Made by a program: the position numbers and the translations under genes
Part shown: positions 1-64,000 of the stretch, in pieces
Position numbering within the stretch: position 1 is the stretch's first letter
How the letters are laid out: each line of letters starts with the position of its first letter
The notes under the pieces: generated by a model
What the model saw: the letters and a program-made list of their open reading frames with translations, nothing else
Database searches by the model: none
What the model was told of the DNA's origin: nothing
DNA from: Candidatus Levyibacteriota bacterium
GTDB taxonomy: Bacteria; Patescibacteriota; Microgenomatia; Levybacterales; UBA12049
Reading direction: 5' to 3'
Assembly (NCBI GenBank): GCA_049519175.1
Contig: JBEKQZ010000001.1
Span: 224,043 to 288,042 of the forward strand
DNA: 64,000 nt

Positions 1-16
1 TTTTAGCGCTTTTTGC

Positions 17-25
17 TGGTATAAT
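17..25 (+). promoter_or_regulatory. Possible extended -10 promoter element (TGgTATAAT) upstream of first gene
   Basis: Sequence ctGGTATAATtc at 17-25, 18 nt upstream of the ATG at 43. No convincing -35 seen. Confidence 0.2.
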
Positions 26-42
26 TCAATTAAAGAAAAAAT

Positions 43-759
43 ATGCATAAGGTCTCGGAATTATCCATTTTCTTTCCGTTTTGGAACGAGCAGGAAAACA
101 TTGAAGCGGTTATTCAAAAAGCCATTCTGGTGGCGCAAAAAGTTACCGACAAGTGGGAAATAATCATAATTGATGATGGCTCCTCGGATAAAACTTTAGA
201 AATTGCAAAACAGCTGGCCAAACAAGAACCAAGGCTAATTGTTGTTTCTCATGAAAAAAATCGGGGTTATGGGGCGGCGCTTAAAACCGGTTTCGCAAAA
301 GCCAGATATGACTTGGTAGTTTTTAATGACGGTGACGGACAGTTTGACTTAGCGGAAATAACGAAATTTTTAGACAGAATTGAGAATGCGGATCTGGTAA
401 TCGGCTACCGAAAAAAAAGATTGGACAGTCCCTTAAGACACGTCTTGATGAATATGCTAAAAGTTTGGGATTTAGTTTTATTCGGATTTCACTTTAAAGA
501 TATCGATTGTGGTTTTAAGCTTTTCAAAAAAGAAGCCTTAAGTAAAATCTTGCCTTTTCAGTCGGAGGGCGCGATGATCACCACGGAAATTCTAGCAAAA
601 GCCAAAAGAGCACATCTCAAAATTGTGCAGGTTGAGGTAAATCATTATCCAAGAATCTATGGCAATCAAAGCGGTGGGAATTTAAGAGTGATAGTAAGAG
701 CGGTTAAGGAAAGTTTATCTCTTTGGAGAGATTTAAATTTTAATTATGGAAGAAATTGA
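43..759 (+). CDS. GT2 glycosyltransferase, dolichyl/polyprenyl-phosphate sugar synthase (DPM1-like), soluble form
   Basis: The N-term IFFPFWNEQENI and IIIDDGSSDKT (DxD-type GT2 signature), NDGDGQFD and CGFKLF are typical of Dpm1/GtrB-like enzymes. ATG at 43. Confidence 0.8.
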   Translation: MHKVSELSIFFPFWNEQENIEAVIQKAILVAQKVTDKWEIIIIDDGSSDKTLEIAKQLAKQEPRLIVVSHEKNRGYGAALKTGFAKARYDLVVFNDGDGQFDLAEITKFLDRIENADLVIGYRKKRLDSPLRHVLMNMLKVWDLVLFGFHFKDIDCGFKLFKKEALSKILPFQSEGAMITTEILAKAKRAHLKIVQVEVNHYPRIYGNQSGGNLRVIVRAVKESLSLWRDLNFNYGRN

Positions 760-2200
760 CATTGCGGTAATTACCAAGCGTTCGATTCACGGCATTTTTG
801 CTTTGACCTCGCGAACTTTTGTCATACAAATAGTTAGTTTCCTGGCTAATTTTTTGCTGACTATTTTTTTGACACCCGCCATCTTCGGCGTTTATTTTGT
901 TGTTTCGGCCGCCATCGCTTTTCTTTCTTATTTTTCGGATATCGGTTTGGCGGCCGCACTAATCCAAAAGAAAGAAGCGATTACCAGGGATGATTTAATA
1001 ACCACTTTTACCTTACAGCAAATATTAGTAATTTCGGTTGTTGCAATTGCGCTTCTGTTGTCCAATTTTGTCGGTAACTTTTATCATTTAGGTCAGGATG
1101 GAGTTTTCCTATTCCAAGCTCTAGCGGTGGCTTTTTTCCTCTCTTCTTTAAAAACAATCCCTTCCATAATCCTAGAGCGGGATTTACATTTTGAAAAATT
1201 GGTCATTCCGCAAATCGTTGAAACTTTCTTTTTTAGCGTTGTCGCCGTTGTTTTGGCGATGAAAGGTTTTGGCATCTCCAGTTTTACCTACGCTGTTTTA
1301 GCCAGAGGGATTGCCGGAGTGATTGCAATTTACATCATCAACCCTTGGAAGCCGGGTCTTGGATTTTCCAAAGATTCCGCGCGAAAGCTATTGTCTTTTG
1401 GAATTCCCTTCCAGCTAAATAGTTTCTTGGCTTTAATAAAAGATGACTTATTTGTCGCTTACTTAGGTAGAGCCTTGCCGATAGCGCAAGTCGGTTTTAT
1501 TGGCTTTGCGCAAAAGTGGGCTTATGCGCCGCTAAGGTTAATTATGGATAACGTTATCAGAGTTACTTTTCCGTCTTTCTCAAGATTACAGCATGAAAAG
1601 GAAGTTTTGGAGAGGGCAATCGAAAAATCAATTTTTGCAGCCTGTTTTTTAATCTTCCCGGCGTTGGTCGGCTTAGTTTCGCTCTCTCCTTATTTTATTC
1701 ATTTAATTCCCAAATACCTTAAATGGGAACCCGCCATTTTATCTTTAGCGCTTTTTTCGATTAATGCCGCCTTATCTTCCATTTCCACTCCTTTAACCAA
1801 CGCGCTTAACGCCATCGGAAAAATAAAAGTCTCATTGTATTTAATGGTCGGTTGGACCATCGCCACTTGGGTTTTGACTCCTATTTTCATAGTTTTGTTT
1901 GGTTTTAATGGCGTTGCAGCGGCTTCCGCTTTAATTGCCTGCTCGGTAGTTTTGGTAATCTATCTAACGAAAAAATATGTTAAGTTTAATGTTTTTGCGG
2001 CCACAATGTATCCTTTTTTAGCCGCCGCAATAATGGGTGTTGCAATTTATTTCCTCAGTCCGATTCTAGTAAAAGGTTTAATCTCACTTGCTTTTATGAT
2101 TTGCCTAGGCGCTATGCTATACTTTCTATGCATTTTCCTTTTTGCGCGCAATGAAGTGCTTGCGGATGCCAGGATTGTCTTAAAACATTTAAGAAGATAG
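746..2200 (+). CDS. Wzx-like oligosaccharide flippase / polysaccharide biosynthesis protein (MOP superfamily)
   Basis: 484 aa with about 12-14 hydrophobic helices across the protein. Its size and topology are typical of the Polysacc_synt/Wzx family, and it sits in the glycan locus. Confidence 0.7.
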   Translation: MEEIDIAVITKRSIHGIFALTSRTFVIQIVSFLANFLLTIFLTPAIFGVYFVVSAAIAFLSYFSDIGLAAALIQKKEAITRDDLITTFTLQQILVISVVAIALLLSNFVGNFYHLGQDGVFLFQALAVAFFLSSLKTIPSIILERDLHFEKLVIPQIVETFFFSVVAVVLAMKGFGISSFTYAVLARGIAGVIAIYIINPWKPGLGFSKDSARKLLSFGIPFQLNSFLALIKDDLFVAYLGRALPIAQVGFIGFAQKWAYAPLRLIMDNVIRVTFPSFSRLQHEKEVLERAIEKSIFAACFLIFPALVGLVSLSPYFIHLIPKYLKWEPAILSLALFSINAALSSISTPLTNALNAIGKIKVSLYLMVGWTIATWVLTPIFIVLFGFNGVAAASALIACSVVLVIYLTKKYVKFNVFAATMYPFLAAAIMGVAIYFLSPILVKGLISLAFMICLGAMLYFLCIFLFARNEVLADARIVLKHLRR

Positions 2201-2201
2201 A

Positions 2202-3128
2202 ATGAGTAAAATTTCGGCCGTAATTTCGGCCTTCAACGAAGAAAAAAACATTGAGAGATGTCTTAAATCTTTGTCCTTTGCGGATGAAATCATAGTTGTG
2301 GATAACAGCTCTTCTGACAAAACTGCCGAGATTGCCCAAAAATATACCTCTAAAGTCTTTACGCAAAAAAATAATCCGGCAGAAATTGACCTGCAAAAGA
2401 ATTTTGGGTTTGAAAAAGCCACCAATGAGTGGATATTAAGCATCGATGCCGACGAGGAAGTTTCTCCGGCACTGGCGGAAGAAATAAAGAATATTCTAAA
2501 AACAAAACCATCAAGCATTGCGAATATAAACGGATTCTTGATTCCGAGAAAAAATTATATGTTTGGGAAGTGGATAAAAGAAAATACTGGTTGGTATCCG
2601 GATTATCAACTAAGGTTTTTTCGGAAAGGCAAGGGAAAATACAAAAACAAAGCTGTTCACAAAGATTTATCAATAGAGGGGGAGACGGAAAAACTTAAAG
2701 AACATATAATTCACCATAATTACGATTCAATAGAACAATACGTTAAAAAAATTCTCATTTATGCTCCGAATGAAGCAGAAGAATATTTACGTGGCGACTA
2801 TAAATTCTCATATTTTGACGTAATCCGTTTTCCGCTAAATGATTTTATGGCTTGGTTTTTTGCCAGGAAAGGATATAAAGACGGTTTCTATGGATTAGTG
2901 CTCGCTCTTATGCAAGCTTTTTATCATTTCCTAGTTTTCGCGTTCATCTGGGAGAAGCAAGGATTCAAAGACTATGACAAAGAGGATTTCTTAAAAGATA
3001 CAGAGAATGAATTCAAAAAATCAGGCCAGGAAATTTTATATTGGATTTCCAAAGAAAAGTTGGAGAATATCAAGAATCCAATTCAACGTCATCTGCAAAG
3101 AGTTTCAGACAAACTCCACGGAATGTAA
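2202..3128 (+). CDS. GT2 family glycosyltransferase (WaaE/KdtX-like subfamily)
   Basis: VISAFNEEKNIERCLKSL..ADEIIVVDNSSSDKT..LSIDADE. It is paralogous to the 4038 and 25426 genes. Confidence 0.8.
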   Translation: MSKISAVISAFNEEKNIERCLKSLSFADEIIVVDNSSSDKTAEIAQKYTSKVFTQKNNPAEIDLQKNFGFEKATNEWILSIDADEEVSPALAEEIKNILKTKPSSIANINGFLIPRKNYMFGKWIKENTGWYPDYQLRFFRKGKGKYKNKAVHKDLSIEGETEKLKEHIIHHNYDSIEQYVKKILIYAPNEAEEYLRGDYKFSYFDVIRFPLNDFMAWFFARKGYKDGFYGLVLALMQAFYHFLVFAFIWEKQGFKDYDKEDFLKDTENEFKKSGQEILYWISKEKLENIKNPIQRHLQRVSDKLHGM

Positions 3129-3130
3129 TT

Positions 3131-4045
3131 ATGACGAAAGTTTTTGTCACACTTATCAATTACAATAGTAATCAAGCTACTTCTGATTGTCTTCACTCTT
3201 TGGAAGAAATAAATACTGCGGATTTTGTTCTAAGTGTGGTTGTGATTGATAATGCTTCAACGGAAAAGTTCACGAAAGATAAAAAATATCAAAAACTAAA
3301 TTTAAAAATAATCAGAAGCGAAAAGAATTTAGGGTTTGCGGGCGGACAAAATTTAGGAATAAAGTTTGCTCTAGATAATGGCGCGGATTATGTTGTTGTT
3401 TTGAATGACGACGTTATTTTGGATAAAGATTTAATCGTTGAACTTTTAAAAACTTTTGAAACAAATAAAGATTGTGGAATGGTTTCCCCAAAAATCTATT
3501 TTGCCAAAGGTTACGAGTTTCATAAAGATAGATATCAACAAAATGAACTTGGTAAAGTCATTTGGTATGCTGGCGGAAAAATTGATTGGCAAAATGTAAT
3601 TGCATCACATCGTGGCGTTGATGAAGTTGATAAAGGGCAATATGAAAAAGTGGCAGAAACGGATTTTGCCAGCGGCTGCTGCGAGATGATCAAGCGGAAA
3701 GTGCTTGAAAAGATTGGGCTTTTTGACGAAAGATATTTTTTATACTATGAAGACAATGATCTAAGTCAGCGGGCGAAAGCTTACAACTTCAAAATTCTCT
3801 ATCAGCCAAAAGCGATTATGTGGCACTTGAATGCCGGTTCCACCGGCGGCTCCGGGTCAACGCTTCACGATTATTACATCACCAGAAATAGATTGTTGTT
3901 CGGATTCAAATACTCTTCGTTAAGAACAAAACTGGCGCTTAGTAAAGAAAGTTTCAGAGATATTTTATCCGGAAGACCCTGGCAAAAAAAAGGAGCATTA
4001 GATTTTTATTTAAGAAAATTTGGGAAAGGAAGTTATCATGAATAA
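3131..4045 (+). CDS. GT2 family glycosyltransferase (rhamnosyltransferase-like)
   Basis: After the ATG at 3131: VTLINYNSNQ..VVVIDNAST..VVVLNDDVIL..YYEDNDLSQR. The ORF track starts at 3041 (in frame), but 3131 lies directly after the upstream stop. Confidence 0.8.
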   Translation: MTKVFVTLINYNSNQATSDCLHSLEEINTADFVLSVVVIDNASTEKFTKDKKYQKLNLKIIRSEKNLGFAGGQNLGIKFALDNGADYVVVLNDDVILDKDLIVELLKTFETNKDCGMVSPKIYFAKGYEFHKDRYQQNELGKVIWYAGGKIDWQNVIASHRGVDEVDKGQYEKVAETDFASGCCEMIKRKVLEKIGLFDERYFLYYEDNDLSQRAKAYNFKILYQPKAIMWHLNAGSTGGSGSTLHDYYITRNRLLFGFKYSSLRTKLALSKESFRDILSGRPWQKKGALDFYLRKFGKGSYHE

Positions 4046-4814
4046 AATTTCGGCCATCATCATTGCCAGAAACGAAGAGAAAATGATTGAAGAGGCTTTA
4101 GACAGTCTAGCTTTTTGCGACGAAATTATCGTTGTGGATAATGGTTCAGTAGATAAAACGAAAGAAATTGTCGAGAAAAAAGGTGCTAAAATTTATGAGA
4201 TAAGAACGAACGACTTTTCAGAACTGCGAAATTTCGGTTTGAGTAAAGCAGAAAATAACTGGATTTTATATCTGGATGCAGATGAAAGAATTGACGACGA
4301 ACTCAGAAATTCAATCAAAGATACTATTTCGACAGATACCCGATATGCGGCATTTTTCTTAAAAAGGAAAAATTTTTATTTTGGCAAACACGAATGGCCA
4401 AAGATAGAAAGATTGGAGAGGCTATTCAGAAAAGAAAAGTTAAAACAGTGGAAGGGAACCTTGCACGAAAGTCCGGTTGTTGACGGCGAAATAGGCAGGA
4501 TTGACAAAGGACTAATTTTGCATTTTACTCATCGCGACTTAGAAAGTATGCTAAGCAAAACCAATGAATGGTCGGCTAAGGAAGCACTTCTAAGATATAA
4601 CAGCGGGCATCCTAAAATGACCTGGTGGAGGTTTCCCCGGGTAATGCTGACGGCTTTCTTGGATTCTTACATTAAGCAGGGTGGATATAAAGCGGGAGTT
4701 ACTGGCGTTGTGGAAAGTATGTATCAAGCGTTTAGTATGTTTGTCACTTATGCCAAACTTTGGGAATTGCAAAGTAAAATTGAAAGTAAAAAATTAGGAA
4801 TAAAAAAGCTATGA
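4038..4814 (+). CDS. GT2 family glycosyltransferase (paralog of 2202 gene)
   Basis: MNKISAIIIARNEEKMIEEALDSLAFCDEIIVVDNGSVDKT..YLDADE. An aaggaag SD lies before the ATG at 4038. The ORF track starts at 4020. Confidence 0.75.
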   Translation: MNKISAIIIARNEEKMIEEALDSLAFCDEIIVVDNGSVDKTKEIVEKKGAKIYEIRTNDFSELRNFGLSKAENNWILYLDADERIDDELRNSIKDTISTDTRYAAFFLKRKNFYFGKHEWPKIERLERLFRKEKLKQWKGTLHESPVVDGEIGRIDKGLILHFTHRDLESMLSKTNEWSAKEALLRYNSGHPKMTWWRFPRVMLTAFLDSYIKQGGYKAGVTGVVESMYQAFSMFVTYAKLWELQSKIESKKLGIKKL

Positions 4815-7156
4815 TGAGATTAATACAACGCTTTTGGCCCGTTGTCCTAATTATCGCAGTTTGGTTTATCTTTGCGTCGCCATATTTCATTCAGCACAAA
4901 GTCCCTTTCTCGTCAACTTATCTGGTAAATTTTTTTTCTCCGTGGAATGCTTATCAGGGATTTGCGTCACCAGTCAAAAACAACGCCATGCCGGATGTAA
5001 TATCACAAATCTATCCTTGGAAAACTTTAACAATAGAAGCGCTTAAGCATTTACAAATTCCCCTGTGGAATCCTTACGGTTTTTCGGGAACACCACTACT
5101 GGCAAATTATCAATCAGCGGTTTTGTCGCCGTTTAACTTATTGTTTTTTATCCTGCCGTTTATTGACGCTTGGAGTTTATTAGTATTGTTGCAACCCTTA
5201 CTGGCTGGGATTTTTACTTATTTTTTCTTACGGACGTTAAGAATAAGTAAGGAGGGCGCCGTGATTAGTTCTTTGGGTTTTATGTTTTGCGGTTTCCTTA
5301 CAACTTGGATGGCTTATGCAACGCTTGGCTACGCCATTTTATTTTTACCTTTGGCTTTATTTGCAATCGAAAAATTTTACCAAACACAAAAGAACCGGTT
5401 TTTGGTGCTGCTTGCTTTTTCTTTGCCACTGTCTTTTTTCAGCGGACATTTTCAAATCAGTATTTATTTTTTTCTATTCGTAATCGCCTATCAACTTTTT
5501 AAATTCTGGCAGGTAAAAAACCTTAAAAATGCTCTTGTTCTTCTTTTCTATACATTCGTTGGTATTCTATTATCGCTTCCTCAGCTACTCCCTTCAGTAG
5601 AGGCATACACACAATCTTTAAGAAGTGGTATCTTTGAAAAGGCGGAAGTCATTCCTTGGGGCTATCTGTTGACTTTTCTGGCGCCCGACTTTTTAGGAAA
5701 TCCTGTCACCAGAAATGATTGGTTCGGGCACTACGCGGAATGGAATGCTTACGTTGGCGTGATTCCTCTCATTTTGGGATGCTTCGCGCTTTTTAGGGTC
5801 AGAAAAAAGGAAATTTTGTTTTTCGGGCTAATGGCACTACTGGCAATTCTTTTCTCTTTTCAAACCCCGCTTTTAGATTTACTGGTAGTTCTTAAGATCC
5901 CGGTTTTGTCAACCAGTGCTCTTAGTCGGATAATTGTATTGTTTAGCTTTTCTGTAGCTGTTTTGGCCGGGTATGGATTTGAACAATTACTTTTTGACAT
6001 TAGACAAAAAAACATCAGACCTATTTATTTACTACTTACTTTCTTCGTTATGATATTTGCGGTTTTTTGGGGAGTAATTCTTCTGAAACTAATTATACCT
6101 TTAGATAGAATAGTAATCGCTAAACAAAATCTGATTCTTCCGACGGTCTTGTTCTTCATTTTTTGGGTACTGGTCACGTCTTCATTGTTGGTGGTTCATC
6201 TAAAAAAAGGATTTTTCCTTAAAATTTTACCGCTGGCGTTAATCTTGGTTGTGGCTTTCGATTTGTTAAGGTTTTCTGGCAAATGGATGCCGTTTGACCC
6301 AAGAAGTTTAATGTATCCTAATATTCCGATTGCTCAAGAGCTAAATAAAATTTCGGGTTTTGATAGAGTGATGAGTAATATCGGCGGAGAAGGCACGCTT
6401 TATTACCGTTTACCGTCACTTGAAGGATATGACGCGGTTTACATAAAAAGATATGGAGAGTTTATTGCCTCCTTGAGTAACGGAAAGCTTGCGGAATCGG
6501 CAAGGTCGGTAGTCAGTTTTCCCAAAAACGGTTTATATACAAAACAAGCGATTAATTTATTGGGAGTAAAATATATCGTTAATAAAGTCGCTGATGGGCA
6601 TTCGGTTTGGAATTTTCCTTTTTGGACCTATCCGGCCGGCACGTTTTTAACTATTTATAATGACGGCATCTATCAAGTTTTTGAGAATAAAGATGTTTTC
6701 CCCAGAGCGTTCCTGGTCAATCAATATGCTGTTGTCAGTAATCCGCAGAAAATTTTAGACACAATGTTTGGTTTACATTTTGATTTAAGACAAGCAGTTG
6801 TTTTGGAACAAAATCCAAAGCTCAAACTGAGCGGACAAGGGACAGCACATATTAGTAGCTATGCTTCCGGAAAAATTTCAATTGAAACAAATTCCAGTGG
6901 AAATAATCTTTTATTCCTTTCGGATACTGATTATCCCGGTTGGCAAGCTTATGTCGATGGACGCCCAACATCAATTTACCGGGCCGATTTTGCTTTCCGG
7001 GCTATTTATGTTCCGTCAGGCATACATCAAGTCGAGTTTATTTATAATCCGTTGAGTTTCAATTTGAGTGTTCTAGCGACGGTTTTTGGGTTAATACTGA
7101 TGGCAGTTTTTACGGTTATTCTTAAAAGAAGCCCTATTTTTTCTCCCAAAATTTGA
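4811..7156 (+). CDS. YfhO-family polytopic membrane glycosyltransferase (GT-C fold)
   Basis: The N-terminal loop is PLWNPYGFSGTPLLANYQSAVLSPFN. The protein has many TM helices. The C-terminal beta-rich domain (DYPGWQAYVDGRPTSIY...GIHQVEFIYNP) plus a final TM anchor is typical of YfhO. Confidence 0.7.
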   Translation: MMRLIQRFWPVVLIIAVWFIFASPYFIQHKVPFSSTYLVNFFSPWNAYQGFASPVKNNAMPDVISQIYPWKTLTIEALKHLQIPLWNPYGFSGTPLLANYQSAVLSPFNLLFFILPFIDAWSLLVLLQPLLAGIFTYFFLRTLRISKEGAVISSLGFMFCGFLTTWMAYATLGYAILFLPLALFAIEKFYQTQKNRFLVLLAFSLPLSFFSGHFQISIYFFLFVIAYQLFKFWQVKNLKNALVLLFYTFVGILLSLPQLLPSVEAYTQSLRSGIFEKAEVIPWGYLLTFLAPDFLGNPVTRNDWFGHYAEWNAYVGVIPLILGCFALFRVRKKEILFFGLMALLAILFSFQTPLLDLLVVLKIPVLSTSALSRIIVLFSFSVAVLAGYGFEQLLFDIRQKNIRPIYLLLTFFVMIFAVFWGVILLKLIIPLDRIVIAKQNLILPTVLFFIFWVLVTSSLLVVHLKKGFFLKILPLALILVVAFDLLRFSGKWMPFDPRSLMYPNIPIAQELNKISGFDRVMSNIGGEGTLYYRLPSLEGYDAVYIKRYGEFIASLSNGKLAESARSVVSFPKNGLYTKQAINLLGVKYIVNKVADGHSVWNFPFWTYPAGTFLTIYNDGIYQVFENKDVFPRAFLVNQYAVVSNPQKILDTMFGLHFDLRQAVVLEQNPKLKLSGQGTAHISSYASGKISIETNSSGNNLLFLSDTDYPGWQAYVDGRPTSIYRADFAFRAIYVPSGIHQVEFIYNPLSFNLSVLATVFGLILMAVFTVILKRSPIFSPKI

Positions 7157-7370
7157 GTTCTTCCAATTTCATTTTTTTCGTAGCAAAAAAGAAAAGATAA
7201 ACAATTTCCAAAATTCCCACGGTATTTAAGATCAGAATTCCGACAAACCAATTCCTTTGTTTAAGCTGAGCGGCTCTCCAAAGAGCAAGTCCTTTCCAAA
7301 GCAAAGACCAAAGATAAAGAATGAAAAATAACCACATTTGGTTTTGGCCGATGGCGCTAAAAAGATTCAT
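7134..7370 (-). CDS. Small 2-TM membrane protein (PLDc_N/DUF5652-like), the only minus-strand gene
   Basis: 78 aa with an ATG start (cat at 7368-7370). Two hydrophobic helices with a W..LALW..AAQ....WF..ILILNTVGILEIVYLF pattern. It occupies the only sizeable gap between + strand genes. Confidence 0.4.
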   Translation of the reverse strand: MNLFSAIGQNQMWLFFILYLWSLLWKGLALWRAAQLKQRNWFVGILILNTVGILEIVYLFFFATKKMKLEELKFWEKK

Positions 7371-7436
7371 TGCTTAAATTATAGCTTGCTATAGTCCATA
7401 AATGCAACTGGTTTGAAAACTTGCTAGAATAGAAGT

Positions 7437-8516
7437 ATGAGAATCGGGATATTTGATCCTTATCTAGATTCACTCGTCGGTGGAGAAAAATACATGCTGA
7501 CCGCGGCCTGGTATTTATCCCAAAAACACGAAGTGTCTGTTTTTTGGGATCAAAAAGATATATTGGAAAAGGGCGCCGAAAAATTCAACCTTGATTTATC
7601 TAAAATAAAAATGACCTGTAACATTTTTTCCGCAAAAACACCTTTTTATAAAAAATATCTTGCCAGCAAAAAGTATGATGCAATCCTTTTTTTAAGCGAC
7701 GGTAGTTTGCCAATCATTGGTACTAAATTATACGTACATTTTCAATTTCCGATTGAATGGGTTAATCCAAGTAGTCTTTTAAGCAACTTTAAAAAAAAGC
7801 GTATTAAAAAAATAATTTGTAACTCATATTTCACAAAGTCTTTTATCGATAAAAAATTTAATGTAGACAGCGAAATTTTATATCCGCCGACCTATTTTAA
7901 AAAAGATTTTCCAAAAGTGGAGTTGAAGCAGAAAAAAAATCAAATTCTTAACGTCGGAAGACTTTCTGTTTTTCCCGACGGCGGGTTATTTAAAAAACAG
8001 GATTTTTTGATTAAAGCTTTTAAAGAAATCGTTGACAGCGGCGTTAAAAATTGGGAGTTAATTCTAGTAGTCAGTTATCTGGAGAGAGATAAAGAAGTTC
8101 TGGAAAATTTAAAGAAACAAATTAAAGGTTACCCGATTAAAATTCTAGCCAATATCAGTTTTGCGCAGTTGAATCAGGTTTATGCCGCAAGTAAAATTTA
8201 TTGGCACGCTTCCGGTTTTGGAGAAGACTTAAAGACTCATCCCGAAAGAGCGGAGCATTTTGGCATTACAACGATCGAAGCGATGATGAATGGAATTGTG
8301 CCGGTTGTTATCAACGCTGGCGGGCAAAAAGAAATTGTTCAAGACTCGCAAGATGGGTTTTTGTTCGAAAATGAGAAGGAGTTAATTGCCAAAACGATAA
8401 AATTAATTAAAGATGATTCTTTATGCTCAAAAATGGCGAAAAGTGCTAGAGAAAAAGCGGAAGAATTCTCAACGGATAGATTTTGCGAAAAGCTGGAAGC
8501 AATTTTTAGCAAATGA
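7437..8516 (+). CDS. GT4 family glycosyltransferase (group 1)
   Basis: The C-terminal domain has EHFGITTIEAMMNGIVPVV..GGQKEIV (the E-x7-E GT4 signature). Confidence 0.8.
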   Translation: MRIGIFDPYLDSLVGGEKYMLTAAWYLSQKHEVSVFWDQKDILEKGAEKFNLDLSKIKMTCNIFSAKTPFYKKYLASKKYDAILFLSDGSLPIIGTKLYVHFQFPIEWVNPSSLLSNFKKKRIKKIICNSYFTKSFIDKKFNVDSEILYPPTYFKKDFPKVELKQKKNQILNVGRLSVFPDGGLFKKQDFLIKAFKEIVDSGVKNWELILVVSYLERDKEVLENLKKQIKGYPIKILANISFAQLNQVYAASKIYWHASGFGEDLKTHPERAEHFGITTIEAMMNGIVPVVINAGGQKEIVQDSQDGFLFENEKELIAKTIKLIKDDSLCSKMAKSAREKAEEFSTDRFCEKLEAIFSK

Positions 8517-10783
8517 ATAAAGTAAAAATATTATTGATAGTTTGTCTTTTCCTATTGCCTTTATTTTTTTTCAAAGCGTCATTTTTGCAAGGTAGGCTGC
8601 CAATTCCCGCAGACACAATTGTCGGACTTTATTACCCTTTTCGGGATTTATATTTCAAAACAAATCCGAACGGTATTGCTTACAAAAATTTTTTGATTAC
8701 CGACCCGGTCCGGCAACAATATCCTTGGAAAAGTTTAGCAACAGGTCTAGAAAAACAATTCAATTTGCCGCTTTGGAATCCTTACAATTTTGCCGGCACG
8801 CCACTACTGGCTAACTTTCAGTCCGGTGCCTTTTATCCGCTTAATTTACTTTTTGCTATTTTGCCTTTTTCTTTTGCCTGGAGCTTACTTATCTTTTTGC
8901 AGCCACTTTTAGCCGGTATTTTTTTATTCTTTTATTTATTAAATCTAAAACTTAATAAAGCCGCCAGTTTTTTGGGAGCGCTTACTTTTTCTTTTTGCGG
9001 ATTTTCGATTGCCTGGCTGGAATGGGGAACAATTTTAAACACAGCGCTCTGGCTACCTTTAATTTTATTGGCGATAGATAAAATCGTTCAAAATTCAGAA
9101 GTCAAAATTCAGAAGTCAAAATTAGCTTGGTATTTTATTTTAGTCTTTGCGTTTATTTCTGCTTTTTTCGCCGGGCATCTGCAAACATTCTTCTATTTGT
9201 CGGTTTTTGCTGCTTTATATTTTCTTGTTCGTTGGTTCCAATGTGGAAGAAAAATAAAAATGCTTGGTAGCTTTTTTGTTTGTTTTTGCCTATTCTTTAT
9301 TTTGATTTTGCCCCAGCTTTTGCCGACTTTGCAATTTATCGCTCTTTCGGCCAGAAACGTCGATCTTGTCGGTTGGAAACAAGCCGGTTGGTTCATTCCT
9401 TGGCAGAATTTAATTCAATTTATCGCTCCGGATTTCTTTGGTAACCCGGCAACGCTTAATTATTATGGCATCTGGAATTATGGTGAATTTATCGGCTACA
9501 TCGGCATTGTGCCCCTGATTATGGCGTTGTTTGCGCTTTTTTTCAGACGGGATAAAAAAACTTTTCTTTTTGGAACAGCATTTTTCCTGTCGTTAATTTT
9601 TGCTCTGCCGACAATTTTCGCCAAAATTCCCTTTAAATTTGATTTACCATTTCTTTCAACCGCCCAACCAACACGACTATTATTCATTACGGATTTTTCC
9701 TTAAGCGTTTTAGCCGCTTTCGGATTAGACCGTTTTATCAATGCCCAAAATAAAAAGCCCATCATTATTATTCTGGGACTTTTCGGCATAATCTTTGTTG
9801 GACTTTGGTCTTTTGTCTTAATTTTCCATGGTCAGCTTTTGTTGGCAAAAGATTTGGCCGTAGCTAAGCAAAATTTAATTTTTCCGACAATACTATTTAT
9901 AGTAGCCTCACTTATCTTATTCATTGTAATTTTAAGTTCACGTAAAAAACTAATGCTAACATTAGTGGGTTTACTAATTTTAATTACGGTTGTTGACCTT
10001 TTTCGGTTTGGTTGGAAGTTTGAGCCTTTCACGAGCGAGCAATATCTTTTTTCGTCAACTGCAATAACGTCATTTTTGCAAAACCAGCCGGGAATATTCC
10101 GGGTGATGGCGACCGACTCGGAGATTTTACCGCCAAACTTTTCCATTATGTATAAACTGCAGACGCTCGACGGTTACGACCCATTATATCTACAGCGGTT
10201 CGGAGAGTTAATGGCGGCATCAGCCAGGGGAGAACCAAATATTAATCCGCCATTTGGTTTCAACCGAATTATCACACCGCAGGATCCCTTGTCCAGAACA
10301 ACGGATTTGTCGGGAGTTAAATACGTTTTAAGTTTGGAAGATATTAGAAACTCCAAGCTCAAAGAGGTTTTTACCGATGGGATTGTCAAAGTTTACGAAA
10401 ACGAAATGGCAATGCCTAGAGCGTTTTTTGTCAATACTACTTTTCTCGCCGATTCAAAACAACAAGCAATTAACGCCCTGTTTGATTTAAATTTCCCGCT
10501 TAATAAAAGGGCAGTTGTGGAGAATGTCCAAAACACAAAACTGTTTAAATCAAATTGGGATTTAGGAGACGCGCAAATCACAAGTTATAAGGACAATAAC
10601 GTTATCATTAAAACAAATAATCCTGGAGAAGGTTTTTTGGTTCTAACCGATAGCTTCTATCCAAATTGGCATGCGACAATCGACGGGCACGAGACCCAAA
10701 TTTATCTGACGGACTACAATTTTAGAGGTATAATTACTCCCAAGGGAAAACATACAATCGATTTTTACGATACACTATTTTAA
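8513..10783 (+). CDS. YfhO-family membrane glycosyltransferase, paralog of 4811 gene
   Basis: PLWNPYNFAGTPLLANFQSGAFYPLNLLF aligns with the 4811 protein. C-term is FYPNWHATIDGHETQIYLTDYNFRG..GKHTIDFYD. ATGA overlap with the upstream gene. Confidence 0.7.
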   Translation: MNKVKILLIVCLFLLPLFFFKASFLQGRLPIPADTIVGLYYPFRDLYFKTNPNGIAYKNFLITDPVRQQYPWKSLATGLEKQFNLPLWNPYNFAGTPLLANFQSGAFYPLNLLFAILPFSFAWSLLIFLQPLLAGIFLFFYLLNLKLNKAASFLGALTFSFCGFSIAWLEWGTILNTALWLPLILLAIDKIVQNSEVKIQKSKLAWYFILVFAFISAFFAGHLQTFFYLSVFAALYFLVRWFQCGRKIKMLGSFFVCFCLFFILILPQLLPTLQFIALSARNVDLVGWKQAGWFIPWQNLIQFIAPDFFGNPATLNYYGIWNYGEFIGYIGIVPLIMALFALFFRRDKKTFLFGTAFFLSLIFALPTIFAKIPFKFDLPFLSTAQPTRLLFITDFSLSVLAAFGLDRFINAQNKKPIIIILGLFGIIFVGLWSFVLIFHGQLLLAKDLAVAKQNLIFPTILFIVASLILFIVILSSRKKLMLTLVGLLILITVVDLFRFGWKFEPFTSEQYLFSSTAITSFLQNQPGIFRVMATDSEILPPNFSIMYKLQTLDGYDPLYLQRFGELMAASARGEPNINPPFGFNRIITPQDPLSRTTDLSGVKYVLSLEDIRNSKLKEVFTDGIVKVYENEMAMPRAFFVNTTFLADSKQQAINALFDLNFPLNKRAVVENVQNTKLFKSNWDLGDAQITSYKDNNVIIKTNNPGEGFLVLTDSFYPNWHATIDGHETQIYLTDYNFRGIITPKGKHTIDFYDTLF
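9088..9123 (+). repeat. 14-nt tandem duplication (tcaaaattcagaag x2.6) inside the YfhO paralog
   Basis: Directly visible: tcaaaattcagaag tcaaaattcagaag tcaaaatt. It encodes NSEVKIQKSKLA. Confidence 0.7.
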
Positions 10784-10784
10784 T

Positions 10785-11717
10785 ATGGATATTAGCATTA
10801 TCATTCCAAATTACAACGGTGAACAGCTATTAAAAAAGAACTTGGAAAAAGTTTGCAAAGAACTTAGTTCTTACAAATCCGGGAAGACAGAAATATTAGT
10901 GGTTGATGACGGGTCTTCGGACCAAAGCGTCGCTTTTTTAAATGAATTTTCAAAAACTCACCAAAATTGCAAAGTTTTAGTTAATAGTAAGAATCTTGGT
11001 TTTGCGTCAACCGTTAACCGAGGCGTGGAGGCTTCGATTGGCGAAATAATTATTCTTTTAAACACGGATGTCTATCCGGAAGAAGGCTTTTTGGAACCTT
11101 TACTTAAACACTTTTCCGATGCAGAAATATTTGCCGTCGGCTGTTTAGACAGAAGTATTGAAAGCGGTAGAGTTGTTTTGCGCGGCCGGGGCTTAGGCGA
11201 ATGGAAAAGGGGATTTTTGGTGCATAGAAGGGGAGAAGTCGATAAGCAAAATACTCTGTGGGTTAGCGGCGGAAGCGGAGCATTTCGGAAAACGATTTGG
11301 GAAAAATTGGGAGGATTCAATAATCTTTATGCGCCGTTTTATTGGGAAGATATTGATTTATCCTATCGGGCTTTAAAGTCAGGATACAAAATTTTATTTG
11401 AGCCGAAAAGCGTAGTTGTACACGAGCACGAAAAGGGCGCAATTAAAAGTAAGTATTCAGAGTTCAAAATAAAAACAATTGCTTATCGGAATCAATTTAT
11501 TTTTGTTTGGGAGAATGTGACGGATTTTCCCTTGCGGATTACTCACATTATTTGGTTGCCTTATCATTTTGCAAAAGCGATTATAAATTCCGACTGGGCT
11601 CTTTATCTAGGTTTTTTTGAGGCTTTTATTCTTCTGCCAAAAATAATAAAATCTAGACTTAGTTATGAGAAGCTCTTTGCTAAAAAAGACAAAGAAATTC
11701 TTAAAGACTACACATAA
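10785..11717 (+). CDS. GT2 family glycosyltransferase
   Basis: ISIIIPNYNGEQLL..ILVVDDGSSDQS..LLNTDV..YWEDIDLSYR. Confidence 0.8.
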   Translation: MDISIIIPNYNGEQLLKKNLEKVCKELSSYKSGKTEILVVDDGSSDQSVAFLNEFSKTHQNCKVLVNSKNLGFASTVNRGVEASIGEIIILLNTDVYPEEGFLEPLLKHFSDAEIFAVGCLDRSIESGRVVLRGRGLGEWKRGFLVHRRGEVDKQNTLWVSGGSGAFRKTIWEKLGGFNNLYAPFYWEDIDLSYRALKSGYKILFEPKSVVVHEHEKGAIKSKYSEFKIKTIAYRNQFIFVWENVTDFPLRITHIIWLPYHFAKAIINSDWALYLGFFEAFILLPKIIKSRLSYEKLFAKKDKEILKDYT

Positions 11718-12418
11718 TGAAGTTATCTATAATAGTACCTGTATTTAACGAAGAGAAAACCATTCTTCAAATCTTAGAAAAATTGGATAATGCTGGTATT
11801 CCAGTGCAGTACGAAATTATTGTCGTTGACGATGGGTCGACTGACACGACGAGAACAAAATTAAAAAATATCAAAGGTGCTAAAGTTATCCTACACAAAA
11901 AAAATCAAGGGAAAGGCGCTGCGGTAAAGACGGGTATAAAAAATGCAAAAGGGGATTATATTTTAATTCAGGATGCGGATTTGGAATACAATCCCAATCA
12001 AATAAAAGACTTATTAAAACCAATTCTAGCCAAAACTGCAAAAGTCGTTTATGGAACAAGACTAAATAGAACGCCTCATCTTAGAAAAGAAGAAGCGAAG
12101 CACTTTTTTATTATTCATTATTTTGGCAATAGATTTTTAAGTTTGGTAACCAGTTTTCTCTACGGACAATGGCTAACCGATATGGAAACCTGCTATAAAT
12201 TGTTTCCCAAAATCGCGCTTAATTCCATTAAGCTTAATGCCAAAGGTTTTGAATTTGAACCGGAAATAACTTCTAAATTGTTAAAGCGGGGATATAAGAT
12301 AAAAGAAGTTTCCATTGTTGCTACTCCTAGGGGATACGATGAAGGTAAAAAATTAAATACAGTCAGAGATGGTACAAAAGCCCTGTGGTATTTAATTAAA
12401 TACAGGTTTACAGATTAA
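11717..12418 (+). CDS. GT2 glycosyltransferase, polyprenyl-phosphate sugar synthase-like (DPM1-like, no TM tail)
   Basis: LSIIVPVFNEEKTI..IIVVDDGSTDTT..QDADLEY. The TAATG overlaps the upstream stop. Confidence 0.8.
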   Translation: MKLSIIVPVFNEEKTILQILEKLDNAGIPVQYEIIVVDDGSTDTTRTKLKNIKGAKVILHKKNQGKGAAVKTGIKNAKGDYILIQDADLEYNPNQIKDLLKPILAKTAKVVYGTRLNRTPHLRKEEAKHFFIIHYFGNRFLSLVTSFLYGQWLTDMETCYKLFPKIALNSIKLNAKGFEFEPEITSKLLKRGYKIKEVSIVATPRGYDEGKKLNTVRDGTKALWYLIKYRFTD

Positions 12419-13011
12419 TGAATATGAACGTAACAAGAGGATATGGACTCCTTGAGGCATTCTTAGCAAAAAAAAGAGCAAAATTGGCAAACAAGTTCAT
12501 AACAGAAGGTTATAGAAGCGGCAGAATACTGGATATAGGTTGTGGTACTTATCCATACTTTTTGGAAACGACTAAGTTTAAAGAAAAATATGGAATTGAT
12601 CCGGTTCTTAATCTGAAAGCAGTTGGAGAGAAAAGCCTTAAGCTAAGCAAAGTTGCGATCGGAAACAAGAAGTTACCCTTTGAAGATAATTTTTTTAATG
12701 TTGTGACGATGCTGGCGGTTTTCGAACATATAGAAAATAATGATCTTGAGCCGATACTAAAAGAGGCTTATAGAATTCTGAAAAAAAATGGAATCTTTAT
12801 TATTACAACACCGGCGTCTTGGTCGGATAAACTGCTTCATTTTATGGCAAGGACAGGGTTAATAAGCGCGGAAGAAATACATGAACACAAACATAATCAT
12901 CGAAGAGAACGAATAGAAGATATAATAGCGAGTGGAGGATTTAATAAGAACAATATTAGAAGTGGGTTTTTTGAGCTAGGTATGAATATGTGGTTTACGG
13001 CAAAAAAATGA
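12418..13011 (+). CDS. Class I SAM-dependent methyltransferase
   Basis: ILDIGCGTYPY (motif I) and VVTMLAVFEHIEN (motif II/post I). Confidence 0.7.
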   Translation: MNMNVTRGYGLLEAFLAKKRAKLANKFITEGYRSGRILDIGCGTYPYFLETTKFKEKYGIDPVLNLKAVGEKSLKLSKVAIGNKKLPFEDNFFNVVTMLAVFEHIENNDLEPILKEAYRILKKNGIFIITTPASWSDKLLHFMARTGLISAEEIHEHKHNHRRERIEDIIASGGFNKNNIRSGFFELGMNMWFTAKK

Positions 13012-14483
13012 TTAGAAAAATTTTTGGCAAAAGATTTGAGATTTCATTAAGCTTAGTTATTCTACTCGCTGTGATTTTAAGGTTTGTGAACTATTCTAAC
13101 AGATGGGGATTAGCTTATGATCAGGCGCGTGACGTTATTGTTTCCACTTATGCCTTAAGTCATCATTTAATCCCATTAACAGGACCTTTCTCTTCGGCGG
13201 GTCAATTCGTGTATGGTCCTCAGTGGGTTTGGATAGTTTCTGCTTTTGTTGCCGTATTTCCTGGCGCAATCATGACGCCTTGGATAATCCAGACATTACT
13301 GTATGTCTTAATGGTGCTAGTAATGTTTCTAATAGGTAAAGAGATTTTTGGGAGGAATTTCGGTTTGCTAACAGCCTTTTTTACTGCTATTTCTACAGCC
13401 CAACTTGGACAATCTACAAATCTTATATCCCCTTCTATGGCAGGCATTTTTTCAATTATTGCAGTCTATTTTTTTATAAGGTATATAAAATATTCAAAAA
13501 ATCTTGATGCTTTCTTGCTGGGCTTTTTAGTTTCTAATACTATTAATATACATTTTCAAGCGATTGGTTTAATATTTTTGCTTCCAGTAGGATTTTTAAT
13601 TAGCAAAAGAAAATTTAAAAGTTTATTATTTCTAGGGATTGGAGCATTTATCCCATTTATACCACTGGTCATTTTTGATCTACAAAATAAGTTTTTTGAA
13701 AGCAGAAATATATTGGATTACTATCTTTATGGTCAAAATAGATTATACACCCCAAATAGATGGTTAACCTATGCCGGTGTTTTTTGGCCAAAAGCTTGGT
13801 CTGGAATAATTGGCGGGCAAATAATACTTGGATATTTCTTTGCAATAATATTCTTCGTGTTTACTCTTTGGGGAATCGTAAAGAGGAAGCTGGACAAGAA
13901 TATGTTAGGCCTTATTGCAGCGTTTTCATTGATTTTTATAATGCTCCGGTATTATAAAGGGGTAATTTTTGACGGATACATAGTCTTTCTTCATCCATTT
14001 GTATTGGTTTTTTCCGCTTGGGTAGCCTATAAAATTTTCAAATTCAATAAGTTCGCCGCTCTACTGTTAATTGTTATTGTCTTTGTCTTAACAATGCAGG
14101 CAAACATCAGAGAAATATCGGTCGCGACCAATAATACAGCGAAAGAAGCTACAATCTTAAGGAATCAATTGATTAAAAAGTTTCCAAGCGAAAAATTTTC
14201 CGTATACGATTACAAATTTTCTCAGGTTAACAGGTCTTATCCATTTGTAATGTATATGAACAAGGATAATAAGATTGATGATAGTGGAATGAAAATAGGA
14301 CTAGCAAATTTTAATAGTAACGACAAAATGCGAAAAGATTTACCGATAATAATAAATGATAAATTGGGATTTCAAATTTATGATTTAAGTTCTTCGTCGA
14401 GCGCGACGCTTCTTAAGGATAAATGGATTTTTGTCAATCCAAGTGAAATTTATAAAACATCTGAGCAGTGGTATAAAGAATAG
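13008..14483 (+). CDS. Polytopic membrane protein, GT-C-like (family A: YDQ.RD loop motif, ArnT/PMT_2-like?)
   Basis: GLAYDQARDVIVSTYAL..IPLTGP..YGPQW. It has at least 10 TM segments and a soluble aromatic-rich C-terminal domain. It is paralogous to the 19452, 20943 and 22493 genes. The ATG at 13008 overlaps the upstream TGA. The ORF-track start at 12990 is GTG. Confidence 0.5.
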   Translation: MIRKIFGKRFEISLSLVILLAVILRFVNYSNRWGLAYDQARDVIVSTYALSHHLIPLTGPFSSAGQFVYGPQWVWIVSAFVAVFPGAIMTPWIIQTLLYVLMVLVMFLIGKEIFGRNFGLLTAFFTAISTAQLGQSTNLISPSMAGIFSIIAVYFFIRYIKYSKNLDAFLLGFLVSNTINIHFQAIGLIFLLPVGFLISKRKFKSLLFLGIGAFIPFIPLVIFDLQNKFFESRNILDYYLYGQNRLYTPNRWLTYAGVFWPKAWSGIIGGQIILGYFFAIIFFVFTLWGIVKRKLDKNMLGLIAAFSLIFIMLRYYKGVIFDGYIVFLHPFVLVFSAWVAYKIFKFNKFAALLLIVIVFVLTMQANIREISVATNNTAKEATILRNQLIKKFPSEKFSVYDYKFSQVNRSYPFVMYMNKDNKIDDSGMKIGLANFNSNDKMRKDLPIIINDKLGFQIYDLSSSSSATLLKDKWIFVNPSEIYKTSEQWYKE

Positions 14484-16189
14484 ATGAAGAAGTTTTTTAA
14501 TTGGAAAGTAGCATTACTGGCAATTATTATTTTAGCTGCGGTTCTTCGATTGTGGCAGCTAGGAAATATTCCTTCTGGACTGACAAACGATGAGGCCGGC
14601 GTAGGTTGGGATGCGTATTCAATCCTTCACACTGGTAAAGACCAGTGGAATCAATTCTTGCCTTTGCACTTTATGGCTTTTGGTGACTATCCGGCTCCCC
14701 TACTTAGATATATAACGGTTCCATCGATTTTTATTTTCGGACTAAACGCTTTTGCGACCAGATTCCCTTCCGCCTTATTTGGATTATTTGCTGTGGGAGT
14801 AATGTTTTTAATGAGAAAGTGGGAATTCTAAGTGCGCTTTTATTGGCTATTTCTCCTTGGGCGATAGGACTAAGCAGAGTAACAATCGAGCCAAATGTAG
14901 CGATGTGCCTGTTTATATTGGGCTTATTACTTTACTTTGCAGCGCTTAAGAAAATTAAATTCCTCTACCTAAGCGCTTTGATTTTTGCGTTAGTTTTATA
15001 TACGTATTCAGCTTACGTTCTTTTTCTTCCCCTAGTTGCTTTGGCCCTTTTAATTTGGAACCACAAGCACGTGCGGGAAAATCCTAAAGTTTATATAATC
15101 GCCGCTTTACTATTTGTCGTAATTTTAATTCCTAATTTTTTAACGAAAAACACAACGGCATCGGTTCGATTCTCTCAAGTTGGTATAACTACGAATATAA
15201 ATAGTATCGGATTAATAAATACTCTAAATGACCAAAGGGGTGCTTGTCAAACATCTTATAATCAAATTATTTGTAAAATTGTTGATAATAAAATTGTTTT
15301 ATTTACTTCGTCTTTTGTAAAAAATTATACAGCCCATTTTAATATCAATTTTCTTTACAATAACGGAACTTCAACCCAATTTTCAATTCTCCCGGAAAGA
15401 GGATTGGAATACGTTTTTGAACTCGCCTTTTTCATTCTTGGATTAGTTAGAATAGTAAGATATAAAGACAGAAAAGGATATTTACTCATTTTATTATTGT
15501 TGCTGTCGCCCATACCGGATTCTTTAACGGGAGATGGTCATTACGGAAGGGCTTCATTGATACTTCCGTTCATACTACTTATCGAAGGTTTAGGCTTATT
15601 TAGTTTGTCGGAAATTGTTTCGAGAATAAGTCTCTCTTATGTTAGAAAAGCTTTTTATCTTTTATTAGGTTTAGTAATGTTTTCGGCTGTATTTGCTTTC
15701 TGGATTAACTACACGACTTATTTTAAAAACTACTATTCCATTTATTCCCAATATGGCTATGAGAATTTGATGAAGCAAGTTTATTCCTATCGCAATAATT
15801 ACGACAGAATTTATATTTCAAGACATCTTAACGATACAAAGCAATATGTCTACTATCTTTTTTATAGTCAATATGACCCTCGAAAATTCCAGAATAAAAT
15901 TGACGTTTCCTACAGCCAGTCTTCCGACGGTTGGATATCAATAAATAAAATAGAAAATATATATTTTGTTCAGAATCCTCCTGTAATTCCGGATGATTCA
16001 ACTCTTGCTAAAGAAAAAATTCTCATAATTTCTAACCCGGTTGATTTTCCGAAATCAGTAAAACCCGTTTTTACCATCAAAGATAAATTAGGGAATATTC
16101 TATTTAAAGCCATAAATCTTTCCGATTTGATAAGATATAATCTGGAGCATAAAGAATTAATTCTTAAAGAAAATGGTCAAGCTAATTAA
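14484..16189 (+). pseudogene. ArnT/PMT (GT39)-like membrane glycosyltransferase interrupted by a frameshift at about 14815-14831
   Basis: ORF 14484-14831 (N-term with LTNDEAGVGWDAYSI) and ORF 14819-16189 (GILSALLLAISPWAIGLSRVTIEPNVA...) are in different frames. Together they align as one protein with the intact paralogs at 16173 and 17806. Confidence 0.6.
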
Positions 16190-17801
16190 TTATAAGTTTC
16201 TACTACTTTTAATAATACTCATAGGTGGATTTTTGCGATTTTATCAACTTGGGACAAATCCGCCTTCTTTGACTTGGGATGAGGCTGCTTGGGGATATAA
16301 TGCTTATTCAATTGGGATTGACGGCAAAGATGAATTTGGCCGGTTTTTGCCACACGATTATCTTGAATCCTTCGGTGATTTCAAACCGCCGATGTACGCT
16401 TATTTAGATGTTATTCCTGTCAAGTTGTTGGGCTTAAATGAATTTTCGACCCGTGTTCCTTCCGCCTTCTTTGGAGTCTTAACGGTTTTATTAACTTACT
16501 TTTTAGTACAAAGAATATTTTGGAACTCAAGTAATAAGAAAAAATATGCGCTTGCCACAGCCTTCATCTTGGCGATTTCTCCTTGGCATATCATGTTGTC
16601 GCGGGCGGCTTTCGAAGCCAATGTAGCGACCTTTTTTCTTGTCCTAGGAGTTTGGGGATTCTTGGCGGCTACCCAAGACAAAAAATGGTATCTTTTAATC
16701 TCTGCGATATCATTTGCTTTTTCGATGTACACCTTTAATACGGCTAGAGTCGTTGCGCCACTCTTAGTAATCCTACTGGCGTTTGCATTCAGAAAAAAAC
16801 TTTTCCAGATAAAAAAAGAAGTGTTGATAGCGTTTATTATCGGTCTGGCTGTTTTTCTGCCGACTTTCCGGTTTCTATTAACCCCTCAGGCGGATTTAAG
16901 ATTTCAGGAAGTAAATATTTTTAGCGATATAACAGTTGTTAAAACCGCAAATCAGGAAATTGCTAACGATGGAAATGCTTTTTGGTCAAAAATAATCCAT
17001 AACCGAAGGTTTTTATATTCTATTGATTACGTCAAGCATTATTTTGATAATTTATCACCAAACTTTCTATTTATTACGGGTGACGGAAATCCTAAATTTT
17101 CAATTCAAAGCGTTGGACAAATGTATCTTTGGGATATCCCGTTTGTCGTAATCGGAATCTTATTTTTACTTAGGAAGAAAGAAGGAAATTGGTGGCTAGT
17201 GCCATTGTGGCTTTTAATTGGTATCATTCCCGCCGCAACCGCTGAGCAGACTCCGCACGCTTTAAGAATTGAGGCATCACTTCCTATGTTTCAAGTAATC
17301 AGCGCTTACGGTTTTGTTATATTTTTATCAACAATTAAACGTTTTAGAAATATAATAGCGGCTGTTTTAATTGGACTGCTGGTGATAAATCTCGCTTATT
17401 TTTGTCATGATTATTTTGCTCATTATCCCGCTGAGTTCTCGGGAGAATGGCAGTATGGATACAAGCAATCGATTGCTTATGTCAGCTCGGTAGAAAATAA
17501 TTACGCTAGTATCCAAGTTACAACAGCCTTAGGCAGACCGTATATTTATTATCTTTTTTATACAAAAGTTAATCCCGCTTCTTTTAGACAGACTGCGAAA
17601 ATACAAAGGGACGCATTTGGTTTTGTTACAGTAGAAAGCTTTGGGAAATATTCTTTTCCGGCCAGTTTTGATTACACGTTAAGTAAAAAAGAAAAAGTGC
17701 TTTATATTGGCTCAGCCGGCAGTACTCCCAGGGGAGCGAAAATTCTTAAAACATTTGATTTATTAAACGGAGAGCCTATTTTGGTTGCTTACACAATTTA
17801 A
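16173..17801 (+). CDS. ArnT/PMT-like (GT39/GT83-type) polyprenol-phosphate-dependent membrane glycosyltransferase
   Basis: DE motif in the first extracytoplasmic loop (LTWDEAAWGYNAYSI). FSTRVPSAFFG and LAISPWHIMLSRAAFEANVA. About 11 TM segments plus a C-terminal soluble domain. Confidence 0.7.
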   Translation: MVKLINYKFLLLLIILIGGFLRFYQLGTNPPSLTWDEAAWGYNAYSIGIDGKDEFGRFLPHDYLESFGDFKPPMYAYLDVIPVKLLGLNEFSTRVPSAFFGVLTVLLTYFLVQRIFWNSSNKKKYALATAFILAISPWHIMLSRAAFEANVATFFLVLGVWGFLAATQDKKWYLLISAISFAFSMYTFNTARVVAPLLVILLAFAFRKKLFQIKKEVLIAFIIGLAVFLPTFRFLLTPQADLRFQEVNIFSDITVVKTANQEIANDGNAFWSKIIHNRRFLYSIDYVKHYFDNLSPNFLFITGDGNPKFSIQSVGQMYLWDIPFVVIGILFLLRKKEGNWWLVPLWLLIGIIPAATAEQTPHALRIEASLPMFQVISAYGFVIFLSTIKRFRNIIAAVLIGLLVINLAYFCHDYFAHYPAEFSGEWQYGYKQSIAYVSSVENNYASIQVTTALGRPYIYYLFYTKVNPASFRQTAKIQRDAFGFVTVESFGKYSFPASFDYTLSKKEKVLYIGSAGSTPRGAKILKTFDLLNGEPILVAYTI

Positions 17802-17805
17802 TTTT

Positions 17806-19455
17806 ATGAATAAAAAATGGATTTGGATTATTTTAATTGGAATAATAATGCTGGCTGCGGGATTAAGATTGTGGCAGCTCGGCAACGTTCCACCATCGCC
17901 CGATTGGGACGAAGTTGCCCTAGGCTACGATGCCTATTCAATTATTCACACGGGGCGTGATGAATTCGCACAGTTTTTGCCCGTTGTTCTTCGTTCATTT
18001 GACGATTACAAGCCGGCTCTATATGCATATCTTTCCATTCCGACAGTATTAATATTTGGATTAGATGTTTTCGCGGTTAGGCTCCCATCAGCTATTTTTG
18101 GCATCATTTCCGTTTTCGCGGTTTTTTGTCTTGTTCAGGAATTGTTTAAGGAAAATAAATATAAAGATCACCTAGCGCTACTGGCGGCATTTCTTTTAGC
18201 AATTTCTCCATGGTCGCTGCAATTTTCCAGAGTCGGTTTTGAAGCAAATGTCGGGGACACTTTAAATCTTTTGGCCGCTCTGTTTTTCGTTAAAGGCGTA
18301 AATAGTAAGCGGTGGTTTCTATTTATTTCGGCTTTTTTTGCAGGATTAAGCATTTACGTTTATCAAAGCGAAAAAGTTTTTACGCCGTTATTTATACTTT
18401 TATTGGCAATTATTTATTGGAGAAAGCTGTTTGCAATTTCTAAAAAATATTTATTTATTGTTGTAGTCTTCGGATTAATCGTAGTTACACCAATGCTTTC
18501 CTACATAGTCACTAATCGAGCGGCGTTACTAAGAGTCACGGGGACAAGTATCTTTTCTTATCAAACCCAGCTTTTGCAAAACGATATTCAGAAATTACAA
18601 CAGGACACGGTAAATCATGATCAGCTCGGTTTAATTTTAGACAACCGAAGATTTATTTTTGCGTCAACAATAATTTCCGGTTATATTATTCATTTTGATC
18701 CAAACTGGCTTTTTGTAACGGGGGATATCTCAAGACATCATGCGCCAAACATGGGATTAATCTATCTTTTTGAAGTGCCGTTTATCTTATTTGGCATTTA
18801 TACGCTTTTATTCGGTGAGTTTGATAAAAAAACAAAGCTGGTTGTTTTTGGCTGGTTGCTACTGGCTCCTGTTCCGGCGTCTATTACCACCGGCGTTCCT
18901 CATGCAGTAAGAACTTTGAATTTTCTACCGACCTGGCAGATTCTTTCGGCGATCGGGATTTTGTTTGCTTTTATCTTCTTTAACAAATATAAAAAAACAA
19001 AATATATTTTCTATTTGATTTTTATAGTTGTTTTCGTCTTTAATTTCGCCTATTATCTGGACCAGTATTTTGTCCAGCAAAATTATTATAATTCTCAGGA
19101 TTGGCAATACGGTTATCAACAGGCGGTAGCGGAAGTAAAAGCAATCGGAGGAAGTTATCACCAAATTCTTGTTTCCGATACGGCACCGCTGGACAAATCA
19201 TATATGTTTTTTTTGTTCTATCTTCAATATCCGCCGCAAGAATATCAGATAGTAGGTAAAAATAGTTCTGGTGGTTTTACTTCTCATCACTCTTTCGGAA
19301 AATATATATTTCGAACAATTGATTGGAATAAAGATTCTCATTTGAAAAACACTCTGATCATTGGCAACCCTTCAGAAATTCCCAGCGGTGTCGGAGTCAT
19401 AAAAACGATATATGATCTAAATGGTAACCCGGCGATAAAAATAGTTGGAACATGA
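17806..19455 (+). CDS. ArnT/PMT-like membrane glycosyltransferase, paralog
   Basis: PDWDEVALGYDAYSI, AVRLPSAIFG and LAISPWSLQFSRVGFEANVG. The ATG at 17806 begins MNKKWIWIILIG, matching the paralog N-termini. The ORF-track start at 17785 is TTG. Confidence 0.7.
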   Translation: MNKKWIWIILIGIIMLAAGLRLWQLGNVPPSPDWDEVALGYDAYSIIHTGRDEFAQFLPVVLRSFDDYKPALYAYLSIPTVLIFGLDVFAVRLPSAIFGIISVFAVFCLVQELFKENKYKDHLALLAAFLLAISPWSLQFSRVGFEANVGDTLNLLAALFFVKGVNSKRWFLFISAFFAGLSIYVYQSEKVFTPLFILLLAIIYWRKLFAISKKYLFIVVVFGLIVVTPMLSYIVTNRAALLRVTGTSIFSYQTQLLQNDIQKLQQDTVNHDQLGLILDNRRFIFASTIISGYIIHFDPNWLFVTGDISRHHAPNMGLIYLFEVPFILFGIYTLLFGEFDKKTKLVVFGWLLLAPVPASITTGVPHAVRTLNFLPTWQILSAIGILFAFIFFNKYKKTKYIFYLIFIVVFVFNFAYYLDQYFVQQNYYNSQDWQYGYQQAVAEVKAIGGSYHQILVSDTAPLDKSYMFFLFYLQYPPQEYQIVGKNSSGGFTSHHSFGKYIFRTIDWNKDSHLKNTLIIGNPSEIPSGVGVIKTIYDLNGNPAIKIVGT

Positions 19456-20939
19456 AAAGATTTCTTAAGTTTGATTATCTAGCTCTAGTATTAGTAATTC
19501 TTGTGGGTTCATATCTGAGGCTCCAAGCAGTGTCTACTAATTCTTTCGCTTTTACCTATGACGTTGGAAGAGATATGTTGGCACTTTCAAACATAGTGCA
19601 CCTACATAAAATTCCGTTGATTGGAGCTACTACCGGACTGCCGGGGATATTCTACGGTCCCTGGTGGTATTACATATTGACGCCATTTTTTATTATTTTT
19701 TCCGGAGACCCCCGTGGAATTGCCCTGACGATGTCTTTGATTGGAATTTTAACGCTTTTATTAAGCTTTTTTGTCGGTAGAAAGGTTGGAGGAAATTCTT
19801 TAGGCTTAATTTTTGCTTCTTTGATTAGCGTGTCGGGGATTATGATAGCTTTATCATCACAGATTTGGAATCCAAACATAGCACCATTTTTTGTAATTCT
19901 TATTCTCTTGATATTAGATAAGATTTTTGAAAAAAATAAGAAAAGTAAAGCATTTTTTTATTTTCCTTTGGGCATTTTGCTTGTCTTAAGTATTGATGTT
20001 GAAATTATTTATGGGCTTTTATTATCAGCCGGAATAATTCTTTCTTTGTTATTAATTCAACGGAAACTTAATTTGAAATCTCTTCTTCTTTTTGGGTTCG
20101 GAGGTCTAATTATTATTGCTCCAAGAATTATATTTGAGCTTAGGCACCAATTTTTAATGACAAAAGCTTTAATCGCTTTTCTGATGTCGGGTAATTCTTC
20201 ACATAGTGTTTTTACAATATTTTATAATTTTATCGATAGAATCAATATTCTATTTAACCAATTTGCGTCAACTCTTGCCAATGATAATAAACTTCTGGCG
20301 GGACTGGAGATTGTGTTCGTAATCCTCTCAATAGCGGTTTTCTATAAAAAGTCCGATGTAATAATAAAGAATTTTATTAAGATTTCATTAACAGTAATAT
20401 TAACTTTTCTGGTAGGGATAACTTTTTTTAGTCATGACATTTGGCCCCACTATTTGGTTGGACTGCCGGTTTTTTATCTTTTACTTTTTGCAATCGGCGC
20501 TTATTTGTTCGCCAAAAACTTTTCTGCAAAATTAGCAGGTTTGATAATTTTATTAATTTTTCTGATAAACTTAAATCCATATTCTTTGTTTCAAAACTTA
20601 AATAGGCCATTATGGGAGGGCGACGCGTCAGTTTATCGTAATCAAGTCGCAGTTATAGACTACGTTTATAAACAGGCTGCGGGAAAACCTTTTAAATATG
20701 TTGTCTATACCCCCCCGGTCTACGATTATACCTATCAATACCTATTTAGTTGGTACGGCCCCAAAGTTTATCACTATTCTCCCCAAGTTCAAGCAAATTT
20801 GGCATATTTTATTCTAGAACCGGATTTACAATATCCCTCAAGACTTAGAGATTGGTTAAGTCAGCGGGAAGCGGATGGGAGAATAATTAGGTCGCAAGAA
20901 GTAAAAGGAGGAATTACTGTTCAGACTAGGGTTCATTAA
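19452..20939 (+). CDS. Polytopic membrane protein, GT-C-like family A paralog
   Basis: FAFTYDVGRDMLALSNIV..IPLIGA..YGPWWYY. The conserved C-terminal domain is KPFKYVVYTPPVYDYTYQYLFSWYGPKVYHY. Confidence 0.5.
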   Translation: MKRFLKFDYLALVLVILVGSYLRLQAVSTNSFAFTYDVGRDMLALSNIVHLHKIPLIGATTGLPGIFYGPWWYYILTPFFIIFSGDPRGIALTMSLIGILTLLLSFFVGRKVGGNSLGLIFASLISVSGIMIALSSQIWNPNIAPFFVILILLILDKIFEKNKKSKAFFYFPLGILLVLSIDVEIIYGLLLSAGIILSLLLIQRKLNLKSLLLFGFGGLIIIAPRIIFELRHQFLMTKALIAFLMSGNSSHSVFTIFYNFIDRINILFNQFASTLANDNKLLAGLEIVFVILSIAVFYKKSDVIIKNFIKISLTVILTFLVGITFFSHDIWPHYLVGLPVFYLLLFAIGAYLFAKNFSAKLAGLIILLIFLINLNPYSLFQNLNRPLWEGDASVYRNQVAVIDYVYKQAAGKPFKYVVYTPPVYDYTYQYLFSWYGPKVYHYSPQVQANLAYFILEPDLQYPSRLRDWLSQREADGRIIRSQEVKGGITVQTRVH

Positions 20940-20942
20940 TTT

Positions 20943-22490
20943 ATGAAGATAAATTTAAATCCTATTGTAAAAAAAGTAAAGGCGCTGTTAATAAATAAGC
21001 GAGCGAGATGGGCAATATTTTTTTTCCTTTTAGTGTTAATAGTTTTTTTGTCAATATTCCCCAGAGCGGTAGAAGTGCTTAACAATAATCCAATATTCGG
21101 TTTTGATCAAGGAAGAGAAATGCTGGCTGCTAAGAATATAGTCGTTAACCATAAATTAATTTTAATTGGCACGGAAGTGGGAGCAGGTGTTGCTGGAATA
21201 TCGGGAGTATTCCATGGGCCAATTTATTATTATATGTTAACCATTCCTTTTATCCTTTTTAATGGTAATCCGCAAGGTGGAATTTATCTGATGTTTTTGT
21301 TTGGATTAGCGTCAATAGTTTTTGGATATTATTTTGGCAAAAAATTATTTGGGAGATGGGGAGGAATGTTGCTAGCGCTTTTAATTAGTATTTCACCGCT
21401 TTTCATAGCGCAATCAAGGTTTATCTGGAGTCCTAATCCGCCTACGCTATTTATACTTCTTTCGTTATGGTTTACGTATCTGTTAAAAGAAAAGAAAAGT
21501 ATATATATTTTTCTTGCTGCCTTTTTCGCTGCTTTTGTTTACAATTTTGAACTTGGCATTGCTGTTCCACTATCTCTCACTCTTTTAATTTACTGCGTCT
21601 TTCTTCTTAGACGAGATTTAAAGAAACTGTTGTATCTATTTGCAGGGTTTATCCTTGGTTATCTGCCGATGATTCTTTTTGAGGTACGCCATAATTTCTT
21701 AGGCACAAGGGGGATTATTAGTTATATTTTGAGTCATAAAGCAGTTGCTTCTTCGCATCCCGGTTCTTACTATCTGCTTGATCATGTTAAATCATTTATT
21801 AATTATTTCCAAGGTACTTTTCCTACCAATTCTTGGGATTCTCTGATATTAGCATTAATAATAATATTCTCTTTATATTTCTTGATTAAAGAAAAGAATA
21901 TTGCTTTTAAACATTTTTTTAGTTTTCTGCTTTTATTAATTCCGGTAACTTTTTTCGTCTTTTCTCCGTTAAGAAATACTGTTTATGGAATTTACTTACA
22001 GCATTTAGATATCGCTTACTTACTGCTTTTTTGCTACATAATTTATTCGTTTATTAACAAAAAATTAAAATTGCTGTTTATAGCGTCGCTTATATTTATT
22101 ATGGTTATGACCTTATTGGGATTACGAAATGCAATTAAGGTATCGCTTTATGACTATTCAGATTATGGAGGAACGGCAAAAATAAAAGGGAAAATTGATG
22201 CCATAGATTACATCTATAAGGATGCAAAAGGCAAACCATTTGGACTACTGGTATTTGCCCCCGGTGTTTATACATATCCCTATGATTATCTTTTGTGGTG
22301 GTACGGGCAAAGAAAATATCACTACATTCCATATGGTGAGAAAAAAGGCACTTTTTATTTGCTCATCGAGACAGATCCTTATCAGCCCTGGAGCTATAAG
22401 GGATGGTTGGAAACAGTCATAAAGACCGGTAATATAGTTTATACAAAAACTTTACCCAGTGGTTTCATTGTGCAAAAAAGAGTTAATTGA
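20943..22490 (+). CDS. Polytopic membrane protein, GT-C-like family A paralog
   Basis: FGFDQGREMLAAKNIV..LILIGT..HGPIYYY. C-term is KPFGLLVFAPGVYTYPYDYLLWWYGQRKYHY. Confidence 0.5.
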   Translation: MKINLNPIVKKVKALLINKRARWAIFFFLLVLIVFLSIFPRAVEVLNNNPIFGFDQGREMLAAKNIVVNHKLILIGTEVGAGVAGISGVFHGPIYYYMLTIPFILFNGNPQGGIYLMFLFGLASIVFGYYFGKKLFGRWGGMLLALLISISPLFIAQSRFIWSPNPPTLFILLSLWFTYLLKEKKSIYIFLAAFFAAFVYNFELGIAVPLSLTLLIYCVFLLRRDLKKLLYLFAGFILGYLPMILFEVRHNFLGTRGIISYILSHKAVASSHPGSYYLLDHVKSFINYFQGTFPTNSWDSLILALIIIFSLYFLIKEKNIAFKHFFSFLLLLIPVTFFVFSPLRNTVYGIYLQHLDIAYLLLFCYIIYSFINKKLKLLFIASLIFIMVMTLLGLRNAIKVSLYDYSDYGGTAKIKGKIDAIDYIYKDAKGKPFGLLVFAPGVYTYPYDYLLWWYGQRKYHYIPYGEKKGTFYLLIETDPYQPWSYKGWLETVIKTGNIVYTKTLPSGFIVQKRVN

Positions 22491-22492
22491 CT

Positions 22493-23788
22493 ATGGAAAC
22501 AATTAAAAAACTTTGGAAATTTTTGCTTAAAAATAAATACTTTATTGTTATAACAATAATATTCCTATTTGAAGTATTTCTCCGATTTTATCAGATGGAC
22601 GTCAAGAGCCCTTTCGGTTATGACCAGGTTGATAATGCCTGGGCCGCAAAAAACATCATCGTCAATCATTGGTTTCCTTTGGTGGGGATGGTGGCGAAGG
22701 GCAACAGCAATATCTATATTGGTCCAGCCTATTATTACATGATAGCCGTTGTTTATTGGATTTTTAACCTAAATCCAATTGCTTCGGCTGTTTTTGCGGG
22801 ACTGACGAGCATTTTCACTTTTTGGGTAATATTTTATGTTGCTAATAAATTATTTTCCAAAGAAGTGGCTCTATTCGCGGTTTTTATCAACACCTTTTTT
22901 CTTCCGGCCATATTCTTTGATAGAGTGCAATGGCCGGTTAACCTAATACCACCAATCTCATTATTAATATTTTACGTTTTGTATAAAATAACTTTGGGGG
23001 AAGTGAAAAAGATTATTATTCTAGCGCTTTTAGTTGGTTTCTCTTTTAGCGTGCATTTCACTTCAATTTTTTATCCGATTATTATTATTTTAGCTCTGCC
23101 ATTTTTCCCCAAGACCAAAGAAACTTTAAAATATGTACTTTTATCTTTGCCCTTATTTTTAATTTGGTTAGTTCCCAATATTATTTATCAAATCCAGCAG
23201 AAATCTGCCGGGTCAAATATCACGTCTTATTTACAAACCTATTATCATGGTTTTCATTTGACGAGGGTTAAACAACTGACGGGAGATGCACTTATTCAAT
23301 TTAACGCTTATTCATTCCTGGACAGACTTACTCCGTTAAAGTTTATTGCTCTTCCCGTCTTTTTTCTGGCATTTCTTTATAAATCAGTCAAAAGAGAAAA
23401 ACTTATTCTTTGCTATCTTGTTCTACTCTGGTTTATTGTCCCCTGGTTTATTTTTGCTATGTATAGTGGGGAAATCAGCGATTATTATTTTTCGATTAGT
23501 AGGTTTATCGCGCTTTTGATTGTCGCATATTTTTTTGCCAGAGTCTGGGCGGTAAAAAATATAATTCCGAAAGTCGCGGTTTTAATAGTGCTCGCTTATA
23601 TAGGGATAACAAATCTTCTTTATGATATTCCTTATCAAGATAACGGCTTAAAAGACAAGGAGAAGAATGTTCTAAGGGTAGTCAATCAGGGTGGGTGGAT
23701 AGATTTCAAAGTAGGTGCTCCGGGATCTTATTTATACTATTATTATATGAGGCAGAAAGGAATAGACCCATATGCAGCTAAAAAATAA
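22493..23788 (+). CDS. Polytopic membrane protein, GT-C-like family A paralog (shorter)
   Basis: FGYDQVDNAWAAKNIIVNHWFPLVG..IGPAYYYM. ATG at 22493. The ORF-track start at 22487 is TTG. Confidence 0.45.
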   Translation: METIKKLWKFLLKNKYFIVITIIFLFEVFLRFYQMDVKSPFGYDQVDNAWAAKNIIVNHWFPLVGMVAKGNSNIYIGPAYYYMIAVVYWIFNLNPIASAVFAGLTSIFTFWVIFYVANKLFSKEVALFAVFINTFFLPAIFFDRVQWPVNLIPPISLLIFYVLYKITLGEVKKIIILALLVGFSFSVHFTSIFYPIIIILALPFFPKTKETLKYVLLSLPLFLIWLVPNIIYQIQQKSAGSNITSYLQTYYHGFHLTRVKQLTGDALIQFNAYSFLDRLTPLKFIALPVFFLAFLYKSVKREKLILCYLVLLWFIVPWFIFAMYSGEISDYYFSISRFIALLIVAYFFARVWAVKNIIPKVAVLIVLAYIGITNLLYDIPYQDNGLKDKEKNVLRVVNQGGWIDFKVGAPGSYLYYYYMRQKGIDPYAAKK

Positions 23789-25412
23789 ATTAATAATTGC
23801 CATTTTAGTTGTGCTTTCAATTATCTCGGTGTTGTCCCTTGTCCATACGGGACTGCCTATCACCCACGATGGGCAAGATCATGTTGCAAGAATCGCCAAC
23901 TTCTACCAAAACCTTGTCGAAGGCAACTTAATTCCGAGATGGGCTGCGAATCTCAATTGGGGATACGGACATCCGATTTTGGAATTTTTATATCCCTTGC
24001 CTTCTTATTTTGCTTCTTTTTTTCATCTGATCGGTTTCTCTCTGGTTGATTCGTCAAAAATTGTCTATGGTCTGGGAATGATTTTATCTTTATTCTTCAT
24101 GTTTTTATGGCTCAAGCAATTTTTGGGTAAAGAGCCGGCACTGCTTGGTGCATTTTTGTATACCTATGCTCCTTATAGATTCGTCGACCTTTATGTCAGA
24201 GGGGATATCGGTGAGAATTTGGCTTTTGCATTCGTGCCTTTGGTTTTATATTTTATTTTTAAACTTTACAAAGAACCCAACCTAAAATACTCGTTGTTAG
24301 GCGCTTTGTCTTTGGCTCTTTTGGTAATGGCTCACAATGCGATAGCTCTTATTACAATCCCTTTTATATTCCTTTATGGAATTTATTTAATCTATATTTC
24401 GAAAAATCGTAAATCATTATTCGTTAATCTTTCAGCGTTAATTATATTCGGTTTTGCTCTGTCGGCTTTCTTTTGGGTACCTGCATTACTTGAAGGGAAA
24501 TTTACTTTAAGAGATATTGTTACAAAAGGCGGATATGTCAGTCGCTTCGTTAATTTTAAGGCTTTAATCTATGGGCCGTGGAGTTATGGTGGAAGCGGCG
24601 TATTTACGCAGCAACTGGGAATAATACAGTGGTTAGCCTTGCTTATTTCACCTGTTTTAGCTTTTGTTTTTTGGTTGAAAAAAGATAAAAATTATCTACT
24701 TGTTCTAACCTGTCTTCTGTACACTTTGTTGGCAATATTTTTAATGCTTCCTCTCTCAAATTTTCTTTGGGCAAGAATAATGCTTTTACAAAACTTCCAA
24801 TTTCCCTGGCGTTTTTTAGCAATTACCGTTTTCGCAACAGCGGTATTGGCTGCTTTACTAATTCATGCAATTCCTAAAAAATTACAGTTAATTGTTGTGC
24901 TGATTTTAATTGCATTGGTTTTGTTTGTAAGCAAGGATTACGTAAAAGCAAAAGGCTATTTGTATAAGCCGGTCAGTTTCTATACCGGAATATACTCCGG
25001 AACGACGGATACCGGTGAGAGCAGTCCGATATGGTCCGTGCGGTTTATGGAGCATTTTCCAAAAGCGCATTTAGAAGTTTTGGACGGGAAAGCAACCGTC
25101 AAAGAAATAAAAAGAACATCTATGGAACATCAATATACAGTAACCGTTGCGAAAAGGACTTTATTTGAAGAAAACACGCTCTATTTTCCGGGATGGGAAA
25201 TAAAGGCAAATAATGCCCCCGTTAATGTTCAGTTTCAGGATATGCAATATAGAGGAACCATGTTATTTTTTCTGGAGAAAGGAAATTATACTGTCGAAGC
25301 CAAGTATTCCGAAACTAAATTAAGGTTAATCTGTGATCTGATTTCTTTAGTTAGCTTAATTACTTTGGGTGGTTTATTTATCTTCGGGTTTGTAAAGCGG
25401 AGATTTTCCTAG
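23772..25412 (+). CDS. Polytopic membrane protein with YfhO-like C-terminal domain (distant YfhO/PTPS-related-like)
   Basis: The N-term has LPITHDGQDHVARI..W..NWGYGHPILEFLYPL. The C-term (YFPGWEIKANNAPVNVQFQDMQYRG..GNYTVEAKY, then a final TM helix) resembles the YfhO paralog C-termini in this window. Confidence 0.45.
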   Translation: MQLKNKLIIAILVVLSIISVLSLVHTGLPITHDGQDHVARIANFYQNLVEGNLIPRWAANLNWGYGHPILEFLYPLPSYFASFFHLIGFSLVDSSKIVYGLGMILSLFFMFLWLKQFLGKEPALLGAFLYTYAPYRFVDLYVRGDIGENLAFAFVPLVLYFIFKLYKEPNLKYSLLGALSLALLVMAHNAIALITIPFIFLYGIYLIYISKNRKSLFVNLSALIIFGFALSAFFWVPALLEGKFTLRDIVTKGGYVSRFVNFKALIYGPWSYGGSGVFTQQLGIIQWLALLISPVLAFVFWLKKDKNYLLVLTCLLYTLLAIFLMLPLSNFLWARIMLLQNFQFPWRFLAITVFATAVLAALLIHAIPKKLQLIVVLILIALVLFVSKDYVKAKGYLYKPVSFYTGIYSGTTDTGESSPIWSVRFMEHFPKAHLEVLDGKATVKEIKRTSMEHQYTVTVAKRTLFEENTLYFPGWEIKANNAPVNVQFQDMQYRGTMLFFLEKGNYTVEAKYSETKLRLICDLISLVSLITLGGLFIFGFVKRRFS

Positions 25413-25425
25413 TATCATATTTGTT

Positions 25426-26289
25426 ATGAAGCAAACTCTTTCCATAGCTCTCGCCACTTTTAATGAAGAGAAAAATTTAGCTGCGTGTTTGGATAGCGTT
25501 AAAGGGCTAGCGGATGAAATAGTAATTGTTGACGGGACATCCTCTGACAACACGGTCAAAATCGCAAAAAGTTACGGTGCAAAAGTTTTAGTTAAAGATA
25601 ATCCGCAAATGTTCCACATTAATAAACAAAAAGCGATTGATATGACAACAGGCGATTGGGTTTTGCAATTGGACGCAGATGAGAGGGTAAGTCCTCAATT
25701 GGCAGCGGAAATAAGAAAGGTTATAGAGATGAGCGAGAAAGAACTAGTAGAATATCAAAAGCAAATTCCAAACGCTAAATTATTCGAACGGCACCAAAAA
25801 TTAATCAGCGAAAGAGATGGAGAAGTGGAAGTACAAGATAAACCATACGCGGCTTTTTTTATTCCCCGGGCAAATTTTTTCTTGGGCAGATTTTTAAAAT
25901 CGGGAGGAGTTTATCCCGACGGAGTAATCAGGCTATTTAAAAAAGGGAAAGCGTATTTGCCTTGTAAAGACGTGCATGAACAATTTGTCATTGACGGTAA
26001 AGTCGGTTGGATGCAAAATGATCTTTTGCATTACGACTCGCCAACTTTTAAAAAATATATCACCCGAAATAATCGGTATACCGCGTTTATTGCCACCCAA
26101 TATAAAGAGCAAAAACTTTCAAAAAATCCAATCAATTTCGCAAAATACGTATTTGTCTTGCCCGTTCATTGGTTTTTATTAACTTTTATTAGGCATAAGG
26201 GTTTTAAAGATTCCTGGCAGGGTTTTGTGTTTTCGTTTTTCTCCGCGCTGCGATTTCCGGTTTCGTATATAATATATTTAACATTATGA
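25426..26289 (+). CDS. GT2 family glycosyltransferase (paralog of 2202/4038)
   Basis: SIALATFNEEKNLAACLDSVKGLADEIVIVDGTSSDNT..LQLDADE. Confidence 0.8.
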   Translation: MKQTLSIALATFNEEKNLAACLDSVKGLADEIVIVDGTSSDNTVKIAKSYGAKVLVKDNPQMFHINKQKAIDMTTGDWVLQLDADERVSPQLAAEIRKVIEMSEKELVEYQKQIPNAKLFERHQKLISERDGEVEVQDKPYAAFFIPRANFFLGRFLKSGGVYPDGVIRLFKKGKAYLPCKDVHEQFVIDGKVGWMQNDLLHYDSPTFKKYITRNNRYTAFIATQYKEQKLSKNPINFAKYVFVLPVHWFLLTFIRHKGFKDSWQGFVFSFFSALRFPVSYIIYLTL

Positions 26290-27248
26290 AAATTTTAGTG
26301 ACCGGTGGAGCAGGATATATCGGAAGCTTCATGGTAAAGCGCCTTGTTGAAGAAGGTCATGCCGTTACAGTTGCGGACAGCTTGGAAAGAGGACACAAAG
26401 AAGTTGTCGATCCAAAAGCCAAATTATTTCTCGGTAATCTTCTCAACAAAGCATTTGTAGAAGAATTATTCAAAGATAAATTTGATGCCGTTATTCACTT
26501 TGCCGGTTTTATTTCGATGGGTGAGTCGATGGAAAATCCTTATCTCTATTTTCAAAATAATGTTTTTACTTCGCTTAACCTCCTAGAGGAAATGGTCAAA
26601 ACAGGTAATAATAATTTTATCTTTTCATCCTCCGCCGGCGTTTATGGAAATCCGGAACAAGTTCCAATTCCGGAAACAAGCAAAACCTTGCCGACTAATC
26701 CATATGGCGAAAGCAAGTTAATGATAGAAAAAATTATGAGTTGGTATGGAAAAACCAAACAGATTTCAACCGTTGCTTTAAGGTATTTTAATGCGGCCGG
26801 TGCTTCCCTAAACGGCGCAATGGGAGAGAATCATACTCCCGAAAGTCACATTATCCCAAAAGTAATAAAAGCTTTAATGGAAAATAAAGAATTTAATCTT
26901 TTTGGCACAGATTATCAGACTAAAGACGGAACTTGCGTCAGAGATTATATCCATGTTCTGGATTTGATTGAAACGCATATCCTCGCCATCCAAAAATTAC
27001 AGACAAACCCCGGTAATTATATTTATAACGTCGGAACCGGGGTCGGATTTTCCAATCGGGAAATTATTAATATGGTAGAGAAAATTTCCAGTCAAAAAGT
27101 TAATGTTGTTAATTCTCCAAGACGACCTGGCGACGCGGATGAGCTAGTTGCTGATCCGACAAAAATAAAATCTGAATTAGGTTTTGCTCCAAAGTATTCC
27201 GACCTTGAGACAATTGTTAAAACTGCATGGCAATGGCACAACAAATGA
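26286..27248 (+). CDS. galE: UDP-glucose 4-epimerase
   Basis: MKILVTGGAGYIGSF (Rossmann motif). YGESK (catalytic YxxxK). DGTCVRDYIHVLDL. 320 aa. Typical GalE. Confidence 0.8.
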   Translation: MKILVTGGAGYIGSFMVKRLVEEGHAVTVADSLERGHKEVVDPKAKLFLGNLLNKAFVEELFKDKFDAVIHFAGFISMGESMENPYLYFQNNVFTSLNLLEEMVKTGNNNFIFSSSAGVYGNPEQVPIPETSKTLPTNPYGESKLMIEKIMSWYGKTKQISTVALRYFNAAGASLNGAMGENHTPESHIIPKVIKALMENKEFNLFGTDYQTKDGTCVRDYIHVLDLIETHILAIQKLQTNPGNYIYNVGTGVGFSNREIINMVEKISSQKVNVVNSPRRPGDADELVADPTKIKSELGFAPKYSDLETIVKTAWQWHNK

Positions 27249-28291
27249 AAATAGCAATTGATGTTTCGCCACTTGAAACCGGACATAAAGTAAGGGGAGT
27301 GGGTTTTTACCTCGTAAATCTTAAAGACGCTCTGTTAAAGTATTTTCCGGAAAATAATTATGTTTTTTTTCAAAGGGGTGAAAAGCTATCAAAAGACGTT
27401 GAAGCAATTCACTTTCCCTACTTTGAGCCTTTCTTCTTAGCGTTGCCAATTTATAATAAATTCAAAACCATCGTGACCGTTCATGACTTAACTCCGATAG
27501 TCTTTCCGCAGGCTTTTCCAAGAGGCATAAGGGGGGAAATTAAATGGCAAATGCAAAGATTTGCTTTAAAACGGGCAGATGTCATTTTAACGGATTCAGA
27601 GTCTTCAAAGAAAGACATCCAAAATTACGTCGGAGCTAGAGAAAATAAAATACACGTAGTCTATCTGGCGGCAGGAGAACAGTATATACAACTGGAAACT
27701 AAAAATTTTAAATCAGAAATTCAGAAACGATACGGTCTACCCGACCGGTTCGTATTATATGTTGGAGATGTTACCTGGAATAAAAACTTGCCAAGACTAA
27801 TCGATGCCGTCAAGTCAATAAATATTCCTTTGGTAATGATAGGTAAAAGTTTAGTTTCCGATACTTACGATAAAGATAACCCATGGAACGCCGATTTAAA
27901 CAGAGTTAATGAATTAACCAAAGGAAACAGCAATATTATGAAGCTGGGTTTTGTCTCGGCTGAGGAATTGGTGCAGATTTATAACCTGGCGACCGTTTTT
28001 GTGATGCCCTCTTTATATGAGGGTTTTGGCTTACCGATTCTTGAAGCAATGGCTTGCGGTTGTCCGGTAATTACCAGCAAGGAAGGTTCCATTCCTGAAG
28101 TTGCAGACGAAGCAGTTTTTTACGTCGATGCTTATGATGTCGAGAGTATTGCTGCGGGAATCAAGAAAGTATTTACTGATAAAAAACTACAGGGAGAGCT
28201 GAAAGAGAAGGGCTTAAAAAATGTGCAAAGATTTAGTTGGAGAAAAGCCGCACAGGAGACTACAGATGTTTATAAAGGAATTATTAGATGA
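27245..28291 (+). CDS. GT4 family glycosyltransferase
   Basis: EGFGLPILEAMACGCPVITSKEGSIPEV. The ATG at 27245 (MKIAIDVSPL) overlaps the upstream TGA. The ORF track starts at 27227. Confidence 0.8.
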   Translation: MKIAIDVSPLETGHKVRGVGFYLVNLKDALLKYFPENNYVFFQRGEKLSKDVEAIHFPYFEPFFLALPIYNKFKTIVTVHDLTPIVFPQAFPRGIRGEIKWQMQRFALKRADVILTDSESSKKDIQNYVGARENKIHVVYLAAGEQYIQLETKNFKSEIQKRYGLPDRFVLYVGDVTWNKNLPRLIDAVKSINIPLVMIGKSLVSDTYDKDNPWNADLNRVNELTKGNSNIMKLGFVSAEELVQIYNLATVFVMPSLYEGFGLPILEAMACGCPVITSKEGSIPEVADEAVFYVDAYDVESIAAGIKKVFTDKKLQGELKEKGLKNVQRFSWRKAAQETTDVYKGIIR

Positions 28292-29622
28292 AGAATAAGT
28301 TTTTTGAAACCGGCAAAAAACTTATCGGCCACGAATTAATTAGCGGTAGCTTTTATTTGTTTGTCGGTGGGACAATCGCAAACTTCTTAGCTTTTCTCTA
28401 CAACGTTTTTTTAGCAAGAACTCTTGCTCCCGTAGATTATGGGGTATATGTCAGCTTGCTTTCAATAATAACTTTGCTGGGAGTTCCGGTCCAGTCCTTA
28501 AACCCGATTGTCGTCAGATTTGCAACGGAATATTTTGTTAAAGGCGAGAAAGAGAAAGAAGCAAAACTATATTTTAAGATGACCCAGTCCATAATTCTAG
28601 TTTCACTTTTAATTTTTCTTGGATTCATCGCGTTTTCCGGTCAAATAAGCGACTTTTTGCACATTAATAACATTTGGTACGTAATTATGGTTGGAGGAAT
28701 AGTTTCGTTTCTATATCTAAGTTTTGTCAATAACGCTTTTATCCAAGGGTTCCTAAAATTTAACTTCTTCGCATTTATTAATGTTACGGGTTCTTTAATA
28801 AAACTACTAGCCGGCATAGTGCTTGTACTGCTTGGTATGCGGGTGTTTGGAGCTTTGGGTGGAATTTTTCTGATGACTTTTGGAGCGTTTATCATTGGCT
28901 TTTTCCCAATAAGGCAAGTATTTGCCCGTGTCAGAAATAATAAAGAAAAAATACCTCTGAAGGAAATCACTTTATATGCTTTGCCGACAATTGTAATAAT
29001 TTTCTCACTAATTTCCTTCACCTCAACCGATGTCATTTTAATTAAACATTTTTTTAATCCGCAAGATGCGGCTGCTTACGGAGGGCTTTCGCTATTAGGC
29101 AAGGTGATATTCTATTTTACCAGTATGATTCCGGCCGTCATGTTTCCGCTTATTATTAAAAGATATAATTCCGGTAAAAAGTTTAACAGCCTTTTCTATT
29201 TAGGATTGCTTTTGGTTTTAATCCCGTCGGTGTTTATAACTGGGTTCTATTTTGTTTTCCCCAAGTTTGTAATCGACTTATTCTTTTCGGGTAAAGCAAC
29301 TTATATGGCAATTGCCGGGTATGCAGGGTTTTTTGGTATATTCCTGACCTTGTTTAGTCTTATAAACGTTTGTGTAAATTTCTTCCTGTCTTTGAACAAA
29401 ACAAAAATTGCCCCACTGGTCGTGGGAGCGTCAGCGCTGCAGATAATTTTAATCTGTATTTTCCATAGTAATTTTTATCAAGTAATTGCCGATTCAATTG
29501 TGGCTTCCCTAATCCTGCTTGCGGCGCTAATAGTTTATTACTTATTTCTTTTTGCCAACCCCCAAAAAATAAAAGACTTTATACCGCTAATCGGCCTTGC
29601 GGAAATCAACGTCAATCAATAA
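28288..29622 (+). CDS. Wzx-like flippase / polysaccharide biosynthesis protein (second copy)
   Basis: 444 aa with about 12 TM helices. It is paralogous in architecture to the 746 gene. ATGA overlap. Confidence 0.7.
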   Translation: MKNKFFETGKKLIGHELISGSFYLFVGGTIANFLAFLYNVFLARTLAPVDYGVYVSLLSIITLLGVPVQSLNPIVVRFATEYFVKGEKEKEAKLYFKMTQSIILVSLLIFLGFIAFSGQISDFLHINNIWYVIMVGGIVSFLYLSFVNNAFIQGFLKFNFFAFINVTGSLIKLLAGIVLVLLGMRVFGALGGIFLMTFGAFIIGFFPIRQVFARVRNNKEKIPLKEITLYALPTIVIIFSLISFTSTDVILIKHFFNPQDAAAYGGLSLLGKVIFYFTSMIPAVMFPLIIKRYNSGKKFNSLFYLGLLLVLIPSVFITGFYFVFPKFVIDLFFSGKATYMAIAGYAGFFGIFLTLFSLINVCVNFFLSLNKTKIAPLVVGASALQIILICIFHSNFYQVIADSIVASLILLAALIVYYLFLFANPQKIKDFIPLIGLAEINVNQ

Positions 29623-29687
29623 TATGGTATATCTCTAATCCTGAATAAAACTGTGCTATACTTGTGCTTAAGAATTTATAGAATCTA

Positions 29688-30431
29688 ATGAAAAACGTCA
29701 GATTGTTATCTTTAGTTGTCCCCGCATATAAACAAGAAAAAACAATCGTTAAAGATATTCAGAGCCTTGCAAATGTTTTATCCGCTCTACCTTACAGATA
29801 TGAAGTCATCGTAGTGGTTGACGGATTTTTGGATAAAACTTTTGAGAAAGCAAAGTCAATAAAAAATAATAATATCAAAGTCGAAGGCTATAAGAAGAAT
29901 ATCGGCAAAGGATTTGCGATTAGATATGGAGTGGAAAAGGCAAAGGGAGATGTAATCGGTTTTATTGATGCCGGAATGGATATAGATCCGAATTCAATTT
30001 TGACACTCGTTAAATATATGCAGACTCATAATGCAGATATAGTTATAGGTAGTAAGCTGCACCCCGACTCGAATGTTAAATATCCTTTGGTTAGGAAAAT
30101 CCTTTCCTGGGGTTACCGAAATGTAGTTCATTTGTTGTTTGGGCTTAACGTAAGAGATACTCAAGCAGGATTAAAACTGTTCAAAAAAGAAGTGGCAAAA
30201 GAAATTTTTCCCAGACTTACCGTTAATACGTTTGCCTTTGATATAGAGACCTTGGTAATCGCCAAGAAAATTGGATTTAACAATGTGAGGGAAGCCCCCG
30301 TCAAGGTGAGTTTTAGAAGGGGAACAATTACAAATTTAAACTTTTTTAAGATTGCTCTAATAATGTTATTAGACACCGCACGTGTTTGGGTACAGTTAAA
30401 TATTTTTAATTCTTACGGTAAGAAAAAATAG
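29688..30431 (+). CDS. GT2 glycosyltransferase (DPM1-like)
   Basis: LSLVVPAYKQEKTI..VIVVVDGFLDKT..IDAGMDIDP..QAGLKLFKK. Confidence 0.75.
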   Translation: MKNVRLLSLVVPAYKQEKTIVKDIQSLANVLSALPYRYEVIVVVDGFLDKTFEKAKSIKNNNIKVEGYKKNIGKGFAIRYGVEKAKGDVIGFIDAGMDIDPNSILTLVKYMQTHNADIVIGSKLHPDSNVKYPLVRKILSWGYRNVVHLLFGLNVRDTQAGLKLFKKEVAKEIFPRLTVNTFAFDIETLVIAKKIGFNNVREAPVKVSFRRGTITNLNFFKIALIMLLDTARVWVQLNIFNSYGKKK

Positions 30432-30511
30432 CGATTCTGGATTTACCAAGGACCGTACGTTTATTTTTGGCTCATTTTTTGGTATAGTATGCAGCGTATC
30501 TTGGGAAATAT

Positions 30512-31288
30512 ATGAAGACAATAATATTAAGCGGAGGATTAGGTTACAGATTAAAAGAAGAAACTGAATTTAAGCCAAAGCCGATGGTGCTTATTGGAGA
30601 CAAACCAATACTTTGGCATATTATGAAAATATATGCCCACTACGGTTTTAACGATTTTATTATTGCACTGGGATACAAGGGAGATTACATAAAACAATAT
30701 TTTTTAAATCAAAAGCAATTAATTCACGATTTTACTCTTCACACAAAATCCGGTTCCGTAAGAATTCATAAATCCGACGGTAATACTGCCGACGATTTTA
30801 AAATAACATTTGTGGATACGGGAGAGGAAACTCTTCCAGGAGAAAGAATACTCCGCTTAAAAAATTATATCCCGAAGGAAGATAAAAACTTCATGGTTAC
30901 ATATGGCGATGGGGTATCCGATGTAAACATCAAGGAGTTGGTAAAATTTCATAAAAAACAAAACACTATAGGGACCATTACCGGTGTGCATCCCCGAAGT
31001 AAGTATGGACTTTTAAAGCTTAACGAAAACAGCATAGTAGATAGCTTTATAGAGAAACCGGTGCTTAAAGAAAGAACAAACGGTGGTTTTATGATTTTCA
31101 AACGCGAGTTCTTTAAGTATGTAAATCCTAACGAATATGAACATGAAGGGCTAAAAAGATTAACAAAAGAAAAACAGCTATCGGTTTTTGTCCACGACGG
31201 CTTCTGGCATTCAATGGATACCTATTCGGATGTAGAAAACCTTAATAAATTATGGATAGAAACTAAGCCTTGGAAAGTATGGAAATAA
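30512..31288 (+). CDS. rfbF: Glucose-1-phosphate cytidylyltransferase (CDP-glucose pyrophosphorylase)
   Basis: MKTIILSGGLGYRLKEETEFKPKPMVLIGDKPILWHIMKIY is near-identical in pattern to Salmonella RfbF/DdhA (MKAVILAGGLGTRL..KPKPMVEIGGKPILWHIMK). C-term PWKVWK matches RfbF APWKTWE. Confidence 0.9.
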   Translation: MKTIILSGGLGYRLKEETEFKPKPMVLIGDKPILWHIMKIYAHYGFNDFIIALGYKGDYIKQYFLNQKQLIHDFTLHTKSGSVRIHKSDGNTADDFKITFVDTGEETLPGERILRLKNYIPKEDKNFMVTYGDGVSDVNIKELVKFHKKQNTIGTITGVHPRSKYGLLKLNENSIVDSFIEKPVLKERTNGGFMIFKREFFKYVNPNEYEHEGLKRLTKEKQLSVFVHDGFWHSMDTYSDVENLNKLWIETKPWKVWK

Positions 31289-32220
31289 AAGGAAAAAAAA
31301 TTTTAGTAACTGGGGGCACGGGGTTTATAGGCAGTCATTTGGTTCAAGAGTTGGTAGATCTTAAAGCAAAGGTATCTGTTATTGATATAAAAATTGAACC
31401 AAAATCATACTTTGTGCAAAATAAATTAAAAGGAATTTGCAAATTTAAGTTCGTTGATATTCGTAATAAAAAAGCCATTGAAAGCTTTTTCTCTAAAAAC
31501 AAAATTGATTATATCTTTCATCTGGCCGCAGAGCCGATTGTTGAAAAGGCTTTTCTTAATCCGATTAATGCCTTTACAACCAATATTATGGGGACAGTAA
31601 ATCTGTTGGAAATAGTAAGAAAGAATAAAAGAATAAAAGGGATTATTGTTGCTTCTTCGGACAAAGCCTACGGTAAAACAAAATCAGCTTACACGGAAGA
31701 GTCTCCTTTAAGAGGAGATCATCCCTATGACGTGTCAAAATCCAGCATGGATCTTATTTGCCAAACGTATTACAAAACTTATGGTATTCCAATTGTGATT
31801 ACGCGTTTTGGTAATGTTTATGGTGAAGGAGATCCTAATTTGTCAAGAATTATTCCGGGAATCTTTGACGCAATTATAAAGAACAAAACGCTAAAAATAA
31901 GAAGTGACGGAACTTATGTCAGAGACTATTTATATGTTAAAGATGTTGTAGACGGATATATCTTTTTATTGAAAAATTTTAATAAAGCTGTGGGCGAAGC
32001 GTTTAACTTTTCTTCAAAAGATTCATTATCTGTTTTAGAGCTCATCAAAAAAGCGGAAAAGATACTAAATACTAAAATTAAATATAAGATTCTAAACAAT
32101 GCCCAAAATGAAATTCCCTATCAACACCTTAATGATGCAAAGATAAAAAAGTTAGGTTGGAAAAATCATTATAATTTGGAGAATTCCTTAGCTAATATAT
32201 TGGATTGGTACAAAAACTAA
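31279..32220 (+). CDS. rfbG: CDP-glucose 4,6-dehydratase-like NAD-dependent dehydratase (extended SDR)
   Basis: VTGGTGFIGSH. FHLAAEPIVEKAFLNPINAFTTNIMGTVNLLE aligns with RfbG FHMAAQPLVRLSYEQPIETYSTNVMGTVHLLE. SSDKAYG. YDVSK (YxxxK). RFGNVYGEGD. It is shorter than canonical RfbG. ATG at 31279. The ORF-track start at 31270 is TTG. Confidence 0.65.
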   Translation: MEIKGKKILVTGGTGFIGSHLVQELVDLKAKVSVIDIKIEPKSYFVQNKLKGICKFKFVDIRNKKAIESFFSKNKIDYIFHLAAEPIVEKAFLNPINAFTTNIMGTVNLLEIVRKNKRIKGIIVASSDKAYGKTKSAYTEESPLRGDHPYDVSKSSMDLICQTYYKTYGIPIVITRFGNVYGEGDPNLSRIIPGIFDAIIKNKTLKIRSDGTYVRDYLYVKDVVDGYIFLLKNFNKAVGEAFNFSSKDSLSVLELIKKAEKILNTKIKYKILNNAQNEIPYQHLNDAKIKKLGWKNHYNLENSLANILDWYKN

Positions 32221-32222
32221 TT

Positions 32223-33725
32223 ATGAAAAGAAAAATACCTACAGTAATGGTTTCTCAACATCCGGACAATGCCAGTAAACCTTCTTGGCACACCGACGCA
32301 TACATTCGAGATCACGATGAAGTAAAAGAATGTTACTATGCTTTTTCAAAATTGGGAGTTTCCGAATACAAATGGGATTGGGAAGGAAAATTTGTTGATG
32401 AATCTGTTTTTGAAAGATTAATTAGTGAATATCCCACTTTTTTTCATAAAAACCAGTTAGGTAGAGATAAGTTTCTAACTTTCCGCTTGCCGGACTATAG
32501 AGTTAATACGGAATTTAGATTGGGAAGAGCTTTGATGGGAATATTAAGTGCAGCGGGGCTTGCTGAGGAAATAGGATTTTTCTCTCCTCCGATATTTGAA
32601 GCAATATTGTCCATGACCCAATCGGCGGAAGAAATGATTGGAATTCAAGAAGCATTTCTGGAGTTGGCAAGCCTTAAGAATCCTCTCTACAAAAATAGTT
32701 TTATGAAGAATATTAATATTATCCCACTTTTTGAGGATATAAATAGAATTATGGATTCCGCTACAATTTTAGAGAAATATATTCATTTGCATAAAAGTAA
32801 ATTTGGAGTATTCCCTTCGTACATGAGGCCGTATTTAGCTAGATCTGATTCCGCTTTAAGCTCCGGCTTGGTACCTTCTGTTTTGGCAATTAAGGTTGCT
32901 TTATCTAAATACGCAAAGTTTACCAAAGACACAGGTATTGAAACATTCCCGATTATTGGCGCCGGATCTCTCCCTTTTCGTGGCGGATCAACGCCTTATT
33001 CAGTTAAGCAATTCATAAAAGAATATAGTGGAATAAAAACCATGTTGGTTCAAAGTGCTTTTCAATATGATTTTCCGGAGAAAGATGTCTTAAGTGCGAT
33101 AAAAGCAATCGAGAAGGCCTTACCTAAAAGTAAGGCTCTAATAGTCAGCAGTACGGATGAAAGAAAAATAAGGAGAGTCATTAATGATTTCGAGCCTTTT
33201 TACCAGAAAACCGTTAAAAAGATCGGGTCTACTGTGTACAGTATTGCAATTTATATGCCCGCAAGAAGAGAAAGGCTAAAACATACAGGACTGCTTAAGT
33301 ATCCAAGGTTGGTACAGGGAGTGAAAGTTCCCAGAGCAATAAACTTTACGGCCTCTCTTTACTCAATCGGTATTCCGCCTGAGTTTATTGGCGTAGGAAG
33401 AGGAATAAGAGCAGCTAAAAAAAATGGAAATCTATCGATTGTTGAAAAAACATATTTTAATTTCCATAATGACCTAGAGAAAGCGGGAGGATATTTGAAT
33501 AAAAAAGTACTCTCAGTTTTGTCTAAAAAATCGCAGGGATGGAAAGAAATACAGGAGGATGTAAGGATAATAGAGGGTTATTTAGGCAAAAAATTTGAGC
33601 CGAAAACACCGGAAGAGAAAGCTCATCAAGTTTTTAGTGAAAGTATTTATGAAAGGTTTACGCAGGGAATTGAAATGACAGACCTGATAGAAGAAGCGGC
33701 TGTTCTTAGAAGAAGTTTGGGCTAG
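32223..33725 (+). CDS. ppcA: Archaeal-type phosphoenolpyruvate carboxylase (PEPcase_2 family)
   Basis: N-term MKRKIPTVMVSQHPDNASKPSW ... EVKECYYAFSKLGVSEYKWDWEGKFVDE matches the hallmark archaeal PEPC N-terminus (..IPRTMSTQHPDN.. / ..WD.EGK.VD..). About 500 aa. ATG at 32223. The ORF-track start at 32205 is TTG. Confidence 0.65.
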   Translation: MKRKIPTVMVSQHPDNASKPSWHTDAYIRDHDEVKECYYAFSKLGVSEYKWDWEGKFVDESVFERLISEYPTFFHKNQLGRDKFLTFRLPDYRVNTEFRLGRALMGILSAAGLAEEIGFFSPPIFEAILSMTQSAEEMIGIQEAFLELASLKNPLYKNSFMKNINIIPLFEDINRIMDSATILEKYIHLHKSKFGVFPSYMRPYLARSDSALSSGLVPSVLAIKVALSKYAKFTKDTGIETFPIIGAGSLPFRGGSTPYSVKQFIKEYSGIKTMLVQSAFQYDFPEKDVLSAIKAIEKALPKSKALIVSSTDERKIRRVINDFEPFYQKTVKKIGSTVYSIAIYMPARRERLKHTGLLKYPRLVQGVKVPRAINFTASLYSIGIPPEFIGVGRGIRAAKKNGNLSIVEKTYFNFHNDLEKAGGYLNKKVLSVLSKKSQGWKEIQEDVRIIEGYLGKKFEPKTPEEKAHQVFSESIYERFTQGIEMTDLIEEAAVLRRSLG

Positions 33726-33801
33726 ATATGGATTTGATGGAATCTTTAGGAAGGTATATGATTGGCGTATTAAAAATGAATAGTAAATAAGAATTTGTAT
33801 A

Positions 33802-34653
33802 ATGAGACCAAGAAATTTAAAAACTAAAATTTTTCTCGATAGCGGAAATCCTTCCGATACCAAAGCAACACTAAAGCTTCTCGGATTTTTAGATGGACAA
33901 ACAACGAATCCTTCTTTAATAGCAAAAAGTTCGAAGGCAATAGAAAGAATCGAAAAAGGAGAAAAATTTTCAGCAGAAGAAATTTACGATTTTTACAAAA
34001 AAACAGCAGAAGAAATTTCAAACCAGATTCCAAATGGCTCCGTATCGGTTGAAGTATATGCAGATTCAAATACTAAAGCGGAAGAAATGTTAGATACCGG
34101 TAAGAAGTTTTTCTCGTGGATTCCTAATGCTCACATAAAACTTCCTATAACAAGAGAAGGACTTAAGGCAGCGAAGGAAATGATAAGTATGGGAATGAGG
34201 GTTAATATGACTCTTTGTTTTAATCAAGAGCAGGCGGCTGCAGTATATGATGCAACAAGAAGAGCTACTGCGGGTCAGGTCTTTATTTCTCCATTTGTCG
34301 GAAGACTTGATGATATTAATCAAAACGGAATAAGTCTTATTTCCAACATACTGGAAATGTATAGAGAAGGAGACGGACACGTAGAAGTTCTAGCGGCCAG
34401 CATTAGAAGTATAGACCATTTTATGGCATGTTTGAATTTAGGATGCGACATAATCACTGCTCCTTTTCCCGTGCTTAAAGAATGGGCAGATAAAGGTTTT
34501 CAGACTGCAGGCTTTGATTATAAAGTTGATTTGAAAGACATTCCTTATAAAAATATTAAGATGGAGAATTGGGAAAATATAAATATCGAAAATGAATTGA
34601 CAAATAAGGGAATCGAAAAATTCTGCGCCGATTGGACTGCCCTCATTGTCTAA
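33802..34653 (+). CDS. Transaldolase / fructose-6-phosphate aldolase family protein (short TalC/FSA type with insertion)
   Basis: KIFLDSGNPSD..GFLDGQTTNPSLI and the Schiff-base lysine context HIKLPITREGLKAAKEM. Confidence 0.75.
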   Translation: MRPRNLKTKIFLDSGNPSDTKATLKLLGFLDGQTTNPSLIAKSSKAIERIEKGEKFSAEEIYDFYKKTAEEISNQIPNGSVSVEVYADSNTKAEEMLDTGKKFFSWIPNAHIKLPITREGLKAAKEMISMGMRVNMTLCFNQEQAAAVYDATRRATAGQVFISPFVGRLDDINQNGISLISNILEMYREGDGHVEVLAASIRSIDHFMACLNLGCDIITAPFPVLKEWADKGFQTAGFDYKVDLKDIPYKNIKMENWENINIENELTNKGIEKFCADWTALIV

Positions 34654-34654
34654 C

Positions 34655-35737
34655 ATGAAAATTAAATCAAGAATTAAAGACTTCGAAGTAATATTTGCCC
34701 GAGACTTTGATTTTGTAAATGAGTTTCTTCGATTAGAACATTATGTTGTTATTGTGGGTTCAAATGCGCATTCTATTTACAAAAAAAAGATTTTCAGTAG
34801 ATTTCCCAAAGATAAAGTAATAGTAATCGAGCTAGGTGAAAAAAACAAAACTATTGGAACGGTTATCAAAGTGTATGAAAAGCTCTTAGAGCAAACGGCA
34901 AAGAAAAATTTAACAATCATTTCATTTGGTGGAGGAATAAATCAGGACGTTGTTGGATTTATTGCCTCAACTTTGTATAGGGGAGTCAATTGGATTTATG
35001 TTCCAACCACGCTGTTAGCAATGGCAGATAGCGCCATCGGACTTAAAACTTCGCTTAATTTCAGGCATTATAAGAACGTTCTGGGAACTTTTTATCCTCC
35101 TTCGAAAATTATTATCAATGTCGATTTCTTAAAAACTCTTCCTAAGTTAAATTATTTTAGCGGAATAGGGGAAATTATTAAATTTTATTTAATGAAAAAG
35201 AACGCCATTGCGGATTTGGATAACACACTAAAGAAAATAGAAAAATTAAAAAGCGGGAAGAATAGGCAAGATATTCTTAATATCATCGAGGAAAGCATGA
35301 AAATTAAACTAAGCTACATGGAAGGCGACGAATTTGATACGGGAAGAAGAAATCTTTTAAATTACGGACATGAATTTGGACATGCGCTTGAGCCGGCATC
35401 TGCATTTAATATTCCCCACGGAGTAGCTATTTTAATTGGCATAATATTTGCAAACGTCGTTTCTTATAAGAGAAAGATGATTAGTAAGCAAGTTTATGAG
35501 GATTTAAATAGGCGCTTGTTGGTACCAAACATTCCCCGTGACGTTGTAAATATCAAAAAAAGATATTTTGACAAAGACACAATTTTAGAAAATATGAAAA
35601 AAGATAAAAAAAGAATTGGTAATGGTTTGGTACTTGTTCTTCCGCGAAAAGATTTCTCTCTTATTAAAGTTAATGATTTGAGCATTGACGAATATACCTC
35701 AAGTTTGATAGAGTTGAGAAAAATAATAGGAGTATAG
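34655..35737 (+). CDS. 3-dehydroquinate synthase-like sugar-phosphate cyclase (DHQS superfamily)
   Basis: GGGINQDVVGFIAST, VPTTLLAMADSAIGLKT, and the metal-binding motifs NYGHEFGHALE and HGVAILIG. 361 aa. ATG at 34655. The ORF-track start at 34646 is TTG. Confidence 0.75.
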   Translation: MKIKSRIKDFEVIFARDFDFVNEFLRLEHYVVIVGSNAHSIYKKKIFSRFPKDKVIVIELGEKNKTIGTVIKVYEKLLEQTAKKNLTIISFGGGINQDVVGFIASTLYRGVNWIYVPTTLLAMADSAIGLKTSLNFRHYKNVLGTFYPPSKIIINVDFLKTLPKLNYFSGIGEIIKFYLMKKNAIADLDNTLKKIEKLKSGKNRQDILNIIEESMKIKLSYMEGDEFDTGRRNLLNYGHEFGHALEPASAFNIPHGVAILIGIIFANVVSYKRKMISKQVYEDLNRRLLVPNIPRDVVNIKKRYFDKDTILENMKKDKKRIGNGLVLVLPRKDFSLIKVNDLSIDEYTSSLIELRKIIGV

Positions 35738-35744
35738 TAAAAAT

Positions 35745-36527
35745 ATGAATTTATTAGAATTAAAAATGGTTGAACTCCTGAAAAACTTAAGGGATAAGTT
35801 TGGAGTGACAGCCCTTAAGGCTGAATTTGAAGCAGAGGCCTCCCGGGTTAACGAAGTAATGCGCCTAAAAGACGTTGCCGATAAGGCGGATTTGGATTTA
35901 GTGATTAAAATCGGCGGAGGAGAAGCAGTTACGGATATGTTTGAGGCGCAACATATCGGAGTGGACCTTCTTATCGCCCCCATGGTTGAAACCCCTTATG
36001 CGCTGCGTAAGTATTTAGAAGCGGTAGAGAAATATTTCTCCAAAGATTTAAGAGCGAAAATGCATTTTGGGATAAACATTGAAACAGAATTGGCTTGCCT
36101 AAAATTCCCGGAGATGCTTTTGGAGAAAAAGGTCGATTTAATCGATACGATTACCGTTGGAAGAGTTGATCTCTCCGGTTCAATCGGTCTTCCGAGAGAT
36201 CAAATTAACAGCGCTGAAGTTTATATACTTGCTGAAACTGTTTTTACTCTGGCGCGAGCAAAAAAGTTCAGAACTGCAATGGGTGGCGGTATCGCTGTTG
36301 AGGCAATACCTTTTATAAAAAAACTCGCGGCAAAAAAACTTTTAGATCGCTTTGAAACCAGAAAAATTGTATTCGAAGTTCCCGATAATTTTACAAACGT
36401 AGAGAAAGGAATTATTCAAGCTAATATATTTGAATTAATGTGGCTGGAAAATAAAAGAAATTACTACGAAAGAATTTTCCGGGAAGACGAAAAAAGAATA
36501 GAAATGTTAAAAACGAGAATTAAGTAG
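35745..36527 (+). CDS. HpcH/HpaI (CitE-like) class II aldolase/lyase family protein
   Basis: IAPMVETPYAL (PM[IV]ET motif) and TVGRVDLSGSIG (G..DLs.s.G motif) fit the HpcH/HpaI/CitE fold. The family call is less certain than for its neighbours. Confidence 0.5.
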   Translation: MNLLELKMVELLKNLRDKFGVTALKAEFEAEASRVNEVMRLKDVADKADLDLVIKIGGGEAVTDMFEAQHIGVDLLIAPMVETPYALRKYLEAVEKYFSKDLRAKMHFGINIETELACLKFPEMLLEKKVDLIDTITVGRVDLSGSIGLPRDQINSAEVYILAETVFTLARAKKFRTAMGGGIAVEAIPFIKKLAAKKLLDRFETRKIVFEVPDNFTNVEKGIIQANIFELMWLENKRNYYERIFREDEKRIEMLKTRIK

Positions 36528-36535
36528 CGAAATAA

Positions 36536-38356
36536 ATGATAAAGTTAAGCGACTACGTATGTAATTTCTTTTCCGCAAAAGGCATAACCCATGCTTTCGT
36601 ATTGGGGGGAGGAGGCAACATGCACCTCATAGACTCCGTTGATAAAAGTAAACTCGAATATGTGTGTAACCTACATGAACAAGCAGCTTCTTATGCCGCG
36701 GAAGGATATGCTAGGGTAACAGGAAAACCGGGTCTTGTTATTATCACAACCGGTCCGGGAGGAACAAATACAATGTCGGGAGTTTTAGGCTGTTGGCAGG
36801 ATTCAATTCCGATGTTTGTTATTTCCGGACAAATCGCCAGGAGATTTATGGGCGCGGGGACAAAAATGGGAGTAAGGCAGTTGGGGGTCCAAGAGATGAA
36901 TATCGTTGACGTGGCAAAGCCAATGGTTAAATATGCTTCGGTAGTAATGGACCCATTAGATATTAGATATGAACTGGAAAAAGCCTGGCATTTGTCTACA
37001 ACCGGCAGACAGGGGCCGGTTTGGCTAGATATTCCACTTGATGTGCAAAGCGCGATGATTGATGAAAAGAAATTAAAAAAGTTTAATCCTAAGGAAATTA
37101 CCCCCGATTATATTACTAACAAAAAAGCAATAGAAAAATTGGTAAAACAGACGCTCAAAAAGATTTCAGAGTCCCAAAGGCCCGTCTTATACGCGGGAAA
37201 CGGAATTAGGCTGAGTGGTGCTTATGCTGATTTCTTAAAACTAATAAACCTCTTAAAAATTCCGGTTTTAACCAGTTATGTTGGATACGATATGGTGCCA
37301 TCGAACCATCCTTATTTTTTTGGCAGAGCTCATGCCATGGGACAAAGAGCCGGGAATTTAATTATTCAAAACAGTGACTTATTGTTTAACATCGGTGCAA
37401 GATTGGATGTTCTCACGATGGGTTATGAAAAAGAAAAATTTGCCAGGGCAGCTTATAAAATTATGGTAGATATTGATAAACACGAAATAGAAAAGCCCAC
37501 GTTGTATGTCGACTTAGGTATAAATACCGACGCAAAGTTATTTATCCAAGAAATGATTAGGCAACTTAAAAAGAAACCGCTTAGATTAAATATTAAGTCC
37601 TGGTTGGATTATGGACGAAGGATGAATAAGAAATATCCAAATGTCCCGAAAGAACTATGGGAAGGAAAAAAATATGTTAACCCGTATTGCTTTATCGAAG
37701 AAAGCTGTAAGCAATTTAAGCCCAATGAAATAATTGTTCTGGCTAATGGGGTAAACGTTTTAAACTGTTCGTATCAAGCTTTTATCGTAAAAAAGGGACA
37801 ACGTATAATTCTTAATCTTGGATCAGCTCCCATTGGGTATGGGCTACCTGCGGCGATAGGCGTAAGTTTTGCCTTCAATAATAAAAAAAGGATAATTTGC
37901 ATGGAAGGCGACGGCAGTATTCAGGTGAACATTCAAGAATTACAAACAGTAAGGCACTACAATCTTCCGATTAAAATATTTATACACAGTAACGGAGGAT
38001 ACTTATCCAATCGGAACACCCAGAAAAATTTGTTTGGAGGAAGATATGTAGCATCGGGAACAGACAGCCATATTACTTCTCCCGATTTTGTAAAAGTAGG
38101 AAAAGCTTATGGAATTAAATCAATAAGAATAAATAACCACAAAGAGATGAAAGCAAAAATAAAGTATGTCCTGAATTATCCGGGACCGATTATTTGTGAT
38201 ATTAATGCGCTTAAAGATATGAGTTTAACGCCTAAGTTGTTAACAAAAAAGAGGGCCGATGGAAGTTTTTATTCGCCTGCACTTGAGGATATGTGGCCTT
38301 TCTTGAGTAAGGAAGAATTGAAGGAGGAGATGTTCATTCCATTGCTAGATGAATAA
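36536..38356 (+). CDS. Thiamine-diphosphate-dependent enzyme, acetolactate synthase large-subunit-like (YerE-like candidate)
   Basis: N-terminal Pyr domain: ITHAFVLGGGGNMHLID..ASYAAEGYARVTGKPGLVIITTGPGGTN. C-terminal ThDP motif: GSAPIGYGLPAAIG..CMEGDGSIQVNIQELQT..HSNGGY. 606 aa. Confidence 0.85.
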   Translation: MIKLSDYVCNFFSAKGITHAFVLGGGGNMHLIDSVDKSKLEYVCNLHEQAASYAAEGYARVTGKPGLVIITTGPGGTNTMSGVLGCWQDSIPMFVISGQIARRFMGAGTKMGVRQLGVQEMNIVDVAKPMVKYASVVMDPLDIRYELEKAWHLSTTGRQGPVWLDIPLDVQSAMIDEKKLKKFNPKEITPDYITNKKAIEKLVKQTLKKISESQRPVLYAGNGIRLSGAYADFLKLINLLKIPVLTSYVGYDMVPSNHPYFFGRAHAMGQRAGNLIIQNSDLLFNIGARLDVLTMGYEKEKFARAAYKIMVDIDKHEIEKPTLYVDLGINTDAKLFIQEMIRQLKKKPLRLNIKSWLDYGRRMNKKYPNVPKELWEGKKYVNPYCFIEESCKQFKPNEIIVLANGVNVLNCSYQAFIVKKGQRIILNLGSAPIGYGLPAAIGVSFAFNNKKRIICMEGDGSIQVNIQELQTVRHYNLPIKIFIHSNGGYLSNRNTQKNLFGGRYVASGTDSHITSPDFVKVGKAYGIKSIRINNHKEMKAKIKYVLNYPGPIICDINALKDMSLTPKLLTKKRADGSFYSPALEDMWPFLSKEELKEEMFIPLLDE

Positions 38357-38360
38357 TAGA

Positions 38361-39227
38361 ATGAATATACTGATAACAGGAGCTAACGGATTTCTAGGTA
38401 AGCATCTCAAAGAAAATCTTGGCAATAAATACACTCTCTTTACCCCGTCCCACAAAGAACTAGATCTTCTTGATGAAAATGCAGTCGAGAAATTTTTTAA
38501 GACACATAAGATAGACGTAGTTATTCATACCGCTTTAGTAGGTGGAAGCAGAAAAGAGGAAGAGACGGAGAGCGCTTTAGAGCAAAACTTAAGGATGTTT
38601 TTTAATATCGTGAGGAACAAAAAACATTTTAAGAAAATGATTCATTGTGGCTCCGGAGCGGAATATGATAAGCGTTTTCCAATAGCGAAAGTTAAAGAAG
38701 AAGATTTCGATAAAAGAGTTCCGGCAGATGAATATGGGTTTGCCAAGTATCTCTGTTCAAAATATATCGAAAACAGCGAGGATATAGTTTGTTTAAGAAT
38801 TTTTGCGTTATTTGGTAAAGGTGAAGATTACAGATACCGTTTTATTTCTAACGCGATGTGCAGGAACATTTTTGGCTTACCGATAACGATGAGACAGAAT
38901 GTTTACTTTGATTATATTTACATCAAAGACATAGTTAGAATAGTAGAATATTTTATAGGGCATAAGGCAAAACATAAATTTTACAACGCCGGGACAGGGA
39001 AGAGAGTGAGCTTAAAAACAATCGCCAAGAAAATCAATGAAATAGCAGATATTAAGTCAAAAGTGCTTATTAAAAAAACAGGATTAAATAAAGAATATTC
39101 GTGTAACAACAAAAGACTGGTCAAGGAACTCGGCAATTTTAAGTTCACGGATTTTAATGATTATATGAATGAGCTCTATTTATGGTATAAAGAGAATAAG
39201 AAATTAATTAAGAAGGATTTATTATGA
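38361..39227 (+). CDS. NAD(P)-dependent sugar epimerase/reductase (extended SDR, RmlD/GDP-fucose-synthase-like)
   Basis: MNILITGANGFLGKHL and YGFAKYLCSKY (YxxxK). The ORF track starts at 38349 (also ATG). Confidence 0.7.
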   Translation: MNILITGANGFLGKHLKENLGNKYTLFTPSHKELDLLDENAVEKFFKTHKIDVVIHTALVGGSRKEEETESALEQNLRMFFNIVRNKKHFKKMIHCGSGAEYDKRFPIAKVKEEDFDKRVPADEYGFAKYLCSKYIENSEDIVCLRIFALFGKGEDYRYRFISNAMCRNIFGLPITMRQNVYFDYIYIKDIVRIVEYFIGHKAKHKFYNAGTGKRVSLKTIAKKINEIADIKSKVLIKKTGLNKEYSCNNKRLVKELGNFKFTDFNDYMNELYLWYKENKKLIKKDLL

Positions 39228-39892
39228 AAAGAAAGACGGTTTTATTAACGGGGGCATCCAGGGGAATGGGAGCCGCAATTTATAAAAAGTTAAAAAAAGA
39301 TTACAACGTACTTACTCCGACAAGAAAGGAATTGGATTTATCGAATAACGCCTCTATAGACACATTTATTAAAAAGAATAAAAATACAAAAGTAGATATT
39401 ATTATTAACAACGCAGGAATTAATTTTCCACAATGGATTGAAGAGATGTCGGATGAAAATATCGAAAATACGGTGCAAACTAATTTAGTTGCCCCAATCA
39501 GGCTAATTAGAGGATTTGTTGGTAACATGAAAGAGAATCATTGGGGAAGGATTATAAACATAAGCTCGATGTTTGGAATTGTCGCAAGAGGTAAGCAGGT
39601 GCTCTACTCGGCAACAAAACACGGCATTAACGGCGTGACTAAAGCGTTAGCGCTTGAGCTGGCAAAAGACAATATCTTAGTTAACTCCGTTTGTCCCGGT
39701 TTCACAAAAACAGATATGGTTCTTAAAAAGAACAATCCGGAAAAAATTGCACTGCTTGAAAAAGACATTCCTTTGGGGAGACTGGCCGAACCTTCCGAAA
39801 TTGCAAATCTTGTTAAATTTCTGATTTCCGATGAGAGCACATATATTACTGGCTCCTGTATTCTTATCGATGGAGGGTTTACATCTAGATAA
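39224..39892 (+). CDS. Classical SDR oxidoreductase (FabG-like ketoreductase)
   Basis: VLLTGASRGMGAAI, NNAGI and YSATKHGINGVTKALALELA (catalytic YxxxK). Confidence 0.8.
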   Translation: MKRKTVLLTGASRGMGAAIYKKLKKDYNVLTPTRKELDLSNNASIDTFIKKNKNTKVDIIINNAGINFPQWIEEMSDENIENTVQTNLVAPIRLIRGFVGNMKENHWGRIINISSMFGIVARGKQVLYSATKHGINGVTKALALELAKDNILVNSVCPGFTKTDMVLKKNNPEKIALLEKDIPLGRLAEPSEIANLVKFLISDESTYITGSCILIDGGFTSR

Positions 39893-39897
39893 ATTTT

Positions 39898-40668
39898 ATG
39901 GCAATAAAAAATAATACTAGGAAAGTACCGTTATTGAGTTTATCTTTTAACGTTTATAACGAAGCAGCAAATGTGGAGAGAACATATAAGGAATGTAAAA
40001 ATATCCTTATTAAAGCAAAGATTCCTTATGAAATAATTCTGGTTGAAGGGGGTTCTAAAGACAATTCATGGAAAGTCTTACAAGCCTTGGCTAAAAAGAA
40101 TAAAGACTGCAGAGTTTTTCAGACGAAAATGGAACCAGGAAGAAAAGTAAATAAAGGAATGAGGGAAGCGCGGGGGAAATATTTTGGATATATGTGTTCG
40201 GACGGGCAGGACAACCCGAATGTTTTACCAAAATTCATAAAACTACTGGAAAGTAATAAAGCGGATTTCGTAAAAGCAAGAAGAGTTAACAGGATTTTTT
40301 GGGAGAGAAAAGTAATTTCAAGAGTGTACAATAGATTATCTGATTTACTTTTTGGGTTAGGTCTTAGTGATATTAATATGCATCCCAAAGTATTCAGGAG
40401 GGAACTGGTTAAAGGAATCAACCTTATTTCTGTTGGTGAAAGCATAGATTTAGAAGTTGTGTTACGGGCCCAGAAAAAAGGATATAGGATAGTCGAAATA
40501 CCGGTAAGGGAGAGAGTTAGAGGTGGAGGAAAATCAAGCGTCAATCCCTCAGTAGCACTGCATATGCTTACGGACATGCTTTCGTACAAATGGGGAAGGA
40601 AAAGCAAAATGTTAAATAGAAACATTAGCGGGGAAAAGCCTTCAAGGAAAGGATCTATAGCTAGCTAA
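39898..40668 (+). CDS. GT2-like glycosyltransferase (divergent; VEGGSKDNS in place of DDGS)
   Basis: LSLSFNVYNEAANV..IILVEGGSKDNS..CSDGQDNP. It has the general DPM1-like GT2 layout but atypical signature residues. Confidence 0.55.
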   Translation: MAIKNNTRKVPLLSLSFNVYNEAANVERTYKECKNILIKAKIPYEIILVEGGSKDNSWKVLQALAKKNKDCRVFQTKMEPGRKVNKGMREARGKYFGYMCSDGQDNPNVLPKFIKLLESNKADFVKARRVNRIFWERKVISRVYNRLSDLLFGLGLSDINMHPKVFRRELVKGINLISVGESIDLEVVLRAQKKGYRIVEIPVRERVRGGGKSSVNPSVALHMLTDMLSYKWGRKSKMLNRNISGEKPSRKGSIAS

Positions 40669-40677
40669 TTTTAGAAT

Positions 40678-41634
40678 ATGAAGAATAATCCGATCTATAA
40701 TACGATAAAATTAAAAGTTTTTAATAGAGGTTCTGTGGCGATATATCCAATAGTTTTAAAAAATCTTATGATAGATAAAGTTCGAACACTATTTTTATTA
40801 ATTCTAGTTAAAACTATTCGTTCCCGTTTTCTCGTAAAAACAATACGGGAGATTGACATTGATAAGCAGTCTATTTTGCTACGGCTTGAGAATGGGACAT
40901 CGTTTTTTCTTCCTACAGATAAGATTGACTCTTTAAATGGACTGCTGAGCGGAAAATTCGAAGAATCGGAAACCAGCCGCATGATTAAATATATTAAAAA
41001 GGGAGATGTAGTTTTAGATATCGGAGCAAATTATGGATTTTATACTGTTTTATTTTCGAAGTGGGTTGGTCAAGAAGGCAGGGTGCACGCTTTTGAACCC
41101 TTGCCATGGGCGATAACTCTGCTGGAGAAAAATTTATTGCTTAATAAAGCAACAGAAAACACTATTGTTAATAAATTTGGGTTGGGGGATAAAAAAAACA
41201 CAGCCGTAATATATAAATATGCTTGGTGTGATTCGGGATGGAGTTCTATGGAAAAACATGGTTGGATACCAACCAGCAATTCAAGATGTAAAATCATTAC
41301 GCTTGACGCTTACGTTAAAGAAAAGAAAATAAATAAGGTAGATTTCATAAAATGCGATATCGAAGGCGGGGAGCTTCCTGTATTTAAAGGGGCTCGTGCT
41401 ACATTAGCGAAATTTTCTCCTGTGATAATCTTCGAAGTTCTAAAGGCGTACGAAAAAGATTTTAACTATAAACCGCACGAGCTATATGATTATTTAACTT
41501 CATTAAATTATGACATATATAACGCGAGAGGAGATAAATTACGTTTAATTAAAAGTAATGAAAGTCATAGTATGTGGGGGTATTATTTAGCGATTCCACA
41601 TAAACATAAAAATACATTCAGCAAACATGAGTAA
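40678..41634 (+). CDS. FkbM-family SAM-dependent methyltransferase with N-terminal extension
   Basis: VLDIGANYGFYTV..VHAFEP..FIKCDIEGGELPVFKGA is typical of the FkbM (Methyltransf_21) domain. Confidence 0.75.
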   Translation: MKNNPIYNTIKLKVFNRGSVAIYPIVLKNLMIDKVRTLFLLILVKTIRSRFLVKTIREIDIDKQSILLRLENGTSFFLPTDKIDSLNGLLSGKFEESETSRMIKYIKKGDVVLDIGANYGFYTVLFSKWVGQEGRVHAFEPLPWAITLLEKNLLLNKATENTIVNKFGLGDKKNTAVIYKYAWCDSGWSSMEKHGWIPTSNSRCKIITLDAYVKEKKINKVDFIKCDIEGGELPVFKGARATLAKFSPVIIFEVLKAYEKDFNYKPHELYDYLTSLNYDIYNARGDKLRLIKSNESHSMWGYYLAIPHKHKNTFSKHE

Positions 41635-43678
41635 GAAAATATCTTCAAGAATAAAAATGCCTAGAAGAATCTTACTCTTTCTAATTTCTACATCATTTAT
41701 CCTGTTTGTCCTCTCTTTAGGCTATTTCCTTTTCGTAAATAGTGATCAGACAAATAACACACCTTACTACAAAGCGTCCGGTGCGCAAAACACTAATCTC
41801 ACGATAATTACACAAAAAGAATCGTGGTCAAAACAAAATCCTCAAAACTTGACTGAGCTATTTGCAAAAAAAACGATTGTAGGAACTTTTGTTGCGCAAG
41901 CCGATAACTTGGGGATTATCGAAATTCCTTTTGATACACATAACAGAAGTATCGATGATAAAGTCATTTTCCGCATAAAGGCAAACGGAGAAAAGAATTG
42001 GTATTTTCAAAGCGTCTACAATGCCGGTCAATTCCAAACAGATGTTCCTTTCCCTTTTGGTATTCCTGTAATCAAGAATTCTAGAAATAATAGGTATACC
42101 TTTGAAATCGAGTCGCTGGATGGAAGACCGAATAACTCAATCTCCTTAAGTAAAGCCAGTCCCTATTTCTTCAGTAAATACAAATTTTCTAAGGCAGAAC
42201 TGACCAGAAATCCTTTAACGTTGATTCAATTCATTGTTGTTAAAGCAATTAATCAGTTACCGCTTCTTACAGGTTACGAAATTGTTATCCTAGCCCTTTT
42301 TATACTTGCTCCCTTTTTACTCTATTTTGTTTTAATAGACTCTATAAGGAGGTTTAAGAAGTGGGTTGAAGCTACTATTCATTTAATTTCCGCGGCCAAG
42401 ATTAAAACATATCTGTCGCGATTGAAAAGGGTAAATTATAATTTGAGATACGCATTGGATAGAAAAGATAAGATAAGACTTTGCTGTTCGATAATTAGCG
42501 TTGGTTTGTTCTCCTCAGTGGCTTTTCATTATTTTCAAGGAGCGTATTATGGGCAAGGCTTTCCTCGGAATACATTTATTCCTAACTGGTTTTTTGGTGA
42601 TTTTTTTGCCGTTTTTGAACAATGGAGAAACTATCAATTTAACGGGATAGGGTTTGGTTTGTCTTATTTTCCGGGGACATATCTATTTATGGATTTGATG
42701 ACAAAATTATTTAATGCATACGTTGCGGTTCTGATAATGCTTATTTCTTTTACAGTCTTTCTATTTGCCTATACCTATAAAAATGTCAAAATTAATAAAA
42801 TCCTGGAATCTCTACGGAATGCTTTTATTATTTCCCTAATGTCTTATCCTTTTCTCTTTGCATTTCAAACTGCCAATCTTGAAATAATTACTTTTATAGC
42901 TGTCTGTCTGTTCTTTATCTTTTACAAAAAACATAAAACACTTAGTGTACTAGCTCTAGCATATGCCATTTCGATGAAACTTTTCCCCGGAGTTTTTATC
43001 ATCTTGTTATTGTTGGAAAAAAGATTTAAAGACATATTCTTAACTTGTGTATTCACTGTTTTCTTTACAATTTTACCTCTGCTTATTTTTGACGGAGGAT
43101 TCAACAAGGGCATCGGAAACTATATAAATAATTTTAAAGGAAGCCAACAACTATATTCCAACTTAATGATTCTAGGCGAGTCGGGGAATCATTATGGTCA
43201 TAGTCTATTAAATGGTTTTAGAGCTCTGTTTCCTTGGGTATTTCCTTCATCAATAGAGCCTATTCTATTTTCCTATATAATTTTTATTTCAATCATTACA
43301 TTGGCTATTATTGGTTATCTTTTCTTCTTTGAAAAAACATTCTGGAAAAGGGTAGCCTGTTTAGTGATGATGATGAACCTATTTCCTTTCACTTCTACAG
43401 ACTACAAGTTACTTTATATTTTTTTACCCTTGTTTTTTCTGATAAATCATTTAAAAAAAAGTAAGTATGATGCTATTTTTATCATCCTTTTCTCTTTGTT
43501 ATTGATTCCTAAGGATTACTTTTATTTTAATAATAACGCTTTTTCTAATCTTAATGTTGTTGCTAATCCAATTATTATGTCAACAATATTATTGTTAATC
43601 ATTTTCTTAGGGATTAAACAGAGCTTAGGTAAGGTAAGAAATACAGTCAATAATAAATTATTTAGTAAAATAGCGTAA
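41627..43678 (+). CDS. Membrane protein: signal-anchor + novel conserved extracytoplasmic domain + GT87/DUF2029-like polytopic GT-C-like domain
   Basis: N-dom: DNLGIIEIPFDTHNRSIDDKVIFRIK..NWYFQSVYNAGQFQTDVPFPFGIPVI..FEIESLDGRPNNSISL. C-dom: AYAISMKLFPGVFIILLLLEKRFKD..LPLLIFDGGFN. It is the tandem paralog of the 43684 gene. Confidence 0.5.
   Translation: MSKKISSRIKMPRRILLFLISTSFILFVLSLGYFLFVNSDQTNNTPYYKASGAQNTNLTIITQKESWSKQNPQNLTELFAKKTIVGTFVAQADNLGIIEIPFDTHNRSIDDKVIFRIKANGEKNWYFQSVYNAGQFQTDVPFPFGIPVIKNSRNNRYTFEIESLDGRPNNSISLSKASPYFFSKYKFSKAELTRNPLTLIQFIVVKAINQLPLLTGYEIVILALFILAPFLLYFVLIDSIRRFKKWVEATIHLISAAKIKTYLSRLKRVNYNLRYALDRKDKIRLCCSIISVGLFSSVAFHYFQGAYYGQGFPRNTFIPNWFFGDFFAVFEQWRNYQFNGIGFGLSYFPGTYLFMDLMTKLFNAYVAVLIMLISFTVFLFAYTYKNVKINKILESLRNAFIISLMSYPFLFAFQTANLEIITFIAVCLFFIFYKKHKTLSVLALAYAISMKLFPGVFIILLLLEKRFKDIFLTCVFTVFFTILPLLIFDGGFNKGIGNYINNFKGSQQLYSNLMILGESGNHYGHSLLNGFRALFPWVFPSSIEPILFSYIIFISIITLAIIGYLFFFEKTFWKRVACLVMMMNLFPFTSTDYKLLYIFLPLFFLINHLKKSKYDAIFIILFSLLLIPKDYFYFNNNAFSNLNVVANPIIMSTILLLIIFLGIKQSLGKVRNTVNNKLFSKIA
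42961..43092 (+). repeat. About 132-nt tract nearly identical (1 mismatch) to 45012-45143 in the tandem paralog (gene-conversion tract)
   Basis: By direct comparison, atatgccatttcgatgaaacttttccccggagtttttatcat[c/t]ttgttattgttggaaaaaagatttaaagacatattcttaacttgtgtattcactgttttctttacaattttacctctgcttatttttga is shared. The flanks diverge. Confidence 0.7.
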
Positions 43679-43683
43679 GGTAT

Positions 43684-45732
43684 ATGAGCAAACAGATTTT
43701 TTTAATCAGGCGCATTTCCAAAAGAACATTTTTCTTTTTGATTCTCACATCACTTGTCCTGTTTGTTCTCTCTTTAGGATATTTCCTTTTCGTAAATAGC
43801 GATCAAACAAATAACACCTATTATTATAAAGAGTTAGGTAGACAGGATACCAGCATTACAACGATTACGTTAAAGGAATCTTGGTCAAAGAATGTCTTAC
43901 AAGACAGAAAAGCATTGCTGACGAAAGAAGTCATTGAAGGAAATTTTATCGCGCGAACCGATAATTTGGGAACAATCGCCATACCATTTGATACACACAA
44001 TAAGAGCATTAACGATAAGGTAATTTTCCGTTTGAAAGAAACGGGGCAGAAAGAGTGGTATTTTCAAAGTATTTACAATACGAGTCAATTTCAAAATGAC
44101 ATTCCTTTTCCCTTCGGTTTTCCTATAATCACAAATTCAAAGGATAAAGCTTACACATTCCAGATAGAATCATTAACAGGGAAATATAATAATTCTATTT
44201 CCCTTAATAAGACTAATGGCTATTTCTTTAGCAAATATCAATATTCTAAAGCGGAATTAATAAACAATCCTTCCAGACTGGTTCAATTTCTTACTATTAA
44301 AATCAATGCTCAATTACCATCATTTACTCCAATTGAGGGTTTTTACGCACTCCTCTTTGCTTTAGCTCCCTTTTTACTCTACCCGATTCTAAGAACGCGT
44401 AGTAAGCAGCTTAAAAAGCTGATTAGGACTAAGAGGGCACTATTTACAATAACTAACATCAAAACATATCTTTTGTATTTAAAAAGAGTCAGTTATAATT
44501 TGAGTTACTCTTTGAAGAGAAAGGATAAAATTAAAATCTGCGCTTTAATAGTTAGCGCCGGTTTTTTCTTCGCGGTGGGCTTTCATTTTTTTCAAGGGAT
44601 ATATTATGAAAGAGGGTTTCCCGTAAATTCGTTCTTGCCTAATAATTTTTTTGGTGATTTTTTTATTGTTTTCAATCAATGGAACTGGTATAAATTTAGC
44701 AGTTTTGGTTTAAATTATTTTCCGGGAGCCTATCTTATTGTCGATTTATTAACGAAACTTTTTACTGCATATACAGCAATTGTTATTTACCTATTCTTCT
44801 TTATTACCTTTATATTCTCATACACATACATAAATGTTAAGACAGATAAAGTAATCGAATCTTTGCAATATGCTTTTATCATTTCCTTAATGTCTTATCC
44901 TTTTCTTTTCGCTTTTAACACCGCTAATTTTGAAATAATTACCTTTATATCTATTTGTTTATTTTTTATTTTTTACAAAAAACATAGAACACTTAGTGCT
45001 CTAGCCCTGGCATATGCCATTTCGATGAAACTTTTCCCCGGAGTTTTTATCATTTTGTTATTGTTGGAAAAAAGATTTAAAGACATATTCTTAACTTGTG
45101 TATTCACTGTTTTCTTTACAATTTTACCTCTGCTTATTTTTGATGGAGGATTTAATAACGGAGTAGGGAATTATATTAATCATTTTAGCCGGAGTATGAG
45201 CGCATACGCCGAGTTAATGGTCGTAAGCGGCGCAGGAAATCACTACGGCCACAGTTTGTTAAATGGTCTTTTTGCGCTTTTTACCTGGATGTTTCCTCTT
45301 CTAAGACAAATTATGCTTCCGTATATAATTATTATTTCGATAAGTTCAGTAGTGATTATTTTATATCTTATATTCTTTGAAAAAATATTTTGGAGAAGAG
45401 TCGCATGCCTGGTTATGATGATGAATCTTTTTCCCATTGTTTCTACCGATTACAAATTGCTTTATGTTTTTATACCGTTGTTTTTATTTATTAATTATTT
45501 CAAGAAGGACAAATACGATACTCTTTTTATTATTCTTTTTAGCTTATTATTAATCCCTAAGGATTATTTTTATTTCAATGGCGACCCATACATGAGCTCT
45601 AATATTGTTGCTAATCCGTTGATTATGTCGGTGATATTATTAGCTATTATATTATCAGGATTAAAACCATTAAGTCTTTTTGCAAACGTGATTCGAAGAA
45701 GATTTCGAATTTTGAGTAATTTGGCAAGTTAA
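43684..45732 (+). CDS. Membrane protein: novel conserved N-terminal domain + GT87/DUF2029-like GT-C-like domain (tandem paralog)
   Basis: DNLGTIAIPFDTHNKSINDKVIFRLKETGQKEWYFQSIYNTSQFQNDIPFPFGFPIIT..FQIESLTGKYNNSISLN. C-dom identical peptide AYAISMKLFPGVFIILLLLEKRFKDIFLTCVFTVFFTILPLLIFDGGFN. Confidence 0.5.
   Translation: MSKQIFLIRRISKRTFFFLILTSLVLFVLSLGYFLFVNSDQTNNTYYYKELGRQDTSITTITLKESWSKNVLQDRKALLTKEVIEGNFIARTDNLGTIAIPFDTHNKSINDKVIFRLKETGQKEWYFQSIYNTSQFQNDIPFPFGFPIITNSKDKAYTFQIESLTGKYNNSISLNKTNGYFFSKYQYSKAELINNPSRLVQFLTIKINAQLPSFTPIEGFYALLFALAPFLLYPILRTRSKQLKKLIRTKRALFTITNIKTYLLYLKRVSYNLSYSLKRKDKIKICALIVSAGFFFAVGFHFFQGIYYERGFPVNSFLPNNFFGDFFIVFNQWNWYKFSSFGLNYFPGAYLIVDLLTKLFTAYTAIVIYLFFFITFIFSYTYINVKTDKVIESLQYAFIISLMSYPFLFAFNTANFEIITFISICLFFIFYKKHRTLSALALAYAISMKLFPGVFIILLLLEKRFKDIFLTCVFTVFFTILPLLIFDGGFNNGVGNYINHFSRSMSAYAELMVVSGAGNHYGHSLLNGLFALFTWMFPLLRQIMLPYIIIISISSVVIILYLIFFEKIFWRRVACLVMMMNLFPIVSTDYKLLYVFIPLFLFINYFKKDKYDTLFIILFSLLLIPKDYFYFNGDPYMSSNIVANPLIMSVILLAIILSGLKPLSLFANVIRRRFRILSNLAS
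45012..45143 (+). repeat. Partner copy of the 42961-43092 near-identical tract
   Basis: See the 42961-43092 entry. Confidence 0.7.
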
Positions 45733-45741
45733 CCATAAGCT

Positions 45742-48700
45742 ATGAAAATCATATCTGGGAAAAAAACTCTATTACTTTTACTTTTCTTATCAATCGGCAT
45801 ATTTGCTTTATGTTTCTTTTATGTTTTATTTATAAATAAAGGGGCATTGGATAGCGGAGATTATTATAAATCCTCTCAGGGACAGTATGGCTTGACAACT
45901 CTTATAGCAAAAGAATCTTTAACAAAATCTCCGGCAAATCAGGAATTATCGGCAAAAAAAACACTTAATCAAAATTTTACCGCTCGATTTGATAACTTGG
46001 GAACAATAGCCCTGGCATTTGATACAAACAACAGAAGTATTAACGACAAAGTTGTTTTTCGCCTAAAACAGAGAGATCAAAAAGACTGGTATTACCAAAA
46101 TACATACAACGCTAATCAGTTCCAGAATAATATTCCATTCCCTTTTGGTTTTCCTGTTATATCAGATTCAAAGAATAAATCCTACTCAATACAAATTGAG
46201 TCATTGGAGGGTAAGTCCGGGGAGTCCTTAATTATAAGCGAAAACAATAAAAATTTTCTTAGCATATATAAATATTCTAAATCGGAATTAATCAATAATC
46301 CTAAGGCGATGATTCAATTCTTTGTAAATAAAATTAATACACAAATTCAGTTAATTGCAATAAATGAAATAATTTTGATGACATTCATAATTGTTTTGCC
46401 CCTGCTTATGTATCCGTTATTAAAACCTTTCCCCTTAAAGATTATTTTAAGACATAAAGCACTTATTTTTTTGATAGTTTTGCTTACCGGCATGTCTCTA
46501 ATTTTATATAGGAGTTATATTTTTGGCGGAAAACTTTTTCTGTTCGAAGATTTCGGAAGTGATTCCGTAAGAGTATCGCTGCCGACTTATATTTTTCTTT
46601 TTGATTGGTTTAGAAATGGAATGCCATTATGGTCAGATAAAATGGGAATAGGAACCAGCGTTTTGTCTCATAACGAAATTATTTTCGACCCCTTTACATA
46701 TATCCTGTTTCTCTTTGGTAAAGCAAACATAATTTATATGTTCGTGTATATGGTTATAACGAAAATAATTCTGGCAGGGGCATTCTTTTGGGCATTTTTA
46801 GGAAAATTCAGCAAATACAAATTGTCTTCTTATGCGAAGATTATCGGGGCGCTAACTTACGCATTTGGGGGATATATGATTGTTACAGGTCAAAACTATG
46901 TCTTTGCGACGATGTATGTTTACCTACCGTTGATTCTATTAGGATTTGAAATATGGTTGCAAAGCAAAAAGAAATGGCCATTAATTTTAATGTTGACTCT
47001 TACAGCTTTATATTTCTTTTATTTCTTTTATATGACCGCTGTTTTCTTCGCCGTTTATGCTATTTTTAGATATTTTACAGTCTACGTTTACAAACCCAAA
47101 CATTTCTTAAAATATTTGTTCACATTGGCTTCATATGGCCTTGTGGCAATAGGAATAAGCGCTTTCTATTGGTTGCCATCAATGATATTAACGCTCAGCA
47201 ATATAAGAATTGCTTCATCCTCGCAATCTCTCGATACTCTGTTTACATTTAACCCAAGCAACGTAATAACAGTATTTTCTCGTCTTCTTGGAGTAGATGC
47301 ATTGGGTGGCCCAATGAATTACGTGGGGCAGGATGCCGATTACTTTCAGCTCGTTACTTACGCAGGAATTATAACAGCCTTATTAGTGCCTCAAATATTC
47401 TACCAGTTGAGTAAAAAAACAAAAAAACCATTTATTATTTTTAGTATAGTGTTGGCGATTTTTTTGTTCGTTCCGTTTTTCTCCTATGTTCTAAACGGCT
47501 TTAGTATTATTTCTTATCGCTGGATATATTTCTTATTTTTCGTTTCGTCGCTCTTTTTATCTCTGGTTGTAAACTTTATTTTCGAAAAAAAGAGGATAAG
47601 TTTTAGACTCCTTATATTAACTGCCGGTTTTTTAGTTCTAATTTCATTAATCGCAATAATCTACCCGGTTCCTATAAAGGCGGATGGGATATTTAATATA
47701 TTAAATTCATACATCCATTCCTCAATAGTTCATAGATATCTTTTAAATAACTTCAGGGTGTTTCTTAAGGACTACATTTTTATAGCTGCATACCTAGTGT
47801 TGATTTTCCTGCTCTTTAAAACAAGATATAAGAAATTTATCATGGCCACAGTCTTAGCTTTAGTCTGTATAGAATTGGTTTGGTTCCCTACGCTCTTTAT
47901 AAATAATAGATTAACTACTTCCCCCGACCCTATAAAAAATCATCTTGGCTATTTTGATTATACAAATGAAGCGGTAGCCTATATTAATTCTATCGACACG
48001 AGTATTTATAGATTGGATAAGTCTTATGATTCGGTTAAATCCGAATATGGAATAATACCTTCAGATAATGAAGCAATGGCCCAAAATTACAGGGGGCTTA
48101 AAAACTACGTATCCAATAATCAACCAAACTATATCCGCTTTCTGCAGAAAGCGGATATATTTGTATATTATCCTAATCCCAATTTTCCTCCGGCAAAAGG
48201 AATGAAGCCCGAAGACTTTAAAGACGCTAATCTAAATTACATTAACGGAGTAGGAAATAGATACATATTGCAAACTTTTTTAGGGGTTAAATACTATTTA
48301 ACCAATAAATATTTTGACGGTCAGTTGCCTGGTTATTTCCATTATGTAAAAACAGTTGATGGTATTAGTATTTACGTAAATGATTATTATTTACCTTTGG
48401 GAATGACTTTCGACAATTTTATAACCAGCAATGAATTTGCCAAGCTAAATAATTCTTCCAAAGATTTAGCGTTGTTATCATTTGTCGTTATTGATGATCC
48501 AAAAGAATTGGGAAACATAATAAGTAGAAGCGATGCAAGTAAATTAAGCGAAATCTCACCGGAAAATATAGGGAACATCATCGGTGACCGAAGAAAAGAT
48601 TCATTGAAATTAATTTTCTACAAAGAAGATAGTCTTAAGGGAAGAATTTCTATTGTAGGAAATAAAATTCTTGTTTTAACAATTCCTTACGACAAGGGTT

Positions 48701-49005
48701 GGACAGCCTATGTTGACGGGAGCAAGGTAGTAACGTTAAAGGTTGAGAATGGGCTAACCGGTATCAAATTGTCCCCAGGTAAGCACATTGTTGAGCTAAA
48801 GTATTTCCCACAGGGAATGACTGCCGGAATAATAATTTCCCTCGTAACCTTGTTGTTGTTGCTGATAATTGCCAAATTTAAAAAAAAGATATCAAAAGCA
48901 ATGGCTCAAATTAATAAGCTTTCAATGCTATACTACAAACATTACCTGAGTAAACCATTTAAAAAAACGGTGAAAGTCTTAGAACGTTTTAGCAATGAAA
49001 TTTAA
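45742..49005 (+). CDS. Large membrane protein: novel conserved N-terminal domain fused to YfhO-like glycosyltransferase
   Basis: N-dom: FDNLGTIALAFDTNNRSINDKVVFRLK..DWYYQNTYNANQFQNNIPFPFGFPVIS..IQIESLEGKSGES. YfhO-like loop: PLWSDKMGIGTSVLSHNEIIFDPF. YfhO-type C-term: YDKGWTAYVDGSKVVTLKVENGLTGIKLSPGKHIVELKYFPQG, then a final TM. 1087 aa. Confidence 0.6.
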   Translation: MKIISGKKTLLLLLFLSIGIFALCFFYVLFINKGALDSGDYYKSSQGQYGLTTLIAKESLTKSPANQELSAKKTLNQNFTARFDNLGTIALAFDTNNRSINDKVVFRLKQRDQKDWYYQNTYNANQFQNNIPFPFGFPVISDSKNKSYSIQIESLEGKSGESLIISENNKNFLSIYKYSKSELINNPKAMIQFFVNKINTQIQLIAINEIILMTFIIVLPLLMYPLLKPFPLKIILRHKALIFLIVLLTGMSLILYRSYIFGGKLFLFEDFGSDSVRVSLPTYIFLFDWFRNGMPLWSDKMGIGTSVLSHNEIIFDPFTYILFLFGKANIIYMFVYMVITKIILAGAFFWAFLGKFSKYKLSSYAKIIGALTYAFGGYMIVTGQNYVFATMYVYLPLILLGFEIWLQSKKKWPLILMLTLTALYFFYFFYMTAVFFAVYAIFRYFTVYVYKPKHFLKYLFTLASYGLVAIGISAFYWLPSMILTLSNIRIASSSQSLDTLFTFNPSNVITVFSRLLGVDALGGPMNYVGQDADYFQLVTYAGIITALLVPQIFYQLSKKTKKPFIIFSIVLAIFLFVPFFSYVLNGFSIISYRWIYFLFFVSSLFLSLVVNFIFEKKRISFRLLILTAGFLVLISLIAIIYPVPIKADGIFNILNSYIHSSIVHRYLLNNFRVFLKDYIFIAAYLVLIFLLFKTRYKKFIMATVLALVCIELVWFPTLFINNRLTTSPDPIKNHLGYFDYTNEAVAYINSIDTSIYRLDKSYDSVKSEYGIIPSDNEAMAQNYRGLKNYVSNNQPNYIRFLQKADIFVYYPNPNFPPAKGMKPEDFKDANLNYINGVGNRYILQTFLGVKYYLTNKYFDGQLPGYFHYVKTVDGISIYVNDYYLPLGMTFDNFITSNEFAKLNNSSKDLALLSFVVIDDPKELGNIISRSDASKLSEISPENIGNIIGDRRKDSLKLIFYKEDSLKGRISIVGNKILVLTIPYDKGWTAYVDGSKVVTLKVENGLTGIKLSPGKHIVELKYFPQGMTAGIIISLVTLLLLLIIAKFKKKISKAMAQINKLSMLYYKHYLSKPFKKTVKVLERFSNEI

Positions 49006-50278
49006 CAAAGTAATAAAAGTTGCGTTAGCTATTGATATCCGGTTAAAGTTAGGCAAAAAAAAATATATTTTTTACGCCACTACTTTTTTAGGTTTTTTGA
49101 TATTTATCCTAAGCGGTTTATTAACAAGGGGATATAGTCTCTACAGCCTCTTTCAATCTAATAAAACGGATTATTTTATGGATTTTTATAATCCATTATC
49201 GGAATTACTCAACGGACCCTATTCTCATGGGTCAATTTACCCACCATTGCCGCTTTTAATTTACAAGTTTTTACTTCGTTTTGTGCCATATAATATAGTC
49301 TCTCATGGGGCTTTCGCAATTAGAGCCAGTCAAATAGGAGAAATCGTATTTCTTTTCTATTCACTAATAACTTTGTTGACATTCCTGGTTATTCTTAGAG
49401 AAGTAAAGAGAGGGAAAATAATGGAAATATACGGTTTTATCTTCTTCGTTTTATTTTCCGCTCCATTTCTTTTTATGTTTGAGCGGGCAAATATAATTTT
49501 TATTGCTCTACTATTCTCAATGGTATTTGTCTTTTTTAAAGATAGCAAAAACCGTATTATCCGTGAAGTCGCTCTTATCTGTTTGGCGATATCCGCAGGA
49601 GTTAAGCTATACCCTGCTTTATTTGGATTATTGCTCTTAAAAGAAAAGCGGTTTAAAGATACTTTTAGATTATTATTATATGGTATAACAGCATTTATCT
49701 TGCCGTTCTTTGCCGTTGGGGGAATTAGTCAGCTGCTGGTTCTAATTAAAGATATCTTAACTACGTCTAATGGTGCTTTAGATTGGGGAGTAGGTTATGC
49801 GGTGAATATCTTAAGTATTGTCAGAATATTTTATGGTTTCATTGGAGATTTCGGTAAGGGCCCTATTTTCATAGGGAATACTCTGTCTTATCTCGTTTTA
49901 CTTTTTGGAGTCATTTCCGTGTTTCTCCTAAAATCAAAATGGAAAACTGTTGCACTACTTTCTTCGCTTATGATTATGGTTTCGTCCGTAAGCTATGTTT
50001 ATTCGTTGATATTTATGATAATTCCCTTGATTATGTTTTTGGATAGCGAAGAGAAACTAAAACGGATGGATTATTTATATCTTATCTGTTTTATTTTTAT
50101 TTTCGTGCCGCTTACTTTGAATAATATCGATTTTATAAATCGTGGATTTGGGTCGTCAGCTAGGCCTTTAACTCTAAACGTGCTTATTCAAAATATAGCA
50201 CTTCTGACTATGACGGTTACTTTAATTCTTCAAGGATTCCAAGAGGGGTTGAAAGGGAAGAATGCTAAAAAAAATTAA
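48995..50278 (+). CDS. GT87/DUF2029-like polytopic membrane protein (same C-domain family as 41627/43684, lacking the N-domain)
   Basis: YPPLPLLIYKFLL and AISAGVKLYPALFGLLLLKEKRFKD..LPFFAVGG align with the C-domain motif of the 41627/43684 proteins. It contains a 9-A run at 49055-49063 near its 5' end. Confidence 0.5.
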   Translation: MKFNKVIKVALAIDIRLKLGKKKYIFYATTFLGFLIFILSGLLTRGYSLYSLFQSNKTDYFMDFYNPLSELLNGPYSHGSIYPPLPLLIYKFLLRFVPYNIVSHGAFAIRASQIGEIVFLFYSLITLLTFLVILREVKRGKIMEIYGFIFFVLFSAPFLFMFERANIIFIALLFSMVFVFFKDSKNRIIREVALICLAISAGVKLYPALFGLLLLKEKRFKDTFRLLLYGITAFILPFFAVGGISQLLVLIKDILTTSNGALDWGVGYAVNILSIVRIFYGFIGDFGKGPIFIGNTLSYLVLLFGVISVFLLKSKWKTVALLSSLMIMVSSVSYVYSLIFMIIPLIMFLDSEEKLKRMDYLYLICFIFIFVPLTLNNIDFINRGFGSSARPLTLNVLIQNIALLTMTVTLILQGFQEGLKGKNAKKN

Positions 50279-52067
50279 CTCAATAAATAGACTTGCAGTG
50301 CTAATCCCTATCTTCGTTGTGTTCATCTATAACCTGATTTTCTTCAATCGATTCTACCCAATTACAGAAGGATGGTTTTCCACATACGCTTGGTTGTTCA
50401 ATCATGGAGAATTTCCATATAGAGATTTTTATTTCCTATTACCTCCTCTCTACTTAATTAAAATGAGCATATTCACAACTTTATTTGGATATAGTTTTCT
50501 CTATTTAAGAATTGTCGGTATATTCGTAATACTTCTAATGACCTATTTTTTATACAAAAATCTCCAAATTATTTTTGGAGCAGCGATTGCCGTTTTTGTA
50601 GCGATAGTCGGTATAATTTATTATCAATCAGGCAACGCCCATATTACGTATGATTTTACGCAATTTGTCATTTTGTATGGGTTGATCCAGTCGTATTTAC
50701 TTTTAAAATATGTAAGTACTTCCGGTTCTAAAATTCAGGCAGGTGTAAAGTGGGTTTTCTGGGCGGGAATTTTTGCCGGACTGGCTTTTTTGACAAAACA
50801 AAGTAACGGCATAATGATAACTGCCTTTTCCTTTATCGGATTATCTCTGTTATCTTTGTCGAAGGCAAAAAAAGAGTTTTTAAAAATTTTAACCGCATAT
50901 ATTGGTGGATTTATTATTCCGGTATCAATAATATCCTTATGGCTATTGGTTAATTCGGCTTTCGTTCCATTTGTTCAGCAGATTTTTTCCGGTGCGATAG
51001 GGGCAAAAGGAGGATTTAGCCAGATATTTTTTTCCTGGTTTAAAGGCATATTAACCTACAACTTTATTTTTAGAGTTGGACAGATATTGCAAATACTGCT
51101 GGTTCTCGGTTACTGGATGCCTCTTTTTATTTCCAAGAAGAAAAGGGATGGCGGTATAAGCAAAGTTTTTATCCTCCTTGCATCTTTATTAATGCTTCCC
51201 GTTGTTATTCTGCCGTTAATTTTAAATAAAAATACAGTTAATGTGTTGTCAAATTTTGGCTGGCAAGGCATTAATATTATTATAGTTGCGGCAATCTCGG
51301 TTCCCTTAACCTACATATTAATTTCTTTTCTTCTAACCATTTTTAAAAAGCCTTTTAATAAAAAAATCTTTTTATTTTCCTTTGTTGCCCTCGGTTTTAT
51401 TTATGGAACTGGAGCATCAGCGGGTGTAACCGAAGTCGGAGCTTTTTTTGGATTTTGTCTTTCCGTTGCCTTAATGCTTCATTTTAGGTCAATATTTGGT
51501 TTGGGGAAAATTTTTATCATATTCTTTTGCATAAGCTTCTGTTTGATGTTGGTTAAAGCAAAGTTCGAACGTCCGTACTTCTGGTGGAATGTTACAAGTC
51601 CGGATATAAGATCGAATCTTGTAACGGTTAAAAATATGCCTTTGTTAAGAGGAATTTATATGTCACAAGAAAATGCTAATTTAATAGAGCAGGTTACTTC
51701 GGAAATAGACAAAGGTTCAAAGCCGGGGGATCCTATTCTTGTTTTCCCCAATACGCCTATCTTTTATCTAATTGCAGACAGAAAACCACCGGGGAAAGCT
51801 CCAGTTCAATGGTTTGATGTTTTGACGGATCAGATGGCTATAAAAGAAGCAGAAGCGATAAGGAAGAACCCACCGAAAGTAATTGTTTATCTGGATCTTG
51901 GTGCATCTGTTTGGGAAGCTCACGAAAGTTTATTTAGGAATGGCAAGCCAAGCGGACAACGCGAGATAGTCGAAGCCTTTATGGAAGTCATCAAATCCAA
52001 GAAAATGAATATCTCAAAAAAATATGAATTACCTAACAATGTTACTCTAACAGTATGGAGAGAATAA
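50262..52067 (+). CDS. Polytopic membrane protein, putative GT-C-like glycosyltransferase, with C-terminal soluble domain
   Basis: 601 aa with more than 12 TM segments and an N-term EFPYRDFYFLLPP motif. The soluble C-terminal 150 aa is PGDPILVFPNTPIFY... Confidence 0.4.
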   Translation: MLKKINSINRLAVLIPIFVVFIYNLIFFNRFYPITEGWFSTYAWLFNHGEFPYRDFYFLLPPLYLIKMSIFTTLFGYSFLYLRIVGIFVILLMTYFLYKNLQIIFGAAIAVFVAIVGIIYYQSGNAHITYDFTQFVILYGLIQSYLLLKYVSTSGSKIQAGVKWVFWAGIFAGLAFLTKQSNGIMITAFSFIGLSLLSLSKAKKEFLKILTAYIGGFIIPVSIISLWLLVNSAFVPFVQQIFSGAIGAKGGFSQIFFSWFKGILTYNFIFRVGQILQILLVLGYWMPLFISKKKRDGGISKVFILLASLLMLPVVILPLILNKNTVNVLSNFGWQGINIIIVAAISVPLTYILISFLLTIFKKPFNKKIFLFSFVALGFIYGTGASAGVTEVGAFFGFCLSVALMLHFRSIFGLGKIFIIFFCISFCLMLVKAKFERPYFWWNVTSPDIRSNLVTVKNMPLLRGIYMSQENANLIEQVTSEIDKGSKPGDPILVFPNTPIFYLIADRKPPGKAPVQWFDVLTDQMAIKEAEAIRKNPPKVIVYLDLGASVWEAHESLFRNGKPSGQREIVEAFMEVIKSKKMNISKKYELPNNVTLTVWRE

Positions 52068-53569
52068 GAAGATATTCTAAAAGAAAGATAGCGTTGTTTG
52101 CGATATTGGTTATCGTAAATGTAATTCTCTATTTAGTTTTATATTCCGCGTCCCGGATATCAAGTAATCAAATAACCATAAAGCAAGTATCGGGATTATC
52201 TTTTAACAGCTCTACAGACAAACTCCAACCGGTGTTTAGTAATCTACCAAGATTCTATAGAACTTTTAATTTCGAATTTGAGTCCGATTTTCTACCGAAA
52301 GACGATAATTATGGAAATATCTTTCAGACGGGGAGTGATCCCAAAACCTTAAGAGTTGAACTAATTCATCCCGCATCTCTGCAGGTTGTCATCGGATACA
52401 AGGATGACCCTGGGCAGAAAGTATATCCGATTTCGGATAAAGTCAACTTAAATAAATGGAACCATATTCAGTTAACTTATTCTTCAAACCAAAAATTGTA
52501 TGTAAAGTTAAACGATGAACCGGCTGTCTTTCTTAATGACAACAAATATGATGTCGCTATTAATGATTTGGTTTTAGGGGCAGGTTACAATAGGCAAAGA
52601 ACATTTCAGGGGTTAATAAAAAAGACAAACTTTAAGGTTACTTTCAGTGAGGCAAATGCTTTGTTGTTTATTTTATCACTGATTTCGAAATATTACTTCA
52701 TACTAGTATTTTCCCAGTTGTTGTTTTTCTATGCAAAATATTTGAGGAAACAAAGCGTAAAGATAAAGGGCCGGGATTATAATGACATATTCTTCGGTTT
52801 TCTGATAACATTTTCAATTACTGCTTCTATAGTTATACTAACAGGAATATTTTCGTCTCCATTGACCGGCCAGAGGAAGTGGATACCTTATCTTGGTTTA
52901 CTTATACCTTCAGTTGTATTAGGTATGAATTATTTAAAAATAAAGTGGTTTGAAAAAAAATACTTTTTAGCAATAGCCGGATTGCTTTCATTTACTATAT
53001 TAATACTTGGTACCCGTAACTATGAATTTCTTTCCTGGTTCGGGGTCTCCGGCGTGCTCATGGTCTGTTGTTGCATATCGATTATACCGTTAACTAGGTA
53101 TTTTTCTTTCTTCTTCGCCGGAACATTAATCTTTCTTTTTGCGATTAATTCAGTTGTTTTCATGAATAATTATGGATCGCAAGGTTACATATGGACAGCG
53201 TTGGTAGTAACGGTCGTTATATGCGCATTTCTGTCTACGCTATTTTCGCAGAATAATCATCTCTGGTGGGCTAAGGTAAATAAAATCGGATTTGCTGTTC
53301 TCCTTGCTATCTCCTCTGCGCTTGCATTACGCTCTGATTCACTATTCCTTGGATCCTCTGAGTTTCACTGGAATTACTATACCGGAGTAATCCAGACTAT
53401 ACGTAGTGGCGGAGAATTGTTATGGAGTGCTCCTTCACAATACGGATTTCTAAGCGTATTATTGCCGTCGGTTTTGCCATGGACGTCAAGGAATTCATTT
53501 TTTATTTTTCAGGCTGTCTTATTCTTTATTTGCTCTCTTATTATAATAAAAACTATATATATGCTTTAA
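52055..53569 (+). CDS. Membrane protein with N-terminal extracytoplasmic LamG/ConA-like lectin domain followed by polytopic TM domain
   Basis: After a signal anchor: NKWNHIQLTYSSNQKLYVKLNDEPAVF...NDLVLGAGYNRQRTFQGLIKK (the LamG_3-like W.H..lt......LYv.G.....l.iG....f.G.i pattern). About 9 TM follow. It may be one gene with 53613-54791 (see findings). Confidence 0.5.
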   Translation: MERIRRYSKRKIALFAILVIVNVILYLVLYSASRISSNQITIKQVSGLSFNSSTDKLQPVFSNLPRFYRTFNFEFESDFLPKDDNYGNIFQTGSDPKTLRVELIHPASLQVVIGYKDDPGQKVYPISDKVNLNKWNHIQLTYSSNQKLYVKLNDEPAVFLNDNKYDVAINDLVLGAGYNRQRTFQGLIKKTNFKVTFSEANALLFILSLISKYYFILVFSQLLFFYAKYLRKQSVKIKGRDYNDIFFGFLITFSITASIVILTGIFSSPLTGQRKWIPYLGLLIPSVVLGMNYLKIKWFEKKYFLAIAGLLSFTILILGTRNYEFLSWFGVSGVLMVCCCISIIPLTRYFSFFFAGTLIFLFAINSVVFMNNYGSQGYIWTALVVTVVICAFLSTLFSQNNHLWWAKVNKIGFAVLLAISSALALRSDSLFLGSSEFHWNYYTGVIQTIRSGGELLWSAPSQYGFLSVLLPSVLPWTSRNSFFIFQAVLFFICSLIIIKTIYML

Positions 53570-53612
53570 GAATAAAGCAGTATTCATACCAATAGCATTA
53601 ACGGCATTATCC

Positions 53613-54791
53613 TTGTTCTATTTTGCTGACCCTGCCATTATTGGGCCCACTCTTTACCCCTCATCAAGTGTTATGAGATTTTTCTGGGTTTATGTTCTAC
53701 TTTTTGCCGTATTAATAGATTATTACAAACGTAGCGTTTTGGATGGAAAGATTAAATGGTTTGTTTTGAGCGCTTATATATTAGGGGTGTTGTGGTCTGC
53801 CGAAAGCATGCTTTACTGTACGGCAATATACGGAACATATTTACTGAGCTCCGCGATAGCAATGTATAAGCTGAAAAAAAATACCAGTTTTAGGTTTTTG
53901 TTTATAAACCTTTTGGTGATTTTCCTTGTGTTGATTAGTACTAACATCTTCTATTTAACAACAACAAGCCATTTTCCGGATTTAAATATGTATTTTATGT
54001 ATGCTTTTGGTTACGCAAATGGCTATGGAGAGTTAGCAATAACCCCCTGGGGGATCTATTGGGCAATTATAATTGTTTTTTCCGCTATCGTTTTTGTCTT
54101 ATGGCGTTTATATTCTGCAAAGAAATACACAGAGTGGGTGGTCATATCCGTTTGCTTAGCCACATTATGGATTGTAACAAGCTACTATATTGGAAGAGCA
54201 GTTACCAATAATCTTACGGCGATTTTGCCTTTAATCTTTTACGTTTTTATTGTGATGTCGGCGACATTAATGGAAGTAAAGCTTTTTACATACAGGTTCC
54301 TTCTTACCTTGGTTTTTTTGCCGTGGATAATAGTCGGAATAATGGGCGGGATTGGTAATCCGCAATTTATCGATAAACTGCGGCAATTCAAATTCGCGGA
54401 AAATATTAACAGTAAAAGCTTTAAGCCGGATAATGAACTAAATAGCATCTTCAAATCCTTAAATATTGTTAATGGTGTTAGAATAGCTTATTACGGAGAT
54501 CCATATAATAATCCGGTTATTCCCAACGGCAAGGGAGGATATGTGGATCCTATTGCTGGCATGCCTCTTCCCATGACGCTTCTGGAAGAACCAATACCAG
54601 AGCAAAAAAGAGATATTATTGTAGAAAGGTTTTTAAATGGCATAAAAGGACCAATATATTTGATACATAGAAAAAAAGAGAGTTTAAACAGATTATCTGA
54701 TTGGAAAACATATTTTCAACAGAAGTATTCTCTCAAAAAAGAAGATACTGGAAAGAGTGAGTATGAGGTCTTTATAGTTAGTGACAAATAG
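53613..54791 (+). CDS. Membrane protein (about 7 TM) with C-terminal soluble domain; possibly the 3' part of the 52055 gene
   Basis: ORF in a different frame from the upstream gene, beginning at TTG 53613 (first ATG at 53673). Function not recognisable. Confidence 0.35.
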   Translation: MFYFADPAIIGPTLYPSSSVMRFFWVYVLLFAVLIDYYKRSVLDGKIKWFVLSAYILGVLWSAESMLYCTAIYGTYLLSSAIAMYKLKKNTSFRFLFINLLVIFLVLISTNIFYLTTTSHFPDLNMYFMYAFGYANGYGELAITPWGIYWAIIIVFSAIVFVLWRLYSAKKYTEWVVISVCLATLWIVTSYYIGRAVTNNLTAILPLIFYVFIVMSATLMEVKLFTYRFLLTLVFLPWIIVGIMGGIGNPQFIDKLRQFKFAENINSKSFKPDNELNSIFKSLNIVNGVRIAYYGDPYNNPVIPNGKGGYVDPIAGMPLPMTLLEEPIPEQKRDIIVERFLNGIKGPIYLIHRKKESLNRLSDWKTYFQQKYSLKKEDTGKSEYEVFIVSDK

Positions 54792-54828
54792 AGATTATAT
54801 ATATTATATACATAATACCTTAAATAAC

Positions 54829-56574
54829 ATGCATCGGTTTTCATATATTATTAGGACAATTATACTATTTTTTATATTACTTGTAATTACTATATTAATT
54901 AATTCTAACGTAGATAACAGTAATATTTATTATAAATTTAAGAATAACGTATCAGGTGGATTTACTACCATTACACAAAAAAATCAATGGAATGATGTTG
55001 CAAATACTAAAATACTACTGGCCCATAAAAAATTAGACTTAGATTTTACTGCACAATCTGATTACTTAGGTACCATAGCAATCCCATTTGACACGAACAA
55101 TGAGAGTATTCATGACAGAATTGTTTTCCGTATAAAAGAAGCTTCGGAAAAAAACTGGTTTCATCAAAATGTCTATGATACTAACCAAATTCAGGATAAT
55201 GTACCTTTCCCATTCGGTTTTCCTATCATTCAACATTCCAAAGGTATTCATTTTAAAGTCGAGATAGAATCCATGGATGGAAGAAAAAATAATCATTTGT
55301 CTCTAAATACTAATAATAGGTATTTCCTCGCAGAGTATATTTATTCAAAAGCAAATATTTTTCGAAGTCAAAGAGTGCTCTCTCAGTTCTTATATTTTAA
55401 AATTTATGAACACGTTTCTACCTTAACTATACCAGAATTATCGCTCATTATTTTAATATCTTTGATCATTCAGATTCTTCCCTATAAGTCATTATTTTCC
55501 ACCAAGAATAGAAAAAAGTATACAGAAAGTCCCAAGAAGAGTTTTACAAACAGAGTAGATTGGGTTGATGCAGGAAAAGGTTTGGGATTAATTCTAGTTA
55601 TATTTGGTCATTTGGTTACTATGGGTACAGTGCTTTCAAATTGGATTTTTAGTTTTCATATGCCACTTTTTTTCTTTTTATCGGGCTATGTAACTAAAAT
55701 TCCAAATAGAAGTATAAGTTACTCTTCAAAAAGAATATTTGTAAATTTGATAGTGCCATATTTTGTTTTTGTAACAGTCGGATTGCTTGTATCTTTGGCT
55801 ATACCAATATGGAGACATATAAATATTGATCAATTATTAGTTGAACTTTTTTATTCTGGTGTACCAAGTAGTATACAAGTTTCTCAATTATGGTTTCTAA
55901 TTTGTTTAGCGGTAACTCAATTTATGGCAATTGTTTTTTTCAGGTTAAATCATAAAGATATAACTATAACCATTATGTTAGTTTTTGTATTCGCTTTGAT
56001 AGCGTATTTAATTAATATATATCAAATTGGTTTTTGGGTACACGGAGTTTATTATCGTTTACCTTGGATGACAGATACAGCTTTTATGGGTTTATTTTTT
56101 TTCTTGATAGGATTTTACTCAAATTCTTTAAAGATTTTTTCCAAATTGACCTCACATTTTTCATATTCAAATATTGTTAAAATTTTGATTTTTTTAATAA
56201 TAAGTTTTTATTTTGGGACTCAATTAAACCATGGAGCTAGCTTAAGTGCAAACTTTTATGGAAATCTAACGTATTTTCTCATTGCTGCTTTAGCAGGTAT
56301 TATATTTATTATATATATATCAAGATTTTTTGAGAATAATAAACTGCTTATATATTTAGGAAAAAATACACTTCCGATATATGCAAGTCAATCATTTATT
56401 CTTTCTTTATTTCAGTACTTATTAAATTTAATCTTACATAAAAAATTTGCAATTATGGTAAATGTTCCGTTATTGTTATGCTTTTTGGGTCTAGTCTTAA
56501 TTATTGCAGTGCTTATAATAGTTTCTATTGTTTACAATAATACTATCCAAAAACTTATTTTAAAACTGCAATGA
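54829..56574 (+). CDS. Membrane O-acyltransferase (acyltransferase-3/OafA family) carrying the novel conserved N-terminal domain
   Basis: N-dom: SDYLGTIAIPFDTNNESIHDRIVFRIKEASEKNWFHQNVYDTNQIQDNVPFPFGFPII..VEIESMDGRKNNHLSLN. Acyl_transf_3 start: RVDWVDAGKGLGLILVIFGHLV, with about 10 TM. ATG at 54829. The ORF-track start at 54781 is GTG. Confidence 0.65.
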   Translation: MHRFSYIIRTIILFFILLVITILINSNVDNSNIYYKFKNNVSGGFTTITQKNQWNDVANTKILLAHKKLDLDFTAQSDYLGTIAIPFDTNNESIHDRIVFRIKEASEKNWFHQNVYDTNQIQDNVPFPFGFPIIQHSKGIHFKVEIESMDGRKNNHLSLNTNNRYFLAEYIYSKANIFRSQRVLSQFLYFKIYEHVSTLTIPELSLIILISLIIQILPYKSLFSTKNRKKYTESPKKSFTNRVDWVDAGKGLGLILVIFGHLVTMGTVLSNWIFSFHMPLFFFLSGYVTKIPNRSISYSSKRIFVNLIVPYFVFVTVGLLVSLAIPIWRHINIDQLLVELFYSGVPSSIQVSQLWFLICLAVTQFMAIVFFRLNHKDITITIMLVFVFALIAYLINIYQIGFWVHGVYYRLPWMTDTAFMGLFFFLIGFYSNSLKIFSKLTSHFSYSNIVKILIFLIISFYFGTQLNHGASLSANFYGNLTYFLIAALAGIIFIIYISRFFENNKLLIYLGKNTLPIYASQSFILSLFQYLLNLILHKKFAIMVNVPLLLCFLGLVLIIAVLIIVSIVYNNTIQKLILKLQ

Positions 56575-56584
56575 GCTTCAACCG

Positions 56585-56614
56585 TTGACAAGCATCCTAA
56601 GTTTGCCATACAAT
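56585..56614 (+). promoter_or_regulatory. Near-consensus sigma70-type promoter TTGACA-N18-TACAAT upstream of the methyltransferase gene
   Basis: TTGACA at 56585-56590 and TACAAT at 56609-56614, with the ATG at 56632. It lies in one of the few intergenic gaps. Confidence 0.4.
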
Positions 56615-56631
56615 CAATCACATAAATTTCT

Positions 56632-57339
56632 ATGACTGTATTTGATAAGTATGCTGACAATTATGACGAAGGACACGTCAAAGCGGTTGCGATGTCCGGA
56701 TTTAAACCCTCCCACTTCCACGAATATAAATTAAAAGAAGTTCTGGAATATCTTAAAGAGAATGGTTTGGCAAATAAAAAACTTAAATTCCTAGATTTTG
56801 GGTGCGGTACGGGAAGTAGCGTAAAGTACATAAAAAAATATTTACCCAAGGCTTCTGTTTACGGAGTCGACGTTTCCAAGGAGGAAATTAGAGTTGCCAA
56901 AGCCAATAGTAAAGGCCTTAAAGATGTGACGTTTGCCGCTTTTGACGGAACTAATATTCCCTTTACCGTTAAGTTTGACGTTATATTTATTGCCAATGTT
57001 TTCCACCATATTAGACGCGATAAACATAAAAAAGTGATGAAAAATATCTACGCTAAATTGGCAGACGACGGAATTCTGTTTATGTTTGAGCTTAATAAGC
57101 TGAATCCGTTAACTATGTTTGTGGCAATCAGGAATGATTATAAATTTGATAAAGATGCAAACCTTTTAAACCCGTTTTATGCAAAAAGGCTATTGCGAAA
57201 TGCAGGTTTTTTAAATAGCAAGGTTACTTATACGATATTCTTTCCCCAATTCCTTTCAGCGTTAATTCCACTGGAAAAATATCTCCGTTGGTTTCCTTTT
57301 GGAGCACATTACTTTTATGTTGCCAAGAAAAGCGAGTGA
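56632..57339 (+). CDS. Class I SAM-dependent methyltransferase
   Basis: KFLDFGCGTGSS (motif I) and VIFIANVFHHI. Confidence 0.7.
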   Translation: MTVFDKYADNYDEGHVKAVAMSGFKPSHFHEYKLKEVLEYLKENGLANKKLKFLDFGCGTGSSVKYIKKYLPKASVYGVDVSKEEIRVAKANSKGLKDVTFAAFDGTNIPFTVKFDVIFIANVFHHIRRDKHKKVMKNIYAKLADDGILFMFELNKLNPLTMFVAIRNDYKFDKDANLLNPFYAKRLLRNAGFLNSKVTYTIFFPQFLSALIPLEKYLRWFPFGAHYFYVAKKSE

Positions 57340-59461
57340 TATAATAGTCTTCATGCGTAAGTTTATCGCGCCCCTTTTATTACTGTCGTTAATTATAGTT
57401 GTCTTTCATTCATGGTTTAATTCCGGATTTTTAACTTCAAATGATTTTCTCTATTTTTCTAAGTCTATGATAAAAGATGCCACTTTTAATATTTATGCCT
57501 GGGATTGGCATAGTGGTCTTGATGGTTTTGCAAGATTTGTTTCTCCATATTCATGGATTTTTCCCTTTATAAATTTTCCACAAGTAGTATTTGGTAAATT
57601 GGGATTTGATTGGGCCTTTATAGAAAGGGTTGTTTACTTTTATCCACTCCTACTGCTTTTGATATTTTCTCCGATTCTTCTTGTAAAATATTTTTTCCCA
57701 AAAAATAAGTTTTATTTATTTTCCGTGCTTATTTTTGCTTTTAATACTTATTCATTATTGTTGGCCGGAGGAGAGATATTTCTTGCTCTAGCATATTCCT
57801 TGATGCCTATTGTTTTGGTTTTATTTGCTCACATGATCGATATTCGCAACAATGACGGATTTTCAAAATATAAATATTCTTTTATTGCAGGTTTAGTATT
57901 TGCCGTTCAAATAATGATAGACCCAAGGTTTGCGTTCGTAACGGTATTTTGCGTAGTTTTCTATTCGATATTTTATGCCATTTTTAAGGTTGGGAATTTT
58001 AACAAAGACAAGATAAAGAAATATGTTTATAATTTAATATTCATCTTTCTGATTCCCGGAATAATTGCAGTATTGCTTCATGCTTTTTGGATAATTCCTT
58101 CAATAATGCACGGAGGAAACCCCGTCGAAGCGCTAGGGGTTTCTTATTCGACCGGTGGTGCAGTTCAATATTTGAGTTTCGCAAAACTGGAAAATACAAT
58201 TTCGCTTTTGCACCCCAACTGGCCGGAAAATATCTTTGGGAAAGTTTATTTCATGCGGCCGGAATTTTTACTATTACCGGTTCTGGCTTTTGCGTCCCTA
58301 TTTTTTATTTCCAAAACCAAAGATCAAAAAACCAATATCTATGTGCTGTTCTTTGCGCTTTTAGGATTAGTCGGAGCATTTTTGGCCAAAGGCGCAAACG
58401 ACCCTTTCGGCGCAGTATATCTATGGGCATTTAATCATATTCCGGGGTTTATTATGTTTCGGGATCCCGCAAAATGGTATCCGCTGGTCGCGATTTCGTA
58501 TTCGATACTAATTCCCTTCACAATATGGCAAATTTATGAATTTCTAAAATCCCATTCTAAGTTTTCAATTTTCAATCCTCAATTCTCAATCAAAAACAAA
58601 TTTTTCAATTTGCCCCACTTCGCTACGGCTTCGAGGGGCAAGCAAAACCTATTTCTGTTTTTGGTTTTGGTTTATATGTTATTTCTGATTAGACCTGCGA
58701 TATTAGGGCAACTGGGCGGAATGTTTAAGGCTACTGTTATTCCGAATGATTATGTAAAGTTAGAAAAGTTTTTAGTAAATCAGCCAGATTATTTTAGAAC
58801 GCTTTGGGTGCCTTCAAAGCAAAGATTTGGTTATTACTCCAATAATCATCCGGAAATGTCCGCGCAAGTCTTATTTAATGTTACCGATAATCAAAGCTTA
58901 TTCAAAAAGCTATCGGAGGAAAATACGGAAAATCTTTTGCAAGAGGCGTCGATAAAATATGTAATTATTCCCTATGATTCCGAAAAAGAAATATTTTTAT
59001 CTGACAGGAAATACGATAATTTAATTTACTTACAAACAGTACGAGAGACTCAAAAAATACCATGGCTTAAACAAGTCGCCAGTTTTGGGAAAATAATGGT
59101 TTTTGCAGTTCCTAATCCAAAAGGCCATTTTTGGTCTCCATCAAAAACGCTTTCTTTAGCTTATGAATACATAAACCCTGTTAAGTATTCAGTCAATATA
59201 AAAAATGCTAAGAAAGGGGACATTATTGTCTTTGCAGAAAGCTATGATGTGAAATGGATTGCCGAAAATTCAACGTTTCATGTTCAAAGCTCAAAGTTCG
59301 ATAATGAATTCAACAGCTTCGTTTTACCAGCCAACGGAAACTATAATCTAAGAATCTATTATACGCCTCAGGATTACGTTAATATTGGCCTAGCAATTAG
59401 TGGGGTTACTTTATTTATTCTAGCCGGCGGCTTGTTGTTTTTAATAATTAAGAAAAAATGA
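57317..59461 (+). CDS. Large polytopic membrane protein with beta-rich C-terminal domain and terminal TM anchor (YfhO-like architecture)
   Basis: About 14 TM in the N-terminal 480 aa. The C-term YDVKWIAENSTFHVQSS..GNYNLRIYYTPQ is followed by a final TM plus KKK. The start is uncertain: ATG at 57317 or 57353, and the ORF track gives TTG at 57299. Confidence 0.45.
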   Translation: MLPRKASDIIVFMRKFIAPLLLLSLIIVVFHSWFNSGFLTSNDFLYFSKSMIKDATFNIYAWDWHSGLDGFARFVSPYSWIFPFINFPQVVFGKLGFDWAFIERVVYFYPLLLLLIFSPILLVKYFFPKNKFYLFSVLIFAFNTYSLLLAGGEIFLALAYSLMPIVLVLFAHMIDIRNNDGFSKYKYSFIAGLVFAVQIMIDPRFAFVTVFCVVFYSIFYAIFKVGNFNKDKIKKYVYNLIFIFLIPGIIAVLLHAFWIIPSIMHGGNPVEALGVSYSTGGAVQYLSFAKLENTISLLHPNWPENIFGKVYFMRPEFLLLPVLAFASLFFISKTKDQKTNIYVLFFALLGLVGAFLAKGANDPFGAVYLWAFNHIPGFIMFRDPAKWYPLVAISYSILIPFTIWQIYEFLKSHSKFSIFNPQFSIKNKFFNLPHFATASRGKQNLFLFLVLVYMLFLIRPAILGQLGGMFKATVIPNDYVKLEKFLVNQPDYFRTLWVPSKQRFGYYSNNHPEMSAQVLFNVTDNQSLFKKLSEENTENLLQEASIKYVIIPYDSEKEIFLSDRKYDNLIYLQTVRETQKIPWLKQVASFGKIMVFAVPNPKGHFWSPSKTLSLAYEYINPVKYSVNIKNAKKGDIIVFAESYDVKWIAENSTFHVQSSKFDNEFNSFVLPANGNYNLRIYYTPQDYVNIGLAISGVTLFILAGGLLFLIIKKK

Positions 59462-59685
59462 AAATACAGGATATATTATTTTTAGTTATATTGGTAATTT
59501 TGTTTTTTAAGCACAAAGAGAATTCTTTTGTGGCTTTTGGCTTACTGTGTTTTTTTCTGGCAATGCCATTTTTCTATTTTTGGGTTTTCTTTACGGCGGA
59601 AAGACTCGTCTACTATGGAACATTATTAGTTCTAATAGAAATTTTATTTAAATTCATTCAATTTGGAATAAAGCCCCGGAAATGA
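59458..59685 (+). CDS. Small (75 aa) hydrophobic membrane protein immediately upstream of GtrB-like gene
   Basis: ATGA overlap with the upstream stop. 2-3 TM segments. Its position is analogous to gtrA in gtrAB(C) clusters, but it is too short for a canonical GtrA. Confidence 0.35.
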   Translation: MKIQDILFLVILVILFFKHKENSFVAFGLLCFFLAMPFFYFWVFFTAERLVYYGTLLVLIEILFKFIQFGIKPRK

Positions 59686-59734
59686 TAAAATAGATTTAAG
59701 CTCAATTTCAGTAATCGAAGTTAGCATCAAGAAT

Positions 59735-60670
59735 ATGATTAGCGCAGTCGTCCCGGCATTCAATGAGGAAGAAAGCCTTAATGAGCTTTATAAGGTTTTG
59801 TCAGTAAATTTACTTAAGCTTGGTCAAGAATACGAAATAATTTTTGTTGATGACGGCTCAACCGACTCCACGCTTCAAATTCTGCAAAAATTAGCCTCAA
59901 AAGATAAAACCATCAGAATTTTCTCTTTTCGGAAAAACCGCGGTAAAGCAGAAGCGTTAACGGTTGGTTTTCAAATGGCAAAAGGGGATTATATTGTCAC
60001 TTTGGATGCGGATTTGCAGGATCGACCGGAAGAAATAAAAAAACTTTTAGATAAGGCAAAGGAAGGCTTTGATTTAGTTTCCGGTTGGAGAAAAGACAGA
60101 AAAGACGCGCTTAGAACCAGATTGTCTTCCCAGTTCTTTAATTTTATCATGAGTTCCTTTTGGGGAGTGCACTTGCACGACTATAATTGCGGATTAAAAC
60201 TTTATACTAAAGAAGCTGCCAGAAGCCTTAACTTATACGGAGGAATGTACCGGTTTATTCCTTTGCTGGTGGCGGAAAAAGGTTTTGAAGTTACAGAAAT
60301 TCCGGTTGTCCACGAAAAAAGAAAATTCGGAAAATCGAAATACGGATTTTCCAAAATCTTTCGGGATGTCCCCGATATGTTTACAATCCTTTTCCTCTCT
60401 AAATACGCCAAAAGACCCTTGCATTTCTTCGGCTTTGTGGGTGGAATAATTTCGGCCATTGGATTTTTTATAATGATATATCTTACAATTTTGCATTTTA
60501 TGGGACAGCGGATAGGAAATAGGCCCCTACTTACTTTCGGAATGCTCTTGATGCTGGCGGGATTACAACTTTTGTTTACCGGTCTTTTGGCCGACTTGAT
60601 TTTGCATATCTCCCAAAAAGATAGTCAGGGCATAAATCTTAACGAGGGTTTTAAATATAAGACCAAATGA
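59735..60670 (+). CDS. Polyprenol-phosphate glycosyltransferase (GtrB/ArnC/DPM1-like GT2 with C-terminal TM hairpins)
   Basis: ISAVVPAFNEEESL..IIFVDDGSTDST..TLDADLQD. The C-terminal membrane helices (FFGFVGGIISAIGFFIMIYL..LLFTGLLADLIL) are the hallmark of lipid-carrier sugar synthases feeding GT-C enzymes. Confidence 0.85.
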   Translation: MISAVVPAFNEEESLNELYKVLSVNLLKLGQEYEIIFVDDGSTDSTLQILQKLASKDKTIRIFSFRKNRGKAEALTVGFQMAKGDYIVTLDADLQDRPEEIKKLLDKAKEGFDLVSGWRKDRKDALRTRLSSQFFNFIMSSFWGVHLHDYNCGLKLYTKEAARSLNLYGGMYRFIPLLVAEKGFEVTEIPVVHEKRKFGKSKYGFSKIFRDVPDMFTILFLSKYAKRPLHFFGFVGGIISAIGFFIMIYLTILHFMGQRIGNRPLLTFGMLLMLAGLQLLFTGLLADLILHISQKDSQGINLNEGFKYKTK

Positions 60671-61239
60671 AGATAGGAATTGACATCTCACAGTTGGCGT
60701 ATCCCGAAACGGGAGTGGCAAACTATTTGCAAAATCTCGTTCAGAATTTAATCGAAATAGACAAAAAAAACGAATATATACTTTTTTTCTCTTCGTTAAG
60801 AGGAAAACTTAAAACTGAAAACTTAAAGCTAAAGAGTAGCCTAAATGTTCAAATAAAAACTTTTCGGATTCCGCCGACAATTCTGGATATTCTTTGGAAT
60901 AAGCTGCATATATTGCCGATAGAAAGCCTAATTGGCGATGTTGATATTTTTATTACCTCTGACTGGACAGAGCCGCCCGCCAAGAAGGCCAAAAAAGTGA
61001 CTATCCTCTATGATTTGATAGTCTATAAATATCCTGGGGAATCTCATCACCAAACTAGCTTTAATCCGCTCAAGTTAATTATTTCGCCCAATATTGTCGA
61101 TGTTCAAAAGCGGAAATTGAAGTGGGTTAAAAAAGAATCTCAAAGAATCTTTTGTATCTCAGAAGCGACCAAAAAAAATGCAGAGGAGATTTTAGGAATT
61201 CCCCAAAACAAGCTAGCGGTAATTTACCCGGGTTTCTAG
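60667..61239 (+). pseudogene. Truncated GT4 glycosyltransferase (N-terminal domain only; catalytic C-terminal half missing)
   Basis: 190 aa. MKIGIDISQLAYPETGVANYL.. aligns with the N-terminal domains of the full GT4s at 27245 and 62258. It stops at ..KLAVIYPGF, the position where the paralogs continue into the EX7E domain. Confidence 0.6.
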
Positions 61240-61240
61240 A

Positions 61241-61280
61241 CATATCTGGAAATATCTGGTAATATCTGGAAGTATATGGA
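61241..61280 (+). repeat. Four tandem copies of a 10-bp unit (cATATCTGGa / aATATCTGGt / aATATCTGGa / agTATATGGa) between the truncated GT4 and the Fic gene
   Basis: Directly visible. The Fic ATG (61276) lies within the fourth, degenerate copy. Confidence 0.7.
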
Positions 61281-62253
61281 AATTCCTCTAGAGTATGAAT
61301 TAACGAAGGTAATGGTCGATTTGATCTCCAAAATCGAAGCAAAAAAGGCAATTATTGAAACTACTCCGGTTTCGGAACGCTTAACAAAAACACTGCGAAG
61401 ACAGTCTCTCCTTAAAAGTTCTTTATTTTCCGCCAAAATTGAAGGCAATAAGCTTAATTTATCAGATTTGAAACGTCTAGATAAGTTTGACCCGGATTAC
61501 GAGCAAAGAATTGAAGTGGAAAATATTTTATCGGCATTATCTTTCGTAAACGGCGATCCGCATAGAAACATTAACCTTGATTATATCTTAAGTTTACACG
61601 CAATAGTCATGAAGCATTTGGGAAGCGATTTAGGAAGAATACGCAACGAACCGAGCGCAATATTTAACGAATCGGGCTTCCCTGTCTATATTCCGCCTCC
61701 GCCATCCGAGCTTGGGGGTTTGCTTGATAGGCTCGTTTCCTATATTGGTATTAAGACAAATGAAAATGTTTTGATCAAAGCTTCTCTTACGCATCTCTCT
61801 TTTGAGAAAATCCATCCTTTTATTGACGGCAACGGCAGAGTAGGAAGGCTTTTGTTCCACGCAGTCGCCATAAAAGAAGGCTACGATTTTAAAGGACTAC
61901 TCTCCATAGAAGAATTATTGAATGAAAGAAAAGCCGAATATTATGAATATTTGGATAGAAGCGATGCGACTTCATTTATAGAATTCATGCTGGAAATCAT
62001 CAATGGACAGCTTCAGAAGGTGCTTGATGAGATTAATAATAAGCAAGAAACCTCGGAAGATTTGCTTTTGCCCCGCAGAAAAGAGATATTAGATGTAATA
62101 AGGGATCATGGGGTGATGTCCTTAGATTCCATACGAAGACGTTTTCTTAAGGTATCTTCCAGGATGATTAGATATGATTTAAAGAAACTGGAAGAACAAG
62201 GATTTATAATTAAACTTGGAACTACCAGGGGAGCAATGTATAAGCTAAAATAA
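61276..62253 (+). CDS. Fic-domain protein (AMPylase-type, class II inhibitory motif) with C-terminal winged-helix DNA-binding domain
   Basis: Canonical Fic motif HPFIDGNGRVGRLL. Upstream inhibitory-helix motif SAKIEGN ([S/T]xxxE[G/N]). C-terminal wHTH-like segment DVIRDHGVMSLDSIRRRFLKVSSRMIRYDLKKLEEQGFI. Confidence 0.85.
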   Translation: MEIPLEYELTKVMVDLISKIEAKKAIIETTPVSERLTKTLRRQSLLKSSLFSAKIEGNKLNLSDLKRLDKFDPDYEQRIEVENILSALSFVNGDPHRNINLDYILSLHAIVMKHLGSDLGRIRNEPSAIFNESGFPVYIPPPPSELGGLLDRLVSYIGIKTNENVLIKASLTHLSFEKIHPFIDGNGRVGRLLFHAVAIKEGYDFKGLLSIEELLNERKAEYYEYLDRSDATSFIEFMLEIINGQLQKVLDEINNKQETSEDLLLPRRKEILDVIRDHGVMSLDSIRRRFLKVSSRMIRYDLKKLEEQGFIIKLGTTRGAMYKLK

Positions 62254-62257
62254 GAAT

Positions 62258-63379
62258 ATGATAATCGGAATTGACGGAAACGAGGCAAACATTGAAGCTA
62301 AAGTCGGCATCAGCGAATATGCCTATGAGTTGCTTTGCCAATTTTCTAAAATTGCATCTTCTAGAAAAGACCTAAAGTTCAAAATTTATTTAAAAAGTAA
62401 TCCGAGAGTGGAAATGCCGGTACCAACCGAAAACTGGCAGTACCAAATAGTTCATCCGAAGAAATTTTGGACGCAAATTGGTTTACCGTTAAAACTTTTT
62501 ATGGAAACAAAAAAACCAGATGTGTTTTTTAGTCCTTCACACTACGCCCCAAGATTCTCGCCTGTTCCAACCGCAATTTCGATTATGGATTTGTCCTACA
62601 TTCATTTTCCCGAGCTTTTTACCAAGCACGATTTGTATCAATTAGTGAATTGGACTAAATATTCCGCCAAAAACGCCAAAAAAATATTCACAATTAGTAA
62701 TTTCAGTAGAGATGATATAATCAAAACATATAAGAAAAAACTGGCAGACGTAGTCACGACTTATTTAGGAATAAAAGAAATATTAAGTAACAAGTATCAA
62801 GTATTAAGTATGGACGATTTAAATAAAAAGTTTGGAATTGAAAAACCCTACATTTTGTTTGTCGGAACGCTCCAGCCTCGAAAAAACATTGTTAAGTTAA
62901 TTGAAGCTTTTTCACTACTCAAAAATAAAGATGTTGAGTTAGTCATTGTGGGTAAAAAAGGTTGGTTGTGGGAAGATATTTTCGCCGCGCCGGAAAAATT
63001 CAAAGTCGCAGAAAAAGTTAAATTTTTAGATTTTGTGGGGAACGAAGACTTACCCAGTTTTTACAAAAACGCACTTTGTTTTGTGTTGCCAAGTTTGTAT
63101 GAAGGTTTTGGGTTGCCGGTTTTGGAAGCGATGAAATTTGGTTGCCCAACGGTAATTAGTGATGTTTCCAGTTTGCCCGAAGTCGGAGGAGATGCTTGCC
63201 TCTATGTTGACCCGCAAAGCGTTGACGATATTGCCCAAAAGCTCAATACGGTAATTTCGGATGAAAAATTACGAGCCGAAATGGTTAAAAAAGGTTATAA
63301 TCAAGTCAAGAAGTTTTCTTGGGAAAAGACAGCCAAGGAAACCTTAAAAGCGCTGGAGGAACTGGGAAAACAAAAATGA
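62258..63379 (+). CDS. GT4 family glycosyltransferase
   Basis: EGFGLPVLEAMKFGCPTVISDVSSLPEVGGD. Full length at 373 aa. Confidence 0.85.
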   Translation: MIIGIDGNEANIEAKVGISEYAYELLCQFSKIASSRKDLKFKIYLKSNPRVEMPVPTENWQYQIVHPKKFWTQIGLPLKLFMETKKPDVFFSPSHYAPRFSPVPTAISIMDLSYIHFPELFTKHDLYQLVNWTKYSAKNAKKIFTISNFSRDDIIKTYKKKLADVVTTYLGIKEILSNKYQVLSMDDLNKKFGIEKPYILFVGTLQPRKNIVKLIEAFSLLKNKDVELVIVGKKGWLWEDIFAAPEKFKVAEKVKFLDFVGNEDLPSFYKNALCFVLPSLYEGFGLPVLEAMKFGCPTVISDVSSLPEVGGDACLYVDPQSVDDIAQKLNTVISDEKLRAEMVKKGYNQVKKFSWEKTAKETLKALEELGKQK

Positions 63380-63927
63380 ATAAAATTTTGAGACGAATCA
63401 AAACAGTTTTTTGGGAATTAGTATGTTGGAAACTAGCCGTTACAGGCTACATTCCCTCGCATTATTTGAGAAGATTCGTCTATCGATTTTGGGGCATAAA
63501 AATCGGCAAAGGCTCAACAATTCACATGGGGGCGCACTTTTATTATTCTCCAAATATTTCAATCGGACAGGATTCAATAATTGGTGAAGGAGTAGTTTTG
63601 GATGGACGTGATAAACTAACCATCGGAAATCACGTTGATATAGCTTCGGAAGTAATGATTTATAATGCACAGCATGATGTTCACGACGAGAATTTTAAGG
63701 CAATCTCTTCTCCTGTTACTATTGAAGATTACGTATTTATTGGACCAAGAGCAATCATTTTACCGGGTGTCACAATCAAAAAAGGCGCGGTAGTTGGCGC
63801 CGGCGCAGTGGTCACAAAGGATGTAGAAGAATTTAAAATTGTCGGTGGAGTGCCGGCCAAAGAAATCACTGATAGACAAAACAAAAATCCCAACTATAAA
63901 CTTGGCAGAGCCGCATGGTTTAGGTAA
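63376..63927 (+). CDS. Hexapeptide-repeat (left-handed beta-helix) O-acetyltransferase (WcaF/Mac-like)
   Basis: Tandem hexapeptide repeats: IGNHVDIASEVMIYNAQH...IEDYVFIGPRAIILPGVTIKKGAVVGAGAVVTKDV. The ATG at 63376 overlaps the upstream TGA. The ORF track starts at 63319. Confidence 0.8.
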   Translation: MNKILRRIKTVFWELVCWKLAVTGYIPSHYLRRFVYRFWGIKIGKGSTIHMGAHFYYSPNISIGQDSIIGEGVVLDGRDKLTIGNHVDIASEVMIYNAQHDVHDENFKAISSPVTIEDYVFIGPRAIILPGVTIKKGAVVGAGAVVTKDVEEFKIVGGVPAKEITDRQNKNPNYKLGRAAWFR

Positions 63928-63941
63928 ATCGTTCTAATCTT

Positions 63942-64000
63942 ATGGATTTATCGATAATAATTTTAAGTTTTAACACGAAAGATTTAACGCTTGCCTGCAT
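63942..64000 (+). CDS. 5' end of another GT2-type glycosyltransferase gene (runs off window)
   Basis: MDLSIIILSFNTKDLTLAC.. is a typical GT2 N-terminus. Partial. Confidence 0.4.
   Translation, partial: MDLSIIILSFNTKDLTLAC

Follow-up and report, generated by a model that had tools for sequence, protein, structure and literature searches.

The stretch of DNA analysed here (the window; 64,000 nucleotides of a Candidatus Levyibacteriota contig) encodes, on its forward strand, four membrane proteins that begin with the same N-terminal module, which we call DOM, and continue into different enzymes. Two adjacent genes encode DOM fused to a GT87-family domain: a 683-residue protein (41627–43678; identified by ORF, Pfam and the DOM profile) with a GT87 match of 37.4 bits at residues 349–521, and its 682-residue tandem paralog (43684–45732; ORF and Pfam), with a match of 42.4 bits (PF09594, cutoff 25). 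They are followed by a DOM-YfhO fusion of 1087 residues (45742–49005; ORF, Pfam and NCBIfam), in which YfhO scores 232.9 bits (PF09586, cutoff 28.5) and the C-terminal tail resembles PgfM1/PgfM2 at scores far under the equivalog cutoffs. The fourth is a DOM-acyltransferase-3 (AT3) fusion (54781–56574; ORF and Pfam) with an Acyl_transf_3 score of 86.8 bits over profile positions 2–325 of 326 (PF01757, cutoff 31). A preliminary description of this DNA had proposed these C-terminal classes, and all of them score above the Pfam cutoffs. The starts it gave at 41627, 43684 and 45742 were confirmed; for the AT3 fusion its ATG at 54829 (581 residues) is one of two starts, the other being a GTG at 54781 that gives 597 residues. 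NCBI uses the ATG for a member of the same cluster, annotated only as ‘acyltransferase family protein [Candidatus Levyibacteriota bacterium]’. The AT3 fusion has no SGNH match in Pfam and ends with the AT3 domain, so that DOM here precedes an enzyme of the AT3-only type.

The remaining genes of the region, all on the same strand, include relatives of these enzymes that lack DOM. A 427-residue GT87-family protein (48995–50278; Pfam 27.5 bits, cutoff 25) is negative with the DOM profile, in line with its original description as a fifth protein carrying the GT87-like part alone. It is followed by a PMT_2-family GT-C protein of 601 residues, assigned by Pfam (50262–52067), and by a gene that an apparent -2 frameshift near 53553–53565 divides into ORFs of 504 and 392 residues (52055–54791), laid out as a transmembrane (TM) helix, a ConA/LamG-like N-terminal module and a polytopic chassis. 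In total, no fewer than nine GT-C genes of the window, besides the fused ones, have no DOM. Downstream of the AT3 fusion lie a u720-like polytopic protein of 720 residues (57299–59461; Pfam search and synteny), a 75-residue ORF with two TM helices (59452–59682), and a GT2 of 311 residues with C-terminal TM helices (59735–60670; architecture and synteny), which from its architecture we read as a GtrB/DPM1-like polyprenyl-phosphate sugar synthase. A u720-like homolog lies directly upstream of a standalone DOM gene in other Microgenomates, and at other loci a GT2 of the 311-residue type shares a conserved operon with DOM genes. The 75-residue ORF occupies the syntenic slot of a standalone DOM gene with a TM bundle, and is similar to the final helix pair of the family’s C-terminal bundle (13.9 bits, a score reached by none of 500 shuffles).

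The window contains four copies of DOM and no more, and their similarity is not due to chance: in a six-frame ORF scan the four match the family profile with E-values of 1e-57 to 1e-66 and the next-ranked ORF reaches only E = 0.34. The profile envelopes span 41759–42277 (E = 1.2e-66), 43816–44337, 45859–46368 (E = 3.8e-59) and 54922–55437 (E = 1.1e-57), the last being the most divergent of the four. Over the N-terminal ~215 residues the proteins align with 40–60% pairwise identity and 61–67% mean column identity, which bears out the alignable N-terminal domain first noticed. The variety of C-termini was also borne out to the extent that three unrelated partner classes are present; the two GT87 fusions share 64% identity from end to end and are tandem duplicates of one fused gene, so the window holds three independent partner classes rather than four independent fusions.

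By profile search, DOM is a family unannotated in Pfam-A, NCBIfam and PDB sequences, as had been suspected from the sequence. Searches of Pfam-A (2025 copy) at E ≤ 10 returned only sub-threshold noise, and NCBIfam release 20 and PDB sequences gave no matches. DUF6275 (E = 0.0064), ARID, Ig_GP210 and Scabin-like hits were rejected: they are short, differ between paralogs and fall under Pfam cutoffs. A match to IS1 transposase in the cytoplasmic linker of the 683-residue protein (E = 0.0012), also below its Pfam cutoff, was rejected as well. A literature search of open-access papers found no account of DOM.

The module was initially described as a signal anchor followed by a domain. The anchor is present, and a second TM helix also closes the domain, so that the unit is a two-helix hairpin: TM helix, ~150-residue extracytoplasmic domain, TM helix, with both ends cytoplasmic. 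In the 683-residue fusion, TM1 spans residues 15–33, DOM 45–217 and TM2 219–237, followed by a K/R-rich cytoplasmic linker and GT87. The outward orientation of the domain, proposed earlier, is supported by the positive-inside rule, with K/R-rich tails before TM1 and after TM2. The K+R counts before TM1, after TM1, before TM2 and after TM2 are 6/0/1/4, 4/1/1/7, 3/2/1/3 and 1/2/1/5 in the window proteins, and the family mean around TM1 is 2.88 versus 1.22. It is supported as well by the AT3 partner, which requires a cytoplasmic N-terminus: in AT3 domains of 10 TM helices both termini are cytoplasmic (PMC9558356). Since both ends of the hairpin are predicted to be cytoplasmic, DOM can precede any membrane enzyme with a cytoplasmic N-terminus (N-in) and leave its topology undisturbed.

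The structure predicted for the second copy (43813–44328) is a jelly roll with a pLDDT of 90.7. A Foldseek comparison of this model, carried out as the preliminary description had suggested, placed the fold among those of lectins and carbohydrate-binding modules (CBMs): like a CBM, DOM is predicted to be a discrete all-β sandwich, and CBMs and lectins head both fold-search lists. Against CBM structures the TM-scores are 0.32–0.53, with 5–11% identity and E ≥ 1.9e-4, and the lists also contain sandwiches of the capsid, TNF-like, seipin and toxin types; at the level of the model, the likeness to CBMs is generic jelly-roll similarity. The closest named families with a galactose-binding-like jelly roll (CBM6, CBM35, CBM15, CBM32 and CBM8) share 5–11% identity with DOM at TM-scores ≤ 0.53 and give no profile match. 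Seipin, a eukaryotic lipid-droplet protein, also places a luminal β-sandwich between two TM helices; it has no sequence similarity to DOM, and its structural likeness does not exceed that of many other sandwiches. A chain-length regulator of the Wzz type was also considered: the topology of such polysaccharide co-polymerases matches, but DOM is predicted to be all-β rather than a helical coiled coil, and on this ground, together with the lack of a Wzz match in Pfam, the candidate was rejected. Across the family, a set of polar residues is near-invariant (D68, R73, K75, E76, W82, Y84, Y88, S109, K112, E117, E119 and S120, numbered from window position 43813). Judged from the alignment, this family-wide invariance agrees better with a shared ligand or protein interface than with the recognition of glycans that differ between lineages. 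The variable segments are residues 1–39 and a loop at residues 121–136.

An exhaustive search of 1.84 billion proteins extended the family to 1,629 representatives of 50%-identity clusters at E ≤ 1e-3, and its taxon-labelled members belong to Microgenomates-group CPR. Most members are not fusions but standalone genes, with or without a bundle of 4–5 TM helices. The fused members recur in other genomes with several partners, a pattern for which a check had been proposed: GT87, YfhO, PMT_2, AT3, an unnamed u392-type chassis of ~900 residues and many unannotated polytopic proteins. The closest relative of a given DOM usually carries another partner class, which indicates repeated shuffling. A GtrA-like flippase identity for the 4–5-TM bundle was rejected, as none of 69 mid-length DOM-plus-bundle proteins matches GtrA in Pfam.

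Every DOM locus examined is a glycan cluster. An operon of a u720-like gene, DOM, a polytopic protein and a GtrB-like GT2 occurs in about 10 of 42 loci, and the downstream neighbours of DOM genes include DUF2079 and PMT_2. The 37 related loci are a sample obtained with restrictive alignment patterns, and therefore yield no per-genome copy counts. In strain L001, a standalone DOM gene of 246 residues (7092–7832) overlaps by 4 nt the following gene (7829–9301), which encodes a 490-residue protein with 13 TM helices. Relative to L001, the window island at 52066–56630 is replaced as a whole. A simple module swap between the two was rejected, since the 490-residue protein downstream of the standalone DOM of L001 does not match the 504/392-residue gene of the window.

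Orthologs of two window genes, compared by sequence, show DOM to be optional and exchangeable on the same enzyme chassis. Two relatives of the frameshift-split gene at 52055, P0133 and P0214 (~60% identical), carry DOM at the N-terminus; P0212 (77% identical) carries a ConA/LamG-like module, as the window gene does; and P0215 (58% identical) has no N-terminal module. Similarly, P0189 and P0094 are DOM-fused orthologs, 61–62% identical to the DOM-less PMT_2 protein at 50262–52067. The assignment of the module that alternates with DOM as ConA/LamG-like is suggestive: its Pfam scores of 21.4 and 19.0 bits lie under the cutoff of 27.6, and its AF2 model, built from four sequences, has a pLDDT of 46, so that the fold search on that low-confidence model is likewise suggestive.

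We propose, at about an even chance, that the DOM hairpin is a putative lectin/CBM-type accessory through which surface-glycan enzymes would bind their acceptor. The cassette comprises ~215–240 residues: an N-in TM helix, a ~150-residue jelly roll on the outer face, a short amphipathic helix and a returning TM helix, either fused ahead of an N-in polytopic enzyme or encoded by a separate gene beside one. DOM would bind an extracytoplasmic acceptor, a surface glycan or a lipid-linked precursor, near the membrane surface and offer it to the active site of the glycosyl- or acyltransferase that is fused to it or lies beside it; both the binding and the identity of the ligand are what we infer. DOM is read as an optional binding accessory because of its CBM-like fold, its modular spread, the glycan-cluster context, the exchange with a ConA-like module and the precedent among GT-C enzymes. 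As is usual for CBMs, it is contiguous with carbohydrate-active enzymes, in the GT87, YfhO, PMT_2 and AT3 fusions. Counting against this reading are the generic character of the fold similarity, the many DOM-less GT-C genes of the window, and the family-wide polar invariance, which would be unusual if the glycans bound differed between lineages. The preliminary description had also suggested a module for acceptor recognition or polymer binding, which might direct several modification enzymes to one surface glycoconjugate; this interpretation is partly supported, though the fact that most family members are not fusions qualifies it.

The GT-C precedent comes from EmbA/B/C with a C-terminal CBM, AftD with three CBMs and the GT136 enzyme ORF12 with a C-terminal CBM, in which, as in DOM, a β-sandwich lies on the outside of a GT-C enzyme that uses a polyprenyl-phosphate sugar. 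The CBMs of EmbC, AftD and ORF12 are reported to bind the acceptor and are not always required (PMC11127046; PMC3044687); residues 1–502 of ORF12 from Citrobacter youngae are described there as still active (PMC11127046; PMC3044687; bioRxiv 10.1101/2019.12.22.885152). Close orthologs likewise differ in whether they carry DOM, and acceptor binding is putative for DOM. The arrangement differs: the known CBMs are C-terminal soluble appendages, whereas DOM is N-terminal and framed by a pair of TM helices of its own; in sequence it is related neither to these CBMs nor to any Pfam family; and, unlike them, it also occurs standalone, with a 4–5-TM bundle, and on acyltransferase-3 enzymes. A further contrast is with the CAZy families CBM6, CBM35, CBM15, CBM32 and CBM8, which belong to secreted glycoside hydrolases; DOM, tethered to the membrane at its two ends, accompanies biosynthetic enzymes. 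The nearest parallel to the DOM-AT3 fusion is the AT3-SGNH group (OafA, OafB, OatA), which also combines AT3 with an extracytoplasmic accessory that aids acceptor handling, and in which extra TM helices set the topology (PMC9558356; PMC7448272). SGNH is C-terminal and catalytic and adds one TM helix, whereas DOM lies at the N-terminus, brings two TM helices and shows no SGNH motifs. A review of AT3 proteins lists only SGNH and alanine-racemase (VanT) fusions, without an N-terminal accessory domain or any use of the term ‘N-terminal’ (PMC9558356). In the GtrA/GtrB/GtrC, CsbB/GtcA/YfhO and PPPRS-MATE flippase-GT136 systems, as in the window, a GtrB-like GT2 stands beside GT-C transferases in strain-variable tailoring loci (PMC11127046); the three-component glycosylation systems so described have no DOM-like hairpin protein.

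Several of the same observations could be accounted for by protein docking. DOM might be a scaffold that forms homo- or hetero-oligomers or engages a common partner, for example a u720-like protein or a protein of the S-layer or wall, and gathers the tailoring enzymes into one complex, with no carbohydrate binding. We regard this as the most serious competing explanation, though a rather unlikely one. The charged and aromatic residues hardly vary with partner or lineage, DOM is fused to or encoded beside polytopic enzymes (with the overlapping genes of L001 as an example), the standalone form lies next to u720-like proteins in the conserved operon, and oligomerising sandwiches (seipin, TNF-like and capsid proteins) are among the fold matches. 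Against these stand the CBMs and lectins at the top of both fold-search lists and the ConA-like, lectin-type module that replaces DOM on the same chassis; moreover, the lack of any N-terminal module in the close ortholog P0215 sits better with a binding accessory that enzymes can do without than with a subunit needed for assembly.

The membrane tether at both ends, the near-invariant Arg73 and Lys75, and the operon shared with a GT2 read as GtrB-like and with GT-C enzymes that use polyprenyl-phosphate donors suggest another, improbable, role, in which DOM, with its seipin-like topology, would bind the (pyro)phosphate head group of a polyprenyl-linked donor or acceptor at the outer leaflet and feed it to the enzymes. 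A conserved ligand of this kind would account for the family-wide invariance. However, the acyl donor of AT3 is cytoplasmic and is not a polyprenyl-phosphate sugar (PMC9558356), so that only a lipid-linked acceptor would fit the AT3 fusion; most GT-C enzymes in the window, which presumably use the same type of donor, lack DOM; and dozens of unrelated sandwiches resemble DOM at least as well as seipin does.

Polar conservation as strong as that of DOM is seen more often at active sites and ion-binding sites than where CBMs determine their specificity, and E117-x-E119 on one β-strand, together with D68, R73, K75, Y84, Y88 and W82, could in principle form the active site of a small jelly-roll hydrolase, transglycosylase or lyase that trims or remodels the glycan of the partner enzymes. 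We consider this very unlikely: the core of only ~125 residues is under the size of known jelly-roll glycoside hydrolases and lyases, the top structural matches are non-catalytic CBMs, and no catalytic family in Pfam, NCBIfam or PDB sequences matches. The conserved acidic residues could equally make a structural Ca2+ site, of a kind that occurs in many CBMs. That the resemblance is trivial, arising from one recently duplicated fused gene or from low-complexity or TM composition, is negligibly probable, since this would suit the tandem GT87 pair but YfhO, AT3 and GT87 are mutually unrelated partners, the conservation sits in the predicted soluble β-sandwich rather than in the TM helices, and the family spans its 1,629 representatives and many architectures.

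A broader role may tentatively be suggested, although we think it somewhat doubtful: DOM would be a plug-in specificity or adaptor cassette, made possible by the topological neutrality of its hairpin, movable between glycosyltransferases and acyltransferases, exchangeable for a ConA-like module, or supplied in trans as a separate subunit, by which Microgenomates could re-target their tailoring enzymes in the course of strain-level surface diversification. The island replaced at 52066–56630 relative to L001 would then be one such exchange event. To our knowledge, no earlier account of bacterial envelope biosynthesis describes acceptor-recognition cassettes being shuffled from one enzyme class to another. 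The hairpin itself offers a simple route for adding an outward-facing accessory to any N-in membrane enzyme, and the DOM-AT3 protein is a new AT3 architecture that would extend the concept of a CBM on a GT-C enzyme, known from EmbC, AftD and GT136, to acyltransferases.

The family also marks an annotation gap, being large and absent from Pfam and NCBIfam, and it labels a conserved Microgenomates operon. The CPR/Patescibacteria are mostly uncultured epibionts whose surface chemistry presumably controls host attachment, and little is known of it. The contig studied here, of ~580 kb, gives at least 64 kb to extracytoplasmic glycosylation. If DOM acts as a scaffold, it would point to a multi-enzyme glycan-tailoring complex; if it binds the acceptor, it would show how these enzymes choose their substrate and provide a testable handle on acceptor selection.

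Four plus-strand genes of the window share an N-terminal region of ~215 residues, alignable at 40–60% identity and carrying the motifs recorded in the preliminary description: two DOM–GT87 fusions (41627–43678, 683 aa; 43684–45732, 682 aa), a DOM–YfhO fusion (45742–49005, 1087 aa), and a DOM–acyltransferase-3 (AT3) fusion (54781–56574, 597 aa from a GTG), where DOM is the shared beta-sandwich domain with its flanking transmembrane (TM) helices. The AT3 gene has an alternative ATG at 54829, giving 581 aa, which is also the start in an NCBI cluster member. In a six-frame ORF scan of the window, the four genes match the DOM profile with E-values of 1e-57 to 1e-66, and no other ORF does better than E = 0.34. 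GT87, YfhO and Acyl_transf_3 are each assigned above Pfam curated cutoffs, at which the N-terminal region of the four fusions has no match; a further gene (48995–50278, plus strand) is GT87 by Pfam and lacks DOM. The earlier claims of one N-terminal domain on differing C-termini, and of a fifth protein carrying only the GT87 part, are thus borne out. Duplication of a single fused gene, raised there as a counter-explanation, applies to the GT87 fusions, which are 64% identical end to end and hence tandem duplicates, but not to the YfhO and AT3 genes, whose partners differ. Within the GT87 domain, the two paralogs contain an identical run of ~55 residues (LALAYAISMKLFPGVFIILLLLEKRFKDIFLTCVFTVFFTILPLLIFDGGFN), pointing to local gene conversion or to strong constraint. 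The DOM–AT3 protein clusters with NCBI MGA2911292.1, ‘acyltransferase family protein [Candidatus Levyibacteriota bacterium]’, and its N-domain is not recognised in public annotation.

Each copy of DOM consists, in order, of a K/R-rich N-tail, TM1, a linker of ~10–25 aa, the ~150-aa domain, an amphipathic helix, TM2 and a K/R-rich segment. The domain does follow a signal anchor, as described earlier, but it is also closed by TM2 and so is not merely downstream of an anchor. K+R counts before TM1, after TM1, before TM2 and after TM2 are 6/0/1/4, 4/1/1/7, 3/2/1/3 and 1/2/1/5 in the four window copies, and the mean around TM1 in 216 family members is 2.88 before versus 1.22 after. By the positive-inside rule, this asymmetry predicts an outward-facing domain, in keeping with the extracytoplasmic placement proposed earlier and with AT3 topology. 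The AT3 domain alone has ten TM helices, and in SGNH fusions an 11th is required for SGNH to lie outside (PMC9558356), which puts the N- and C-terminus of AT3 in the cytoplasm; whatever precedes the AT3 domain must therefore cross the membrane an even number of times, in agreement with the two-TM DOM. In the GT87 fusions, a cytoplasmic linker separates TM2 from the GT87 module, which opens with a first helix of its own (Pfam match from aa 349). Taken together, the K/R pattern and the AT3 requirement predict that DOM is a topologically neutral N-in/C-in hairpin. In a subfamily of ~200-aa proteins (P0055, P0069 and relatives; locus L042, 8001–8609), the N-terminal helix resembles a signal peptide that could be cleaved (…PAPVKA/LMAD…), in which case the C-terminal helix may be the sole anchor of the domain; two genes downstream, L042 encodes a second DOM-containing protein (9205–11340, 711 aa).

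The DOM profile, run exhaustively with HMMER against 1.84 billion cluster representatives, matched 1,629 proteins at E <= 1e-3, 997 at E <= 1e-10 and 595 at E <= 1e-30, with lengths of ~200 to 1,300 aa. Architectures were assigned in 249 members with a near-complete domain, a sample that takes in the four window proteins and ORFs from related loci, some of these ORFs being duplicates of database representatives. Hairpins followed by a 4–5-TM bundle account for 106 members and hairpins alone for 97, a count raised by ORFs that are truncated on short contigs. Another 29 carry an unknown polytopic partner, six the u392-type chassis (the polytopic part of the window gene at 52055–54791), three each GT87, AT3 or YfhO, and two PMT_2; across the family, the domain thus recurs with other catalytic partners. 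Pfam searches of 33 long representatives found AT3 in four, GT87, PMT_2 and TIG in two each and YfhO in one, the rest having no match, and 69 mid-length members gave no credible match. Two copies of DOM occur in each of P0074 (1241 aa) and P0075 (1307 aa). Recognisably labelled GTDB species-representative matches belong to Levy-, Ames-, Collier-, Woese-, Roizman-, Shapiro- and Berkelbacteria or the ‘Patescibacteria group’, so far placing DOM in Microgenomates-group CPR only. DOM genes also appear in TPA MAGs titled ‘uncultured Gammaproteobacteria’ or ‘Pseudomonadales’ (loci L003, L005, L009, L011, L016, L017, L019, L024–L027, L030–L032, L037 and L038). Several, among them L005, L024, L027 and L038, have the u720-like/DOM synteny of named Levybacteria and related Microgenomates, and because the operon is the same, the taxonomy in these titles is probably wrong or a placeholder.

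The most informative result of the analysis is that DOM is exchangeable and optional. Window ORFs 52055–53569 (504 aa) and 53613–54791 (392 aa) belong to a single gene, broken at 53553–53565, in a short TA/TG repeat (ctatatatatgc), by a -2 frameshift. With two bases put back, the ORF is ~912 aa long. In the unbroken ortholog P0212 (878 aa, 74–77% identical), the sequence across the junction is IIKTIYMCFRNKAVF; the frameshift could reflect a pseudogene, slipped-strand variation or assembly error. Close orthologs of this chassis differ solely in their N-module, which is putatively ConA/LamG-like in the window gene and P0212 (77% to the window gene), DOM in P0133 and P0214 (~60%), and absent from P0215 (58%). 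Similarly, a DOM-less 601-aa PMT_2 protein of the window has orthologs with an N-terminal DOM (P0189 and P0094, 61–62% identical). As a rule, a DOM and its closest relative are attached to different partners; the copy in the 682-aa GT87 fusion, for instance, is nearest (63%) to the DOM of PMT_2-fused P0094. DOM thus behaves as a mobile accessory, gained, lost or swapped for a putative lectin-type sandwich. P0094 (1277 aa) comprises DOM, ~460 aa and then a 62%-identical ortholog of the window PMT_2 protein, a layout that could reflect either a fusion of three parts or a gene call that reads through.

A near-identical strain, represented by JGI metagenome contig L001, matches the window at 98.7% DNA identity over 44954–52065 and ~97% from 56631 on. 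Between these, window 52066–56630, with the LamG-like polytopic gene and DOM–AT3, is replaced in L001 (7103–9945) by non-homologous genes: a standalone 246-aa DOM gene, a 490-aa 13-TM gene overlapping it by 4 nt, and a 155-aa gene. Each alternative island therefore brings its own DOM.

Every DOM locus examined lies in a glycan cluster, with GT2, GT4, epimerases, aminotransferases, Wzx-type flippases, methyltransferases and GT-C enzymes. A recurring operon among the 42 loci compared, clearest in ~10, runs u720-like polytopic protein (700–760 aa), DOM, polytopic protein (470–690 aa), GtrB-like GT2 and ~180-aa protein, with downstream partners including DUF2079 and PMT_2. In the window, the GT4 fold (Glyco_transf_4, E = 5e-8) is represented solely by its N-terminal half in the conserved ~180–190-aa gene after GtrB-like GT2 (60667–61239), so the operon has a truncated or split GT4; a 325-aa ORF (61276–62253) follows. 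Between the u720-like and GT2 genes, the position of standalone DOM in other Microgenomates is occupied solely by a 75-aa two-TM ORF (59452–59682, plus strand), which matches the last two TM-bundle helices of standalone DOM proteins, including the ‘AE’ motif, at 13.9 bits (0/500 shuffles as high). It may be a remnant or mini-subunit, and L001 has a 75-aa gene at the corresponding position. The window, from a metagenome contig of 579,907 bp, is an island with all genes on the plus strand; DOM-less GT-C genes elsewhere in it include two more YfhO (4811–7156, 8513–10783) and at least seven PMT_2 genes (12990–25412). GT-C genes are thus extremely abundant in the window: including the DOM region, more than 15 polytopic glycan-tailoring genes fall in 64 kb of this ~580-kb contig.

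An AlphaFold2 model of window 43813–44328, built from a trimmed 39-sequence alignment (pLDDT 90.7, pTM 0.85), shows eight strands and a C-terminal helix running into TM2. The best Foldseek matches, CBM6, the BC2L-C lectin N-domain and BcsB, are all weak (E >= 1.9e-4, TM-score 0.32–0.53). Model and matches together point to a predicted CBM/lectin-type jelly roll without a close solved relative, and sequence searches of PDB, NCBIfam and Pfam (E <= 10) found no credible relative, consistent with the earlier view that this is no named family. Strands beta3–beta7 form the conserved core (entropy 0.8–1.8 bits); the N-terminal segment with beta1, the beta7–beta8 loop, beta8 and the C-terminal helix are variable (2.5–3.2 bits). 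Near-invariant positions among the 249 members, numbered from window 43813, include hydrophobic or glycine residues (G53, F59, F72, F99, F101, G102, F103, P104, I106) and polar ones (D68, R73, K75, E76, W82, Y84, Y88, S109, K112, E117, E119, S120). By strand alternation, the R73/K75 and E117/E119 side chains would each be directed off the core. Polar residues conserved to this degree throughout the family suggest that its members share a ligand or interface, which is the main reason for retaining two alternatives to glycan recognition. A protein–protein scaffold or interface module is possible but unlikely; a lipid-carrier binder is improbable.

The best-supported reading, in which we place roughly even confidence, is that DOM would act as a membrane-proximal, outward-facing accessory of lectin/CBM type, holding the acceptor, a glycan or the lipid-linked form of one, in place for the transferase attached or adjacent to it. 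The preliminary description had proposed an acceptor-recognition module; outward orientation, CBM/lectin fold and unrelated enzyme partners support it in part, and the holding of glycan itself we infer. CBM-type accessory modules on extracytoplasmic glycan-tailoring enzymes have precedent, and possible parallels to DOM are the CBMs of EmbC (PMC3044687), AftD (bioRxiv 10.1101/2019.12.22.885152) and GT136 ORF12 (PMC11127046), the last of which, when isolated, binds the O-polysaccharide in its unmodified state, although the enzyme is active without this module (PMC11127046). Unlike these, DOM has an N-terminal hairpin architecture, also exists as a standalone gene, occurs on AT3 enzymes, for which a review gives C-terminal SGNH and alanine-racemase fusions only (PMC9558356), and is so far confined to Microgenomates-group CPR. 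In the PDB, NCBIfam and Pfam searches it also matches no sequence family, and so stands outside the named CBM families, while plausibly working like a CBM. We infer its function; the family itself is large, unannotated and clearly modular.

Follow-up and report, generated by a model that had tools for sequence, protein, structure and literature searches.

Probable recent gene conversion between two diverged tandem GT87-family glycosyltransferase genes in a Candidate Phyla Radiation genome

The 64,000-nt stretch of DNA analysed here (the window) contains two adjacent genes, A and B, which encode related glycosyltransferases and are strongly diverged except for one internal tract of nearly identical sequence (Table 1). 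We attribute this tract to a single recent event of short-tract, non-reciprocal ectopic gene conversion in which gene B served as the donor and gene A as the recipient, a reading to which we assign a probability of about 0.88. A preliminary description of this DNA had proposed recent localized conversion between the two genes. This proposal is in agreement with the permutation of silent codons, with the difference in synonymous divergence (dS) inside and outside the tract, and with the comparison to a related metagenomic contig (L001) that carries an orthologous gene pair (A1 and B1) and provides both the direction and the timing of the transfer.

Table 1. Positions in the window of the two genes and of the tracts that they share.
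Feature	Position	Strand	Description
Gene A	41627-43678	+	683 aa; GT87-family GT-C glycosyltransferase; probable conversion recipient
Gene B	43684-45732	+	682 aa; tandem GT87 paralog, 6 nt downstream of A; probable conversion donor
Core converted tract in A	42959-43092	+	134 nt, residues ∼445-489; B-type sequence
Donor tract in B	45010-45143	+	98-100% identity with the B1 ortholog
Probable fuzzy 5′ extension of the tract	42920-42958	+	5 mismatches in 39 nt; A-type and B-type states mixed
5′ patch, membrane-anchor codons	41684-41767	+	Paired with B 43741-43824; 13 mismatches in 84 nt

Both proteins can be assigned to the GT87 family, as their bit scores against the Pfam model (PF09594) are 37.4 for A and 42.4 for B and thus lie above the gathering cut-off of 25 bits. 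This is consistent with the GT-C-like family named in the preliminary description, and a protein of the A/B type resembles the GT-C fold of a solved member. Gene A encodes a CBM-like beta-sandwich and an N-terminal membrane anchor, and the product of gene B is identical to protein P0004. The use of a polyprenyl-phosphate donor by the two enzymes is putative. The dN/dS ratios against the L001 orthologs are 0.15-0.18 for the A/A1 and B/B1 pairs (∼0.15 for B versus B1), so both genes were taken to be functional. They belong to a long cluster in which genes for glycosyltransferases and for sugar modification lie on the same strand, and of the 51 ORFs in the window that encode 150 aa or more, all but one are on the + strand. 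In L018, the corresponding place upstream of YfhO is taken by a single-copy B-type gene. An IS1-transposase Pfam match in gene A (E = 0.0012) was under the threshold of that family and was treated as a chance hit. Overall, A and B share 69% nucleotide identity and 63% amino-acid identity, in line with the earlier statement that the paralogs have diverged over most of their length; the uniformly high identity along the pair that would point to a simple recent duplication was not seen. With silent sites that are saturated (dS ∼2), A and B are either old duplicates or divergent alleles that were placed in tandem.

Within the core tract, A and B differ at one of 134 positions (43003, ATC versus ATT). 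The tract had originally been delimited as 132 nt (42961-43092) with a single mismatch, which is the same base, and about 190 nt had been described as shared with fewer than a dozen differences; the wider tract at 42920-43110 contains 10 differences in 191 nt. Exact repeats between the tracts of A and B are 89 and 44 nt long. The peptide that had been reported as identical in both proteins comprises 49 aa (A 445-493, B 443-491) and is contained in an identical stretch that actually extends over 52 aa. Between the two genes, dS is 0.07 over the 45 codons that overlap the tract and ∼2.0 elsewhere. Gene-wide, 59% of the codons that specify the same amino acid in A and B are nucleotide-identical, and up to 29 identical silent codons follow one another without interruption (43 when one mismatch is allowed). 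Neither value was reached in any of 20,000 permutations of the silent codons, in which the maxima were 26 and 32. The top-scoring silent segment (42920-43090) has 51 of 54 codons identical, with a score that was reached in 0 of 5,000 permutations, and the second-best segment has a permutation P of 0.78. Codon bias and amino-acid conservation were ruled out as the cause of this pattern by a control block (43310-43480) in which the protein is equally conserved but just 18 of 38 silent codons are identical, together with the silent-site counts in distant homologs given below. No further near-identical repeats were found within the window by all-against-all blastn.

The comparison with orthologs, which the preliminary description had proposed as a check, places a B-type tract in gene A. 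Outside the tract, A pairs with A1 (86% identity) and B pairs with B1 (92%), and the whole-gene identity of A and B1 is 70%. Over the 45 codons that overlap the tract, A differs from B1 at 2 sites and from its own ortholog A1 at 19, and the comparison of A1 with B1 gives 19 differences in 135 nt. The corresponding identities in the tract are 97-100% for A-B1, 98-100% for B-B1, and 78-90% for both A-A1 and A1-B1. At the informative sites between 42950 and 43091, A carries 19 consecutive B-type states (the permutation maximum is 9, n = 20,000), and the B-type share among all informative sites in A is 23%. The sites immediately upstream (42934-42952) are mostly B-type, with A-type states at 42936 and 42949. 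Since the tract of A is B-type and not A-type in this comparison, B was copied into A after the lineage of the window had split from that of L001. A-type sequence is absent from the tract of B, which is nearly unchanged relative to B1, and the 98-100% identity of B and B1 indicates that B retained its own sequence and that the exchange was non-reciprocal. At position 43070, both A and B have A, and B1, A1, and the outgroup S2 all have C (a Leu to Ile change). As A has the same derived base, the conversion would also be later than this lineage-specific change in B. The direction and timing come from one comparison, with L001 as the sole other lineage that has the tandem pair: the nine loci from an alignment-based metagenome scan included no tandem pair, and a scan of the genome-contig collection found no relatives of protein A. 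The tract of S2 is about equidistant from the A-type and B-type sequences and gives no polarity by itself.

In the mechanism that we propose, ∼134-173 nt of B would have been copied to the matching site of A, 2,051 nt upstream, presumably by RecA-type recombination. The event most likely started in the best-conserved stretch of the pair, which would offer the best homology to the recombination machinery. Judged from L001, the two genes would have been ∼80-90% identical here before the conversion, with exact runs of 14-28 nt. The swap would have introduced ∼8-9 conservative residue changes into a transmembrane hairpin and, given that these changes are few and conservative, it was probably near neutral.

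It is also conceivable that the tract was imported into A by homologous recombination from the B-type allele of another strain and not from the resident gene B. This would fit a recombination-prone locus, in which A and A1 form a mosaic with local identities between 72% and 100% (part of their difference in the tract could reflect import of an allele into A1), S2 is B-like at 41833-41900, and the GT87 genes are far more diverged between genomes than their neighbours (57-60%, compared with 85% for YfhO, in L009). However, the derived base at 43070 is common to A and B and absent from B1, the closest known foreign allele, and the resident B is the nearest donor and a sufficient one, so import from outside appears very unlikely. 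Even less probable is an assembly or polishing artefact, in which one copy was assembled or corrected with reads from the other. The window does come from a metagenome-assembled contig (k141_64433; 579,907 bp), but both copies, with their 1-in-134 difference, are also present on one 4,048-bp contig of a separate JGI assembly from another sample (3300017931). This contig (L006) corresponds to window positions 42533-46580 except for a single mismatch (43526) that lies in neither tract; it represents a near-identical strain, and this assembly-level comparison bears on the assembly and not on the history of the genes. Moreover, the exact repeats of the tract are shorter than k = 141, the value suggested by the contig name, so no graph tangle would be expected, and the tract boundaries match a clean switch of phylogenetic signal and not contig ends. 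We see almost no room for selection on the nucleotide sequence itself, be it as an RNA element, an internal signal, or a 63-codon antisense ORF (42922-43113). This ORF covers nearly the exact extended tract, and 9 of 11 homologs keep its frame open, but its ATG is missing in B and the frame mirrors conserved sense codons. As silent sites in relatives also vary, the ORF was rejected as a chance mirror. In this region silent sites vary freely in the L001 paralogs and in all distant homologs (among pairs of the latter, 39-66% of the silent codons in the tract are identical, which equals their level over the whole gene), which argues against a standing constraint at the nucleotide level. RNA structure in the tract was no better than in shuffled sequences (fold z-score 0.61), and no Rfam family was found in it, the sole match within 41000-46500 being a sub-threshold L31-leader at 44026-44055, outside the tract.

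The history could also have been longer than a single conversion, with the tract acting as a hot spot at which A and B exchange sequence repeatedly, so that the TM6-TM7 hairpin undergoes concerted evolution and the 134 nt are the latest round. We regard this as unlikely, although some observations point in its direction. Between the L001 paralogs, dS is 0.50 in the tract and 2.07 outside it, and A1 and B1 share 27 of 36 silent codons there, compared with 56% over the whole gene. On the other hand, permutation of A1 and B1 yielded no significant segment (P = 0.73), dS from 45 codons is noisy, and some non-paralogous pairs have equally high counts in the tract (26 of 35 for B and S09). A hint of older exchange is given by the 5′ patch, a second near-identical segment that had been described near the starts of the two genes. 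The patch exists, with a core at 41717-41750 that pairs with 43774-43807 (3 mismatches in 34 nt, with a 20-nt exact run), ∼3 nt away from the position first given for B, but it is not significant for A and B, since it falls outside the top three silent segments in the silent-codon permutation. For A1 versus B, all 17 of 17 silent codons in the patch are identical and the exact run reaches 40 nt, with marginal significance (P = 0.02). In the patch, B and B1 fall into one group with A, A1, and S2 to which the distant homologs do not belong, so it may be the leftover of an older exchange. It is more doubtful still that the TM6-TM7 hairpin with its donor-phosphate lysine is repeatedly homogenised, with the remainder of each protein left to diversify, above all in the CBM-like domain and the outer loops. 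If this were true, mosaic concerted evolution would keep the lipid-donor site alike in two enzymes with different acceptors, and recombination in this Candidate Phyla Radiation (CPR) bacterium would tolerate donors that are just ∼85% identical.

Gene conversion between A and B is a clear but ordinary bacterial case, a new example of a known process. Ectopic gene conversion is known between bacterial paralogs such as tufA and tufB in enterobacteria and between rRNA operons, and E. coli genomes have reportedly been surveyed with GENECONV by Morris and Drouin. As in those cases, a short non-reciprocal tract of near-identity is found inside diverged paralogs, it is visible at silent sites and as a conflict between the trees of the tract and of its flanks, and its size of tens to hundreds of nucleotides is typical. 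In contrast to the usual pairs, A and B are unusually diverged (69% at the nucleotide level, with saturated silent sites), and the host is an uncultivated CPR bacterium. The top literature matches contained nothing specific on gene conversion in CPR bacteria, which is not evidence that none exists. In surface-polysaccharide loci, such as O-antigen and capsule clusters, diversity is driven by recombination. The present locus is similar in being a same-strand cluster of sugar genes with mosaic glycosyltransferases that are more variable than their neighbours, but here the exchange would have occurred between two genes of one genome and not as a swap of alleles between strains. The concepts of gene conversion and of GT-C enzymes are unchanged by this pair. 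Its interest is that it would represent a clean and well-polarised case, from a CPR genome, of conversion between paralogs that are highly diverged and would imply that homologous recombination acts in these small genomes on stretches that are just ∼80-90% identical. Trees and orthology calls of these GT87 genes will be misled by inclusion of the tract segment.

The near-identity had also been taken to mark a functionally critical catalytic loop, and this interpretation was not supported, as other blocks are equally conserved without nucleotide identity and the segment is a transmembrane hairpin in the structure model and not a catalytic loop. Nucleotide identity should not be taken here as the sign of a catalytic site. 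All 13 homologs conserve the segment, among them single-copy genes and the L001 pair that has not been converted, so conversion plays no part in its conservation. The tract in the model extends from the end of one transmembrane helix through the lysine K451, an 11-residue helix (453-463), a short loop with the EKR motif, and another transmembrane helix into the beginning of the following outer loop. An invariant aspartate, D325, is found in the motif FFGDFF, 120 residues upstream, in a part of the model (residues 300-326) with pLDDT below 50. The GT87 member PimE (PDB 9DM5/9DM7) is a polyprenyl-phosphate-mannose-dependent alpha-1,2-mannosyltransferase of mycobacteria, in which the catalytic aspartate D58 is at the tip of the first outer juxtamembrane helix, and the essential K195 binds the polyprenyl phosphate next to TM6, a helix of 11 residues (PMC12041525). 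By analogy with D58, D325 in the predicted first outer loop is the probable candidate for the catalytic aspartate. PDB sequence searches with A, with a 13-sequence profile, with the small GT87 at 48995-50278, and with P0020 returned nothing useful and no residue-level alignment to PimE. K451, which is invariant among the homologs, precedes the 11-residue helix in the model, much as K195 lies beside the short TM6 of PimE, and from this position it probably corresponds to the phosphate-binding lysine.

Genes A and B of the window encode proteins that exactly match NCBI-named GT87-family glycosyltransferases of a Candidatus Levyibacteriota metagenome-assembled genome (579,907-bp contig). In a codon alignment the two proteins are 63% identical and the two genes 69%. 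Most windows along it have 50-78% nucleotide identity, with a rise to 98-100% at a single peak, a tract of 134 nt whose sole mismatch, at 43003, is synonymous; the wider stretch around it contains 10 differences in 191 nt. This confirms the preliminary description, in which about 132 nt with one difference lay within about 190 nt with fewer than a dozen, encoding a peptide common to both genes. The 3′ boundary of the tract is sharp, between 43091 and 43093, and the 5′ boundary is patchy, from ∼42920 to 42958.

Features of the window discussed in the text (window positions)
Feature	Position	Strand	Description
Seven-gene run	14819-25412		consecutive same-strand genes, 433-556 aa
Gene A	41627-43678	+	ORF, 683 aa; above Pfam GT87 threshold
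5′ patch in A	41717-41750
5′ patch in B	43774-43807
Wider A-B stretch	42920-43110
Antisense ORF	42922-43113	-	63 codons
Tract in A	42959-43092
Control block	43310-43480		protein conservation equal to tract
Gene B	43684-45732	+	ORF, 682 aa, adjoins A; above Pfam GT87 threshold
Tract in B	45010-45143
YfhO gene	45742-49005
Palindrome	48127-48162		36 nt, near-perfect (94%), within 3′ part of YfhO gene
Small GT87 gene	48995-50278

Across the gene, 59% of A-B codons for the same amino acid are identical at the nucleotide level. Identical silent codons follow one another for at most 29 codons, or for 43 if a single mismatch is tolerated, and neither length was reached in 20,000 permutations. The top-scoring silent-codon segment (42920-43090) has 51 of 54 codons identical, a score reached in 0 of 5,000 permutations, and dS is 0.07 in the 45 codons that the tract covers wholly or in part, versus ∼2.0 (saturated) elsewhere. 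Amino-acid conservation combined with AT-biased codon use was considered as a cause; however, only 18 of 38 silent codons are identical in the equally conserved control block, and this explanation is therefore insufficient. As for a function at the nucleotide level, silent-codon identity in the tract is at baseline in distant homologs (39-66%), the predicted RNA fold of the tract is no better than that of shuffled sequences (z = 0.61), and no match was found among the Rfam families searched. The antisense ORF overlaps the tract almost exactly, and 9 of 11 homologs keep its frame open; it was nevertheless rejected, since no start codon is present in B and the ORF mirrors conserved sense codons.

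An assembler or polishing artefact is also unlikely to be the source of the tract, because both copies, with the same 1-in-134 difference, are reproduced in L006, a 4,048-bp contig of a near-identical strain from an independent JGI assembly of a different sample. L006 covers window 42533-46580 and has a single mismatch to it, at 43526. Such agreement goes some way towards the artefact check proposed earlier, although it is not equal to read mapping. L006 (that mismatch apart) and two further short contigs from other assemblies, L007 and L008, are identical to the window and start at 42533 or within the 3′ part of A (43475, 43558); two of the three share the end base 46580, within the YfhO gene. 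These contig ends hint at strain-level variation breaking assemblies.

The direction and relative date of the exchange could be read from L001, a related Logan contig with the same gene order and orthologs of both genes (A1 and B1).

Nucleotide identity between gene pairs (tract identity in 20-codon windows; differences counted over the 45 codons of the dS estimate)
Pair	Whole gene	Tract	Differences
A-A1	86%	78-90%	19
B-B1	92%	98-100%	2
A-B1	70%	97-100%	2
A1-B1	68%	78-90%	19

Sites were taken as informative when B and B1 agree and A1 has another base. A is B-type at 19 of these in a row (42950-43091); the maximum in 20,000 permutations was 9, and the B-type share among all informative sites in A is 23%. 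This run, together with the retention of the B1 state in B, indicates a non-reciprocal B-to-A transfer, in which A was overwritten by B-type sequence and B was unchanged. At 43070, A and B share base A (Ile), where B1, A1 and S2, a single-copy relative gene on contig L002, have C (Leu). The transfer thus appears to postdate a B change specific to the window lineage, which identifies resident B as the evident donor. Observed A-B divergence in the tract is ∼1%, whereas roughly 10% is predicted if conversion had preceded the L001 split. The earlier gene-conversion reading is thereby supported and given a direction and a relative date; ectopic gene conversion is already well known in bacteria, and the tract is a further instance.

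The AlphaFold model has moderate confidence overall (pLDDT 59.9) and good confidence over the tract (76-88), where helix 437-450 is followed by K451, an 11-residue helix (453-463), the loop E464-K465-R466, helix 467-487 and a loop (488-495) with DGGFN. In PimE, a mycobacterial GT87 mannosyltransferase, the first outer juxtamembrane helix carries the catalytic base D58, the donor phosphate is bound by K195, and TM6 is the shortest helix, with 11 residues (PMC12041525). By position, D325 (motif FFGDFF), 120 residues upstream of the tract, is the likely candidate catalytic base, and K451, within it, the likely candidate phosphate-binding lysine; both are invariant among homologs. Invariant residues make up 17 of 49 in the tract versus ∼17% of the whole protein. 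The same conservation is seen in homologs with only one copy, as well as in the L001 pair with its unconverted tract, and is therefore not a product of conversion; the proposal that near-identity marks a functionally critical core is unsupported as argued. Rather, conservation accounts for where conversion could start: being the best local homology, with exact runs of 14-28 nt in the unconverted state, this segment could seed it. Judged against A1 or S2, 8-9 residues of the hairpin were altered by the transfer, mostly conservatively. D489 of A, at the 3′ edge of the tract (codon 43091-43093), aligns with Asn (FNGGFN) in A1 (L001 1883-3907, protein P0002) and Asp (FDGGFN) in the other 12 homologs.

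The second, 5′ patch of the preliminary description exists (3 mismatches in 34 nt), but it is absent from the three best-scoring A-B silent-codon segments, the second of which already has P = 0.78. Between A1 and B it contains a 40-nt exact run with 17 of 17 silent codons identical (P = 0.02). In this patch the B and B1 sequences cluster with those of A, A1 and S2, a grouping that does not extend to distant homologs. The pattern is compatible with, and only suggestive of, an older exchange before the L001 split.

Among the loci compared, the tandem pair occurs only in the window lineage and L001, and seven other loci have one copy. The slot upstream of YfhO holds a B-type gene in one relative (L018) and an A-type gene in L002. 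GT87 genes are far more diverged between genomes than their neighbors (in the relative L009, YfhO 85%, FkbM 75% and GT87 57-60%). A-A1 identity is a mosaic, from 100% (41867-41927) down to 72% (42557), and the L002 gene is A-like overall and B-like at 41833-41900. This pattern suggests that alleles were exchanged between strains, or that a tandem pair collapsed. The locus resembles a surface-glycan cluster prone to recombination, and A and B could be divergent alleles that came to lie side by side, not the products of a simple duplication in place.

The YfhO gene downstream is far longer in two relatives with one GT87 copy in the slot (L002 10154-14581, L003 8027-12511; 1,475-1,494 aa). Each of these long genes contains a GT87-like tblastn match to A, and that of L002 is annotated with YfhO and GT87 domains; the separate YfhO and small GT87 genes of the window therefore appear to be fused there. 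Six genes of the seven-gene run match the PMT_2 family of GT-C glycosyltransferases (14819-16189 and 23772-25412 below gathering score); the remaining one, 19452-20939, is without a Pfam match. Downstream lie YfhO, a further PMT_2 gene and three GT87 genes, and together with the run they form a set of lipid-linked-sugar transferases that is unusually dense for a small CPR genome.

Follow-up and report, generated by a model that had tools for sequence, protein, structure and literature searches.

The locus at positions 60667 to 63379 of the window (the whole 64-kb stretch of DNA that was analysed) is probably built of three layers: an old stand-alone gene for half a glycosyltransferase (GT4N), an accessory cassette of a 10-bp repeat array and a Fic gene at the junction behind it, and, as the product of this cassette, a self-inhibited SoFic-type Fic protein whose array would serve as promoter and operator. 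The array sits in a chromosomal glycan operon on a 580-kb contig of a Levybacteria (CPR) host, and all features described here are on the plus strand. GT4N (60667..61239) forms the left boundary of the cassette and is separated by 36 nt from the Fic gene (61276..62253, 325 aa). The right boundary is a full-length GT4 gene (62258..63379, 373 aa), the ATG of which lies 4 nt past the Fic stop codon. An earlier note on this DNA had allowed for an assembly artefact in the repeat. The junction sequence is the same in four independent assemblies (ENA ERZ27250144, Logan SRR7028199, JGI 3300009760 and ENA ERZ27250043), therefore the repeat is real.

The Fic ORF matched the Pfam families PF02661 (Fic, E 8.4e-20) and HTH_DeoR (E 5e-7). 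The catalytic motif HPFIDGNGRVGR at residues 180-191 (61813..61848) fits HxFx(D/E)GNGRxxR, and SAKIEGN at residues 52-58 (61429..61449) fits the auto-inhibitory pattern (S/T)xxxE(G/N). Residues H180, P181, D184, G185, N186, G187, R188, G190 and R191 of the former and S52, A53, I55, E56, G57 and N58 of the latter were invariant in 44 Fic homologs, and dN/dS of the gene was 0.12-0.15. The AF2 model (pLDDT 90.4) placed the inhibitory motif in a predicted helix (residues 34-55) N-terminal to the Fic core, and Foldseek matched this model over ~340 columns to 4rgl, CccR (7xux), SoFic (3zec/3eqx) and CbFic2 (8cil). Motifs and model put the protein in class II, with the predicted inhibitory helix in the same chain and before the Fic core, according to the classification reportedly introduced by Engel et al. 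in 2012. As judged from the intact catalytic motif only, it is most likely an AMP-transferase. The PADLOC SoFic model PDLC03963 matched residues 19-322 (profile positions 29-349 of 361, E 6.5e-51), and the score against the NCBIfam SoFic equivalog NF046030 was 51.4 bits vs a cut-off of 550. By these profiles, the window Fic is a distant member of the SoFic family and not an equivalog.

[quoted passage not shown] In the model, the predicted elements follow the order helix-strand-helix-helix-strand-strand at residues 266-324 (H266-278, E280-282, H283-289, H295-307, E311-314, E321-324), and R289, F290, R296, R299, D301, K313, G315, T317, G319 and Y322 were invariant in the 44 homologs. The previous assignment as a class II Fic protein with a C-terminal wHTH thus agrees with the Pfam matches, the invariant motifs, the AF2 model and Foldseek. 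A small antitoxin-like ORF, which had also been proposed as something to look for, was not found at the Fic gene: the gaps of 36 nt before and 4 nt after the gene are too short for one, and the overlapping ORFs are antisense and unsupported. No separate antitoxin would be needed, since the inhibitory helix is predicted in cis.

The Fic gene is directly preceded by four in-register 10-bp units at 61236..61275 (CTAGACATAT, CTGGAAATAT, CTGGTAATAT and CTGGAAGTAT, then ATGGAA), the first of which is degenerate and overlaps the GT4N stop codon. The four direct repeats had been recognized before and their number stands, with their span given as 61241-61280. Tandem Repeats Finder returned a period of 10 with 4.2 copies at 61242-61283 (score 63, the second-highest in the window), the last unit taking in the Fic ATG (61276). 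The two-unit pattern with ≤3 mismatches has one site in 64 kb, vs 0.01 expected. Across relatives, the array consensus is YTGGHAATAT in 2-6 units at a strict 10-bp phase, and in a position weight matrix from 137 units of 32 loci G3, G4, A6, A7, T8, A9 and T10 were conserved at ≥85%. All units point the same way, spaced 10 bp apart, and a search of 60600-62400 gave no inverted partner.

This array is linked to Fic and its wHTH domain rather than to a particular place in the genome. Leaving aside the plasmid-borne relatives described below, it precedes every Fic homolog examined, at identities from 100% down to ~24% and in several genomic contexts, and it hardly varies where the coding DNA on its flanks is ~75% identical. 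A blind pattern scan of metagenomes returned 80 loci, 22 of which have a Fic/wHTH ORF directly downstream. Two of the 22 are complete genes for a stand-alone wHTH of 66 and 68 aa (E 1e-25 and 1e-22 to the Fic C-terminus), which have the same array upstream and share a ychF-adjacent context in two genomes; co-inheritance of promoter and gene could alone explain why such deletion derivatives keep the array. The search for the repeat elsewhere that the earlier note had recommended gave no second copy hinting at a regulon, either in the 64-kb window or in 1.11 Mb of related loci, where the two-unit pattern occurs only upstream of Fic and on the Fic strand. Arrays were also not found upstream of plasmid-borne Fic-wHTH relatives (Bacteroidota, Enterobacter, Bacillus, Azotobacter), and so the array is specific to this Fic clade and not a general SoFic feature. 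Iterons of a replicon, which had been considered too, were rejected: none of the genes called in the 10 kb to the left and right is Rep-like, and the units are 10 bp and not ~20 bp long.

A consensus scan placed a promoter-like site within the array (61237..61265), with a -35-like TAGACA (61237-61242), a 17-nt spacer, TG at 61257-61258 and the -10 TAATAT at 61260-61265; transcription is predicted to start at ~61272, giving a leader of 3-5 nt. This is a pattern match only, of 9 of 12 consensus positions, and of a kind that shuffled sequence yields about as often (10.3 expected, 12 observed in this region). In the related locus L101 the upstream gene is divergent, so that a promoter must lie in the 123-bp spacer carrying the array. 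Furthermore, units with T at position 5 read TG-n-TAATAT, and the last such unit (TGGTAATAT-type) is found 6-10 nt before the ATG in many homologs. These observations would also fit an array that is only a promoter or DNA-architecture element (stacked TG-extended -10s or bendable DNA in phase) that RNA polymerase or a host factor other than the Fic wHTH would read. We consider this rather unlikely: a single unit could make a promoter, but 3-6 in-register units are kept in 30 of the 32 arrays; G4 is 98% conserved (137 units, 32 loci) though it stands at the free 'n' position of an extended -10; A7-T8-A9 consistently departs from the TATAAT consensus; and a promoter of a general type would recur, yet the pattern precedes no other gene in 1.11 Mb.

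In the best reading of the array, which is most likely the correct one given the sequence comparisons and the analogous systems, it combines an extended -10 promoter with an operator on which the Fic wHTH represses its own gene, as experiments have demonstrated for the relative CccR and as has been suggested for SoFic. The operator had been suggested in the earlier note, and the candidate still holds, in that the array tracks Fic/wHTH and, within the 1.11 Mb of related loci, is found only upstream of Fic. As the Fic gene's own promoter, the array would use its TG-extended -10 to produce a near-leaderless mRNA. As its operator, it would be bound head-to-tail by the C-terminal wHTH, which would repress transcription of the gene, as suggested by the comparative evidence together with CccR and SoFic. 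Autorepression would keep a potentially toxic or defensive enzyme low within a constitutively transcribed glycan operon, and the SoFic-type class II enzyme that is made would be held off by its own N-terminal SxxxEGN helix. By analogy, phage infection or stress could release the inhibitory glutamate, and AMPylation could then hit an essential protein (EF-Tu, FtsZ or a topoisomerase, for example).

To place the cassette in its genomic context, we compared 80 species loci carrying GT4N. In 73 of them, the same full-length GT4 follows GT4N without an intervening Fic, and a hexapeptide transferase usually comes next; Fic is present at the GT4N|GT4 junction in only four loci, and in three no GT4 follows GT4N. 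The gap in the 73 loci with this layout is ≤9 nt or an ATGA-type overlap in 38, 15-104 nt in 20, and filled by larger inserts of 145-3415 nt in 15. These loci show that the full-length GT4 is the ancestral immediate downstream partner of GT4N; the two are tightly coupled in most Levybacteria, their stop and start codons often overlapping. The other inserts at the junction include PF05635 (23S-IVS) proteins, a YafQ/RelE-type toxin pair and a Bro-N protein. Because other lineages hold toxin-antitoxin, Bro-N and IVS-protein genes there, the junction is a hotspot for accessory cargo: a recurrent landing site in Levybacteria glycan loci for Fic and these other elements, and a useful place to look when mining CPR genomes for defence or selfish cargo. 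To our knowledge, CPR genomes are without classical defence islands.

The distribution of Fic shows that the array and the Fic ORF form a compact accessory cassette of ~1.02 kb that has been exchanged or lost repeatedly. In a tree built from the flanking genes, Fic-bearing loci occur at four or more separate places. From ~61220 onward, a co-occurring strain matches the window at 100% identity for 2.7 kb, compared with only 65-75% upstream. Fic relatives of 50-60% identity are found in unrelated contexts (in a GT4/flippase gap, after SecDF, near GroEL), and relatives of 27-30% identity on 700 plasmids, one of them within a type I R-M operon. The idea of defence- or toxin-type accessory cargo is therefore supported by the PADLOC SoFic match, by the patchy distribution and by the plasmid-borne relatives. 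No Fic relative was found among IMG/VR viral contigs, and a phage origin was rejected on this basis, while the result has no bearing on a role in defence. The transfer route would be homologous recombination via the conserved flanking genes. A transposon or insertion scar, with a target-site duplication or terminal inverted repeats, was looked for in the window and rejected: the array has no inverted partner there, and the 3' end of the cassette has no repeat. One distant Fic copy (L097) lies between the arms of a 27-nt inverted repeat.

The same distribution could also arise if the junction Fic were ancestral to a Levybacteria subclade and had been lost many times, being not mobile and maybe tied to the glycan operon, for example by regulating the downstream glycosyltransferases. 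Every Fic copy at the junction runs in the direction of the operon, four (in the window, L016, L012 and L022) lie within a few nt of the GT4 start, a related Fic copy follows a GT4 in another glycan locus, and Fic identity roughly parallels that of the flanking genes, so that the patchiness could in part come from vertical descent and several losses. As a full account, however, this appears doubtful. The tight coupling of GT4N and GT4 is found in 38 of all 80 loci and across the whole tree, dS between the window and L016 is four-fold lower for Fic than for GT4N (0.39 vs 1.7), array-bearing Fic homologs occur in non-glycan contexts, and unrelated selfish genes are present at the same junction.

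A further-reaching reading, to which we give only a slight chance, regards the array as a platform for head-to-tail polymerisation of Fic-wHTH molecules, with the enzyme stored inactive and DNA-bound at its own promoter within a surface-glycan operon, and with the occupied array acting as a roadblock that tunes the downstream glycosyltransferases. Its release, e.g. upon phage attack, would activate AMPylation and change the surface glycan; if this were true, a defence toxin would be coupled to receptor remodelling in a CPR bacterium. It is also very unlikely that the array acts in RNA, as a 5' leader whose repeated GGA/GGU motifs would recruit ribosomes or an RNA-binding regulator of CsrA type. 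Such a role would suit the position of the array, which abuts or overlaps the start codon, the co-orientation of Fic with a long operon, so that read-through transcripts would include the array, and a genome poor in Shine-Dalgarno motifs (an SD-like motif in only 7 of 40 genes). Yet the array region had no structure beyond that of shuffled controls (z -0.38) and no Rfam match, and a base varying freely among A, T and C after GG, with a conserved AATAT behind it, is not what a GGA-binding protein or anti-SD pairing would select. Expression of Fic as a read-through fusion with GT4N was considered because both are in the same frame with only a TAG between them in the window and in L016; it was rejected on account of additional in-frame stops in L012 and of the conserved Fic start.

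GT4N itself, the first layer of the preferred reading, encodes 190 aa, and the sole Pfam match is PF13439, the N-terminal domain of GT4 glycosyltransferases (E 5.4e-8, profile positions 3-165 of 170). The previous description of ORF 60667-61239 as a GT4 N-terminal domain that ends before the EX7E domain is thus accurate. Since the protein aligns over its whole length (47% identity) to residues 1-188 of a 384-aa full-length GT4, it ends at the interdomain boundary. The alignment to both intact GT4s of the window that had been described before does exist as similarity, but it is weak and local only. The best 120 homologs are all 176-197 aa long, and the C-terminal nucleotide-sugar-binding domain with EX7E is missing from GT4N and from each of them. 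All of these homologs terminate in ...YPG[FIL]* (...VIYPGF in the window), and relatives of GT4N are encoded in 455 GTDB species genomes. In clustering at 50%, the next relatives are full-length GT4s of ~360-386 aa that align over their first ~180 residues. No separate gene for a C-domain-only partner was found in the window, where C-domain matches are confined to the two full-length GT4s, and a profile search of GT4N against PDB sequences gave no match. The dN/dS of 0.08-0.09, at saturated dS, shows that GT4N is under strong purifying selection. To summarize, GT4N is an old, fixed and functional N-domain-only derivative of a GT4 glycosyltransferase, a stand-alone gene outside the Fic cassette.

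This corrects the earlier view that Fic had displaced half of a glycosyltransferase: the 'truncated' gene is a widespread, selected half-size gene and not insertion debris. A conserved stand-alone GT4 N-domain gene of ~190 aa had been named beforehand as the observation that speaks against the displacement, and it is found in hundreds of genomes; where an intact GT4 was expected at syntenic loci without Fic, the half-size GT4N was found instead. That a recent Fic insertion destroyed the C-terminal half of a GT4 gene and left the repeat as a scar or by-product is refuted by the synteny and exceedingly improbable. It is true that GT4N derives from full-length GT4s, with its end precisely at the domain boundary and Fic directly after it. 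Yet 76 of the 80 species loci have the same truncated gene, with the same end residues, but no Fic; in the 38 tightly spaced ones it adjoins or overlaps the next GT4, and it is held by purifying selection. The array, moreover, is missing where the junction has no Fic, and it goes with Fic homologs into unrelated loci.

Several known systems resemble the window Fic. As in class I FicT/FicA, a potentially growth-arresting AMP-transferase would be inhibited by a glutamate-bearing helix, and the gene is accessory with a patchy distribution; unlike in class I, the inhibitory helix is part of the same polypeptide and there is no antitoxin gene. SoFic of Shewanella oneidensis (SO_4266) was reportedly described by Millman et al. 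in 2022 as a single-gene anti-phage defence system. The window Fic shares with it the predicted class II architecture with an N-terminal inhibitory helix and a C-terminal wHTH, the stand-alone gene and the fold (Foldseek E ~1e-11), but is only ~20% identical, has 325 aa vs 372 aa, belongs to a CPR host and is embedded in a glycan operon instead of a defence island. SoFic binds the 100-bp region that precedes its start codon (bioRxiv 10.64898/2026.07.09.737422), and a direct-repeat array, the candidate operator here, is not described for it. The window Fic also has no AS1-like small ORF (PMC12249575) behind it, because the next gene begins after only 4 nt. CbFic2 from Coxiella burnetii (PDB 8CIL), in which DNA binding controls dimerisation and (de)AMPylation (PMC10628234), is likewise a class II protein with a DeoR-type wHTH and a structural match. 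However, DNA binding by CbFic2 is mostly non-specific and its target is host histone H3, whereas the window Fic is linked to a specific, conserved cis-array.

A parallel for the proposed autorepression is CccR from Yersinia pseudotuberculosis (PDB 7XUX), a Fic protein with a wHTH that represses its own promoter via 10-bp sites (PMC9755527). The window Fic matches its structure (E 1.3e-12 over 348 columns), and the CccR half-site core AGATAATCAT resembles GGTAAT of the window array, a likeness that serves as a lead only. CccR is a T6SS-secreted effector that AMPylates FtsZ, whereas the window Fic gives no sign of secretion. The sites differ as well: CccR binds two inverted 10-bp repeats 26 bp apart as a back-to-back symmetric dimer, whereas the clade of the window Fic has 2-6 direct repeats at a 10-bp phase that abut the start codon. 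Since these units are direct and have no inverted partner, a binding geometry different from that of CccR would be needed. The analysis identifies a SoFic-type Fic clade that is widespread among Patescibacteria and whose candidate operator is sharply defined (YTGGHAATAT in 2-6 units); this array could be the first sequence-level handle on how a Fic wHTH recognises direct, not inverted, repeats. Regulators of the OmpR/PhoB type bind with their wHTH domains head-to-tail to tandem direct repeats that have a period of ~10-11 bp and overlap the promoter; they are an analogy only, and as such a precedent that wHTH domains can recognise direct repeats.

The region reads exactly as the earlier note had it: a gene for the N-terminal domain of a GT4 glycosyltransferase, a repeat array and a gene for a Fic protein with a winged-helix (wHTH) domain. 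The sequence comes from a MAG of Candidatus Levyibacteriota (CPR), on a 580-kb contig. Since the junction sequence was identical in four independent assemblies, it is not the assembly artefact that the note had allowed for. The first gene, GT4N (60667-61239, 190 aa), has a sole match, PF13439 (E 5.4e-8, profile positions 3-165 of 170). In the register common to relatives, the array (61236-61275) consists of CTAGACATAT, CTGGAAATAT, CTGGTAATAT and CTGGAAGTAT; TRF placed a period-10 tandem array of 4.2 copies (score 63) at 61242-61283. Directly 3' of unit 4, ATGGAA forms the first two codons of the Fic gene (61276-62253, 325 aa), which matches PF02661 (Fic) and HTH_DeoR. GT4N and Fic share a single reading frame (61237-61278), parted by the TAG stop alone, with no further stop in the 36-nt spacer; this is also so in the related locus L016 and not in L012, and is most likely a coincidence. 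The plus strand carries almost every long ORF of the 64-kb window (1-64000), in which glycosyltransferases, PMT-like and other large membrane proteins abound.

GT4N had been read as what remained of a GT4 gene after Fic displaced half of it. Every one of its best 120 homologs was 176-197 aa long; the homologs have a common end (YPG followed by F, I or L) and a mean column identity of 73%. A relative is encoded in 455 species-representative genomes, the best two clusters at 50% clustering were ~190-aa forms, and dN/dS against relatives was 0.08-0.09, with synonymous sites saturated. The next matches (E ~1e-55) were full-length GT4s of 360-386 aa that aligned by their first ~180 residues; one was 47% identical over all 190 GT4N residues and continued into a normal EX7E C-domain, and GT4N therefore derives from a full-length GT4. 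We conclude that GT4N was truncated long ago, that this form has been fixed and is under selection, and that it belongs to the ordinary conserved gene set of Levybacteria and is not damage.

The layout of the junction between GT4N and the following full-length GT4 (62258-63379) was surveyed in 80 species loci, where the usual gene order was GT2, GT4N, full-length GT4 and hexapeptide transferase. The two GT4 genes were separated by at most 9 nt or overlapped in the ATGA manner in 38 loci, by a spacer of 15-104 nt in 20 and by a larger insert (145-3415 nt) in 15; Fic occupied the junction in four, and three had no GT4 downstream. GT4N is thus a conserved stand-alone gene that mostly occurs without Fic, an outcome that the note had itself set as refuting displacement, and insertion-truncation is refuted by this layout together with GT4N conservation. 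GT4 proteins with only the N-domain span 174-202 aa and are kept across hundreds of Levybacteria genomes (loci L016-L095), usually translationally coupled to the full-length GT4 by an ATGA overlap or a 1-4 nt gap. This coupling suggests that GT4N is one part of a heteromeric enzyme or an accessory subunit that is not catalytic; within the window, no gene for a lone C-domain that could pair with GT4N was found.

In 44 Fic homologs, the catalytic motif (residues 180-191, HPFIDGNGRVGR), S52, E56, G57 and N58 of the inhibitory motif SAKIEGN (residues 52-58) and about ten wHTH residues were invariant. In an AF2 model (pLDDT 90.4), helix 34-55 holds the inhibitory motif and precedes the Fic core, and the wHTH spans 266-324; Foldseek aligned the protein over ~340 columns with 4rgl, 7cb8, CccR (7XUX, confirmed as the CccR entry), SoFic and CbFic2. 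Motifs, model and structural matches therefore identify a class II Fic protein with a C-terminal wHTH, as had been proposed, of the SoFic/CccR/CbFic2 group. There is no room beside Fic for an antitoxin gene, a small ORF that the note had suggested looking for, and a separate antitoxin is not needed. The start of the Fic homolog in L099 (4962-5001) is probably called 39 nt too far downstream, as an in-frame ATG directly 3' of the array gives MVIPPSYTLTPA..., which agrees with the conserved N-terminus.

Further junction copies of Fic were 89% (L016), 74% (L012), 69% (L033), 65% (L022), 62% (L018) and 60% (L096) identical to that of the window. In a tree of three flanking proteins, Fic-bearing loci took at least four separate positions among Fic-less genomes, a scatter for which vertical inheritance with multiple losses is a less likely account than repeated gain. 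Between the window and L016, dS was 0.39 for Fic and 1.7 for GT4N. Against the window, the co-occurring strain L003 shows 100% identity over 2.7 kb from ~61220 on and 65-75% upstream, a switch that marks a recombination breakpoint at the GT4N 3' end. The breakpoint between co-occurring strains of sample ERZ27250043 (window against L003:1-3180 and L006) is sharp, at ~61180-61220; upstream of it, one GT4N allele has a 13-codon deletion, and a second contig of this sample breaks off within the array, as a fork in the assembly graph would make it do. Distant homologs (50-60% identity) lie in unrelated contexts, namely between a GT4 and a flippase gene, after SecDF and near GroEL, and relatives of 27-30% identity occur on 700 plasmids. 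Fic also matches the PADLOC model (E 6.5e-51) of SoFic, a stand-alone Fic defence gene (bioRxiv 10.1101/2022.05.11.491447). These results support the label of defence or mobile cargo, and we conclude that Fic is accessory cargo in a junction hotspot. On an Azotobacter plasmid (NZ_CP045301.1, 18025-19002; L227), a 27%-identical Fic-wHTH gene stands between hsdS and hsdR of a type I R-M operon, as would fit a defence role of the wider family.

Other genomes carry different cargo at this junction: PF05635 IVS-protein genes, a YafQ/RelE-type toxin with a partner ORF, a Bro-N protein and large membrane proteins. The PF05635 ('23S rRNA intervening-sequence protein') ORFs of ~125 aa (E 1e-35; L044:4712-5155, L057:2370-2875, L069:6567-7016, L082:6540-7005, L095:6531-6962) lie between inverted repeats of 14-36 nt that consist of short tandem units and reach 92% complementarity over 36 nt, and look like IVS-type elements in an mRNA operon instead of 23S rRNA. 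L017 and L029 have empty palindromic spacers of the same style. The toxin (L090:1630-2361) is preceded by a partner of 101 aa encoded on the other strand, the Bro-N domain protein (L032:6531-7407) has 275 aa, and an AbiEii toxin with an 87-aa partner (L096:7718-8588) lies between the hexapeptide transferase and the next GT2. In another glycan locus (L097:4931-6010), the Fic cassette (array and ORF, 60% identity) sits inside a 27-nt inverted repeat with arms 85% complementary and 1026 nt apart, resembling the L017 spacer. Such a repeat, which may serve to carry inserted genes or to signal their processing, is absent around the window copy. The titles of many contigs with a Levybacteria-type locus (L018, L020, L026, L038 and others) read 'uncultured Gammaproteobacteria bacterium', and Deltaproteobacteria, Pacearchaeota, Eisenbacteria or Sulfotelmatobacter appear in single titles, which points to mislabelled or contaminated MAG bins.

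The array follows Fic. A two-unit pattern with up to three mismatches had no other site in the 64-kb window (0.01 expected), and in 1.11 Mb of related loci it occurred solely 5' of Fic, on the Fic strand. It preceded every Fic homolog examined, in any context, and was absent from every Fic-less junction of the 80-locus survey, so that an insertion scar is rejected. The observation in the earlier note is confirmed and its interpretation partly supported, the displacement and scar readings being refuted. The consensus of 137 units from 32 loci is Y-T-G-G-H-A-A-T-A-T, with G3, G4, A6, A7, T8, A9 and T10 each at ≥85%; arrays comprise 2-6 units, most often four, keep strictly to a 10-bp register and leave 0-25 nt to the start codon. 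In L012 the array is nearly that of the window, against ~75% identity in neighbouring coding DNA. A blind scan of JGI metagenomes with GGHAATATNNGGHAATATNNGGHA listed 80 matches, among which 22 had a Fic/wHTH ORF (24-68% identity) directly 3'; the others were 4 contig ends, 29 perfect microsatellites and 25 other sequences. Two matches preceded complete wHTH-only genes homologous to the Fic C-terminus (66 aa, L179:270-470, and 68 aa, L166:382-588; E 1e-25 and 1e-22), with 5-6 units upstream; the genes belong to two different genomes and share a ychF-adjacent context. Even where the Fic core is missing, the array thus stays with the DNA-binding domain. Both genes are convergent with the ychF-like GTPase gene. 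L151 encodes a 204-aa internal-deletion derivative of Fic, also with an array upstream. No such array was found near four plasmid-borne relatives from other phyla.

Units with T at position 5 read TG-n-TAATAT, an extended -10 element. A promoter match (9/12; TAGACA-17 nt-TG-TAATAT, 61237-61265) has a predicted start at ~61272 and a leader of 3-5 nt; in many relatives the last unit of this type lies 6-10 nt before the ATG, and the genome makes little use of Shine-Dalgarno motifs, anything like which precedes only 7 of 40 genes. In L101 the upstream gene is divergent, and the promoter must therefore be in the array-bearing spacer. A role at the RNA level is unlikely, as there is no RNA structure or Rfam match and the base after GG is free to vary. 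That the array is a promoter only, or is read by a host factor, is less likely: one unit would do for a promoter, and the fact that 3-6 units are kept in phase, together with G4 (a free position of the extended -10 element) and the non-consensus ATA core, argues for a protein that binds a specific sequence. On grounds of parsimony the candidate is the linked wHTH, itself highly conserved, which from these sequence patterns probably binds the array specifically. The array would then be a putative promoter and operator at which the Fic wHTH exerts autorepression.

Related proteins offer precedents: CccR represses its own promoter via 10-bp sites (PMC9755527), SoFic binds the 100-bp stretch that precedes its own start codon (bioRxiv 10.64898/2026.07.09.737422), and the activity of CbFic2 is modulated by DNA binding (PMC10628234). 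The CccR sites are inverted half-sites 26 bp apart, whereas the window array has direct repeats on one helix face and no inverted partner of its units exists within 60600-62400. SoFic is distant from the window protein (~20% identity), which scores 51 bits against the SoFic equivalog (NCBIfam) cut-off of 550 bits. We conclude that this Fic gene belongs to the known SoFic/CccR class as a new and distant member, and that its direct-repeat cis-element is distinctive and clade-specific.
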